Shown here: positions 1-64,000 of the stretch, piece by piece
How positions within the stretch are numbered: position 1 is the stretch's first letter
Layout: every line of letters begins with the position of its first letter
From: Haliotis rufescens
Lineage: Eukaryota
Direction of reading: 5' to 3'
Length of the DNA stretch: 64,000 nt
Assembly: GCF_023055435.1 (NCBI RefSeq)
Contig: NW_025963779.1
Coordinates: forward strand, 81,282,001 to 81,346,000
The notes under the pieces: model-generated
Database searches by the model: none
What the model was told of the DNA's origin: nothing
What the model saw: only the letters and a program-made list of their open reading frames with translations
Translations under genes and position numbers: made by a program

Positions 1-2130
1 TACAAGCTTTACCACAACTTAGCGTGACGAAAAGCCAGTAACTTGGCGCACAGTCCAATCAAATAAAAGTGTGGTTCATGCATAAACCTCGCTTTGTACC
101 TGACTCGGGCTAATCGGAAACGAATGTCAGAAATGTCGAGGAGGAATATTTAGTATATGAGGGCTGAGATGGCATAACGAATGCCGTAAAGTGGGGTTAG
201 GCGGAAATAGCACCTCCGAAAAACGATCCCATGCGAGATGGGACTACTTAATACATTGGGGTGATCTTGGTAATGGCTTATGTAACAAGGTGTAAACCGC
301 CGATAGCGCGCATTGATCAGCAATTCAAGTCTCATTGGGTCATTTATCAAGTTCCTGTTGAGAATAGAAGATAAGGGCGGGGTATTCGTTAACGGACCAT
401 GATCTGTTCGTAGACTGTATGGAATTGAGTTTCAGGATGAATACAAGACAGCCACAAAAGACCATTTTCTTGTACTTATATTCAAACCATGTGTTTACAT
501 GCTTGGGCTACGTAAGTTGATTAAATATTATAAATCTGTGTCACTTTAGTTGATCTTATTGATATCCAGCACGTTATTGTTGGAAACTTCTTAATAATTC
601 AGTTCGGTCCAGTGACAAACGGAATCACCAGAGCGAAATTAATCTTTTTTTAACGCTGGACTCAGAAAGATTACAGGCATAACACGACGGGTTCTGTATG
701 CCCGACAGCAGGAACAACCAGGCATGCCATTGATGTTCTATAATACCCCGGATCAGCCAGATCCTTAGTTTAGTCGGGTCTTTCGACAAACATGGGAACT
801 TGGGAATTTCCAAAACTAGGGCGCCATAAGTGTCATTTGTGAATTATGCTCAAGAGGGTAACTGAAACCGTTTCCTATAAAATGACCCTTAAATGAACCA
901 CAAACTGTAATACCCCCGCATTCACAACATCAGACTGAACCTCTACGCTACAATGACCGCCCAAATGAATTATGTAATTTTATATAAACTTTTAACGGTA
1001 TCAGAGTAACTACAAATCGTCGTGCCTTTCACATTCCCTTTCAAGGTTTTTAACGAAGTCGGTTTTACCCGCAGACATTTTATAAATCTGCAATAAAAAA
1101 TCCGTTTCTGTATAGGGAATCGTTAAGTTCATAAATAGAAAATAAACTTTCCTGTAAACATGCATTTACGATTGAAATCTGCACTACGTTGATGTATGCT
1201 TCAGCTACAATGTATATTATTTTACGACAAAACCTACTCAAACCTTGATATCTACATCATACAACCGTACTTTACTTCCCCATTTACGACGTCAGTCAGC
1301 GGATATATTGCTTCTAGTCGGTGATATTAACGACCCAACCATCCCGCTGTGACAAGAATATGAACCAGAGTTCAGATTCATTTTGTAACCATCAATAATG
1401 CCGGGTCTGCGTTGTGTTTTATCCTGATTAAGTCGGAATGTATTCGTCTCCTTAATCCACACAAGTAATAACCTTTACCCAAAAGCAATAATTCGAAGGA
1501 AAACGTCTCTTTTTCTAGGCGGCCGTCCTATCGATAACTACAATCACACGACCACTTCATCCGAAGTGGATTATTGACGTCAATAATCGGAATTAAGTTC
1601 TGTACAACCGTGACCAATGGGCGATTAGTGGATCTGGTAAAATCAGAAGAACCCACTCACAGATTTAATAAAACACAAAAATAAATTGTAAATATGAGTA
1701 AGAGAGTAGGCCCTGAATCCGCTGTGAACAATATTATGCAATCCGGAGATACAATGGTGTGTTAGATTCTAATATATAGTCGGATGTTTCGCCTGTTATT
1801 GAGCTCGGGTGGTCTTGGAAATGTTTTCAGGGTGACTGGATTTTCATGAGTCATCACGAACAATTCTGGGGTACAGAGTAGAACAGTCGTCTTTAGCGTC
1901 TCTCAGGTGTATCGAGATCCGGAGATCGTGGGTTCCAACCCGGGTTCTCCATGGTAATGGTCCTTGTCATGTCATTACCATAGCCATCCTGGAGGGTTTC
2001 ACAAACGTTGACCATCTCTGCGACCTGCGTAAAATGTGGCTTTTGACTTCCTCGCTCACTCACCCACTCACTCAACCACAAAACCCACTAACTCAAACAC
2101 CCACCAACCAACTCATTCACTCATGCACTC

Positions 2131-2397
2131 GACCGCCTCCGTAGTCAAGTGGAAGTACGTCTGCCCGGAGGGCGGAAGTTCTTGGTTCGATCCTTGGCCG
2201 CGTCACACCAAAAGACGTTAATAGATGGCACTTGTTTTTACCCTGCCTGGTGCTCGGCATTAAGTGGATAAAACAAGGACTGGTCAGTTCAAACTGCGGC
2301 AGAGTATCTCAGTGGGCATTAGTCCGGACGAGTACAAACGTCCACACATACGTGCTTGCACGTCGATATATAACTGTAATAATCTTGAACCTCACCT
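2131..2397 (+). mobile_element. SINE family A, degenerate and internally deleted, within decayed (ACTC)n
   Basis: GACCGCCTCCGT head, GGTTCGATCC B box and CAAAAGACGTTAA...GCTCGGCATTAAG. Confidence 0.8.
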
Positions 2398-3556
2398 CTC
2401 TCACTCACTCACTCACCAACAAACCCACCTAAGCACGAACCCCCTCAGTCATCCACCCACATACACAATATCCCTCCCAATAACTCACTCACTCACCCAT
2501 TCACTCTTGTGAACACAGATTCAGCCCAATAGAATCTGACAGACTTGAATATTAAAACCAATGCGGACAATACGATAAGTCTTGAAATGAATCTAATCTC
2601 CATGTTTACTTGTTGTGGACACTTGTACATGAAAGTAAATGCCGATGGCGATATACGCACCAGATGAAATATGTTATATATTAGACATTGGACACTCACT
2701 CAACCCCTCTCTACGATTCATATAGTGCCATCATAAACACGAGTTGATACTGACGCACACAACTGATGTAGCCTCATCACCTTACAACTACTCAAACACC
2801 CCCCGACCGAGGACTCACGTAGGCGAGGTACCGACACTCCAGTGTTGAGTGATGCGGACATCACCCGGAGATGAATATTTCATAGACACTCGCACAGGTA
2901 ATTAAATGGCAGCAGCTAGTCATCAATATTACAATGTGTGTTCGCGTGTTGCTGACAACCTGATTATTTTCAGAGATGACTGGGGACGATGGGCCCACGG
3001 GCTGGTTCTGCAGGTGATGGCGACGACACTGAAATACATAATCATTTATTACAAAGCCACGTGTTTGGAATTCCTGGTTATGAAATACCGTAACAGTTCT
3101 TCTTCGTAAGTGAAGATAATCATAATAATCATAATCACCGAAGCCGTCAGTGTGTGATTTTGCATCAAAATGTAAATATGAAATGTAGATTATGCAATGA
3201 ATTTAATTAGACTGTCCAACACATTGTCAGTGGATGCCCAGATTTGGCACACACACAGTATCTTAAGCGACATGATAGTGGCTCAATCCCAGGCTTCCAA
3301 TTATCGGCATTATGATGGCAAGCATGTCTAAACAATTTAAACATTATTGAAGTTTTTCTAAACTCATCTATACGTGCCAACTGAGTTTTCCAATAAATTA
3401 TGCACATTTTGGAATGCTCCTCTGCCGTGTGTAAACCAATGAGGACACCTTGATATCAGATTCAGTTTTTAGTATGGCCAAATTTGCCATTTGTCGTCAG
3501 TTTGTCAGACACATGCTGTATAAGAATTTTATGGTGGGGTTACCCAAAAACGTCAC

Positions 3557-3557
3557 G

Positions 3558-3606
<49 letters not shown>

Positions 3607-3621
3607 GGTGGTGGTGGTGGT
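3557..3621 (+). repeat. (GTT)n(GTG)n compound microsatellite
   Basis: Directly visible. Confidence 0.97.
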
Positions 3622-3642
3622 ATTGTTTTTGTTGCACTTCAC

Positions 3643-3737
3643 CAATCTCATTAAAATCAGATCGTAACCCGTAATGGGATGTCATTAGATCTTTGTTTAG
3701 CGGTAGCGAGAACTAAGATCTGATTTTAATGAGATTG
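3643..3737. mobile_element. 95-bp MITE with perfect 21-bp TIRs and 9-bp TSD
   Basis: CAATCTCATTAAAATCAGATC ... GATCTGATTTTAATGAGATTG, flanked by GCACTTCAC at 3634-3642 and 3738-3746. Confidence 0.85.
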
Positions 3738-4364
3738 GCACTTCACTGAATCTTGGTGCCCGATTTTTCTATAAATGGTCCACACATGTGTTTCTGATTT
3801 GTAAGTTGTCGTTTCTCAAAAGGCAACACGCATTCAAATTAAGAAAATATTACGAGGTTCACAAGATTGACACTCCGCTTGAGTCATAATGACGTTGAAT
3901 AGTATTTAACCTTGCTCTAGGCTCCTGAGCGACTCTCAAACTGCAACCTAAGTACTTTATCTCTACTCAGCAACCACTTCAATGTGTCCGTGTTGAGTTT
4001 AAGCTTGCGGCTTGTCGGTTGAAAAGTGATGCAGGTGGTTTGCCCTTTGCCACTTTTGTCCAATCATGTTCGCAAGTATGGTGCGGAGAAGTCAAAGGAT
4101 CAAACGTACAGCCAAAGTGGACTGGAAACTACAATCAGCAGATCCTTGCACGATTGCACAGCGAATTGCAACCATCAAATACTCACATAAGATAGTTTGT
4201 CTTGCTCTATAGTCTGAGGCAATTATCAAGAGTTTAAACTGAGCTATTTATTATAATTGCTTCTATTGTGTATAATGCATATTGTAATCGTACATGCAAG
4301 TGACGACAACTCGGTAGCTTGCAGTATATGTATATGCAATTTACATGACGATAAATACAATTTT

Positions 4365-4606
4365 GGTTTGTTTTTTTGTTGTTTAACGCCGTACTAAGCA
4401 ATATTCAAGCTGTATGACGGCGGTCTGTAAATAATAGCGTCTGAACCAGACACGCCAGTGATTGACACCATGAGCATCGATTCACACAATTGGGACACGA
4501 TGACATGCATCAACCAAGTCAGCGAGCCTGACCACCCGATCCCGTTAGTCGCCTAACAAGCATTTGGGTTGCTGAAGACCAAATCTAACTCGGATCTTCA
4601 GGGGTC
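4365..4606 (-). mobile_element. SINE-like family D
   Basis: Reverse-complement match to 15571-15817 with the same 5' end. Confidence 0.85.
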
Positions 4607-5279
4607 GACAAAGAATAAGAAAAAAATATAAACAGTTGTACGTAATAATGAGGCATGACACCGTTGCACAGCTCGTTAAGGATGCGTGACGAGCATGCAC
4701 AATACAATAAAGATAGTAGTCGTTTGCCTTTGCATCTTTTCTTATAAGTTTTAAGAAGAATTAAGAAGTGTAATGTCCCCATGTCTTGTGTGGACATATC
4801 ATGGTTCATTGGACAGTCTATTGTATCTACTTTACCATGATGTGGTGACCAAGAAAGGTCCATATTTGTGTAATGCCATGTCACGTGACTCCACTAACAA
4901 AAAACCCAAAACAAATAAAAAACCTTTTATTTAAATATATAAATCAGTCATATATTGTAATGCTTTCAACATAAAAGGTGATGACATATTTCGAATTATA
5001 AAAATTAATAACAAAAAGCCAATGGTATAAAGAATCGAAAATCATATTTTGGGGTAAAAATTGGCTTTTTCTTTTAAAAATGTAGTGATTTTGAGATTAC
5101 ACATGGGTTATTCACACAGTTAAATTACTAAGAATCGCTATGCCTACATAGGCAAGGCAAGGTATTCTCTTTAAAACATTCATTTGGTTTTGTAACCAGG
5201 TTATGCATGACCAATAACCAAATCGAAATGGCAATACAAACCAAATAACCAAACAAGCAAAGAAAACCCCGTTGTATCT

Positions 5280-7500
5280 AGGGTGTCATCTCCCCTTCAA
5301 AGTACACAGATACAAGAGCATCATTCTCCAAGGTCTGGTTTTGCACACTCTGCTTTCCCAACATGTGCGTCTTACATGTTGTGTGAAACTATCCCCAAAA
5401 GGAAGCAGTTTGGCAAGATTCACATCATGTTTGACGGACATCTTTGCTCTCAGACTGTTCAGATTACCGTCGCTTACCTTGATCTCTCCCCTTAGGATCA
5501 TATAACTGTGCTGTGATGATTCTTGCTGCTGGTAGTGATTCTTCTGACTGGATCCTGTCAAACAGTGCTATGTTTAAACGTTGTCTCTGACAATGCCAAA
5601 GAAGACGGAAGTGTTGTCACATCCAGTTGAAACGTGGCTACTTGGTACTTTCTCACAGAGAACAGGCGATTCAGCATAGCAGATTTCGTGAACAGGTATG
5701 AAGTTTCGCAAAGTTTACATCTTTGACAATGTGCCTGTCTCAACCCATAATTCTGGTCATTTTAGCATTGTGGATGACAAGGACAAGAAAATCAGTGCCA
5801 GGTGTCTTCAGTGTGTGCTGACCTTGAATGGAGCTAAAAGCAAAGTCCATGCATGCATACAATGAAGGATCGTAGGGGTGTCAGCTTCTCCATGGTGACC
5901 AAGGAGGGTATCTTCTTCCTCCTCACCATTGACCATTGCATAGTCACAGAGAAATCTACCGAGAGACTGCTTGTTAATGACAAAGTTAATTAATGTCTTC
6001 CAGAATAATACACCTCGACCACCAAGAACTTGATATCCAGCTCCAGTTCCTGTTCTTCTGTTTCTTTCCCCAGGTTTAACTTATTCATCATGGTCGAAGC
6101 TGTCTAAAACAATACATCTGTTTCGTTAAAACGATGAATGAGTTGGCTGAGGTACGTGTCTGCGAACATGTCAGATGACATCAACTGGAGTACACTGTTT
6201 CGTTGGACGTACCTGATGACATTTGAGTGTACTTCGGTGTTTAACTCTCCAGTTTGTGTCCAATTTGATCTGGTAATGGGACAGTAAAAGCTGCGGCTTG
6301 TATTCATTTTCATAAACTTTTCCAGGTGCTTTTCACCTGTTTCTTTAATGGCCACTAGGGAGCGATGCACGTTCACTGACACATGCACACCAGTCGTAAT
6401 ATTCAGGAGTACTTCAGGATGAGAATCTGTATTAAACGGATCTGTCATATTGTTCTGGATTATTTTCATTAGATCATTTACGTTCACTCCTCGTGTTGTC
6501 GTCAGTGTTGCTTGACAGACCCCGTCCACCTCATGGTGTGTCAAGCAAGTATAAGTGCTGATGGCTTATGTGTTAGGCCAACACCACACCCATAACTCCT
6601 GAGTCACTGGTGACAGTATTCTCGACTCCCACGACGGTCCATATATCATTAAATCGTCCAGGTTTCCCCTGAAAGTGAACTGTCCCGTTTCAAATGCGTC
6701 TTTGACAGCGTCGGGTATGTGTAACATGTTCAGAATGTAAACTTTAGTCAACGATCATAGTTTGTTCGATTCGGTCTGTACAGATATGGAACTATTGCAC
6801 TTCAGGTAAACATGGTGAGATCCCAATCCCCTGCTCTCTACGCCCTCTCTATGCTCTCTCTATGCTCTCTCTGTTTTGGGGGGCGGTCGGGTAGCCTAGT
6901 GGTTAAAGCGTTCGCTCGTCACGCCGAAGACCCGGGTTCGATTCCCGACATGGGTACAATGTGTGAAGCCCATTTCTGGTGTCCCCCGCCGTGATATTGC
7001 TGGAATATTGCTAAAAGCGGCGTAAAACCATACTCACTCACTCACTCACTCACTCACTCTCTGTTTTGCAAAAGGATTTGTACTGCCTCAATGAGTTTTA
7101 GCCAAACTACAGAGGTTGGAGAAGCCTTACTTTCACTTTACTGATATTCAAGAAACATTGTCATGGTGCACAATAAGAAACCCTAATTCAGAATGGATGG
7201 AAGCTTCTCGGATTCCATTCATCATTCTCATAAATCTACCGTGTTGTGACGAGTGTTTCCCAGAAATGCATAGGTACTTCTTTAAGAGTATTCTTTCCAC
7301 ACCAGTCAAAGAAAGCCATGAAGAGACACGAGAGCTTAAGAGAGTAATGTCAGTCCTTGGACTGAGAGATGAAACTGTTTTACCCCAACTGCTCAAATGT
7401 ACATGAGGCGTAAACTCCAGAATCAGTTAGCACGTCTCGCAAGCCACCATCTCCCAATAACTTTCCAAGGACAGCAACGTTTAAATACTCACAATAAGTC
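5280..7500 (-). pseudogene. Decayed large ORF of a widespread invertebrate TE-associated protein family with PIN/FEN-like acidic motifs
   Basis: Ordered minus-strand fragments broken by frameshifts and stops: LGKLLGDGGLRDVLTDSGVY, RAGDWDL, NRTNY, AFETGQFT, DPF..LLNITTG, HGEADTPTILH, TPGTDFLVL, LLPFGDSFTQHVRR. Interrupted by a SINE. I cannot name the superfamily. Confidence 0.6.
6879..7056 (+). mobile_element. Short tRNA-derived SINE family B
   Basis: A box TAGCCTAGTGG, B box GGTTCGATTCC, (ACTC)n tail and 12-bp TSD CTCTCTGTTTTG. Confidence 0.9.
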
Positions 7501-8154
7501 CATGCCCTAGGATAACTACGTTTTCCAATCCGCCACTAAGAGGGACCATTTATTATTTGAAAATAACCATAAATGGATTTGTTTTATTTTCATTTATACC
7601 GTCATTACTTTGATTGCTCACTTATGAAAATAGCTGTTTACAAAAACAACAACATTTCTAATTTTTTTTTATATAAAATTACATATAAAATGTCAAAGAT
7701 GACCATTACAACAATTTCCCTTACCTTTGTTTCGGAAAATTATACTTTTTTTATTGTTATTTTTTTGGATATTTTGTTTATTGCGAAATGAGTCATTGCA
7801 AACTACAGTGCGATAACTGAAATAATTATATTTTAAATCGTATGCATTATAGAGAGATTTTAATCGGAATATTAATGAAATGTTTTACATAAAAATCGCC
7901 TTTTTTTCTATTTTTTTACTTGTGACAAAGTTCAACAATATTGGTGTCGTTTTACAAAGGAACACATTAAAGAATTTTCGTAATATCTTTGGTTGCATCA
8001 TATGACAGATTAAAATAATTTATAATGTACTACCTAATATTTCTAGATTGACCTCAAATTCCCCCAAATAGGACCACCTTTGGCCAGCACATCAGGACAC
8101 ATAATAATCCACGTACAATGAGCTTTCCTAGAAGCCATATTATGTCCAAACAAG

Positions 8155-8500
8155 GTGAAATTGGGTTTAACGTCGCGTCCAAGATTATTGCACTTATATA
8201 GCGACGTGCATGCACGTGTATGTGTGTGTGTGGCTGCTTGTACTAGTCCGGACTGATGCCGATTTATAGTGCTAGCTCACTGAGATACCATGCCGCAGTT
8301 TAACATGAATACCCCACTCAGACACAGTATACTGACTCCGAGCCGACCAGTCCTTGTTTTAGCCCCTTAATGCCGAGCGCCAGACAGGGTAACAACAAGT
8401 ACAATCTTTTAACGTCTTTTTGTATGACGCGGCCCGGGATCGAACCCTGGACCTTCCGCTCTCCGGGCGGACGCTCTACCACAAGACCACGGAGGCGGTC
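8155..8500 (-). mobile_element. SINE family A, full length
   Basis: 12-bp TSD TGTCCAAACAAG (8143-8154 and 8503-8514). Confidence 0.92.
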
Positions 8501-10931
8501 CCTGTCCAAACAAGAGATGGGGGCATTAAGCCGACTCCCCTCCATAGACATACACATCATTGTAATTAGCCTTTTAAAATAAGAATTTACATTCAGACCT
8601 AGCTTTCCATCAATAGGTCACTATGACAATGGTGTAATGTAGCGTTCGTGTTATCGCTTTGACCACGCCCTCAAAGCCTTTCAATGATATTGCACTGTGA
8701 ATCAAAGCTCATGCGTCGTTAATACGTATTCGTTAGGTCTGTTGTATTGTATGGGTCCTGGCATGGTGAGCTTTAGCGCCGTTGTGACATTTTATAAGAT
8801 TTATTCGACTGTATGCCACTGTGAAATACCCTGTGCCAGAATAGAAAAATACCCGTTCAGCATTATTAATATATATTTAACGAGTTGAAGGTTATCAGAA
8901 ATATGGATTCACACAAAACGATTTAGCACCGAGTGAAAAGAAATTGTTCGTGCTTAAAGGTGATTCTGGAATAAATAATTAAGTAGAAAGTGACTCCATA
9001 CGTTATCCTTGTATACAATATTTGCAGAATGTTTTGCGTATTGATTTCCTGAAACAGCAAAAGCAGCATGCCCCCGCGTTTTTTTCCTATATAACACCGT
9101 GGAAAGAATACTTTCTTCCGATAATGGTGTTTGTCACGTTTAGTGAAAGGTATACATATCAGTATACTAAAGGCTAAAAGCCAATTAGGCAACCACTCCA
9201 AGTTACATCGAATGCAGTATTATACACACGTTGATGGTTGTGTATGAATATCATACCTAATATACATACCAACATGCATATGGTGGTTCATATTTGAAAA
9301 CAGTGCCCTGACCTAGACAAACTTTATTAGGTTGTTTTAGTGTTTCATTAAAATCCTTATAAGGTGATGTGCTTAGATTTGGTAATAGCACTATTTTATA
9401 GTGATAGCGATTGATAAGCACATGCTTATGCTATAGTTGGAATCATTCAACGGACTCTTAGTTTTCTTATGATTGTGGAAATGGTTTTGTCGCTTTCATC
9501 ATTATGTTAATTCGGTGCGAACATACCACTAACTTCCACCTCGTATTTACTGTTATTGGTATGTGTAAGTATATTTTAGGATTAAACGTAGATACAACAA
9601 ACATTGTATACGCAAGGTCATTGGAAAGAAACATGCATTCGCTGAAATATAATATTAATCTGAATTCCTTTTACATGTATAATCGAAACAAAATACAGTT
9701 TCCAGATCGCTTGAAACTGTAAACATGCATGCAGAAACAAAGTTCTTATAAATGTCAGAGGTTTCTGCATTCTCGTATCTGTCTCACGCTGGAACATTAG
9801 AGCTATACAGCTGTGACCACACGCGTGAATTCTAATCTCACAGAACGTGTCTATGATAGATTAGTTGTCTGGAATATTGGCAGGACTGGTATGTACAGCC
9901 AGGTATCAATTAATCGATCATATCCGATGCCGTGCTGTTACGGCCACAAACCGTCGTGTTTCCTGCCTGAAAGTGATTGAAAGCGGAACCTGTGTTCAGC
10001 CATTGATCGAAAACCGAACAAAAACCGGACAAGGGGCACGTACTAATTTCGTCGTGTTTGGCGTTTCAGTGGTAAAAATGGGCAATAAATGTGATGCTTG
10101 GATCCACAACGTGACAAAACGAGACCGTAATTATGCAAAGTGTGGTACATCAAATTGAAACTGGCGTCGAAACACTGAATATCCTAGCATATAAAATATC
10201 TTCCGCTTTGATTTATGCATCGCTTGTCCTATTATATTACCTAGAGAAAACAACGATATTGACACTTCATCTTACCAATTTTCGCATATACACTTACATT
10301 GCACAGACAAACTGATACCTGTATGGTTTTTACGTTTACCGAAAGACACCAAACTATACTTGAGGTAATGTTTGTAAAATGCAAACGACAAAGGCTGGAG
10401 CTACTTGAATATTGCTCGACATGAAGGGAAAGTTGACTATTGGATAGTTGAAATCATCTCTCTTGTCATACAGCCATGTGGGGAGTGTTTTGTCACTCAG
10501 AATCTTTATGCATAGATCTAAACATGAAACAAACGAGGCGGTCTCACTGGTCTCCTTGTTCAGGTGGACAAATTAGTGGAAGGGAATTGGCTATTTGATG
10601 GTTATTGAACTATATCAGATCATCGATATACCCAAAGCTTAAGTTAAACTTCCTGGTCAAATTAGCTTGCTTTGACTTTGCCAATCCGAGCAGAAATTCC
10701 GATTCATATGCCTAAACAAACAACAGCGCATGAAGAGGAGACAGTTGGTGGAATGGGAAGATTCCATTCATACACATCAGCCTGTGAGAGATCCGTGAAA
10801 TTGTTGATGTGTTGATCTCGTCGCGATAGAGGCCTTCCAATTGCACCCCACACATGTTCTACGGGATTATTAACGGGGCTCTGACTTGACCAATCCATTG
10901 CGTCAATGCTGAGATGTTGTTTGAGGTCCTG

Positions 10932-11038
10932 GGCCCACTTGCACAAAACGATCTTAGCGCTAAGATGATCCTAACTCCCATACTTTAACATAGGCTTACG
11001 GTAGTCATAGCGCTAAGATTGCTTTGTGCAAGTGGGGC
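10932..11038. mobile_element. Harbinger/Tourist-type MITE
   Basis: 16-bp TIR GGCCCACTTGCACAAA / TTTGTGCAAGTGGGGC, CTG 3-bp TSD; second copy at 12970. Confidence 0.85.
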
Positions 11039-11679
11039 CTGAACCGCCCGAGCCCGGTTTTGACGAGAATTATCATTCTAGTGAATGTGTGGGGTGAGCG
11101 TGTATGAATAGACTGACGGTGTTTTCGATGATGTTACTGCTGTACTTATCTCCATTTATCGTCCGACGGATCGCTTTGATCTCGATTTTGGCATTATACG
11201 CGATGGCAGCCCACACCATTTATGATCCACCAACTCTAGCTACAGTAGGCAAAACGTATCGAGAGTCCGTCCGTCAGCAACGTGGGGAATGAGCCTGGAT
11301 TCTTAAGACCAAATCACCCGTCGCCACGTGGATTCATTTCAGCATAGACGCTGTTCGGCCCACAACAGACGATCACGCAAGCTAATCCGTGATGTTTCAC
11401 TCTACGTGCTTTCGGATGGTCACCATGCATTCTCGTATTCGCCAAATCACGTGACACACTAACACTTTGGCCTTACTGATTTGTTGAATGGAATGGATCT
11501 ACACGAGCCATTCTCTGCAGCCAACAATCCTCCGCGTATGCGCCTTCTTTGGTTGACCTTGACCTCGTCTGACCTTCCTCCTCATTTTGAATATGTTCCA
11601 GAAAAAAACTACTCACAACGTTATGACGCATATTCATTGGTGTCGCTATCTAAGTGACATTATTCCATCCTTCATACCA

Positions 11680-11846
11680 CTGACTGACTGAGTATGGTTT
11701 TACGCCGCTTTTAGCAATATTCGAGCAATATCACGGCGGGAGACACCAGAAATGGGCTTCACACATTGTACCCATGTCGGGAATCGAACCCTGGTCTTCG
11801 GCGTGACGAGCGAACGCTTTAACCACTAGGCTACCCGACCGCCCCC
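11680..11846 (-). mobile_element. SINE family B
   Basis: Reverse complement of 6879-7056; TSD CCTTCATACCA. Confidence 0.9.
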
Positions 11847-12586
11847 TTCATACCAATAATTTTACTTTTATTGGCTTCAGACATGTTCTTGTGGTCCATT
11901 ATGCTACAGGCCAAACACGGTCCTATGGTGACACATAAGCGTGCAGATCGTGTTACCGTGATGGGTATTTTACTAGGTGTGTGATAGCCAAACGTACCGG
12001 GTTTGAATTTGGTTCACTTATTTATGACATGGCCATACATTTGGTGTTGCTTCAAATCTTTCCTTCAGTATACATACGGATCATGATGTTAATAAGGGCG
12101 TATCTGGAATTCGAACCCACGATCCGATGATCCTGGAACGCCTAATCAGGCACAGCTATCATTGCCGCAAGTAAATGGTAAAATGATGAACCTGCGTCGA
12201 AACGATTCTAATGCAATATGCATGACAACTTGCTCTAACATTCTGACAACTGCGCGACCTGTAACGATCATTAGAAGAAACGTATGTTTTGCTTCAGATC
12301 AATGTGGCTCAATGAGAACACTGTTATTAAACTTCAACCAATGCATCATTTTGAAGCAAATAACACGTTGAATAAGTCATGATTCAACGACAGAGGAAAT
12401 GTAAGCGGATAAAACCAGTAATCAAATCTGGTGGAAACGAAGTACAATCAATCAGTGTTAAAGACTAGTGTTAGCCACAATTCATCTGCATTAATATCTT
12501 GTCAATACAGAAGTTCTGTTCCCTGTACTCTGCTCGATACACCAAGCCAGACAGGTACAACCCCTGGAGTTATCATATCAGCGTAC

Positions 12587-12871
12587 GGGGGCACGGGTGG
12601 CCCAGTCGTCTAAGGCGCCGCGATTCGCTGTGCAGAGTTGCGTCCCTTGGGCACGCCAGAAACCTATGATTGTGGGTTCGAATCCCGGTTCGCCCCGAAC
12701 CCAAAGGTTCGTCTAGGTTTGTCAGCACCATACCCGTGCTCGTGGGTTTCACCGAAGTGGTAAACGTCTGAGACTGCTTCACTTCGGGCTTTCCTCCCAC
12801 ATTAAGCTGACACGCCGTGATGTAACTGGAATACTGTTAAAAGCGGCGTAAAACCCAACTCACTCACTCAC
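12587..12871 (+). mobile_element. tRNA-derived SINE family C (possibly Meta-domain)
   Basis: A box GGTGGCCCAGTCGTCTAAGGCGC, B box GGTTCGAATCC, TTTCCTCCCAC core, (ACTC)n tail and 14-bp TSD TCATATCAGCGTAC. Confidence 0.88.
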
Positions 12872-12969
12872 TCATATCAGCGTACATTTTTAGCTTACAT
12901 TGTACCTTGACCTTACGTTTTGGGCATAAAATTCTCGAAGGATTTCGGTGAAAGGTTGTAATAGTTCTG

Positions 12970-13082
12970 GGCCCACTTGCAGAAAGCGATCTTAGCACTA
13001 AGATGATCGTATACGTAGCTTCCATACTTTAACAAAGGCTTGCAATAGTCTTAGCGCTAAGGTGGCTTTATGCACGTGGGCC
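12970..13082. mobile_element. Harbinger/Tourist-type MITE, second copy
   Basis: GGCCCACTTGCA...TGCACGTGGGCC with CTG TSD; internal match to 10932-11038. Confidence 0.85.
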
Positions 13083-14789
13083 CTGGTATTTTCCAGGCAT
13101 AAAAACCTCTTGACCGATATGACTAACACGTTTAAGTATCCATATTGAAAGACAAACTTGACTGACGGTTGTTATATTGACAAATATCAAACCAAACCAT
13201 TGAAATCTTAAAAAGGGTTTGACCTATGATAATTAATTTCATACAATGGCTTTGAAGAGATGGTCACGTTATAGGCATCAAAGTCTGTGACTTGGTAGGA
13301 AAATGGTAGTGATGTCTTTATTGACAAGAATCATCCCAAACTTTGTCATAGTTTTACTGTCAGTGTGAATTGGAATCTATATTTATGTAACAAGTCATCC
13401 TTATGTGTAATTGGAGTTCAATAGCCTGTAGAGTACTCTGTGAAGTGTTTTGTGATTCTATGGCTAGTTATCGAAATAGTGTCTTGCAAATTTCAAATAG
13501 TATTTGATTTCCATTGTTATATCTGTTAATATAAACTTTTTATTACCGGAATAATCAAGGAGGCGCCTGTGTTAACACTCTGATTCAACGATAGGCAGAC
13601 AGTTAAACTAACAACGACAGGATAGCTATTCTGAAAAAATCTTCAAAGGTTAATTGCAAATGAAAACATCGAAAAAAGGGCTAGACTTGATGCAAGGACT
13701 TTGATAAGGGGAAGAATTCTAGCAGTGAAGGATAAGGGCGAGTTCTTGTCCCGCTTGAATATGATTTAGATAACCAAACTAGCCAGAGAGTGTTGAGAAA
13801 TATTTGCTAACTTTAATGATCGAGTCTTTATTCTGTTTGCAAAGCGTGAGAGGGAACTCAAGCCGCCAGTCCGTGCCTCGCACAAACACAGACCCATGCA
13901 CTATCAGGGAACAATCCTCAAAGGGCCAATCGAACCCACGGCCTTCCATAAAAGCGATTGTTGTTTCAGCAAGACGATGTTTAGCATGTCCTTTAGGTCG
14001 AAAAAGCGTTTGGATTGTCTGTAACTGATCGCTTCGGCCGACAAACCGTCCATTTTGAGAAGTTTTTCTAACATAGATCCTTTTAGAACTGATTTATCTT
14101 GGTGTATTTGGCCTAGCCAGGAGAAATTGGGCGAATGACTCAGACGGTCGACTTTGGTGTCTTCAAAATACGCGACTAGTGAAAAAAGTGTTTGTGATTT
14201 GTCTACGAGAGTGTAGAAAACTTGCTAAATGTGACCTAACATTTAATTGCCTACTTACAATTATTGAACTAGACTCGCAGTATGGCGGGACCAGAAATTA
14301 GGTTTTAGAGCTCTTAAGCGTCGGTGGCAATTCTCGTGTCTGAAATTACAATGATCAGGTTAGGTGGTCTGGACTGGGGGTTAAATGATCAGTGATATTA
14401 AGTGATTGAAGGTCTGCACTTAGTGCCAATCTGTGTAAAACAATATCTCACAAAAGGAGACGCGTCGCATGTTTACATTTGGTTTAGTCTATAACTTTGT
14501 AAATACTAATACTTGATTAAAAAATCAGTTATGTTAACAACAGGACTGGCCCTGGCAATCATAATTTGAGGAATCGTGCAATTTGAATATTTTGCGTTTA
14601 CCCTGTAATCATGTCAGTGCGACATTACAGACGGGTCTTTGTGGATGCGGTTATATAAATAAGGGAAGATCAAGACATATGAACTCACTCGTAACTTAAC
14701 ACCTGGTGTCCTATATCTTATCTCGTCACGGATGCTACCGGGTAGAGCATGAAAAACCCGCTGTTCCGTGAATACCAAAGTACATTAAC

Positions 14790-15232
14790 TCTGCAGGGTT
14801 CGTCAACCCACAGGTGACCGATGACATTGGTAGATTAAGCTTTGACTCATCGTCTAGTCACCGGGTGTCTTCATTTCCTCGAACGCAATGATATAACGGG
14901 AATACTTTTCAAAGCGGCGTTAAACCCAACTCACTCACTCATTACCTCGATCTTCACACGTGACAGATGTTAACGGTAGAAGAGGACATGATCCCCGTCA
15001 CGTGAATACCTGATGTGTTTATCCATGATGATTCGGGGTTAGAATAAGCCGCCAGTGTCCCCCACTGGCTTAAAGGTGACTCAATTGCGTGGTTCGGCTC
15101 GGTGACTTGGTTCATTGCGTGTATTCGGACCCGGCGGAGTAGGGCTTTAAATATATCAATCACTCAGTTATTATCTGCTGGAATATTGCTGACAGCGGAT
15201 TCAAACAGCAAACTAACAAACAAACAAACAAT
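14790..15232 (+). mobile_element. Two adjacent degenerate SINE remnants
   Basis: Tails AAAGCGGCGTTAAACCCAACTCACTC (~14940) and GGAATATTGCTGAC...(AAAC)n (~15230). Confidence 0.55.
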
Positions 15233-15570
15233 TCAACGATTCCCTTTTTATTATCCAATACCAGTATCACTGGAGTTCCTTTTTGGAGCTATAGCTATTT
15301 CTAAACCGGTTCTTGGGCAAGGTCGATAGCATTGAACTTCTTATTGGCTATCTAAATACATAATCTAGGTTAAACAAACAAATATAATTGAGCTAATCCC
15401 GTTTCTTCAGAATTCTACGTTAATTCTATGACCCAGTTGCCCTCAGAATACTTCGGAACTCAGCATCGCGTGTGTGCATGGATGTGCACAGAGTATTAAT
15501 AAAGAGTATTAATTACTCCGAAGTGATGACATGTTCGAATGTCTCATTAAAAATAAATTTATTAATTGGA

Positions 15571-15817
15571 GACCCGTGAAGATCCGGGGTAGATTATATC
15601 TTCAGCAACCCATGCCTGCCGTAAAAGGCGACTAACGGGACCGGGTGGTCAGGCTCGCTGACTTGATTGATGCATGTCATCGTATCCCAATTTCGTGGAT
15701 CGATGTGCATGATGTCAGTCACTGGATTGTCTGGTCCAGACCCGATTGTTTACAGACCGCCGTCATATAGCTGGAATACTGCTGAGTATGGCGTTAAACA
15801 ACAACAAACAAACAAAC
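15571..15817 (+). mobile_element. SINE-like family D, full length
   Basis: 8-bp TSD TAATTGGA (15563-15570 and 15820-15827), (AAAC)n tail, no tRNA A/B boxes. Confidence 0.88.
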
Positions 15818-18337
15818 GATAATTGGATATAAGACAGGCTATTGTTAATTAACAGAATTCTCTTTTTTCTTTCGGTATCAATCTTTACCAGCACTGGGGG
15901 CGCCTCGTCCATTAAGTTAGTGACTTATTTTAATTCAGCATTGGGAATTCATTTTTTTACTAAGATATTGGCAGCTCTATACTCTATATCATTGAGAAAG
16001 TTGAATTGTATATACAAACGTGATTGTCCCACGGAGACTATTCCTTGTGCCACAAGCGCCTTTCTTTAACCTAATATACCATTTATAATCCCATAGTCTC
16101 CGTGTTTATAGACAGAACCTGAATCTTAACATTCTTTCTTGACATTGAAATATCATCGTAGATGGCAACGGCACCACCAACTTCAGACACTGCAGTCTGT
16201 ATGTTAATACGAACCAGTATCTCCACTGAGATCGTGATTGATGAAGGGGTCTCTTCCTCTGTGTGGTGGTATGGTGGACCTGTCTAGGCCATAACTGCCA
16301 TTTACATAAAACAGACACGAATTCACTGATCTACACTATGTATGTGCAACACACTACACATGTGCGGATATTCCTCCGGGTTTGGGTGGTGATAGCATTC
16401 TGCGATACACAATCATGTTAATTTCCTGTCAGTTACAGACCTCCGCACAGACAGTGCTATTTGTACTGAAAACACGATTTGCATGGTTAAGTTAGAATAG
16501 GGGTCGTATCATGTCGCGTTAATGTTAATTGAGGTGGTAGTGTACAACGCGAGACGAATTGGTATCTGTCTGCTGATGACTCGGATTAACTTTCATTAAG
16601 AGGTAGGGTTTGCGTTATTGAACTGTTCATTTGGAAAATGACTGTTGTTAGTAACTGAATAGATCGTTAGTGACAGATCCACTGTAATTGCGTACCGAAC
16701 GAGTGAGCGTTAAAGAGGCGTTATGCATTGTGTATCGACTGTGAGCGCGAGAGAGGCAGATCGATGTGGTTTGCTGGGTATGGGAATAGAATTATAAGTG
16801 ATTAAATGAAGAATTTACAATACAAACGTATATAAGGCATTTGTCAAATATTTATATGATGGAACTGCCCATCCACAAATGAGAAATTATAATAGTTTTG
16901 TTTTGTTTTTCTTCCTATTGAGCATGTGGACTCATTTCTAGCACTGTAATAATTCACTTTTGAGCATTACCTTAGCCTACCAAGAACGATTTTAAAAGAT
17001 CAAGCTTGGGTAAAATTAATGAACAGGTAATGGAAAATATAACCGTTTACTCACGAGATGAGGATGCGAATAATTTGCTTAATGGAAGCATCATAGATTG
17101 CTGATTTCGTCATTTGTCCAAAGATAATAATGTGGTACGTTTTACAGTTGTTTACTTATAAAGGTAGGTAATTGATAATCAGCATGGCTATTAACATGAT
17201 ATTTCTCAATAATAATAGTAACACTAATAACATCGATTTCACAGAGCAGCTAATTGTGAACGATGCTCCTAATCAGGAGCGATTATAGGAAATGGTTGGA
17301 GTTGTCGTTGACTTAACAAGCAGACAATAGACATCGTTAGGGAAAAGGTAAACCTGAATCCAAAGGCCCTGCAATCCATGACAAATATTTGAAACATTAA
17401 AAATAAACGTTATATGCTTAGAATCGTTGGTTTATCGATAGAAAGTTGATTACAGTTTGTTTTGAGCTTAGACTGGTTGTTTGAAACTGAGCCGTAGTCA
17501 ATACTAGTAATTAGAAGAGGATAAGATTTGCATAGCATCTCCACGTTAAACAAGGCCTCTATTTGATCACCGTGACAGTAGAATAGAATATGGATATACG
17601 TAGAGGGGCTGGCAAACAAACCCAAAAGGACAACAAAGGGTTCGTGCTGTAATTTTTGCTTTTGTACATAGGTAGTCGATATGCTTGTGACCGACTCGGG
17701 GGGGGATGTTGTGATACATGACCACGGTGTCTTCACGCATTGCTGTGAAATCAGAAGTGTCATCCATGTGTAAAGTGGCATGTGTTTCGTGTCCGATGTT
17801 TCAACAAATATTCTGGACATTGATTTATAAGGGTCTTGTAAGTGCTGTGACATATCATGTTATGTGTATTGTCTATTCGAAATGAGTAAATGACACTGTT
17901 ATACAGATGTGGGTGTCTCGCATCTCTCAATACAAAAAACAGCCGTGACAAGCACATCTTGTCCTGGGATCGAAACCCGGGTTCAACCACATTAGCACCA
18001 TGCATACCCGTACTCCCCCGCCTCCTACCGTGGCTTTCACTGCAGCGGAAAATGTCTACGACCCGAGTTACTTTCTCCTTGTGATACAAAAACCAAATAG
18101 AACTAGTGTGCCTGTTGGATTATGTCGCTTGTAGCAGTATTCCCTCAATATTCTAAACGCTATTATGGGCAATATTGCAGATGCGGCTTCAATCAATATT
18201 TACTCACTTGCTCCATCCCTCACTCCCTCACTCCCTCCCTCCCTCCCTCCCTCACTCACTCCATATCACAACAGTGGACGACATCAAGACTGGGCAATGA
18301 GAATAAAATTAATGATTCCGTTTCTCTTCCTTCAGGA

Positions 18338-18687
18338 GACCGCCTCCGTGGTCCAGTGGTAGAGCGTGCGCCCGGAGATCGGAAGGTCCGGGGTTCGATC
18401 CCCGGCCGCGTCATACCAAAAGACGTTAAAATATGGTACTTGTTGTCACCCTGTCTGGCCCTCGGCATTAAGGGGCTAAAACAAGGACTGGTCGGCTGGG
18501 AGTCAGTATACTGTGTCTGAGTGGGGTATTCATGTTAAACTGTAGCATGGTATCTCAGTGTGCTAGCACTATAAATCGGCATTAGTCCGGACTAGTACAA
18601 GCAGCCACACACACACACACACGTGCATGCACGTCGCTATATAAGTGCAATAATCTTGGACGCGACGTTAAACCCATTTCACCTCAC
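18338..18687 (+). mobile_element. SINE family A, full length
   Basis: 12-bp TSD CTTCCTTCAGGA (18326-18337 and 18688-18699). Confidence 0.92.
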
Positions 18688-19847
18688 CTTCCTTCAGGAT
18701 ACAAAGAATTCCGTATACGGTATACGGTTTACGTTTTCAAGTAAGTCCTGTTACGTAGATTCAACCTGTGAGAATGTTACAGAGACCTGAAGTATTACAG
18801 TTTTACTTCTGCTGACAAAACGATACCTATGCAGATATTCCTTTGTTAGGATCTACTGTTAAGAACGTTGAGTATACACCAAACGTAAAAAATGCAAAAT
18901 GGTTTCAACAGCTAGGCATACCTTCTTACCATGAAATAAACTTGAAATGAATTTTATTATACTATTATGCTTTTGGACACATATACATGAATGTATAGGT
19001 TTTACGTAGGTCGTTGGCGATATAACCTCTAGATGACATGTGTAATAGCTTATGAATTAGGCAAGACGTAACATTGCTGAATTCGAGTGCTTTTGCCCTT
19101 AGGTTGTGTTACAGCTCCTAAACCACTCACATTATTCATTTTACACCAGCTCTTTACGAGTGCTAGGATTGTATGTTGCCGTCCCATCGTATTTATTACT
19201 TCCTTATGATTTTCTGCCAGGTCACGTTGCTTTTCATCGCCGGAAGTTCGAGACGGCCATTAGTGACGTCAGGGATGGTATATCCGGTGTGAACAGGAAG
19301 TACTGTCGCAAATGGGACTTGGTTTCAATGACGTGGGGATATTACATCGAAAACGGGCTATTGATTCATACCCTGACTCAGGCAGTCGAGACAGCACCGA
19401 AATTATCACTAAGATTGAATTGATTGTTCTCTACAGCTCACGACACGTCGTCAGTGGTTCCGGCCAAGCTCGCAATAACGGACGTCAGTTCGATTTATGG
19501 CCTACTTCCGGCTGTAGATGTACCATGCTGGTCTTCCGGCCGTAGTTCAACACATGCGCTCCATTGTCATGGTAACATACGTGACATGTGATCAAAGGAA
19601 TGAAACCACTTGCACTGAATAATCGTGTCACACTTTTATAAATAGATCAATGAAAATTACTCGATTGATAGCTGCAGGCCAAAATGTCTCTTCGAAAAGT
19701 CGTCATATAGCCACTGTTAACAGTGAGTGAATTTGGCTCAGTGCCGCTTTGAACAGTATTCCAGTTATTTCACGGCAGCTTGATGTGGGAGGAAAGCCCG
19801 AAGTGATGCAGGTCTTAGACGTTTACCACTTTGGTGAAACCCTGGAG

Positions 19848-19905
19848 GTGAGGTGAGGTGAAATGCGGTTTAAAGATTATTGCACTCATATAGCGACGTG
19901 CATGC

Positions 19906-19956
<51 letters not shown>

Positions 19957-20230
19957 TGTGTGTGTGTGGCTGCTTGTACTAGTCCGGACTGATGCCGATT
20001 TATAGTGCTAGCACACTGAGTTACCATGCTACAGTTTAACATGAATACCCCACTCAGACACAGTATACCGAGCCGACCAGTGCTTGGTTTAGCCCCTTAA
20101 TGCCGAGCGCCAGACAGGGTAACAACAAGTACCATCTTTTAACGTCTTTTGGTATGACGCGGCTGGGGATCGAACCCCGGACCTTCCGATCTCCGGGCGG
20201 ACACTCTACCATTAGACCACGGAGGCGGTC
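19848..20230 (-). mobile_element. SINE family A with expanded (TG)n, nested in an older family C copy (~19722-20260)
   Basis: 14-bp TSD GTGAAACCC(T/A)GGAG; the flanks match the reverse complement of 12720-12870. Confidence 0.9.
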
Positions 20231-20899
20231 GTGAAACCCAGGAGCAACGGCATGGTGCTGATTGTCATACAGTCCATTTGCATGACATCAACGTCCTAAA
20301 CATCTGTGCACAATTCTAAGTGATTGAATTACCCGGGAATAAATTGATGTTTCATTTTGTGCAATTTTGCGCAAGGCTTCTTGTAGTAACGGAATTGGAA
20401 AATTGGATGCATTATCACATAAATAAATTTGATTCAAAAGTGATTATGTGACATTTGTTTGGCTTACCAAGCTATTTATTTTGCGTTTATGTTTCCATAA
20501 ACCGAAAAAACATTGGGCCACGTCAAATAGCGGACTCCTGTTTCTTCATTGGTTGATAATAGAATGAGCGGTTGTGTCGCATTATTGCGCTGATCATGTC
20601 GCTGATTACGCAGTAAGCTCATTGTTGCCGCATTTATTCATAAGAGAATTGACTTCAATATGTTTTTGCGTATCTGGAGGAAAAACGAAAAAATCGATGT
20701 GCACACTTTGCGTAAATCCATTTCGCAAAAAATTATTTGAATTCAGTACTTAAACACATGTTTCTTCAATTCTGACTACGAACGTTGTTCTGTTTGCAGC
20801 TGACAATAGTATTTCTAGCTGCGGTCACGTGGTCCCGTTGTCCCGTGTACTGCACACAGGTCACAAACAAGCAGCAAGGTTAGGCAGCGCTGGACGCGG

Positions 20900-21190
20900 A
20901 GAAGAGTTGGATAGGGCTGACTCCCGAGAGTTTCAATGGCACACTGGAACACTGGTTATGTAGTATAACCACAAGCAAGAGGCTTTCTTCGAAATATGAC
21001 TGTGTTCACCTAGCAGTGAATGGGTACCCAGGAGGATGAGACGGTAATGTGACTGTAAACCTTGTGGCTCCTCATCAGACAGTTTCAGAGGCTGACAATT
21101 TGTGTGTACGCTGATCCAAAGACCTGGTAATAATATTGTAGCGCCATGAGAATTCACCTGGAGAATGGAATTTGGCGCATAATATACCAT
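20900..21190 (+). mobile_element. Degenerate SINE of a further family
   Basis: TTCACCTAGCAGTGAATGGGTACC central motif and an L2-like GCGCCATGAG...GGCGCATAATATA tail; recognised from memory only. Confidence 0.4.
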
Positions 21191-21288
21191 CTTTCTTAAC
21201 CTACTGTTCCCAAGTAAGATGGACGTCACTGCGAACTTATTCTATTACGTTCGACGCCGCGTTGCCAACTGAACAGAGGATAAACCCC

Positions 21289-21455
21289 GTGAGTGAGTGA
21301 GTTTGGTTTTACGCCGCTTTAAGCAATATTCCGGCAACATCACGGCAGGGAACACCAGAAACGGGCTTCACACATTGTACCCATGTCGGGAATTGAACCC
21401 GGGTCTTCGGCGCGACGAGTGAACGCTTTAACCACTAGGCTACCCGACCGCCTCC
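21289..21455 (-). mobile_element. SINE family B
   Basis: Reverse complement of 6879-7056. Confidence 0.88.
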
Positions 21456-21609
21456 TATAAACCTCATGACAGAATATATGTAAGTTCGACAAAATTTAAA
21501 CCCTCAGGTGATGTTAAATATATACCATGGTAGGTTGTATGACAACACTATCTATGTTGCCCTTACAGCCGCCAGTACCACGTTTCTTTCATAAATACTG
21601 ATAGACTGG

Positions 21610-21800
21610 AGTCCCCAGCTCATGTTTGTAAGAGGAGAATGGATGGATTGTATGGTCAGGCTCGGTGACTTGGTTTATTGCGCGCCATCGTATTCCAGTG
21701 AAGTGGATCGTTACTTATAATACCAATCACTGGTCTGTATGCTCCAGATTCGCTTAATCAGCTTGATTATTACTGAGTGCGTCGTTAAACAACAAACAAG
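21610..21800 (+). mobile_element. Degenerate family D copy
   Basis: GGTCAGGCTCGGTGACTTGGTT...GAGTGCGTCGTTAAACAACAAAC. Confidence 0.65.
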
Positions 21801-22144
21801 CAGGCAAGCCGTGATATGATTAATCACCATATTTTCCATTCTTACATATAATTTATTGCCGGAAAAGAACAAAAAGATATTCAAAACACAATTAGGATTT
21901 TTTATCTAACGCGCAAAGCTCAACTAGAGTCGACGTGTGTGGCCACTTTAATAGGCCATTCCAGGAAACACAGTAACGCAGACCGACATACGGACCCACG
22001 AGTAGTTGTGTTGGGAAATAGTCTGATGGATAGGAGTAATGACTCTTTAAATGACTGAACACACTCTGGTTAACTCGTTTTGCTTGATCAACTAAAAAAT
22101 GCCGGCTTCAGAGTGAACTCATGAATGAAGACGCGATGATTTAA

Positions 22145-22632
22145 TGAGTGAGTGGGTGTTTTGGTCTAACGCCGCTTTAAACAGTGTTTCAGTTGCATCA
22201 CGGATTGTTTGATTTTATATTTGATTTAAATATATTTTATTGCGGAAAAACAAATGGATTGGGCACAAGTGACACTTACCAGGCCTTCTCCTTCATACAT
22301 TTCATTACATGTGAATAATGATAGTGCAGAATAAATGTACAGCGCAGAGAAATTATATACAAGTAATGAGAAAATATAACAACACACACACACACACACA
22401 CACATACATAATATTATACATTATACATATACATCACAGATTGTCAGGATGATGAGGGAGGAAAGTGATGCAGGTCATGACATTAAAACCATTAAAACAT
22501 TAAAATTATTAAAACTTTGTTGAGTGAGTTTGGAGGTACTGACAAGTCTAGAAACATCAGAACAACGATCATAGGTTTCTGGCTCGCCTAAGGGACGCAA
22601 CTCTGCTGAGCGAATTGCGGCGCCTTGACGAC
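22145..22632 (-). mobile_element. Degenerate family C SINE split by a ~220-bp insertion (22209-22431)
   Basis: Tail at 22145-22200 and head at 22560-22632. The insert is flanked by CATCAC(G/A)GATTGT duplications and has a LINE-like AATAAA/(AAATC) 3' end on the minus strand. Confidence 0.65.
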
Positions 22633-23689
22633 TTCAAGAAATAAGATGATGAGTCATTAGCATAGTTTAAGGTTATGTAAGGTGATATTTAAGATAATCT
22701 TTAAAAATAAGCATAATTAAACTTTATTGGATAAAGTTTCCCCTACATGTATTTGTAATAAATTGCCACATGTTCTCGATAAAGATGGGATAAACGGAAA
22801 CGTACTGAACCCGATTTCACGTCTCGACGTATGGTGACGTTATTCCAACATTACGGCGATGGCAGAGGTGTACATGCAATATGCTTGGAAACACTATATC
22901 AGCGTACGCTAAATAACTCCAAAACAAATGAAAACACATTATCGTATGCATGTATTGTGTGTGCTAGGCATCTGTGCAGCGCTACATTCAACAGAACTTC
23001 TGCAGCATGTGTATTAAAGCGACACACTCTTTACCATAATCCTAAGAAATCTCTACTAAAAGCAGTGTCTCATTATCAGATTCCGACTAAATTATAAGAA
23101 TGAGTTTATGAATTACGTATCACTTCAACACATACGCCACTTTACAAATATATGTCTTCAGTTATAACAGCTGGAAATTTATGATTTTGTTAACGCTTCT
23201 ATTAGTTGTGTGAACCATTAGCTTTATCGATACATCGAGAATAACAAAATGAATATACCGTGAGTGTCCGCAATATGTGAAGGATATCCATAGTTCATTT
23301 TCTCTGATTCCTAATCCAAATAACGACACAAGTCTGTTTGCCGGACACACATATGTTATTGTCAATGGCTAGTTATTTCTGTGTTAAGTACATCATTATT
23401 AAAGTCTTATTAATGTGTCCATACATCACTTGTTTGTCTGCTGTTTAATAGTTCAGCTGTATTCATTACTAAGCTACATCTAACGTAAAGATTATGAATC
23501 AAAATATCGATGTTATATCAATTTAAATACAGATATAATGGTATTTTGTTATACAATAGGTCTTTCAAAAACACTCGCAGAAGCACATGCAGATACACAT
23601 GCACTTCGTAGTGGTTCCTTAAATAGATCCCATGGCCCATGCGTGTCGTAAGACTCGATACAAGTGAGCATCGGGTACATAAAACGTGT

Positions 23690-24690
23690 GACCACCAAAG
23701 TCCCGTCTCTATGATTACTATAATCCTTAATACAATCAAGGAAGGACATTTTTATATTCATAGAAAGTATTTGAGACAAGAGGAATTAATACCATGGGGA
23801 TTCTCAAAAACTCAAAGGAATTGCTTGACTTTTTACAACCTCAGAAAAGAACCAGGTTCAATGCTGTCGTAACATTTGATTTTTCAACTTTGGACATGTT
23901 AATTCCGTGATACACGAGGCTTTTGTTACAAAACGTGGTGTCCATAGGTATAGTGTCATATCTATCTTCAGATTTTCGGGTCAATTTGTGAAAAAATGAA
24001 ACTAAATGAAATCTGAATTTTACTGAGAAAACAATCTATAACATCTATGTAAATTTTTAGGGTATGACATTTAGAAACGACGTAGACATCCCCATGGACA
24101 CCAATTGGGCTCCCCTTCTGGCGGATCTGTTTCTTTATGCATATGAATAGGATTGGTAGAGTCAAATTAAGCTAATTTGGCCAAGAAATGTAACTTAAGG
24201 TTTGGGTATATCAATGATCTGATATCGTTCAAAAACCATGAAATAGCCAAATCTCTTCCCCTGATTTACCCACCTTAACTAGAAATAAAGGAGACCAGTA
24301 AGGTTGCTTCATCGGTTTCGTATTTAGATCTATGCATAAAGATTCAGAGTGACAAATTACTCTCCACAAGACTGTTGTCATTATGACAAGAGGGATGACT
24401 CCAACTACCCAATAGTCAACTTTCCCTTATGTCGAGCAATGTGCCTGCCGTTCCAGCCCTTGGTGTCTACATTTCCCAACTTTTGAGGTACAATCGAGCA
24501 TGCCACGATTTCAAGGAGCGCCATACAACACTTGCCCAGCAGTTGTTTGATAAGGTGACAACATTCAAGGCCTTAGTAAAGCTTTCAAAAAGTTTTATGG
24601 TAGACATGTGGAGGACATTTCCAAATTTGACGCACCAGTGATAAAAATGATGTCCGATGCAATTCCCTGGTTTAATTTGCACCTTGCGTT
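23690..24690 (+). mobile_element. Decayed reverse transcriptase, Penelope-like element
   Basis: Ordered motifs ILKNSKELL, TFDFSTL, NIYVNF, IPMDTNWAPLLADLFLYAYE, GYINDL (YIDD-like), SYLDL, YDKRDD..YPIVNFP and GVYISQLLRYNRAC, with stops and frameshifts. Confidence 0.8.
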
Positions 24691-24909
24691 CCGGCGTTTT
24701 TTAGGTGTACAATTGCATGTGTTTGTGACGAGTGCCACCTGGTGGGACAGGAAGGGCTGAGCATTTCGCGAACACCTGGTATCATCACTCTTTGACAGTG
24801 ATTCATAAACACATGCTCAAGATATAGTTGGATTCCAACAATCGACTCTTTTTGGCATAGATTTCGTATGAATATGGAAAGAGTTTTAACGCTTTTATAA
24901 ATTGGTAAG

Positions 24910-25080
24910 TGGCGGCTAACGGGATCGGAAGACGGGACCTCGATGTTTCGGTTGATGCTTGTCATCGTATCCCACTTGCTAAGATCGAGGCTCATGATGT
25001 CAATCACTGGGCTGTCTCTATTATTTACAGACCACCGTCATATTGCTTGAATATTGCTGAGTGCGTCGTTAACAACAAAA
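24910..25080 (+). mobile_element. Partial family D copy
   Basis: GGCGGCTAACGGGATCGG...AATATTGCTGAGTGCGTCGTTAA. Confidence 0.7.
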
Positions 25081-25611
25081 CTCAAAGGTTTACGTGAGAT
25101 CTTTAACAATGATCGGACCTATTCACAAAATCTTCTCTTTTTACGATTACATCGACAAAAAGTACCGGCAGTTATAATCAAGACGCTATGGAAAATTGAA
25201 TCCTCCTAAATTCTTAACAGATTACCCTTTTTAAAGTTATTATTGCTTTTAGCGTTGTGTGTTTTATTATATACTCCCACCTCTCGAATCTGAATCCTAT
25301 TGTGAACCAAAGTGTGAAGTTTGACATTGACGTTAAATGTATATTTTACGTCCACTTCAATACTGATGCCAGTGAAGGGAATGGCCACCTTGGTTAGTTA
25401 CATTCTTGTATCTCTTTCTCTTTGTTTAAAAATTAATTCTGTGACTCACGGCAAATGCATTCCCATCTGAAACTGAAATAAACATCTTCATTAATACTAT
25501 ATCCCAAGTGGACGAAAGACAAGGACAACCAGAATTTGAAAGTAATGTCAATCCCAAGGACTTACATTCACTTTAGGTGCTTGTCGCGTAGAAATAAGGT
25601 CACCAGTCGTC

Positions 25612-26020
25612 AATCATAAATTATCAAAGGCAGACTTACACTACAAAAACAGTTTTCTCTATATATCTGTACGCCCTCAACTAAAACATTCTTGAAACTA
25701 TGCAACGACGAGGAGTTGCCATATATTTTATGCATACCCCATGGCATACATCTATTAACAACATTGACAAACGAACATGCTACATGGTATTTTGATTAAG
25801 GCATCCAAGTCCTATATGTTTTCTATCAATTCATTTCTTTACAGTGCACAATCTGGATGATAACTGCAAGTTATAATTAGTTTTAATGTCATAATGCTCT
25901 ATGACTACTGTCATCAAGAAGAATGTGTGCACATTTGATGTTGACGTGTCAGCTGTGACTTTTCACGCACACCTCAAACAACACGGTGAAATAACCTGTG
26001 GAAATTGTCCCTGTTCAAGC
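25612..26020 (+). repeat. Diverged relic of the array spacer (homologous to 28738-29197)
   Basis: Collinear matches, e.g. TGTACGCCCTC..CTAAAACATTCTTGAAACT, AACATTGACAAACGAACAT and ATCTGGATGATAACTGCAA, with many substitutions. Confidence 0.9.
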
Positions 26021-26022
26021 AA

Positions 26023-26352
26023 AGGGGCGGTATTCATAAACATTCTCAAAGTGCAAAAGAGGTCTTAAGTCTGAGAAAATTCTTAGAAATACCAAAAGTT
26101 ACTCTTACATCGAATAATTGTCCTAAGTCATATTCATAAATACTTTTAGCACTAAGAGTACTCCCAAAGTTAAGAGTACCCAAGAGGACTTTTAGTTATC
26201 TAAGAATTTCCTCAGTATCCAATATGGCGGCAGCTGGGGCACCGCAGCCTCATCAGCTGAGAACTTTCAGGCCAAGGAAAAACATTTTCAGTGTGTATTC
26301 AGACACGGAACTTATCCAGCGGTTTCGTCTTGACAGTGCAGGTATATTATTA
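26023..26352 (+). mobile_element. 5' fragment of a PIF/Harbinger transposon
   Basis: TIR-like start GGGGCGGTATTCATAAA. ATG at 26224 opens MAAAGAPQPHQLRTFRPRKNIFSVYSDTELIQRFRLDSAGIL, resembling the N-terminal R.FR.R...Y.D.ELI.RFRL motif of Harbinger/HARBI1-type transposases; truncated where spacer homology resumes. Confidence 0.7.
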
Positions 26353-26729
26353 ACTACTTTCCCAAGATTCTCTCTCCGATGACAGGCCGCTTAATAATAA
26401 TCCTTACTTTTACAGATGGCATAAAGGTTTAGGTGCTTCTCACGTATAAAGAATGCCGATATTTGCATTTTTGTGGATTTCATCATAGACAGACAGTGTT
26501 GGATACTACAGAGGACTAATGGTAAACATTTCTTTGTGGGTTACCTAATGCACAACATCCGGGCGGAAGGGACGAAACTATAAAGTATAGTCAACACTAT
26601 AAAGTTGATCAATGTCATTGAGGAATATACATATCTGAACCTCCATATTGCATACAAACAACTTTCACATGCAAATGAATGACACTTTTTCAGATTCCTA
26701 CGCTATTTCTGTCAAAATCAGGTCCTCGG

Positions 26730-26906
26730 TGCCACATGCTTGTCGTAAGAGCCAACTTATGAAGGCGACCAGATCTTTATTGTGTGTGACCTGACTGATT
26801 GTGCGTCACCGTCCCGCATGGTTTTGTGCCTCTGCCGTGGTGTAATTTGACAAAGGCTGACTGTAGCGTTAAACAATACTCTCTCATTCACCCACTCATT
26901 CGCTCA
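26730..26906 (+). mobile_element. Old degenerate family-D-related SINE in the gene 3' flank (repeated per unit)
   Basis: CATGCTTGTCGTAAGAG head motif, then GCGTTAAAC and a decayed (ACTC)n tail. Confidence 0.55.
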
Positions 26907-27062
26907 TGCCAGTAAACTAGTATAAGTGTTTCTCTTTCATGTTGATCAATTTTATCTCACTGTTCCGATACAACTCTCTTAATAGCATTTATTTTCCTTT
27001 TGTAACATAACCCCAATACTACTATGAATAAAAAACGGAAGACATTGTTTCAATGATTGTGT

Positions 27063-27068
27063 TTTATG
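27063..27068 (-). terminator. Candidate polyadenylation signal CATAAA (all copies)
   Basis: About 80 nt after the stop and followed by a GT/T-rich tract (TGTCTTCCGTTTTTTATTC). A canonical AATAAA (26993-26988) exists only in copy 1. Confidence 0.4.
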
Positions 27069-27146
27069 TGACATATTTCAAACCGGATACAATAAATAAT
27101 GTACATATTGATGATGCAGATGAATAGTGACACTGGAGCGACAACC

Positions 27147-27685
27147 TTAGTAGTAGCCATATCCAATACCTGCAACAAAAAGAAGAGGTTTTTGTTTAAG
27201 AATATTTTCCGTACAAAGTCATTTCTACGTCTTGTAATAATTTCTATATCCAATATATCGATAGGTTAGTTATGCTGCATGTGTCCAATGAAGGTGGAAA
27301 ATAAGTTTGGTGTAATTAGCTTACTTATAATCTGTCAAAGTATTAGGTATATGTGAGGGTCAATAATATTCTCGGCATGATTGTATTTGCATTTACCTTT
27401 TCCGAAACCTCCGATTCCTCCGTACAGTCCTCCTAATCCGTGGCCTCCGTATAGACCACCCATTCCGTAGCCTCCGTATAGACCACCCATTCCGTAGCCT
27501 CCGTACAGTCCTCCCAAACCGTAACCTCCGTACAGACCTCCCATTCCGAAGCCTCCGTACAGACCACCCATTCCGTAGCCTCCGTACACACCACCCTTTC
27601 CGAAGCCTCCGTGCAGACCATAGCTCACAGGCTCAGCAAAGGCAGCGACAGCCAGACAGGCAACAAGGGCGATAACTTTCATCAT
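27147..27685 (-). CDS. Secreted Gly/Tyr-rich repeat protein, copy 1 (103 aa; join 27685-27397, 27169-27147); variant L33V
   Basis: Signal peptide MMKVIALVACLAVAAFA|EP. 27-nt GGLYGGxGx repeats. Phase-1 donor AAAG|GTAAAT at 27396; acceptor TTTTGTTGCAG|GT at 27170 gives G-IGYGYY-stop. Upstream acceptor CTCCTTTTCAG| at 27695 and donor |GTGAGT at 27991 define a 5'UTR intron. Confidence 0.9.
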
Positions 27686-27991
27686 TTTGGAAGGCTGAAA
27701 AGGAGTTTTTCATTCATTATTCAAGTCTGTAAGAAAATCCGTTTCTGTACCAACTTGTGGTCGCTATTCTACACTTTTTTATTTTGTTGCTTTAAGTAGA
27801 ACTTTATCTGATTTGAAAACTACAAACACATTTGGAGGATTCAATCAATATTACAAATAGTAATCAGTAAAAGTTTGAAATGGCATTACAGCAATAACTA
27901 CTGACTAACACTCATAAAACGGCAACGTAAAATACAGCGTTAACAGGGACAGGCTGAATACCCCGTAAAACACAAAACAACTGATACTCAC

Positions 27992-28075
27992 AGAGTGTGT
28001 TGATTAGACTGGATCTAAACGTGAAGAGAGGCGACAGCAATGATAGCTAGTGCTTGAAAACAAGACGCTTATATA
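27992..28075 (-). promoter_or_regulatory. Core promoter (TATA and Inr) and non-coding exon 1 of copy 1; repeated in every unit 384-390 bp from the ATG
   Basis: Minus-strand TATATAAG at 28075-28068. Inr-like TCATTG (TCACTG in the other copies) with the A at 28041, about 32 nt downstream. A ~50-nt exon follows, ending at a GTGAGT donor at 27991. Confidence 0.75.
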
Positions 28076-28769
28076 CACCTGTATTCGGTCCACACCCGGA
28101 ACTGACTAATTACAAGTATATTATCTAATTCAGCACCAATTTGCAACACCTTTTAAGAATCATTGCTAACAGAATTCCGTTTCCCTATGCCCCCAGGGAC
28201 TATGTCCAATGCAATGTATGTGTGTAGGTGCGGGCGAATGATTAGGGAAGTAATTACATCACTGACAAATGACCCGTGATGAAATTGCGTCGATATGCGT
28301 AGATTCGTGTATAAATACCGATACAGATGAGCATAGCCAGTCTTTTCCTATGTGGTCTGTGAAAAAACAATTCTATCACAATGACCCAGTAACGGGTATT
28401 GTTATAATTGTAATAATAAAAGACAGTGTGTAATTCATTTCACCTCCTAGATGGTTACTCTATAAAGTAATATCTCTTAAAGGAAAGTCTTCCCAAACAT
28501 ACATGGAGAGCAGGTTACCTTCCGAACATGGTTGCTTCGATCCATTTTACCACCATTCTTTTTCGACATGTGTATGTATAATATACATGGCTTTCCTAAA
28601 AGCTCATAACTTTCCCCATTTCTAGGCATCGGTTTGGGATGGGTCGTTGTTGCTGCGCTGTGGATCCTTATATTTGATATTCATCTCACCTCTGACATTT
28701 AAATAATGATTCGCTGACTTACATCGTATCTGCTCCTAATCATAAATTACTTAATTCAAAACACAGACT

Positions 28770-28772
<3 letters not shown>

Positions 28773-28839
<67 letters not shown>
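28773..28839 (+). repeat. (CT)n microsatellite in each unit
   Basis: Resolved at 28773-28839, ~36550-36620, ~56091-56169 and 63932-64000; replaced by N runs in the other six units. Confidence 0.95.
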
Positions 28840-28843
<4 letters not shown>

Positions 28844-29383
28844 ATATGTACGCCCTCTGCTAAAACATTCTTGAAACTCTTGAACGACAAGGTGTCACCA
28901 TATACTTTTGCATAGCCCATGGTATACTTTTATTAAGAACAACATTGACAAACGAACATTCTACTCATAATTTGATTAAGGCATGCAAGCCCTATATATT
29001 TCCTATCAATTCATTTATTTATACTTCACTATCTGGATGATAACTGCAAATGATAATTATATTTAATGTAATGATGCTCCATGTTACGGTCATGAAGAAA
29101 AGTCAGTGCAGATTTAATGTTCACATTTCAGCAGTGACTCTTCACGCACGCCTCTAGTAACACGGTTAAAAAACCTGTTGAAACAGTTCCTGTTAAAGAA
29201 CAGATCTCAATGTATTTCATATGTAGTGTGATCTACAAATGGAACCTGCATTTCATAGAAAGAAATATATCATTGATTACAATGTAACAACATCGGAGCT
29301 CTGAAAGGGTCTTCCTATATCATTAATACTGAAAAAGAGGAATGTGCAGTGGGGAGTATGGCTAATCAAGGAGTTGTATGTAA

Positions 29384-29740
29384 GGTGAGGTGAGGTGATA
29401 TGGGGTTTAACGTCGCGTCCAAGATTATTGCACTTATATAGCGACGTGCATGCACGTGTATGTGTGTGTTTGGCTGCTTGTACTAGTCCGGACTGATGCC
29501 GATTTATAGTGCTAGCCCACTGAGATACCATGCCGCAGTTTAACATGAATACCCCACTCAGACAGAGTATATTGACTCCGAGCCGACCAGTCCTTGTTTT
29601 AGCCCCTTAATGCCGAGCGCCAGACAGGGTAACAACAAGTATCATCTTTTAACGTCTTTTGGTATGACGCGGCTGGGGATCGAACCCCGGACCATCCGCT
29701 CTCCGGGCGGACGCTCTACCATTAGACCACGGAGGCGGTC
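29384..29740 (-). mobile_element. tRNA-derived SINE family A (V-SINE-like), carried in every array unit
   Basis: A/B boxes (GTGGTCTAATGGTAGAGCG, GGTTCGATCCCC), (CACCT)n tail and 12-bp TSD AGTTGTATGTAA. Also at 33289-33645, 37165-37521, 41076-41432, 45001-45357, 48928-49284, 52829-53185, 56716-57072 and 60662-61018. The V-domain call (TCATACCAAAAGAC...GCATTAAGGG) is from memory. Confidence 0.88.
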
Positions 29741-30186
29741 TAGTTGTATGTAAAGAGCATACGGCAAAGGGATAAATGTAGGATGGTAACTAAAGCTGCG
29801 GAATGGCTTGACTATGCAGCCACGGAATGGTACGACTGTATGGGGGCACATTTCAAACCTTGTGACTGTCCATTCTTGCCATTACCAAAAACCTGTCGAG
29901 TCGTTTACTACTTTCCCAAGAAAGCTTAATAATAATCCTTACTTTTACAGATGGCATATAGGTTTAGGTGCTTCTCACGTATAAAGAATGCCGACATTTG
30001 CATTTTTGTAAATTTCATCATGGACAGAGAGTGTTGGATACTACAGAAGACTAATGGTAAACATTTGTTTGTGTGTTACCGAAGGCACACGATCAGGTGG
30101 CTATTATATATGAATATGTGACCTTGTTATGGAACATTAATTGCCAACTTCTGTTCTTGTTGTTTTCCAGACTACGTGCTTGTCGC

Positions 30187-30444
30187 TTTGTTTGTTTGTT
30201 TCTTTGTTTGTTTGTTTAACGCCGCACTCGACAATATTTCAGCTAAATTACGGCAGTCTGTAAATATTCCAGTCTGGACCAGACAATCCAGTGATTGACA
30301 CTATGAGCATCGATCTATGCAATCGGGATACAATAACATGCATCAACCAAGTCAGCAAGCCTGACCACCCGATCCCGTTAGTTGCCTCTTACAGCAAGCA
30401 TGGGTTGCTGAAGACCTATATTCTAAACCGGATGCTCACGGATC
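30187..30444 (-). mobile_element. SINE-like family D (non-tRNA head, (AAAC)n tail), carried in every array unit
   Basis: Matches dispersed copies at 4365-4606 and 15571-15817. Also at 34091-34348, 37968-38241, 41879-42132, 45804-46085, 49731-49980, 53632-53889, 57519-57784 and 61465-61730. Confidence 0.85.
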
Positions 30445-31018
30445 CGGGCTGCAGGGACGAGAGTCAACACTGTAAAGTTGATCAATGTCATTGAGGAATA
30501 TACATATCTGAACCTCCATATTGAATACAAACAACTTTCACGTGCGAATGAATGACACTTTTTTAGAATCCTACGCTATTTCTGTCAATAACAGGTACTC
30601 GGTGCCACATGCTTGTCGTAAGAGCTGACTTATGAAGGCGACCAGATGTTTATTGTGTGTGACCTGACTGATTGTGCGTCACCGTGCCGCATGGTTTTGT
30701 GCCTCTGCCATGGTGTAATTTGACAAAGGCTGACTGTAGCGTTAAACAACACTCTCTCATTCACCCACTCATTCGCTCATGCCAGTAAACTAGTATACGC
30801 GTTTCTCTTTCATTTTGATGATTTATATCTCACTGTTCCGATACAACTCTCTTAATAACATTTTTTTCCTTTTGTAACATAGCCCCAACACTACTATGAA
30901 TAAAAAACGTAAGACATTGTTTCAATGATTGTGTTTTATGTGACATATTTCAAACCGGATACAATAAATAATGTACATATTGATGATGCAGATGAATTGT
31001 GACACTGGAGCGACAACC

Positions 31019-31557
31019 TTAGTAGAAGCCATATCCAATACCTGCAACAAAAAGAAGAGGTTTTTGTTTAAGAATATTTTCCGTACAAAGTCATTTCTAC
31101 GTCTCGTAATAATTTCTATATTCAATATATCGATAGGTTAGTTATGCTGCATGTGTCCAATGAAGGTGGAAAATAAGTTTGGTGTAATTAGCTTACTTAT
31201 AATCTGTCAAAGTATTAGGTATATGTGAGGGTCAATAATATTCTCGGCATGATTGTATTTGCATTTACCTTTTCCGAAACCTCCGATTCCTCCGTACAGT
31301 CCTCCTAATCCGTGGCCTCCGTATAGACCACCCATTCCGTAGCCTCCGTATAGACCACCCATTCCGTAGCCTCCGTACAGTCCTCCCAAACCGTAACCTC
31401 CGTACAGACCTCCCATTCCGAAGCCTCCGTACAGACCACCCATTCCGTAGCCTCCGTACAGACCACCCTTTCCGAAGCCTCCGTGCAGACCATAGCTCAC
31501 AGGCTCAGCAAAGGCAACGACAGCCAGACAGGCAACAAGGGCGATAACTTTCATCAT
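31019..31557 (-). CDS. Secreted Gly/Tyr-rich repeat protein, copy 2 (join 31557-31269, 31041-31019); variants A14V, Y102F
   Basis: Same exon structure and splice sites as copy 1; exon 3 reads GIGYGFY-stop. Confidence 0.9.
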
Positions 31558-34500
31558 TTTGGAAGGCTGAAAAGGAGTTTTTCATTCATTATTCAAGTCT
31601 GTAAGAAAATCCGTTTCTGTACCAACTTGTGGTCGCTATTCTACACTTTTTTATTTTGTTGCTTTAAGTAGAACTTTATCTGATTTGAAAACTAAAAACA
31701 CATTTGGAGGATTCAATCAATATTACAAATAGTAATCAGTAAAAGTTTGAAATAGCATTACAGCAACAACTACTGACTAACACTCATAAAACGGCAACGT
31801 AAAATACAGCGTTAACAGGGACAGGCTGAATACCCCGTAAAACACAAAACAACTGATACTCACAGAGTGTGTTGATTAGACTGGATCTAAACGTGAAGAG
31901 AGGCGACAGCAGTGATAGCTAGTGCTTGAAAACAAGACGCTTATATACACCTGTATTCGGTCCACACCCGGAACTGACTAATTACAAGTATATTATCTAA
32001 TTCAGCACCAATTTGCAACACCTTTTAAGAATCATTGCTAACAGAATTCCGTTTCCCTATGCCCCCAGGGACTATGTCCAATGCAATGTATGTGTGTAGG
32101 TGCGGGCGAATGATTAGGGAAGTAATTACATCACTGACAAATGACCCGTGATGAAATTGCGTCGATATGCGTAGATTCGTGTATAAATACCGATACAGAT
32201 GAGCATAGCCAGTCTTTTCCTATGTGCTCTGTGAAAAAAAACAATTCTATCACAATGACCCAGTAACGGGTATTGTTATAATTGTAATAATAAAAGACAG
32301 TGTGTAATTCATTTCACCTCCTAGATGGTTACTCTATAAAGTAATATCTCTTAAAGGAAAGTCTTCCCAAACATACATGGAGAGCAGGTTACCTTCCGAA
32401 CATGGTGCTTCGATCCATTTTACCACCATTCTTTTTCGACATGTGTATGTATAATATACATGGCTTTCCTAAAAGCTTATAACTTTCCCCATTTCTAGGC
32501 ATCGGTTTGGGATGGGTCGTTGTTGCTGCGCTGTGGATCCTTATATTTGATATTCATCTCACCTCTGACATTTAAATAAGGATTCGCTGACTTACATCGT
32601 ATCTGCTCCTAATTATAAATTACTTNNNNNNNNNNNNNNNNNNNNNNNNNNNNNNNNNNNNNNNNNNNNNNNNNNNNNNNNNNNNNNNNNNNNNNNNNNN
32701 NNNNNNNNNNNNNNNNNNNNNNNNNNNNNNNNNNNNNNNNNNNNNNNNNNNNNNNNNNNNNNNNNNNNNACATTCTTGAAACTCTTGAACGACAAGGTGT
32801 CACCATATACTTTTGCATAGCCCATTGTATACTTTTATTAAGAACAACATTGACAAACGAACATTCTACTCATAATTTGATTAAGGCATGCAAGCCCTAT
32901 ATATTTCCTATCAATTCATTTATTTATACTTCACTATCTGGATGATAACTGCAAATGATAATTATATTTAATGTAATGATGCTCCATGTTACGGTCATGA
33001 AGAAAAGTCAGTGCAGATTTAATGTTCACATTTCAGCAGTGACTCTTCACGCACGCCTCTAGTAACACGGTTAAAAAACCTGTTGAAACAGTTCCTGTTA
33101 AAGAACAGATCTCAATGTATTTCATATGTAGTGTGATCTACAAATGGAACCTGCATTTCATAGAAAGAAATATATCATTGATTACAATGTAACAACATCG
33201 GAGCTCTGAAAGGGTCTTCCTATATCATTAATACTGAAAAAGAGGAATGTGCAGTGGGGAGTATGGCTAATCAAGGAGTTGTATGTAAGGTGAGGTGAGG
33301 TGATATGGGGTTTAACGTCGCGTCCAAGATTATTGCACTTATATAGCGACGTGCATGCACGTGTATGTGTGTGTGTGGCTGCTTGTACTAGTCCGGACTG
33401 ATGCCGATTTATAGTGCTAGCCCACTGAGATACCATGCCGCAGTTTAACATGAATACCCCACTCAGACAGAGTATATTGACTCCGAGCCGACCAGTCCTT
33501 GTTTTAGCCCCTTAATGCCGAGCGCCAGACAGGGTAACAACAAGTATCATCTTTTAACGTCTTTTGGTATGACGCGGCTGGGGATCGAACCCCGGACCTT
33601 CCGCTCTCCGGGCGGACGCTCTACCATTAGACCACGGAGGCGGTCCAGTTGTATGTAAAGAGCATACGGCAAAGGGATAAATGTAGGATGGTAACTAAAG
33701 CTGCGGAATGGCTTGACTATGCAGCCACGGAATGGTACGACTGTATGGGGGCACATTTCAAACCTTGTGACTGTCCATTCTTGCCATTACCAAAAACCTG
33801 TCGAGTCGTTTACTACTTTCCCAAGAAAGCTTAATAATAATCCTTACTTTTACAGATGGCATATAGGTTTAGGTGCTTCTCACGTATAAAGAATGCCGAC
33901 ATTTGCATTTTTGTAAATTTCATCATGGACAGAGAGTGTTGGATACTACAGAAGACTAATGGTAAACATTTGTTTGTGTGTTACCGAAGGCACACGATCA
34001 GGTGGCTATTATATATGAATATGTGACCTTGTTATGGAACATTAATTGCCAACTTCTGTGTTGTTGTTTTCCAGACTACGTGCTTGTCGCTTTGTTTGTT
34101 TGTTTGTTTGTTTGTTTGTTTAACGCCGCACTCGACAATATTTCAGCTAAATTACGGCGGTCTGTAAATATTCTAGTCTGGACCAGACAATCCAGTGGTT
34201 GACACTATGAGCATCGATCTATGCAATCGGGATACAATAACATGCATCAACCAAGTCAGCAAGCCTGACCACCCGATCCCGTTAGTCGCCTCTTACAGCA
34301 AGCATGGGTTGCTGAAGACCTATATTCTAAACCGGATGCTCACGGATCCGGGCTGCAGGGACGAAAGTCAACACTGTAAAGTTGATCAATGTCATTGAGG
34401 AATATACATATCTGAACCTCCATATTGCATACAAACAACTTTCACGTGCGAATGAATGACACTTTTTTAGAATCCTACGCTATTTCTGTCAATAACAGGT

Positions 34501-34922
34501 GCTCGGTGCCACATGCTTGTCGTAAGAGCTGACTTATGAAGGCGACCAGATGTTTATTGTGTGTGACCTGACTGATTGTGCGTCACCGTGCCGCATGGTT
34601 TTGTGCCTCTGCCATGGTGTAATTTGACAAAGGCTGACTGTAGCGTTAAACAACACTCTCTCATTCACCCACTCATTCGCTCATGCCAGTAAACTAGTAT
34701 ACGCGTTTCTCTTTCATTTTGATGATTTATATCTCACTGTTCCGATACAACTCTCTTAATAACATTTTTTTCCTTTTGTAACCTAGCCCCAACACTACTA
34801 TGAATAAAAAACGTAAGACATTGTTTCAATGATTGTGTTTTATGTGACATATTTCAAACCGGATACAATAAATAATGTACATATTGATGATGCAGATGAA
34901 TTGTGACACTGGAGCGACAACC

Positions 34923-35461
34923 TTAGTAGTAGCCATATCCAATACCTGCAACAAAAAGAAGAGGTTTTTGTTTAAGAATATTTTCCGTACAAAGTCATTT
35001 CTACGTCTCGTAATAATTTCTATATTCAATATATCGATAGGTTAGTTATGCTGCATGTGTCCAATGAAGGTGGAAAATAAGTTTGGTGTAATTAGCTTAC
35101 TTATAATCTGTCAAAGTATTAGGTATATGTGAGGGTCAATAATATTCTCGGCATGATTGTATTTGCATTTACCTTTTCCGAAACCTCCGATTCCTCCGTA
35201 CAGTCCTCCTAGTCCGTGGCCTCCGTATAGACCACCCATTCCGTAGCCTCCGTATAGACCACCCATTCCGTAGCCTCCGTACAGTCCTCCCAAACCGTAA
35301 CCTCCGTACAGACCTCCCATTCCGAAGCCTCCGTACAGACCACCCATTCCGTAGCCTCCGTACAGACCACCCTTTCCGAAGCCTCCGTGCAGACCATAGC
35401 TCACAGGCTCAGCAAAGGCAGCGACAGCCAGACAGGCAACAAGGGCGATAACTTTCATCAT
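34923..35461 (-). CDS. Secreted Gly/Tyr-rich repeat protein, copy 3 (join 35461-35173, 34945-34923)
   Basis: Intact ORF, splice sites and TATA; consensus protein. Confidence 0.9.
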
Positions 35462-36546
35462 TTTGGAAGGCTGAAAAGGAGTTTTTCATTCATTATTCAA
35501 GTCTGTAAGAAAATCCGTTTCTGTACCAACTTGTGGTCGCTATTCTACACTTTTTTATTTTGTTGCTTTAAGTAGAACTTTATCTGATTTGAAAACTAAA
35601 AACACATTTGGAGGATTCAATCAATATTACAAATAGTAATCAGTAAAAGTTTGAAATAGCATTACAGCAACAACTACTGACTAACACTCATAAAACGGCA
35701 ACGTAAAATACAGCGTTAACAGGGACAGGCTGAATACCCCGTAAAACACAAAACAACTGATACTCACAGAGTGTGTTGATTAGACTGGATCTAAACGTGA
35801 AGAGAGGCGACAGCAGTGATAGCTAGTGCTTGAAAACAAGACGCTTATATACACCTGTATTCGGTCCACACCCGGAACTGACTAATTACAAGTATATTAT
35901 CTAATTCAGCACCAATTTGCAACACCTTTTAAGAATCATTGCTAACAGAATTCCGTTTCCCTATGCCCCCAGGGACTATGTCCAATGCAATGTATGTGTG
36001 TAGGTGCGGGCGAATGATTAGGGAAGTAATTACATCACTGACAAATGACCCGTGATGAAATTGCGTCGATATGCGTAGATTCGTGTATAAATACCGATAC
36101 AGATGAGCATAGCCAGTCTTTTCCTATGTGCTCTGTGAAAAAAAACAATTCTATCACAATGACCCAGTAACGGGTATTGTTATAATTGTAATAATAAAAG
36201 ACAGTGTGTAATTCATTTCACCTCCTAGATGGTTACTCTATAAAGTAATATCTCTTAAAGGAAAGTCTTCCCAAACATACATGGAGAGCAGGTTACCTTC
36301 CGAACATGGTGCTTCGATCCATTTTACCACCATTCTTTTTCGACATGTGTATGTATAATATACATGGCTTTCCTAAAAGCTTATAACTTTCCCCATTTCT
36401 AGGCATCGGTTTGGGATGGGTCGTTGTTGCTGCGCTGTGGATCCTTATATTTGATATTCATCTCACCTCTGACATTTAAATAAGGATTCGCTGACTTACA
36501 TCGTATCTGCTCCTAATCATAAATTACTTAATTCAAAACACAGACT

Positions 36547-36624
<78 letters not shown>

Positions 36625-38815
36625 ATATGTACGCCCTCTGCTAAAACATTCTTGAAGCTCTTGAACGACAAGGTGTCACCATATACTTTTGCATAGCCCA
36701 TGGTATACTTTTATTAAGAACAACATTGACAAACGAACATTCTACTCATAATTTGATTAAGGCATGCAAGCCCTATATATTTCCTATCAATTCATTTATT
36801 TATACTTCACTATCTGGATGATAACTGCAAATGATAATTATATTTAATGTAATGATGCTCCATGTTACGGTCATGAAGAAAAGTCAGTGCAGATTTAATG
36901 TTCACATTTCAGCAGTGACTCTTCACGCACGCCTCTAGTAACACGGTTAAAAAACCTGTTGAAACAGTTCCTGTTAAAGAACAGATCTCAATGTATTTCA
37001 TATGTAGTGTGATCTACAAATGGAACCTGCATTTCATAGAAAGAAATATATCATTGATTACAATGTAACAACATCGGAGCTCTGAAAGGGTCTTCCTATA
37101 TCATTAATACTGAAAAAGAGGAATGTGCAGTGGGGAGTATGGCTAATCAAGGAGTTGTATGTAAGGTGAGGTGAGGTGATATGGGGTTTAACGTCGCGTC
37201 CAAGATTATTGCACTTATATAGCGACGTGCATGCACGTGTATGTGTGTGTGTGGCTGCTTGTACTAGTCCGGACTGATGCCGATTTATAGTGCTAGCCCA
37301 CTGAGATACCATGCCGCAGTTTAACATGAATACCCCACTCAGACAGAGTATATTGACTCCGAGCCGACCAGTCCTTGTTTTAGCCCCTTAATGCCGAGCG
37401 CCAGACAGGGTAACAACAAGTATCATCTTTTAACGTCTTTTGGTATGACGCGGCTGGGGATCGAACCCCGGACCTTCCGCTCTCCGAGCGGACGCTCTAC
37501 CATTAGACCACGGAGGCGGTCCAGTTGTATGTAAAGAGCATACGGCAAAGGGATAAATGTAGGATGGTAACTAAAGCTGCGGAATGGCTTGACTATGCAG
37601 CCACGGAATGGTACGACTGTATGGGGGCACATTTCAAACCTTGTGACTGTCCATTCTTGCCATTACCAAAAACCTGTCGAGTCGTTTACTACTTTCCCAA
37701 GAAAGCTTAATAATAATCCTTACTTTTACAGATGGCATATAGGTTTAGGTGCTTCTCACGTATAAAGAATGCCGACATTTGCATTTTTGTAAATTTCATC
37801 ATGGACAGAGAGTGTTGGATACTACAGAAGACTAATGGTAAACATTTGTTTGTGTGTTACCGAAGGCACACGATCAGGTGGCTATTATATATGAATATGT
37901 GACCTTGTTATGGAACATTAATTGCCAACTTCTGTTCTTGTTGTTTTCCAGACTACGTGCTTGTCGCTTTGTTTGTTTGTTTCTTTGTTTGTTTGTTTGT
38001 TTGTTTGTTTGTTTAACGCCGCACTCGACAATATTTCAGCTAAATTACGGCGGTCTGTAAATATTCCAGTCTGGACCAGACAATCCAGTGATTGACACTA
38101 TGAGCATCGATCTATGCAATCGGGATACAATAACATGCATCAACCAAGTCAGCAAGCCTGACCACCCGATCCCGTTAGTCGCCTCTTACAGCAAGCATGG
38201 GTTGCTGAAGACCTATATTCTAAACCGGATGCTCACGGATCCGGGCTGCAGGGACGAGAGTCAACACTGTAAAGTTGATCAATGTCATTGAGGAATATAC
38301 ATATCTGAACCTCCATATTGCATACAAACAACTTTCACGTGCGAATGAATGACACTTTTTTAGAATCCTACGCTATTTCTGTCAATAACAGGTACTCGGT
38401 GCCACATGCTTGTCGTAAGAGCTGACTTATGAAGGCGACCAGATGTTTATTGTGTGTGACCTGACTGATTGTGCGTCACCGTGCCGCATGGTTTTGTGCC
38501 TCTGCCATGGTGTAATTTGACAAAGGCTGACTGTAGCGTTAAACAACACTCTCTCATTCACCCACTCATTCGCTCATGCCAGTAAACTAGTACACGCGTT
38601 TCTCTTTCATTTTGATGATTTATATCTCACTGTTCCGATACAACTCTCTTAATAACATTTTTTTCCTTTTGTAACATAGCCCCAACACTACTATGAATAA
38701 AAAACGTAAGACATTGTTTCAATGATTGTGTTTTATGTGACATATTTCAAACCGGATACAATAAATAATGTACATATTGATGATGCAGATGAATTGTGAC
38801 ACTGGAGCGACAACC

Positions 38816-39354
38816 TTAGTAGTAGCCATATCCAATACCTGCAACAAAAAGAAGAGGTTTTTGTTTAAGAATATTTTCCGTACAAAGTCATTTCTACGTC
38901 TCGTTATAATTTCTATATTCAATATATCGATAGGTTAGTTATGCTGCATGTGTCCAATGAAGGTGGAAAATAAGTTTGGTGTAATTAGCTTACTTATAAT
39001 CTGTCAAAGTATTAGGTATATGTGAGGGTCAATAATATTCTCGGCATGATTGTATTTGCATTTACCTTTTCCGAAACCTCCGATTCCTCCGTACAGTCCT
39101 CCTAGTCCGTGGCCTCCGTATAAACCACCCATTCCGTAGCCTCCGTATAGACCACCCATTCCGTAGCCTCCGTACAGTCCTCCCAAACCGTAACCTCCGT
39201 ACAGACCTCCCATTCCGTAGCCTCCGTACAGACCACCCATTCCGTAGCCTCCGTACAGACCACCCTTTCCGAAGCCTCCGTGCAGACCATAGCTCACAGG
39301 CTCAGCAAAGGCAGCGACAGCCAGACAGGCAACAAGGGCGATAACTTTCATCAT
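38816..39354 (-). CDS. Secreted Gly/Tyr-rich repeat protein, copy 4 (join 39354-39066, 38838-38816); variant F46Y
   Basis: Intact ORF, splice sites and TATA. Confidence 0.9.
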
Positions 39355-42300
39355 TTTGGAAGGCTGAAAAGGAGTTTTTCATTCATTATTCAAGTCTGTA
39401 AGAAAATCCGTTTCTGTACCAACTTGTGGTCGCTATTCTACACTTTTTTATTTTGTTGCTTTAAGTAGAACTTTATCTGATTTGAAAACTAAAAACACAT
39501 TTGGAGGATTCAATCAATATTACAAATAGTAATCAGTAAAAGTTTGAAATAGCATTACAGCAACAACTACTGACTAACACTCATAAAACGGCAACGTAAA
39601 ATACAGCGTTAACAGGGACAGGCTGAATACCCCGTAAAACACAAAACAACTGATACTCACAGAGTGTGTTGATTAGACTGGATCTAAACGTGAAGAGAGG
39701 CGACAGCAGTGATAGCTAGTGCTTGAAAACAAGACGCTTATATACACCTGTATTCGGTCCACACCCGGAACTGACTAATTACAAGTATATTATCTAATTC
39801 AGCACCAATTTGCAACACCTTTTAAGAATCATTGCTAACAGAATTCCGTTTCCCTATGCCCCCAGGGACTATGTCCAATGCAATGTATGTGTGTAGGTGC
39901 GGGCGAATGATTAGGGAAGTAATTACATCACTGACAAATGACCCGTGATGAAATTGCGTCGATATGCGTAGATTCGTGTATAAATACCGATACAGATGAG
40001 CATAGCCAGTCTTTTCCTATGTGCTCTGTGAAAAAAACCAATTCTATCACAATGACCCAGTAACGGGTATTGTTATAATTGTAATAATAAAAGACAGTGT
40101 GTAATTCATTTCACCTCCTAGATGGTTACTCTATAAAGTAATATCTCTTAAAGGAAAGTCTTCCCAAACATACATGGAGAGCAGGTTACCTTCCGAACAT
40201 GGTGCTTCGATCCATTTTACCACCATTCTTTTTCGACATGTGTATGTATAATATACATGGCTTTCCTAAAAGCTTATAACTTTCCCCATTTCTAGGCATC
40301 GGTTTGGGATGGGTCGTTGTTGCTGCGCTGTGGATCCTTATATTTGATATTCATCTCAACTCTGACATTTAAATAAGGATTCGCTGACTTACATCGTATC
40401 TGCTCCTAATTATAAATTACCTNNNNNNNNNNNNNNNNNNNNNNNNNNNNNNNNNNNNNNNNNNNNNNNNNNNNNNNNNNNNNNNNNNNNNNNNNNNNNN
40501 NNNNNNNNNNNNNNNNNNNNNNNNNNNNNNNNNNNNNNNNNNNNNNNNNNNNNNNNACATTCTTGAAACTCTTGAACGACAAGGTGTCACCATATACTTT
40601 TGCATAGCCCATTGTATACTTTTATTAAGAACAACATTGACAAACGAACATTCTACTCATAATTTGATTAAGGCATGCAAGCCCTATATATTTCCTATCA
40701 ATTCATTTATTTATACTTCACTATCTGGATGATAACTGCAAATGATAATTATATTTAATGTAATGATGCTCCATGTTACGGTCATGAAGAAAAGTCAGTG
40801 CAGATTTAATGTTCACATTTCAGCAGTGACTCTTCACGCACGCCTCTAGTAACACGGTTAAAAAACCTGTTGAAACAGTTCCTGTTAAAGAACAGATCTC
40901 AATGTATTTCATATGTAGTGTGATCTACAAATGGAACCTGCATTTCATAGAAAGAAATATATCATTGATTACAATGTAACAACATCGGAGCTCTGAAAGG
41001 GTCTTCCTATATCATTAATACTGAAAAAGAGGAATGTGCAGTGGGGAGTATGGCTAATCAAGGAGTTGTATGTAAGGTGAGGTGAGGTGATATGGGGTTT
41101 AACGTCGCGTCCAAGATTATTGCACTTATATAGCGACGTGCATGCACGTGTATGTGTGTGTGTGGCTGCTTGTACTAGTCCGGACTGATGCCGATTTATA
41201 GTGCTAGCCCACTGAGATACCATGCCGCAGTTTAACATGAATACCCCACTCAGACAGAGTATATTGACTCCGAGCCGACCAGTCCTTGTTTTAGCCCCTT
41301 AATGCCGAGCGCCAGACAGGGTAACAACAAGTATCATCTTTTAACGTCTTTTGGTATGACGCGGCTGGGGATCGAACCCCGGACCTTCCGCTCTCCGGGC
41401 GGACGCTCTACCATTAGACCACGGAGGCGGTCCAGTTGTATGTAAAGAGCATACGGCAAAGGGATAAATGTAGGATGGTAACTAAAGCTGCGGAATGGCT
41501 TGACTATGCAGCCACGGAATGGTACGACTGTATGGGGGCACATTTCAAACCTTGTGACTGTCCATTCTTGCCATTACCAAAAACCTGTCGAGTCGTTTAC
41601 TACTTTCCCAAGAAAGCTTAATAATAATCCTTACTTTTACAGATGGCATATAGGTTTAGGTGCTTCTCACGTATAAAGAATGCCGACATTTGCATTTTTG
41701 TAAATTTCATCATGGACAGAGAGTGTTGGATACTACAGAAGACTAATGGTAAACATTTGTTTGTGTGTTACCGAAGGCACACGATCAGGTGGCTATTATA
41801 TATGAATATGTGACCTTGTTATGGAACATTAATTGCCAACTTCTGTTCTTGTTGTTTTCCAGACTACGTGCTTGTCGCTTTGTTTGTTTGTTTGTTTGTT
41901 TGTTTAACGCCGCACTCGACAATATTTCAGCTAAATTACGGCGGTCTGTAAATATTCCAGTCTGGACCAGACAATCCAGTGATTGACACTATGAGCATCG
42001 ATCTATGCAATCGGGATACAATAACATGCATCAACCAAGTCAGCAAGCCTGACCACCCGATCCCGTTAGTCGCCTCTTACAGCAAGCATGGGTTGCTGAA
42101 GACCTATATTCTAAACCGGATGCTCACGGATCCGGGCTGCAGGGACGAGAGTCAACACTGTAAAGTTGATCAATGTCATTGAGGAATATACATATCTGAA
42201 CCTCCATATTGCATACAAACAACTTTCACGTGCGAATGAATGACACTTTTTTAGAATCCTACGCTATTTCTGTCAATAACAGGTACTCGGTGCCACATGC

Positions 42301-42707
42301 TTGTCGTAAGAGCTGACTTATGAAGGCGACCAGATGTTTATTGTGTGTGACCTGACTGATTGTGCGTCACCGTGCCGCATGGTTTTGTGCCTCTGCCATG
42401 GTGTAATTTGACAAAGGCTGACTGTAGCGTTAAACAACACTCTCTCATTCACCCACTCATTCGCTCATGCCAGTAAACTAGTATACGCGTTTCTCTTTCA
42501 TTTTGATGATTTATATCTCACTGTTCCGATACAACTCTCTTAATAACATTTTTTTCCTTTTGTAACATAGCCCCAACACTACTATGAATAAAAAAACGTA
42601 AGACATTGTTTCAATGATTGTGTTTTATGTGACATTTTTCAAACCGGATACAATAAATAATGTACATATTGATGATGCAGATGAATTGTGACACTGGAGC
42701 GACAACC

Positions 42708-43246
42708 TTAGTAGTAGCCATATCCAATACCTGCAACAAAAAGAAGAGGTTTTTGTTTAAGAATATTTTCCGTACAAAGTCATTTCTACGTCTCGTAATA
42801 ATTTCTATATTCAATATATCGATAGGTTAGTTATGCTGCATGTGTCCAATGAAGGTGGAAAATAAGTTTGGTGTAATTAGCTTACTTATAATCTGTCAAA
42901 GTATTAGGTATATGTGAGGGTCAATAATATTCTCGGCATGATTGTATTTGCATTTACCTTTTCCGAAACCTCCGATTCCTCCGTACAGTCCTCCTAGTCC
43001 GTGGCCTCCGTATAGACCACCCATTCCGTAGCCTCCGTATAGACCACCCATTCCGTAGCCTCCGTACAGTCCTCCCAAACCGTAACCTCCGTACAGACCT
43101 CCCATTCCGAAGCCTCCGTACAGACCACCCATTCCGTAGCCTCCGTACAGACCACCCTTTCCGAAGCCTCCGTGCAGACCATAGCTCACAGGCTCAGCAA
43201 AGGCAGCGACAGCCAGACAGGCAACAAGGGCGATAACTTTCATCAT
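42708..43246 (-). CDS. Secreted Gly/Tyr-rich repeat protein, copy 5 (join 43246-42958, 42730-42708)
   Basis: Intact ORF, splice sites and TATA; consensus protein. Confidence 0.9.
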
Positions 43247-46200
43247 TTTGGAAGGCTGAAAAGGAGTTTTTCATTCATTATTCAAGTCTGTAAGAAAATC
43301 CGTTTCTGTACCAACTTGTGGTCGCTATTCTACACTTTTTTATTTTGTTGCTTTAAGTAGAACTTTATCTGATTTGAAAACTAAAAACACATTTGGAGGA
43401 TTCAATCAATATTACAAATAGTAATCAGTAAAAGTTTGAAATAGCATTACAGCAACAACTACTGACTAACACTCATAAAACGGCAACGTAAAATACAGCG
43501 TTAACAGGGACAGGCTGAATACCCCGTAAAACACAAAACAACTGATACTCACAGGGTGTGTTGATTAGACTGGATCTAAACGTGAAGAGAGGCGACAGCA
43601 GTGATAGCTAGTGCTTGAAAACAAGACGCTTATATACACCTGTATTCGGTCCACTACCGGAACTGACTAATTACAAGTATGTTATCTAATTCAGCACCAA
43701 TTTGCAACACCTTTTAAGAATCATTGCTAACAGAATTCCGTTTCCCTATGCCCCCAGGGACTATGTCCAATGCAATGTATGTGTGTAGGTGCGGGCGAAT
43801 GATTAGGGAAGTAATTACATCACTGACAAATGACCCGTGATGAAATTGCGTCGATATGCGTAGATTCGTGTATAAATACCGATACAGATGAGCATAGCCA
43901 GTCTTTTCCTATGTGGTCTGTGAAAAAAACCCAATTCTATCACAATGACCCAGTAACGGGTATTGTTATAATTGTAATAATAAAAGACAGTGTGTAATTC
44001 ATTTCACCTCCTAGATGGTTACTCTATAAAGTAATATCTCTTAAAGGAAAGTCTTCCCAAACATACATGGAGAGCAGGTTACCTTCCGAACATGGTGCTT
44101 CGATCCATTTTACAACCATTCTTTTTCGACATGTGTATGTGTAATATACATGGCTTTCCTAAAAGCTTATAACTTTCCCCATTTCTAGGCATCGGTTTGG
44201 GATGGGTCGTTGTTGCTGCGCTGTGGATCCTTATATTTGATATTCATCTCACCTCTGACATTTAAATAAGGATTCGCTTACTTACATCGTATCTGCTCCT
44301 AATTATAAATTACCTAATNNNNNNNNNNNNNNNNNNNNNNNNNNNNNNNNNNNNNNNNNNNNNNNNNNNNNNNNNNNNNNNNNNNNNNNNNNNNNNNNNN
44401 NNNNNNNNNNNNNNNNNNNNNNNNNNNNNNNNNNNNNNNNNNNNNNNNNNNNNNNNNNNNNNNNNNNNNNNNNNNNNNNNNACATTCTTGAAACTCTTGA
44501 ACGACAAGGTGTCACCATATACTTTTGCATAGCCCATTGTATACTTTTATTAAGAACAACATTGACAAACGAACATTCTACTCATAATTTGATTAAGGCA
44601 TGCAAGCCCTATATATTTCCTATCAATTCATTTATTTATACTTCACTATCTGGATGATAACTGCAAATGATAATTATATTTAATGTAATGATGCTCCATG
44701 TTACGGTCATGAAGAAAAGTCAGTGCAGATTTAATGTTCACATTTCAGCAGTGACTCTTCACGCACGCCTCTAGTAACACGGTTAAAAAACCTGTTGAAA
44801 CAGTTCCTGTTAAAGAACAGATCTCAATGTATTTCATATGTAGTGTGATCTACAAATGGAACCTGCATTTCATAGAAAGAAATATATCATTGATTACAAT
44901 GTAACAACATCGGAGCTCTGAAAGGGTCTTCCTATATCATTAATACTGAAAAAGAGGAATGTGCAGTGGGGAGTATGGCTAATCAAGGAGTTGTATGTAA
45001 GGTGAGGTGAGGTGATATGGGGTTTAACGTCGCGTCCAAGATTATTGCACTTATATAGCGACGTGCATGCACGTGTATGTGTGTGTGTGGCTGCTTGTAC
45101 TAGTCCGGACTGATGCCGATTTATAGTGCTAGCCCACTGAGATACCATGCCGCAGTTTAACATGAATACCCCACTCAGACAGAGTATATTGACTCCGAGC
45201 CGACCAGTCCTTGTTTTAGCCCCTTAATGCCGAGCGCCAGACAGGGTAACAACAAGTATCATCTTTTAACGTCTTTTGGTATGACGCGGCTGGGGATCGA
45301 ACCCCGGACCTTCCGCTCTCCGGGCGGACGCTCTACCATTAGACCACGGAGGCGGTCCAGTTGTATGTAAAGAGCATACGGCAAAGGGATAAATGTAGGA
45401 TGGTAACTAAAGCTGCGGAATGGCTTGACTATGCAGCCACGGAATGGTACGACTGTATGGGGGCACATTTCAAACCTTGTGACTGTCCATTCTTGCCATT
45501 ACCAAAAACCTGTCGAGTCGTTTACTACTTTCCCAAGAAAGCTTAATAATAATCCTTACTTTTACAGATGGCATATAGGTTTAGGTGCTTCTCACGTATA
45601 AAGAATGCCGACATTTGCATTTTTGTAAATTTCATCATGGACAGAGAGTGTTGGATACTACAGAAGACTAATGGTAAACATTTGTTTGTGTGTTACCGAA
45701 GGCACACGATCAGGTGGCTATTATATATGAATATGTGACCTTGTTATGGAACATTAATTGCCAACTTCTGTTCTTGTTGTTTTCCAGACTACGTGCTTGT
45801 CGCTTTCTTTGTTTGTTTGTTTGTTTGTTTGTTTGTTTGTTTGTTTGTTTGTTTGTTTAACGCCGCACTCGACAATATTTCAGCTAAATTACGGCGGTCT
45901 GTAAATATTCCAGTCTGGACCAGACAATCCAGTGATTGACACTATGAGCATCGATCTATGCAATCGGGATACAATAACATGCATCAACCAAGTCAGCAAG
46001 CCTGACCACCCGATCCCGTTAGTCGCCTCTTACAGCAAGCATGGGTTGCTGAAGACCTATATTCTAAACCGGATGCTCACGGATCCGGGCTGCAGGGACG
46101 AGAGTCAACACTGTAAAGTTGATCAATGTCATTGAGGAATATACATATCTGAACCTTCATATTGCATACAAACAACTTTCACCTGCGAATGAATGACACT

Positions 46201-46659
46201 TTTTTAGAATCCTACGCTATTTCTGTCAATAACAGGTACTCGGTGCCACATGCTTGTCGTAAGAGCTGACTTATGAAGGCGACCAGATGTTTATTGTGTG
46301 TGACCTGACTGATTGTGCGTCACCGTGCCGCATGGTTTTGTGCCTCTGCCATGGTGTAATTTGACAAAGGCTGACTGTAGCGTTAAACAACACTCTCTCA
46401 TTCACCCACTCATTCGCTCATGCCAGTAAACTAGTATACGCGTTTCTCTTTCATTTTGATGATTTATATCTCACTGTTCCGATACAACTCTCTTAATAAC
46501 ATTTTTTTCCTTTTGTAACATAGCCCCAACACTACTATGAATAAAAAACGTAAGACATTGTTTCAATGATTGTGTTTTATGTGACATATTTCAAACCGGA
46601 TACAATAAATAATGTACATATTGATGATGCAGATGAATTGTGACACTGGAGCGACAACC

Positions 46660-47198
46660 TTAGTAGTAGCCATATCCAATACCTGCAACAAAAAGAAGAG
46701 GTTTTTGTTTAAGAATATTTTCCGTACAAAGTCATTTCTACGTCTCGTAATAATTTCTATATTCAATATATCGATAGGTTAGTTATGCTGCATGTGTCCA
46801 ATGAAGGTGGAAAATAAGTTTGGTGTAATTAGCTTACTTATAATCTGTCAAAGTATTAGGTATATGTGAGGGTCAATAATATTCTCGGCATGATTGTATT
46901 TGCATTTACCTTTTCCGAAACCTCCGATTCCTCCGTACAGTCCTCCTAGTCCGTGGCCTCCGTATAGACCACCCATTCCGTAGCCTCCGTATAGACCACC
47001 CATTCCGTAGCCTCCGTACAGTCCTCCCAAACCGTAACCTCCGTACAGACCTCCCATTCCGAAGCCTCCGTACAGACCACCCATTCCGTAGCCTCCGTAC
47101 AGACCACCCTTTCCGAAGCCTCCGTGCAGACCATAGCTCACAGGCTCAGCAAAGGCAGCGACAGCCAGACAGGCAACAAGGGCGATAACTTTCATCAT
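46660..47198 (-). CDS. Secreted Gly/Tyr-rich repeat protein, copy 6 (join 47198-46910, 46682-46660)
   Basis: Intact ORF, splice sites and TATA; consensus protein. Confidence 0.9.
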
Positions 47199-50100
47199 TT
47201 TGGAAGGCTGAAAAGGAGTTTTTCATTCATTATTCAAGTCTGTAAGAAAATCCGTTTCTGTACCAACTTGTGGTCGCTATTCTACACTTTTTTATTTTGT
47301 TGCTTTAAGTAGAACTTTATCTGATTTGAAAACTAAAAACACATTTGGAGGATTCAATCAATATTACAAATAGTAATCAGTAAAAGTTTGAAATAGCATT
47401 ACAGCAACAACTACTGACTAACACTCATAAAACGGCAACGTAAAATACAGCGTTAACAGCGACAGGCTGAATACCCCGTAAAACACAAAACAACTGATAC
47501 TCACAGAGTGTGTTGATTAGACTGGATCTAAACGTGAAGAGAGGCGACAGCAGTGATAGCTAGTGCTTGAAAACAAGACGCTTATATACACCTGTATTCG
47601 GTCCACACCCGGAACTGACTAATTACAAGTATATTATCTAATTCAGCACCAATTTGCAACACCTTTTAAGAATCATTGCTAACAGAATTCCGTTTCCCTA
47701 TGCCCCCAGGGACTATGTCCAATGCAATGTATGTGTGTAGGTGCGGGCGAATGATTAGGGAAGTAATTACATCACTGACAAATGACCCGTGATGAAATTG
47801 CGTCGATATGCGTAGATTCGTGTATAAATACCGATACAGATGAGCATAGCCAGTCTTTTCCTATGAGTTTTGTGAAAAAACCCAATTCTATCACAATGAC
47901 CCAGTAACGGGTATTGTTATAATTGTAATAATAAAAGACAGTGTGTAATTCATTTCACCTCCTAGATGGTTACTCTATAAAGTAATATCTCTTAAAGGAA
48001 AGTCTTCCCAAACATACATGGAGAGCAGGTTACCTTCCGAACATGGTGCTTCGATCCATTTTACCACCATTCTTTTTCGACATGTGTATGTATAATATAC
48101 ATGGCTTTCCTAAAAGCTTATAACTTTCCCCATTTCTAGGCATCGGTTTGGGATGGGTCGTTGTTGCTGCGCTGTGGATCCTTATATTTGATATTCATCT
48201 CACCTCTGACATTTAAATAAGGATTCGCTGACTTACATCGTATCTGCTCCTAATTATAAATTACCTNNNNNNNNNNNNNNNNNNNNNNNNNNNNNNNNNN
48301 NNNNNNNNNNNNNNNNNNNNNNNNNNNNNNNNNNNNNNNNNNNNNNNNNNNNNNNNNNNNNNNNNNNNNNNNNNNNNNNNNNNNNNNNNNNNNNNNNNNN
48401 NNNNNNNNACATTCTTGAAACTCTTGAACGACAAGGTGTCACCATATACTTTTGCATAGCCCATTGTATACTTTTATTAAGAACAACATTGACAAACGAA
48501 CATTCTACTCATAATTTGATTAAGGCATGCAAGCCCTATATATTTCCTATCAATTCATTTATTTATACTTCACTATCTGGATGATAACTGCAAATGATAA
48601 TTATATTTAATGTAATGATGCTCCATGTTACGGTCATGAAGAAAAGTCAGTGCAGATTTAATGTTCACATTTCAGCAGTGACTCTTCACGCACGCCTCTA
48701 GTAACACGGTTAAAAAACCTGTTGAAACAGTTCCTGTTAAAGAACAGATCTCAATGTATTTCATATGTAGTGTGATCTACAAATGGAACCTGCATTTCAT
48801 AGAAAGAAATATATCATTGATTACAATGTAACAACATCGGAGCTCTGAAAGGGTCTTCCTATATCATTAATACTGAAAAAGAGGAATGTGCAGTGGGGAG
48901 TATGGCTAATCAAGGAGTTGTATGTAAGGTGAGGTGAGGTGATATGGGGTTTAACGTCGCGTTCAAGATTATTGCACTTATATAGCGACGTGCATGCACG
49001 TGTATGTGTGTGTGTGGCTGCTTGTACTACTCCGGACTGATGCCGATTTATAGTGCTAGCCCACTGAGATACCATGCCGCAGTTTAACATGAATACCCCA
49101 CTCAGACAGAGTATATTGACTCCGAGCCGACCAGTCCTTGTTTTAGCCCCTTAATGCCGAGCGCCAGACAGGGTAACAACAAGTATCATCTTTTAACGTC
49201 TTTTGGTATGACGCGGCTGGGGATCGAACCCCGGACCTTCCGCTCTCCGGGCGGACGTTCTACCATTAGACCACGGAGGCGGTCCAGTTGTATGTAAAGA
49301 GCATACGGCAAAGGGATAAATGTAGGATGGTAACTAAAGCTGCGGAATGGCTTGACTATGCAGCCACGGAATGGTACGACTGTATGGGGGCACATTTCAA
49401 ACCTTGTGACTGTCCATTCTTGCCATTACCAAAAACCTGTCGAGTCGTTTACTACTTTCCCAAGAAAGCTTAATAATAATCCTTACTTTTACAGATGGCA
49501 TATAGGTTTAGGTGCTTCTCACGTATAAAGAATGCCGACATTTGCATTTTTGTAAATTTCATCATGGACAGAGAGTGTTGGATACTACAGAAGACTAATG
49601 GTAAACATTTGTTTGTGTGTTACCGAAGGCACACGATCAGGTGGCTATTATATATGAATATGTGACCTTGTTATGGAACATTAATTGCCAACTTCTGTTC
49701 TTGTTGTTTTCCAGACTACGTGCTTGTCGCTTTGTTTGTTTGTTTGTTTGTTTAACGCCGCACTCGACAATATTTCAGCTAAATTACGGCGGTCTGTAAA
49801 TATTCCAGTCTGGACCAGACAATCCAGTGATTGACACTATGAGCATCGATCTATGCAATCGGGATACAATAACATGCATCAACCAAGTCAGCAAGCCTGA
49901 CCACCCGATCCCGTTAGTCGCCTCTTACAGCAAGCATGGGTTGCTGAAGACCTATATTCTAAACCGGATGCTCACGGATCCGGGCTGCAGGGACGAGAGT
50001 CAACACTGTAAAGTTGATCAATGTCATTAAGGAATATACATATCTGAACCACCATATTGCATACAAACAACTTTCACGTGCGAATGAATGACACTTTTTT

Positions 50101-50554
50101 AGAATCCTACGCTATTTCTGTCAATAACAGGTACTCGGTGCCACATGCTTGTCGTAAGAGCTGACTTATGAAGGCGACCAGATGTTTATTGTGTGTGACC
50201 TGACTGATTGTGCGTCACCGTGCCGCATGGTTTTGTGCCTCTGCCATGGTGTAATTTGACAAAGGCTGACTGTAGCGTCAAACAACACTCTCTCATTCAC
50301 CCACTCATTCGCTCATGCCAGTAAACTAGTATACGCGTTTCTCTTTCATTTTGATGATTTATATCTCACTGTTCCGATACAACTCTCTTAATAACATTTT
50401 TTTCCTTTTGTAACATAGCCCCAACACTACTATGAATAAAAAACGTAAGACATTGTTTCAATGATTGTGTTTTATGTGACATATTTCAAACCGGATACAA
50501 TAAATAATGTACATATTGATGATGCAGATGAATTGTGACACTGGAGCGACAACC

Positions 50555-51093
50555 TTAGTAGTAGCCATATCCAATACCTGCAACAAAAAGAAGAGGTTTT
50601 TGTTTAAGAATATTTTCCGTACAAAGTCATTTCTACGTCTCGTAATAATTTCTATATTCAATATATCGATAGGTTAGTTATGCTGCATGTGTCCAATGAA
50701 GGTGGAAAATAAGTTTGGTGTAATTAGCTTACTTATAATCTGTCAAAGTATTAGGTATATGTGAGGGTCAATAATATTCTCGGCATGATTGTATTTGCAT
50801 TTACCTTTTCCGAAACCTCCGATTCCTCCGTACAGTCCTCCTAGTCCGTGGCCTCCGTATAGACCACCCATTCCGTAGCCTCCGTATAGACCACCCATTC
50901 CGTAGCCTCCGTACAGTCCTCCCAAACCGTAACCTCCGTACAGACCTCCCATTCCGAAGCCTCCGTACAGACCACCCATTCCGTAGCCTCCGTACAGACC
51001 ACCCTTTCCGAAGCCTCCGTGCAGACCATAGCTCACAGGCTCAGCAAAGGCAGCGACAGCCAGACAGGCAACAAGGGCGATAACTTTCATCAT
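50555..51093 (-). CDS. Secreted Gly/Tyr-rich repeat protein, copy 7 (join 51093-50805, 50577-50555)
   Basis: Intact ORF, splice sites and TATA; consensus protein. Confidence 0.9.
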
Positions 51094-54000
51094 TTTGGAA
51101 GGCTGAAAAGGAGTTTTTCATTCATTATTCAAGTCTGTAAGAAAATCCGTTTCTGTACCAACTTGTGGTCGCTATTCTACACTTTTTTATTTTGTTGCTT
51201 TAAGTAGAACTTTATCTGATTTGAAAACTAAAAACACATTTGGAGGATTCAATCAATATTACAAATAGTAATCAGTAAAAGTTTGAAATAGCATTACAGC
51301 AACAACTACTGACTAACACTCATAAAACGGCAACGTAAAATACAGCGTTAACAGGGACAGGCTGAATACCCCGTAAAACACAAAACAACTGATACTCACA
51401 GAGTGTGTTGATTAGACTGGATCTAAACGTGAAGAGAGGCGACAGCAGTGATAGCTAGTGCTTGAAAACAAGACGCTTATATACACCTGTATTCGGTCCA
51501 CACCCGGAACTGACTAATTACAAGTATATTATCTAATTCAGCACCAATTTGCAACACCTTTTAAGAATCATTGCTAACAGAATTCCGTTTCCCTATGCCC
51601 CCAGGGACTATGTCCAATGCAATGTATGTGTGTAGGTGCGGGCGAATGATTAGGGAAGTAATTACATCACTGACAAATGACCCGTGATGAAATTGCGTCG
51701 ATATGCGTAGATTCGTCTATAAATACCGATACAGATGAGCATAGCCAGTCTTTTCCTATGAGTTTTGTGAAAAAAAACAATTCTATCACAATGACCCAGT
51801 AACGGGTATTGTTATAATTGTAATAATAAAAGACAGCGTGTAATTCATTTCACCTCCTAGATGGTTACTCTATAAAGTAATATCTCTTAAAGGAAAGTCT
51901 TCCCAAACATACATGGAGAGCAGGTTACCTTCCGAACATGGTGCTTCGATCCATTTTACCACCATTCTTTTTCGACATGTGTATGTATAATATACATGGC
52001 TTTCCTAAAAGCTTATAACTTTCCCCATTTCTAGGCATCGGTTTGGGATGGGTCGTTGTTGCTGCGCTGTGGATCCTTATATTTGATATTCATCTCACCT
52101 CTGACATTTAAATAAGGATTCGCTGACTTACATCGTATCTGCTCCTAATTATAAATTACCTNNNNNNNNNNNNNNNNNNNNNNNNNNNNNNNNNNNNNNN
52201 NNNNNNNNNNNNNNNNNNNNNNNNNNNNNNNNNNNNNNNNNNNNNNNNNNNNNNNNNNNNNNNNNNNNNNNNNNNNNNNNNNNNNNNNNNNNNNNNNNNN
52301 NCTGCTAAAACATTCTTGAAACTCTTGAACGACAAGGTGTCACCATATACTTTTGCATAGCCCATTGTATACTTTTATTAAGAACAACATTGACAAACGA
52401 ACATTCTACTCATAATTTGATTAAGGCATGCAAGCCCTATATATTTCCTATCAATTCATTTATTTATACTTCACTATCTGGATGATAACTGCAAATGATA
52501 ATTATATTTAATGTAATGATGCTCCATGTTACGGTCATGAAGAAAAGTCAGTGCAGATTTAATGTTCACATTTCAGCAGTGACTCTTCACGCACGCCTCT
52601 AGTAACACGGTTAAAAAACCTGTTGAAACAGTTCCTGTTAAAGAACAGATCTCAATGTATTTCATATGTAGTGTGATCTACAAATGGAACCTGCATTTCA
52701 TAGAAAGAAATATATCATTGATTACAATGTAACAACATCGGAGCTCTGAAAGGGTCTTCCTATATCATTAATACTGAAAAAGAGGAATGTGCAGTGGGGA
52801 GTATGGCTAATCAAGGAGTTGTATGTAAGGTGAGGTGAGGTGATATGGGGTTTAACGTCGCGTCCAAGATTATTGCACTTATATAGCGACGTGCATGCAC
52901 GTGTATGTGTGTGTGTGGCTGCTTGTACTACTCCGGACTGATGCCGATTTATAGTGCTAGCCCACTGAGATACCATGCCGCAGTTTAACATGAATACCCC
53001 ACTCAGACAGAGTATATTGACTCCGAGCCGACCAGTCCTTGTTTTAGCCCCTTAATGCCGAGTGCCAGACAGGGTAACAACAAGTATCATCTTTTAACGT
53101 CTTTTGGTATGACGCGGCTGGGGATCGAACCCCGGACCTTCCGCTCTCCGGGCGGACGCTCTACCATTAGACCACGGAGGCGGTACAGTTGTATGTAAAG
53201 AGCATACGGCAAAGGGATAAATGTAGGATGGTAACTAAAGCTGCGGAATGGCTTGACTATGCAGCCACGGAATGGTACGACTGTATGGGGGCACATTTCA
53301 AACCTTGTGACTGTCCATTCTTGCCATTACCAAAAACCTGTCGAGTCGTTTATTACTTTCCCAAGAAAGCTTAATAATAATCCTTACTTTTACAGATGGC
53401 ATATAGGTTTAGGTGCTTCTCACGTATAAAGAATGCCGACATTTGCATTTTTGTAAATTTCATCATGGACAGAGAGTGTTGGATACTACAGAAGACTAAT
53501 GGTAAACATTTGTTTGTGTGTTACCGAAGGCACACGATCAGGTGGCTATTATATATGAATATGTGACCTTGTTATGGAACATTAATTGCCAACTTCTGTT
53601 CTTGTTGTTTTCCAGACTACGTGCTTGTCGCTTTGTTTGTTTGTTTGTTTGTTTGTTTGTTTAACGCCGCACTCGACAATATTTCAGCTAAATTACGGCG
53701 GTCTGTAAATATTCCAGTCTGGACCAGACAATCCAGTGATTGACACTATGAGCATCGATCTATGCAATCGGGATACAATAACATGCATCAACCAAGTCAG
53801 CAAGCCTGACCACCCGATCCCGTTAGTCGCCTCTTACAGCAAGCATGGGTTGCTGAAGACCTATATTCTAAACCGGATGCTCACGGATCCGGGCTGCAGG
53901 GACGAGAGTCAACACTGTAAAGTTGATCAATGTCATTGAGGAATATACATATCTGAACCACCATATTGCATACAAACAACTTTCACCTGCGAATGAATGA

Positions 54001-54463
54001 CACTTTTTTAGAATCCTACGCTATTTCTGTCAATAACAGGTACTCGGTGCCACATGCTTGTCGTAAGAGCTGACTTATGAAGGCGACCAGATGTTTATTG
54101 TGTGTGACCTGACTGATTGTGCGTCACCGTGCCGCATGGTTTTGTGCCTCTGCCATGGTGTAATTTGACAAAGGCTGACTGTAGCGTTAAACAACACTCT
54201 CTCATTCACCCACTCATTCGCTCATGCCAGTAAACTAGTATACGCGTTTCACTTTCATTTTGATGATTTATATCTCACTGTTCCGATACAACTCTCTTAA
54301 TAACATTTTTTTCCTTTTGTAACATAGCCCCAACACTACTATGAATAAAAAACGTAAGACATTGTTTCAATGATTGTGTTTTATGTGACATATTTCAAAC
54401 CGGATACAATAAATAATGTACATATTGATGATGCAGATGAATTGTGACTCTGGAGCGACAACC

Positions 54464-55002
54464 TTAGTAGTAGCCATATCCAATACCTGCAACAAAAAGA
54501 AGAGGTTTTTGTTTAAGAATATTTTCCGTACAAAGTCATTTCTACGTCTCGTAATAATTTCTATATTCAATATATCGATAGGTTAGTTATGCTGCATGTG
54601 TCCAATGAAGGTGGAAAATAAGTTTGGTGTAATTAGCTTACTTATAATCTGTCAAAGTATTAGGTATATGTGAGGGTCAATAATATTCTCGGCATGATTG
54701 TATTTGCATTTACCTTTTCCGAAACCTCCGATTCCTCCGTACAGTCCTCCTAGTCCGTGGCCTCCGTATAGACCACCCATTCCGTAGCCTCCGTATAGAC
54801 CACCCATTCCGTAGCCTCCGTACAGTCCTCCCAAACCGTAACCTCCGTACAGACCTCCCATTCCGAAGCCTCCGTACAGACCACCCATTCCGTAGCCTCC
54901 GTACAGACCACCCTTTCCGAAGCCTCCGTGCAGACCATAGCTCACAGGCTCAGCAAAGGCAGCGACAGCCAGACAGGCAACAAGGGCGATAACTTTCATC
55001 AT
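54464..55002 (-). CDS. Secreted Gly/Tyr-rich repeat protein, copy 8 (join 55002-54714, 54486-54464)
   Basis: Intact ORF, splice sites and TATA; consensus protein. Confidence 0.9.
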
Positions 55003-56087
55003 TTTGGAAGGCTGAAAAGGAGTTTTTCATTCATTATTCAAGTCTGTAAGAAAATCCGTTTCTGTACCAACTTGTGGTCGCTATTCTACACTTTTTTATT
55101 TTGTTGCTTTAAGTAGAACTTTATCTGATTTGAAAACTAAAAACACATTTGGAGGATTCAATCAATATTACAAATAGTAATCAGTAAAAGTTTGAAATAG
55201 CATTACAGCAACAACTACTGACTAACACTCATAAAACGGCAACGTAAAATACAGCGTTAACAGGGACAGGCTGAATACCCCGTAAAACACAAAACAACTG
55301 ATACTCACAGGGTGTGTTGATTAGACTGGATTTAAACGTGAAGAGAGGCGACAGCAGTGATAGCTAGTGCTTGAAAACAAGACGCTTATATACACCTGTA
55401 TTCGGTCCACACCCGGAACTGGCTAATTACAAGTATATTATCTAATTCAGCACCAATTTGCAACACCTTTTAAGAATCATTGCTAACAGAATTCCGTTTC
55501 CCTATGCCCCCAGGGACTATGTCCAATGCAATGTATGTGTGTAGGTGCGGGCGAATGATTAGGGAAGTAATTACATCACTGACAAATGACCCGTGATGAA
55601 ATTGCGTCGATATGCGTAGATTCGTGTATAAATACCGATACAGATGAGCATAGCCAGTCTTTTCCTATGTGGTCTGTGAAAAAAACCAATTCTATCACAA
55701 TGACCCAGTAACGGGTATTGTTATAATTGTAATAATAAAAGACAGTGTGTAATTCATTTCACCTCCTAGATGGTTACTCTATAAAGTAATATCTCTTAAA
55801 GGAAAGTCTTCCCAAACATACATGGAGAGCAGGTTACCTTCCGAACATGGTGCTTCGATCCATTTTACCACCATTCTTTTTCGACATGTGTATGTATAAT
55901 ATACATGGCTTTCCTAAAAGCTTATAACTTTCCCCATTTCTAGGCATCGGTTTGGGATGGGTCGTTGTTGCTGCGCTGTGGATCCTTATATTTGATATTC
56001 ATCTCACCTCTGACATTTAAATAAGGATTCGCTGACTTACATCGTGTCTGCTCCTAATCATAAATTACTTAATTCAAAACACAAACT

Positions 56088-56179
<92 letters not shown>

Positions 56180-58358
56180 GTACGCCCTCTGCTAAAACAT
56201 TCTTGAAACTCTTGAACGACAAGGTGTCACCATATACTTTTGCATAGCCCATTGTATACTTTTATTAAGAACAACATTGACAAACGAACATTCTACTCAT
56301 AATTTGATTAAGGCATGCAAGCCCTATATATTTCCTATCAATTCATTTATTTATACTTCACTATCTGGATGATAACTGCAAATGATAATTATATTTAATG
56401 TAATGATGCTCCATGTTACGGTCATGAAGAAAAGTCAGTGCAGATTTAATGTTCACATTTCAGCAGTGACTCTTCACGCACGCCTCTAGTAACACGGTTA
56501 AAAAACCTGTTGAAACAGTTCCTGTTAAAGAACAGATCTCAATGTATTTCATATGTAGTGTGATCTACAAATGGAACCTGCATTTCATAGAAAGAAATAT
56601 ATCATTGATTACAATGTAACAACATCGGAGCTCTGAAAGGGTCTTCCTATATCATTAATACTGAAAAAGAGGAATGTGCAGTGGGGAGTATGGCTAATCA
56701 AGGAGTTGTATGTAAGGTGAGGTGAGGTGATATGGGGTTTAACGTCGCGTCCAAGATTATTGCACTTATATAGCGACGTGCATGCACGTGTATGTGTGTG
56801 TGTGGCTGCTTGTACTAGTCCGGACTGATGCCGATTTATAGTGCTAGCCCACTGAGATACCATGCCGCAGTTTAACATGAATACCCCACTCAGACAGAGT
56901 ATATTGACTCCGAGCCGACCAGTCCTTGTTTTAGCCCCTTAATGCCGAGCGCCAGACAGGGTAACAACAAGTATCATCTTTTAACGTCTTTTGGTATGAC
57001 GCGGCTGGGGATCGAACCCCGGACCTTCCGCTCTCCGGGCGGACGCTCTACCATTAGACCACGGAGGCGGTCCAGTTGTATGTAAAGAGCATACGGCAAA
57101 GGGATAAATGTAGGATGGTAACTAAAGCTGCGGAATGGCTTGACTATGCAGCCACGGAATGGTACGACTGTATGGGGGCACATTTCAAACCTTGTGACTG
57201 TCCATTCTTGCCATTACCAAACACCTGTCGAGTCGTTTACTACTTTCCCAGGAAAGCTTAATAATAATCCTTACTTTTACAGATGGCATATAGGTTTAGG
57301 TGCTTCTCACGTATAAAGAATGCCGACATTTGCATTTTTGTAAATTTCATCATGGACAGAGAGTGTTGGATACTACAGAAGACTAATGGTAAACATTTGT
57401 TTGTGTGTTACCGAAGGCACACGATCAGGTGGCTATTATATATGAATATGTGACCTTGTTATGGAACATTAATTGCCAACTTCTGTTCTTGTTGTTTTCC
57501 AGACTACGTGCTTGTCGCTTTGTTTGTTTGTTTGTTTGTTTGTTTGTTTGTTTGTTTAACGCCGCACTCGACAATATTTCAGCTAAATTACGGCGGTCTG
57601 TAAATATTCCAGTCTGGACCAGACAATCCAGTGATTGACACTATGAGCATCGATCTATGCAATCGGGATACAATAACATGCATCAACCAAGTCAGCAAGC
57701 CTGACCACCCGATCCCGTTAGTCGCCTCTTACAGCAAGCATGGGTTGCTGAAGACCTATATTCTAAACCGGATGCTCACGGATCCGGGCTGCAGGGACGA
57801 GAGTCAACACTGTAAAGTTGATCAATGTCATTGAGGAATATACATATCTGAACCACCATATTGCATACAAACAACTTTCACGTGCGAATGAATGACACTT
57901 TTTTAGAATCCTACGCTATTTCTGTCAATAACAGGTACTCGGTGCCACATGCTTGTCGTAAGAGCTGACTTATGAAGGCGACCAGATGTTTATTGTGTGT
58001 GACCTGACTGATTGTGCGTCACCGTGCCGCATGGTTTTGTGCCTCTGCCATGGTGTAATTTGACAAAGGCTGACTGTAGCGTTAAACAACACTCTCTCAT
58101 TCACCCACTCATTCGCTCATGCCAGTAAACTAGTATACGCGTTTCACTTTCATTTTGATGATTTATATCTCACTGTTCCGATACAACTCTCTTAATAACA
58201 TTTTTTTCCTTTTGTAACATAGCCCCAACACTACTATGAATAAAAAACGTAAGACATTGTTTCAATGATTGTGTTTTATGTGACATATTTCAAACCGGAT
58301 ACAATAAATAATGTACATATTGATGATGCAGATGAATTGTGACTCTGGAGCGACAACC

Positions 58359-58924
58359 TTAGTAGTAGCCATATCCAATACCTGCAACAAAAAGAAGAGG
58401 TTTTTGTTTAAGAATATTTTCCGTACAAAGTCATTTCTACGTCTCGTAATAATTTCTATATTCAATATATCGATAGGTTAGTTATGCTGCATGTGTCCAA
58501 TGAAGGTGGAAAATAAGTTTGGTGTAATTAGCTTACTTATAATCTGTCAAAGTATTAGGTATATGTGAGGGTCAATAATATTCTCGGCATGATTGTATTT
58601 GCATTTACCTTTTCCGAAACCTCCGATTCCTCCGTACAGTCCTCCTAGTCCGTGGCCTCCGTATAGACCACCCATTCCGTAGCCTCCGTATAGACCACCC
58701 ATTCCGTAGCCTCCGTACAGTCCTCCCAAACCGTAGCCTCCGTACAGACCTCCCATTCCGAAGCCTCCGTACAGACCTCCCATTCCGTAGCCTCCGTACA
58801 GACCACCCATTCCGTAGCCTCCGTACAGACCACCCTTTCCGAAGCCTCCGTGCAGACCATAGCTCACAGGCTCAGCAAAGGCAGCGACAGCCAGACAGGC
58901 AACAAGGGCGATAACTTTCATCAT
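58359..58924 (-). CDS. Secreted Gly/Tyr-rich repeat protein, copy 9 (112 aa; join 58924-58609, 58381-58359); one extra GGLYGGYGM repeat
   Basis: In-frame 27-nt gain relative to the other copies; splice sites and TATA intact. Confidence 0.9.
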
Positions 58925-61900
58925 TTTGGAAGGCTGAAAAGGAGTTTTTCATTCATTATTCAAGTCTGTAAGAAAATCCGTTTCTGTACCAACTTGTGGT
59001 CGCTATTCTACACTTTTTTATTTTGTTGCTTTAAGTAGAACTTTATCTGATTTGAAAACTAAAAACACATTTGGAGGATTCAATCAATATTACAAATAGT
59101 AATCAGTAAAAGTTTGAAATAGCATTACAGCAACAACTACTGACTAACACTCATAAAACGGCAACATAAAATACAGCGTTAACAGGGACAGGCTGAATAC
59201 CCCGTAAAACACAAAACAACTGATACTCACAGAGTGTGTTGATTAGACTGGATCTAAACGTGAAGAGAGGCGACAGCAGTGATAGCTAGTGCTTGAAAAC
59301 AAGACGCTTATATACACCTGTATTCGGTCCACACCCGGAACTGAGTAATTACAAGTATATTATCTAATTCAGCACCAATTTGCAACACCTTTTAAGAATC
59401 ATTGCTAACAGAATTCCGTTTCCCTATGCCCCCAGGGACTATGTCCAATGCAATGTATGTGTGTAGGTGCGAGCGAATGATTAGGGAAGTAATTACATCA
59501 CTGACAAATGACCCGTGATGAAATTGCGTCGATATGCGTAGATTCGTGTATAAATACCGATACAGATGAGCATAGCCAGTCTTTTCCTATGAGTTTTGTG
59601 AAAAAACCCAATTCTATCACAATGACCCAGTAACGGGTATTGTTATAATTGTAATAATAAAAGACAGTGTGTAATTCATTTCACCTCCTAGATGGTTACT
59701 CTATAAAGTAATATCTCTTAAAGGAAAGTCTTCCCAAACATACATGGAGAGCAGGTTACCTTCCGAACATGGTGCTTCGATCCATTTTACCACCATTCTT
59801 TTTCGACATGTGTATGTATAATATACATGGCTTTCCTAAAAGCTTATAACTTTCCCCATTTCTAGGCATCGGTTTGGGATGGGTCGTTGTTGCTGCGCTG
59901 TGGATCCTTATATTTGATATTCATCTCACCTCTGACATTTAAATAAGGATTCGCTGACTTACATCGTGTCTGCTCCTAATCATAAATTACTTNNNNNNNN
60001 NNNNNNNNNNNNNNNNNNNNNNNNNNNNNNNNNNNNNNNNNNNNNNNNNNNNNNNNNNNNNNNNNNNNNNNNNNNNNNNNNNNNNNNNNNNNNNNNNNNN
60101 NNNNNNNNNNNNNNNNNNNNNNNNNNNNNNNNNNNNNNNNNNACATTCTTGAAACTCTTGAACGACAAGGTGTCACCATATACTTTTGCATAGCCCATTG
60201 TATACTTTTATTAAGAACAACATTGACAAACGAACATTCTACTCATAATTTGATTAAGGCATGCAAGCCCTATATATTTCCTATCAATTCATTTATTTAT
60301 ACTTCACTATCTGGATGATAACTGCAAATGATAATTATATTTAATGTAATGATGCTCCATGTTACGGTCATGAAGAAAAGTCAGTGCAGATTTAATGTTC
60401 ACATTTCAGCAGTGACTCTTCACGCACGCCTCTAGTAACACGGTTAAAAAACCTGTTGAAACAGTTCCTGTTAAAGAACAGATCTCAATGTATTTCATAT
60501 GTAGTGTGATCTACAAATGGAACCTGCATTTCATAGAAAGAAATATATCATTGATTACAATGTAACAACATCGGAGCTCTGAAAGGGTCTTCCTATATCA
60601 TTAATACTGAAAAAGAGGAATGTGCAGTGGGGAGTATGGCTAATCAAGGAGTTGTATGTAAGGTGAGGTGAGGTGATATGGGGTTTAACGTCGCGTCCAA
60701 GATTATTGCACTTATATAGCGACGTGCATGCACGTGTATGTGTGTGTGTGGCTGCTTGTACTAGTCCGGACTGATGCCGATTTATAGTGCTAGCCCACTG
60801 AGATACCATGCCGCAGTTTAACATGAATACCCCACTCAGACAGAGTATATTGACTCCGAGCCGACCAGTCCTTGTTTTAGCCCCTTAATGCCGAGCGCCA
60901 GACAGGGTAACAACAAGTATCATCTTTTAACGTCTTTTGGTATGACGCGGCTGGGGATCGAACCCCGGACCTTCCGCTCTCCGGGCGGACGCTCTACCAT
61001 TAGACCACGGAGGCGGTCCAGTTGTATGTAAAGAGCATACGGCAAAGGGATAAATGTAGGATGGTAACTAAAGCTGCGGAATGGCTTGACTATGCAGCCA
61101 CGGAATGGTACGACTGTATGGGGGCACATTTCAAACCTTGTGACTGTCCATTCTTGCCATTACCAAAAACCTGTCGAGTCGTTTACTACTTTCCCAAGAA
61201 AGCTTAATAATAATCCTTACTTTTACAGATGGCATATAGGTTTAGGTGCTTCTCACGTATAAAGAATGCCGACATTTGCATTTTTGTAAATTTCATCATG
61301 GACAGAGAGTGTTGGATACTACAGAAGACTAATGGTAAACATTTGTTTGTGTGTTACCGAAGGCACACGATCAGGTGGCTATTATATATGAATATGTGAC
61401 CTTGTTATGGAACATTAATTGCCAACTTCTGTTCTTGTTGTTTTCCAGACTACGTGCTTGTCGCTTTGTTTGTTTGTTTGTTTGTTTGTTTGTTTGTTTG
61501 TTTAACGCCGCACTCGACAATATTTCAGCTAAATTACGGCGGTCTGTAAATATTCCAGTCTGGACCAGACAATCCAGTGATTGACACTAAGGGCATCGAT
61601 CTATGCAATCGGGATACAATAACATGCATCAACCAAGTCAGCAAGCCTGACCACCCGATCCCGTTAGTCGCCTCTTACAGCAAGCATGGGTTGCTGAAGA
61701 CCTATATTCTAAACCGGATGCTCACGGATCCGGGCTGCAGGGACGAGAGTCAACACTGTAAAGTTGATCAATGTCATTGAGGAATATACATATCTGAACC
61801 ACCATATTGCATACAAACAACTTTCACGTGCGAATGAATGACACTTTTTTAGAATCCTACGCTATTTCTGTCAATAACAGGTACTCGGTGCCACATGCTT

Positions 61901-62304
61901 GTCGTAAGAGCTGACTTATGAAGGCGACCAGATGTTTATTGTGTGTGACCTGACTGATTGTGCGTCACCGTGCCGCATGGTTTTGTGCCTCTGCCATGGT
62001 GTAATTTGACAAAGGCTGACTGTAGCGTTAAACAACACTCTCTCATTCACCCACTCATTCGCTCATGCCAGTAAACTAGTATACGCGTTTCACTTTCATT
62101 TTGATGATTTATATCTCACTGTTCCGATACAACTCTCTTAATAACATTTTTTTCCTTTTGTAACATAGCCCCAACACTACTATGAATAAAAAACGTAAGA
62201 CATTGTTTCAATGATTGTGTTTTATGTGACATATTTCAAACCGGATACAATAAATAATGTACATATTGATGATGCAGATGAATTGTGACTCTGGAGCGAC
62301 AACC

Positions 62305-62843
62305 TTAGTAGTAGCCATATCCAATACCTGCAACAAAAAGAAGAGGTTTTTGTTTAAGAATATTTTCCGTACAAAGTCATTTCTACGTCTCGTAATAATT
62401 TCTATATTCAATATATCGATAGGTTAGTTATGCTGCATGTGTCCAATGAAGGTGGAAAATAAGTTTGGTGTAATTAGCTTACTTATAATCTGTCAAAGTA
62501 TTAGGTATATGTGAGGGTCAATAATATTCTCGGCATGATTGTATTTGCATTTACCTTTTCCGAAACCTCCGATTCCTCCGTACAGTCCTCCTAGTCCGTG
62601 GCCTCCGTATAGACCACCCATTCCGTAGCCTCCGTATAGACCACCCATTCCGTAGCCTCCGTACAGTCCTCCCAAACCGTAACCTCCGTACAGACCTCCC
62701 ATTCCGAAGCCTCCGTACAGACCACCCATTCCGTAGCCTCCGTACAGACCACCCTTTCCGAAGCCTCCGTGCAGACCATAGCTCACAGGCTCAGCAAAGG
62801 CAGCGACAGCCAGACAGGCAACAAGGGCGATAACTTTCATCAT
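62305..62843 (-). CDS. Secreted Gly/Tyr-rich repeat protein, copy 10 (join 62843-62555, 62327-62305)
   Basis: Intact ORF, splice sites and TATA; consensus protein. Confidence 0.9.
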
Positions 62844-63928
62844 TTTGGAAGGCTGAAAAGGAGTTTTTCATTCATTATTCAAGTCTGTAAGAAAATCCGT
62901 TTCTGTACCAACTTGTGGTCGCTATTCTACACTTTTTTATTTTGTTGCTTTAAGTAGAACTTTATCTGATTTGAAAACTAAAAACACATTTGGAGGATTC
63001 AATCAATATTACAAATAGTAATCAGTAAAAGTTTGAAATAGCATTACAGCAACAACTACTGACTAACACTCATAAAACGGCAACGTAAAATACAGCGTTA
63101 ACAGGGACAGGCTGAATACCCCGTAAAACACAAAACAACTGATACTCACAGAGTGTGTTGATTAGACTGGATCTAAACGTGAAGAGAGGCGACAGCAGTG
63201 ATAGCTAGTGCTTGAAAACAAGACGCTTATATACACCTGTATTCGGTCCACACCCGGAACTGAGTAATTACAAGTATATTATCTAATTCAGCACCAATTT
63301 GCAACACCTTTTAAGAATCATTGCTAACAGAATTCCGTTTCCCTATGCCCCCAGGGACTATGTCCAATGCAATGTATGTGTGTAGGTGCGGGCGAATGAT
63401 TAGGGAAGTAATTACATCACTGACAAATGACCCGTGATGAAATTGCGTCGATATGCGTAGATTCGTGTATAAATACCGATACAGATGAGCATAGCCAGTC
63501 TTTTCCTATGAGTTTTGTGAAAAAACCCAATTCTATCACAATGACCCAGTAACGGGTATTGTTATAATTGTAATAATAAAAGACAGTGTGTAATTCATTT
63601 CACCTCCTAGATGGTTACTCTATAAAGTAATATCTCTTAAAGGAAAGTCTTCCCAAACATACATGGAGAGCAGGTTACCTTCCGAACATGGTGCTTCGAT
63701 CCATTTTACCACCATTCTTTTTCGACATGTGTATGTATAATATACATGGCTTTCCTAAAAGCTTATAACTTTCCCCATTTCTAGGCATCGGTTTGGGATG
63801 GGTCGTTGTTGCTGCGCTGTGGATCCTTATATTTGATATTCATCTCACCTCTGACATTTAAATAAGGATTCGCTGACTTACATCGTATCTGCTCCTAATT
63901 ATAAATTACCTAATTCAAAACACAGACT

Positions 63929-64000
<72 letters not shown>

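Follow-up and report, generated by a model that had tools for sequence, protein, structure and literature searches.

A 79.5-kb tandem array of 21 near-identical genes for a Gly/Tyr-rich repeat protein in Haliotis rufescens

The closest described gene is Has-tsfgr1 of Haliotis asinina (PMC2034539). Its open reading frame of 114 aa, with a Gly content above 52%, starts with a signal peptide of 17 residues and some 15 residues outside the repeats, continues with short Gly/Leu/Tyr repeats and closes with a C-terminus of 5 residues, the last of which is Tyr. It is expressed at the edge of the trochophore shell field, at the mantle edge of the veliger and in the outer mantle fold of juveniles, and is switched off in larger animals (PMC2034539). 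In the mantle belt or periostracal groove of Lymnaea and Cepaea, a peroxidase is expressed alongside secreted proteins that contain over 50% Gly and 13-19% Tyr and have been suggested to be its substrates (PMC6007483, PMC7894901). For periostracin, PMC3821031 (citing Waite et al. 1979) gives 55% Gly, 10% Tyr and 2.2% DOPA, and tandem duplication of Gly-rich shell-matrix genes is already known from pearl oysters (Takeuchi et al. 2016, PMC4759782). Among molluscs, Gly/Tyr-rich proteins secreted at the mantle edge have mostly been seen as single ESTs so far, and trypsin-based shell proteomics does not readily detect them. Here, we describe a stretch of 64,000 nucleotides of the H. rufescens genome (the window), in which genes for such a protein form part of a large, uniform tandem array.

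Gene structure, transcripts and protein

The coordinates of all features are listed in Table 1, using copy 3 as the reference gene. The transcript evidence consisted of contigs of public runs, which are coded and presumed to be RNA. Spliced transcripts, whose absence had been set beforehand as a refutation, were found in these contigs, and both joints are of the GT..AG type on the minus strand. The joint 35470->35768 skips 297 nt and is present in X1, X2 and X8, and the joint 34942->35170, which reads 34945->35173 when the cut is moved by +3, is present in X1, X2 and X6. The depth of intron 2 was at most ~1% of that of exon 3. One X2 contig stops at 34824 and is followed by T25 on the plus strand, which marks the poly(A) tail. 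At the other end, depth in X1 and X2 starts at or below 35811, just downstream of the TATA box, with none upstream of 35811 in the contigs of these two runs, and one adapter-bearing cDNA end lies at 35807. The gene model that had been proposed in the sequence-only reading is thus borne out by the removal of both introns, the poly(A) site and the 5' limit. Contig depth, which is a poor measure of expression and in which paralogues are summed, was 1.5e4-7e5 over the exons in X1 and X2 versus about 10-20 in X6 and X8, and other runs under the same species label contained almost no array words, giving an on/off pattern among runs.

In copy 3, exon 2 begins with 9 nt of 5'UTR and the ATG at 35461, and encodes a 17-aa signal peptide (MMKVIALVACLAVAAFA), directly followed by a 13-aa non-repeat N-terminus (EPVSYGLHGGFGK), seven 9-aa GGLYGGxGx repeats and FGK. 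By inspection, the signal peptide has a hydrophobic core, and the cleavage site is preceded by A-x-A. The coding part of exon 3 is 23 nt long and comprises ...GIGYGYY with the stop codon (to 34923); the 3'UTR and the poly(A) site follow. The GIGYGYY C-terminus thus has its own micro-exon; the paralogues have GIGYY or GMGYGYY instead. The predicted mature protein (86 aa, 8.2 kDa) is nearly neutral with a pI of 8.2, and contains 44 Gly (51.2%), 15 Tyr (17.4%), 11.6% Leu, one Glu, two Lys and two His, with Cys, Ala and Thr all at zero in the composition count. The composition given earlier, including the 9-aa register, was exact. There are only two tryptic sites, a scan of the protein found no KR, RR, KK or RK, both Lys being single, and a C-terminal Gly-Lys/Arg amidation signal is absent.

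Table 1. Features of the array in the window (positions in the window)
Feature	Position	Strand	Remarks and evidence
Window part of tandem array, 10/21 units of ~3.9 kb	26589..64000	-	blastn of one unit
TATA box TATATAAG, copy 3	35844..35851	-	same element at ATG+390 in 21/21 copies
Exon 1, copy 3	35768..35811	-	non-coding 5'UTR; approximate 5' end; joint 35470->35768
Exon 2, copy 3	35173..35470	-	ends phase 1; translation, 27-bp tandem repeat, joints on both sides
Intron 2, copy 3	34946..35172	-	227 nt, phase 1; joint 34945->35173
Exon 3, copy 3	34824..34945	-	X2 contig end + T25; translation
Gene copy 1	27048..28035	-	103 aa, L33V
Gene copy 2	30920..31907	-	103 aa, A14V + Y102F
Gene copy 4	38717..39704	-	103 aa, F46Y
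Gene copy 5	42609..43596	-	103 aa, majority protein
Gene copy 6	46561..47548	-	103 aa, majority protein
Gene copy 7	50456..51443	-	103 aa, majority protein
Gene copy 8	54365..55352	-	103 aa, majority protein
Gene copy 9	58260..59274	-	112 aa, one extra 9-aa repeat; TRF 8.6 vs 7.6 copies of 27-bp unit; translation
Gene copy 10	62206..63193	-	103 aa, majority protein
(CT)n/(GA)n microsatellite, intergenic spacer of copy 3	36549..36619	.	offsets 1089-1158 from ATG
N runs, six other units	32626-32769, 40423-40556, 44319-44481, 48267-48408, 52162-52301, 59993-60142		offsets 1069-1235 from ATG
tRNA-like head of dispersed SINE in spacer	33570..33641	-	Rfam tRNA 30.1 bits, gathering score 29

Extent and uniformity of the array and its family

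The borders of the array were determined by blastn of one unit against the window and 60 kb of downstream sequence, and lie at 26589 and at the window-equivalent coordinate 106053, beyond the end of the window. The array thus spans 79.5 kb (C1:81308589-81388053) and consists of 21 head-to-tail units of ~3.9 kb, a figure that comes from a single assembly with gaps in six spacers. Over the whole array 21 ATGs were counted, and those in the window are on the minus strand at plus-strand coordinates 27685, 31557, 35461, 39354, 43246, 47198, 51093, 55002, 58924 and 62843, while the 27-bp coding repeat occurs ten times in the window at a spacing of 3.87-3.95 kb. The previous estimate of at least 10 intact genes was correct, because the array extends beyond the 10 copies of the window to 21. 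As had been read from the ten window units, the TATA box, both GT..AG introns and the open frame are kept, and this applies to 21 of 21 copies. The same 103-aa protein is encoded by 17 of the 21 copies. Within the window the length is 103 aa in nine of ten, copy 9 being longer because of one additional 9-aa repeat, which had not been mentioned in the earlier reading. Whole units 2-21, spacer included, are 99.0-99.8% identical, and the spacers are as uniform as the genes. The copies are distinguished by private substitutions, differing microsatellite lengths, the 27-bp insertion in copy 9 and one unit of 3582 bp.

All six N runs are located 1069-1235 nt upstream of an ATG, at the position that the (CT)n microsatellite (40-78 bp) occupies in ungapped units. 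The flanks on either side are collinear with ungapped units, and at 3892-3952 bp the gapped units are as long as the ungapped ones. The N runs stand for the microsatellite between collinear flanks, and the gaps are therefore intergenic and crossed by no reading frame. The SINE head is repeated in every unit (e.g. 37446-37517), and the ~350 bp around it have copies of 79-96% identity elsewhere in the window and a very high depth in four of four runs. An intronless HSP70 open reading frame was also observed, which is an exact match to XP_046367549.2 of H. rufescens.

The conserved core of the signal peptide occurs in this genome with 121 exact matches, versus 0 for a control. The family is organized in several arrays and falls into three subfamilies with a common three-exon structure, in which the acceptor lies 9 nt before the ATG, a GK/GKGI motif at the C-terminal end precedes a phase-1 donor, and G[IM]GY(GY)Y is encoded by a terminal micro-exon. 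The promoters of the three subfamilies are unrelated. The independent assembly of H. cracherodii contains at least 12 copies, and a comparison of 10 of them with the H. rufescens majority copy revealed differences at 8 of 96 residues, where nearly every copy shows the residue of its own species. The copies of H. rufescens and H. cracherodii have been homogenised in a species-specific manner, which is concerted evolution.

Proposed function and alternative explanations

The protein is probably a structural monomer of the organic layer of the larval or juvenile shell, or of the periostracum, that is tyrosine-cross-linkable, Has-tsfgr1-like and amplified for output; what we infer here is in which tissue it is made, what material it forms, how it is cross-linked and why its dosage is high. 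In such a scheme, cells of the shell field or mantle edge would secrete the monomer into the first organic layer, either periostracum or organic framework, where the Gly-flanked tyrosines would be oxidised by a tyrosinase or peroxidase to DOPA or di-tyrosine cross-links, resulting in an insoluble sheet. With a TATA promoter in front of every one of the many identical copies, the few cells that must build the shell fast would yield more transcript, and the uniformity of the copies would be maintained by unequal crossing-over or gene conversion. A dosage-amplified biomaterial had already been suggested from the sequence, and the run depth, the match with Has-tsfgr1 (PMC2034539) and the mantle-edge analogues of other gastropods (PMC6007483, PMC7894901) speak for it, but the list of materials given then was too broad. 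In the portion of the adult H. laevigata shell proteome covered here (PMC6003135), a Gly/Tyr-rich major protein is unlisted, which is weak counter-evidence given a protein with only two tryptic sites and a tsfgr1 gene that is off in adults. More tentatively, the whole family, with 121 or more genes in half a dozen arrays that are each uniform, might be a histone- or chorion-style dosage system by which a handful of shell-field and mantle-edge cells supply the first organic shell layer within hours. In that case, larval and juvenile shell growth could depend on an array copy number that is heritable and probably polymorphic, and the family could be the largest amplification yet seen for a mollusc shell-forming gene.

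The same chemistry could also serve another tissue, with the protein contributing to the radula, the larval operculum, a settlement or pedal adhesive, the jaw cuticle or some other hardened or adhesive material. Composition alone cannot separate tanned materials, the GGLYGG motif is common to the Gly-rich modules of squid suckerins, and the look-alikes in the atlas are arthropod cuticle proteins, with a weak score of 0.77. The on/off expression among the coded public runs would fit as well, and three subfamilies with unrelated promoters could serve separate tissues. However, among Haliotis genes of such an architecture, the only one studied by in situ hybridisation is confined to shell-forming cells (PMC2034539), and the Lymnaea and Cepaea proteins of similar composition are mantle-edge genes, which makes a material other than shell rather unlikely.

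A defence peptide had also been raised in the sequence-only reading, but a Gly/Tyr-rich antimicrobial or signalling peptide of the NLP-29/31, ctenidin or acanthoscurrin type, amplified for defence, is improbable. The protein is small and secreted, Gly-rich antimicrobial peptides are known from crustaceans (PMC7017220), and the nearest small bivalve match, from Mya arenaria, is called 'neuropeptide-like protein 31', but this label is automatic and stems from low-complexity similarity. The low charge (pI 8.2, with two Lys, two His and one Glu) and the absence of dibasic and amidation sites argue against a peptide of this kind, and the uniform copies are the opposite of the usual diversification of immune effectors.

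In the RefSeq annotation of H. cracherodii the copies appear as parts of a giant, spidroin-like polyprotein. XP_071095156.1, XP_071095146.1 and XP_071095135.1 (979, 346 and 200 aa) chain 7, 3 and 2 copies via a linker exon derived from the spacer, and carry automatic names, 'spidroin-1-like' for the first and 'shematrin-like protein 2' for the other two. These models come from the orthologous tandem array, with the same signal peptide and GIGY(GY)Y end and repeated units that share 91% identity with exon 2 of the window gene; they differ in that 2-7 neighbouring genes are joined through the spacer, whereas the linker frame of the window is closed by a stop. In this genome that frame runs into TAG after 23 codons in 19 of 19 anchor-bearing copies. 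One X1 contig does extend over part of the spacer at a depth of 15, but the exon depth exceeds the spacer depth by four orders of magnitude, the transcripts begin below the TATA box and end with poly(A) at 34824, and the terminal micro-exon is kept in three of three subfamilies. Splicing into a polyprotein is therefore very improbable, and the locus exposes the H. cracherodii models, including the 979-aa 'spidroin-1-like' protein, as chained mis-models. Finally, the near-identical units and the gaps in six spacers might suggest an assembly artefact, with one or two real copies expanded, or a dead satellite with a chance open reading frame, but this is hardly credible in view of the differences between the copies described above, the at least 12 copies in the independent H. 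cracherodii assembly, and a gene that is transcribed and spliced.

With the shell monomer as the preferred reading, abalone would make at least one such protein from 21 uniform genes that belong to a family of more than 120, so that gene dosage and concerted evolution become testable in larval and juvenile shell building. The locus is also a possible marker for aquaculture and ocean-acidification studies.

Comparison with known systems

The squid suckerins have the GGLYGG motif in Gly-rich modules, but they are far larger, and these modules alternate with Ala/His/Thr-rich beta-sheet modules. Without Ala or Thr, and with only two His, the mature protein is not a suckerin. A nematode precursor of the NLP-29/31 type, which is cut at dibasic sites into YGGYG-type peptides, was rejected since the protein has no dibasic site.

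The shematrins of Pinctada (Yano et al. 2006) are likewise repetitive, Gly/Tyr-rich proteins that are secreted at the mantle edge, belong to the shell framework and end in Tyr. Tandem duplication is found in their genes as well, with gene dosage discussed (PMC4759782). Shematrins are larger, and five of their genes lie on two scaffolds, whereas the present array has 21 near-identical copies and the family 121 or more. Shematrins reportedly end in a basic RKKKY-type motif, which is absent from the window protein, where GIGYGYY has the Tyr end and zero basic residues. Homology to shematrins is beyond assessment, since the composition is too biased. None of the matches listed is a named shematrin; few of these matches are named, and one search covered only proteins of 53-168 aa. 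In the second protein search the matches other than P0010 were long Gly-rich proteins without names.

Lstag-sfc-6/7/8 of Lymnaea and Cnem-Gly-rich-2/3 of Cepaea (PMC6007483, PMC7894901), as well as Mytilus periostracin, resemble the window protein in being secreted, mildly basic proteins with a Gly content above 50% and a Tyr content of 10-19%, the Tyr being flanked by Gly. They are proposed or shown to be substrates of oxidative cross-linking in the periostracum. They differ in having no established sequence relationship to it, and none of them is reported to be organised in an array. Periostracin itself agrees with the window protein in Gly, Tyr and mild basicity (pI 8.2) but not in size, being 20 kDa versus 8.2 kDa, and was never sequenced.

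The likeness is closest with Has-tsfgr1, from the same genus. In both proteins, a signal peptide of 17 residues leads into a short non-repeat N-terminus and a body of short Gly/Leu/Tyr repeats, Gly exceeds 50%, the length is about 100-115 aa and a short C-terminal motif ends in Tyr. The window protein shows the signal peptide with the non-repeat segment, more than 50% Gly in short repeats within 103-112 aa, and the C-terminal Tyr, in a comparison that was made via described features rather than the sequence of EST DW986319 and between low-complexity proteins, which can converge. Has-tsfgr1 has 7-aa GGYGLGL repeats and a GYKGY end, whereas the window protein has 9-aa GGLYGGYGM repeats and a GIGYGYY end, and the true orthologue of Has-tsfgr1 may be in one of the 7-aa-repeat subfamilies rather than in this array. 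The earlier statement that this is not a named gene does not hold, as a gene of the same architecture has been in print since 2007, and the orthologues in H. cracherodii have automatic RefSeq names. Has-tsfgr1 is known as this single EST, without genomic organisation or copy number. The window gene resembles it in architecture, so the kind of gene is known, and what is new is the extent of its amplification.

A spliced gene for a secreted Gly/Tyr-rich protein

Tandem Repeats Finder located ten occurrences of one 27-bp coding repeat in the window, with a period of 3.87-3.95 kb, and the minus-strand consensus of this repeat translates to YGMGGLYGG. The start codon was found by script ten times in the window, exclusively on the minus strand. 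The sequence-only reading had claimed that the copies are intact, and indeed the TATA box, the splice sites and the open reading frame were retained in all ten window copies. Nine of these encode a protein of 103 aa, while copy 9 encodes 112 aa, with one additional 9-aa repeat. The amino acid composition given in that reading proved exact: the mature protein of 86 aa contains 44 Gly, 15 Tyr, 1 Glu, 2 Lys, 2 His and no Cys. It has a mass of 8.2 kDa and a pI of 8.2, and its distinctive ends are EPVSYGLHGGFGK (N-terminal) and GIGYGYY (C-terminal). A Pfam scan assigned no family to exon 2, and the ESM Atlas returned only weak look-alikes among arthropod cuticle proteins (score 0.77), a resemblance that we regard as an analogy only.

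Contigs of four public sequencing runs with the same species label (X1, X2, X6 and X8), the type of which was guessed to be RNA, were placed on one unit. Both predicted introns were spliced, with GT..AG borders on the minus strand, and a poly(A) tail was marked by a T25 run. One adapter-bearing cDNA end was found at 35807 and the depth in X1 and X2 was zero upstream of 35811, which together place the start of transcription ~35-45 nt downstream of the TATA box. The depth over exons was 1.5e4-7e5 in X1 and X2 and ~10-20 in X6 and X8; contig depth pools paralogues and was therefore not used quantitatively. Words from the array were almost absent from several other runs that carry this species label. 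These data show that the mRNA of the window gene is real, spliced and polyadenylated, and that its abundance varies strongly by sample.

We propose that the signal peptide is cleaved after AFA, and that the 86-aa monomer, which is nearly uncharged and probably disordered, would be secreted where the shell margin grows. Its Gly-flanked tyrosines could then be converted by tyrosinase or peroxidase into DOPA or di-tyrosine cross-links, and the cross-linked monomers would form an organic sheet, insoluble and serving as a support for mineral deposition. With 21 promoters active at once, output from few cells would be multiplied. That the protein instead builds another tanned material, be it the radula, the larval operculum or an adhesive, seems possible but unlikely. 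A function as a defence peptide is improbable, since the protein is nearly neutral and lacks dibasic sites, and since the array copies are uniform and not diversified.

Relatives in Haliotis cracherodii

An exhaustive search of protein representatives yielded a single real relative of exon 2, XP_071095146.1 of H. cracherodii, which carries the automatic RefSeq name 'shematrin-like protein 2', is 91% identical in three stretches, and clusters with XP_071095156.1 ('spidroin-1-like', 979 aa) and XP_071095135.1 (200 aa). The 150 other matches listed are long Gly-rich proteins with repeat-only similarity, which is uninformative for homology. When exon 2 and the 200-aa H. cracherodii model were used to query a library of 5.8 billion proteins, H. 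rufescens was not represented among the matches of 53-350 aa, a size range that excludes longer chained models; besides XP_071095146.1, the same searches gave only weak, low-complexity matches.

In the three H. cracherodii models, adjoining copies are chained via a spacer-derived linker, joining three copies in XP_071095146.1, seven in XP_071095156.1 and two in XP_071095135.1. The frame of this linker is closed in the H. rufescens genome by a TAG after 23 codons in 19 of the 19 anchor-bearing copies, and the transcripts are mono-unit, thus the chained models are, in our reading, either artefacts of annotation or the outcome of rare read-through. The chaining of two to seven array genes in the H. 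cracherodii RefSeq annotation is probably a systematic error for such arrays. For the same two reasons, the idea that the array product is a polyprotein or giant silk was rejected, and we consider it very unlikely.

Ten complete H. cracherodii copies could be taken from the models, nine of which are identical, with a single change in the other. Compared to the H. rufescens majority copy, 8 of the 96 exon-2 residues differ, and at these sites nearly all copies carry the residue of their own species, the lone exception being H. rufescens copy 4 at one site. Judged from the sequences, this pattern would be explained either by homogenisation through unequal crossing-over or gene conversion, or by separate amplification in each species after their split.

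Extent and uniformity of the array and its paralogues

The window corresponds to C1:81282001-81346000 in a 1.33-Gb assembly. An HSP70 ORF without introns from this assembly is an exact match to XP_046367549.2 of H. rufescens, which identifies the genome as that of the red abalone or a very close relative; a search for COX1 in the assembly gave no match. A search of the window and the 60 kb downstream gave 21 array copies over 79.5 kb. All 21 are intact, 17 encode the same protein, and the full-length identity among units 2-21 is 99.0-99.8%. Variable columns amount to 4.2% in the spacer versus 1.7% in the exon 2 coding sequence. The spacer is therefore nearly as invariant as the coding sequence, indicating that the entire unit is homogenised and not the coding part alone. 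The diverged spacer pieces that sit immediately beyond the left border of the array (see table) suggest an older unit that has lost homogenisation. The non-gene content of the unit consists of dispersed repeats only, among them a SINE whose head resembles a tRNA; such repeats occur many times in the window, at 79-96% identity, and reach very high abundance in each of the four public runs.

Six N runs are located 1069-1235 nt 5' of the respective ATGs, exactly where the ungapped units have 40-78 bp of (CT)n microsatellite. Both flanks are collinear between gapped and ungapped units, so that the gaps are intergenic, lying ~0.7-0.85 kb 5' of the site at which transcription starts. They interrupt no reading frame, and gapped units equal ungapped ones in length. 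The possibility that gaps break genes was rejected, since every gap falls on the spacer microsatellite. It is extremely unlikely that the array itself is an assembly artefact, since private substitutions, microsatellite length, a 27-bp insertion in copy 9 and one unit of 3582 bp distinguish the copies, and such private differences argue against artificial duplication.

The 20-nt coding core of the signal peptide has 121 exact matches in the genome, versus none for a reversed control. The distribution given in the table for C1 (the contig of the window) and two other contigs, C24 and C79, covers 100 of the 121 matches, and a separate protein search found additional family members on a further contig, C190. 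The proteins fall into three subfamilies: A, the window array; B, on C24, C79 and at one C190 locus; and C, on C190 at 6.88-6.91 Mb. Common to all three are an MMK...LVACLAV... signal peptide, a splice acceptor 9 nt upstream of the ATG, a phase-1 donor past a C-terminal GK/GKGI motif, and a last micro-exon encoding G[IM]GY(GY)Y. The promoters were unalignable across subfamilies and had no 11-mers in common with subfamily A, hence we propose no shared cis-element. By its sequence, the solitary copy on C1 serves as an example of a copy outside the array homogenisation. Elsewhere on C1, longer GGYGMGGLY-repeat open frames were observed, one of which spans 185 aa with several Cys substitutions and without a recognisable signal peptide, while others have internal stops; they are possibly relatives that have decayed or been rearranged.

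Locations of the array, the elements of its unit (minus strand; window coordinates of copy 3), neighbouring repeats and paralogous loci
Feature	Location	Description
Array (subfamily A)	window-equivalent 26589-106053	
Unit, 1st element		TATA box
Unit, 2nd element		short non-coding exon
Unit, 3rd element	35470->35768	intron, 297 nt
Unit, 4th element		exon from 9 nt upstream of ATGATGAAAGTT; signal peptide and Gly/Tyr repeats
Unit, 5th element	34945->35173	intron, 227 nt, phase 1
Unit, 6th element		micro-exon encoding GIGYGYY and stop
Poly(A) tail	34824	
Diverged spacer piece	window 25686-26019	81% identity to unit positions 1213-1546
Diverged spacer piece	window 26389-26554	93% identity to unit positions 2272-2437
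Dispersed repeats	window 33400-33667, 34070-34337, 37152-37400, 8153-8501, 18338-18689, 19950-20230	including ~350-bp SINE with tRNA-like head
Core matches	C1	22: array and one diverged intact copy 1 Mb off (86% nucleotide identity)
Core matches	C24	long arrays, 4.0-kb period; 28 copies in one run at 836-944 kb
Core matches	C79	arrays, 4.46-kb period; at least 29 copies
Solitary intact window-gene copy	C1:80283919-80284906	1.0 Mb from array; same three exons; 86% DNA and 96% exon 2 protein identity to array
Subfamily B arrays	C24:836598-943622, 566-607 kb, 1043-1097 kb; C79:23.344-23.49 Mb	MMKIVAALVACLAVTAFAEPTGLYGG..., 7-aa GGLYGGM repeats, end GIGYY
Subfamily C	C190:6877000-6907500	MMKIIVVLVACLAVAAYAKP..., end GMGYGYY; both strands occupied within one 3.5-kb stretch
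Longer GGYGMGGLY-repeat frames	C1:83003551-83015196	

Comparison with known shell proteins

This kind of gene is already known: Has-tsfgr1, a shell-field gene of Haliotis asinina (EST DW986319), was published in 2007, orthologues have been automatically named 'shematrin-like', and oysters have tandem shell-matrix genes. A literature search with the motif, and with 'neuropeptide-like protein 31' or 'shematrin-like' combined with abalone, turned up no account of this array. What appears new to the literature searched is how far and how uniformly the gene has been amplified (21 copies, identical at ≥99%, in a family of at least 121 genes), the conservation of a three-exon organisation in which a micro-exon encodes the C-terminus, and the evidence for concerted evolution across two abalone species.

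Expression of Has-tsfgr1 is confined to the shell-field edge in trochophores, the mantle edge in veligers and, in juveniles of 2 mm, the anterior outer mantle fold, and is gone in animals >20 mm (Jackson, Woerheide and Degnan 2007; PMC2034539). Compared by its published description, Has-tsfgr1 is alike in architecture to the window protein and its paralogues and comes from the same genus, but its repeats are 7 aa long, and its strict orthologue may therefore belong to subfamily B or C. Lymnaea and Cepaea have secreted proteins in which Gly makes up >50% and Tyr 13-19% of the residues, the tyrosines being flanked by Gly. These proteins are expressed next to a peroxidase, in the mantle belt or the periostracal groove, and have been proposed as cross-linking substrates of that enzyme (PMC6007483, PMC7894901). 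Mytilus periostracin, as cited in PMC3821031, contains 55% Gly, 10% Tyr and 2.2% DOPA. In Pinctada, shematrin and other shell-matrix genes are tandemly duplicated, for which a dosage rationale has been given (PMC4759782). By analogy, the findings in Lymnaea, Cepaea, Mytilus and Pinctada fit the shell-field reading of the window protein.
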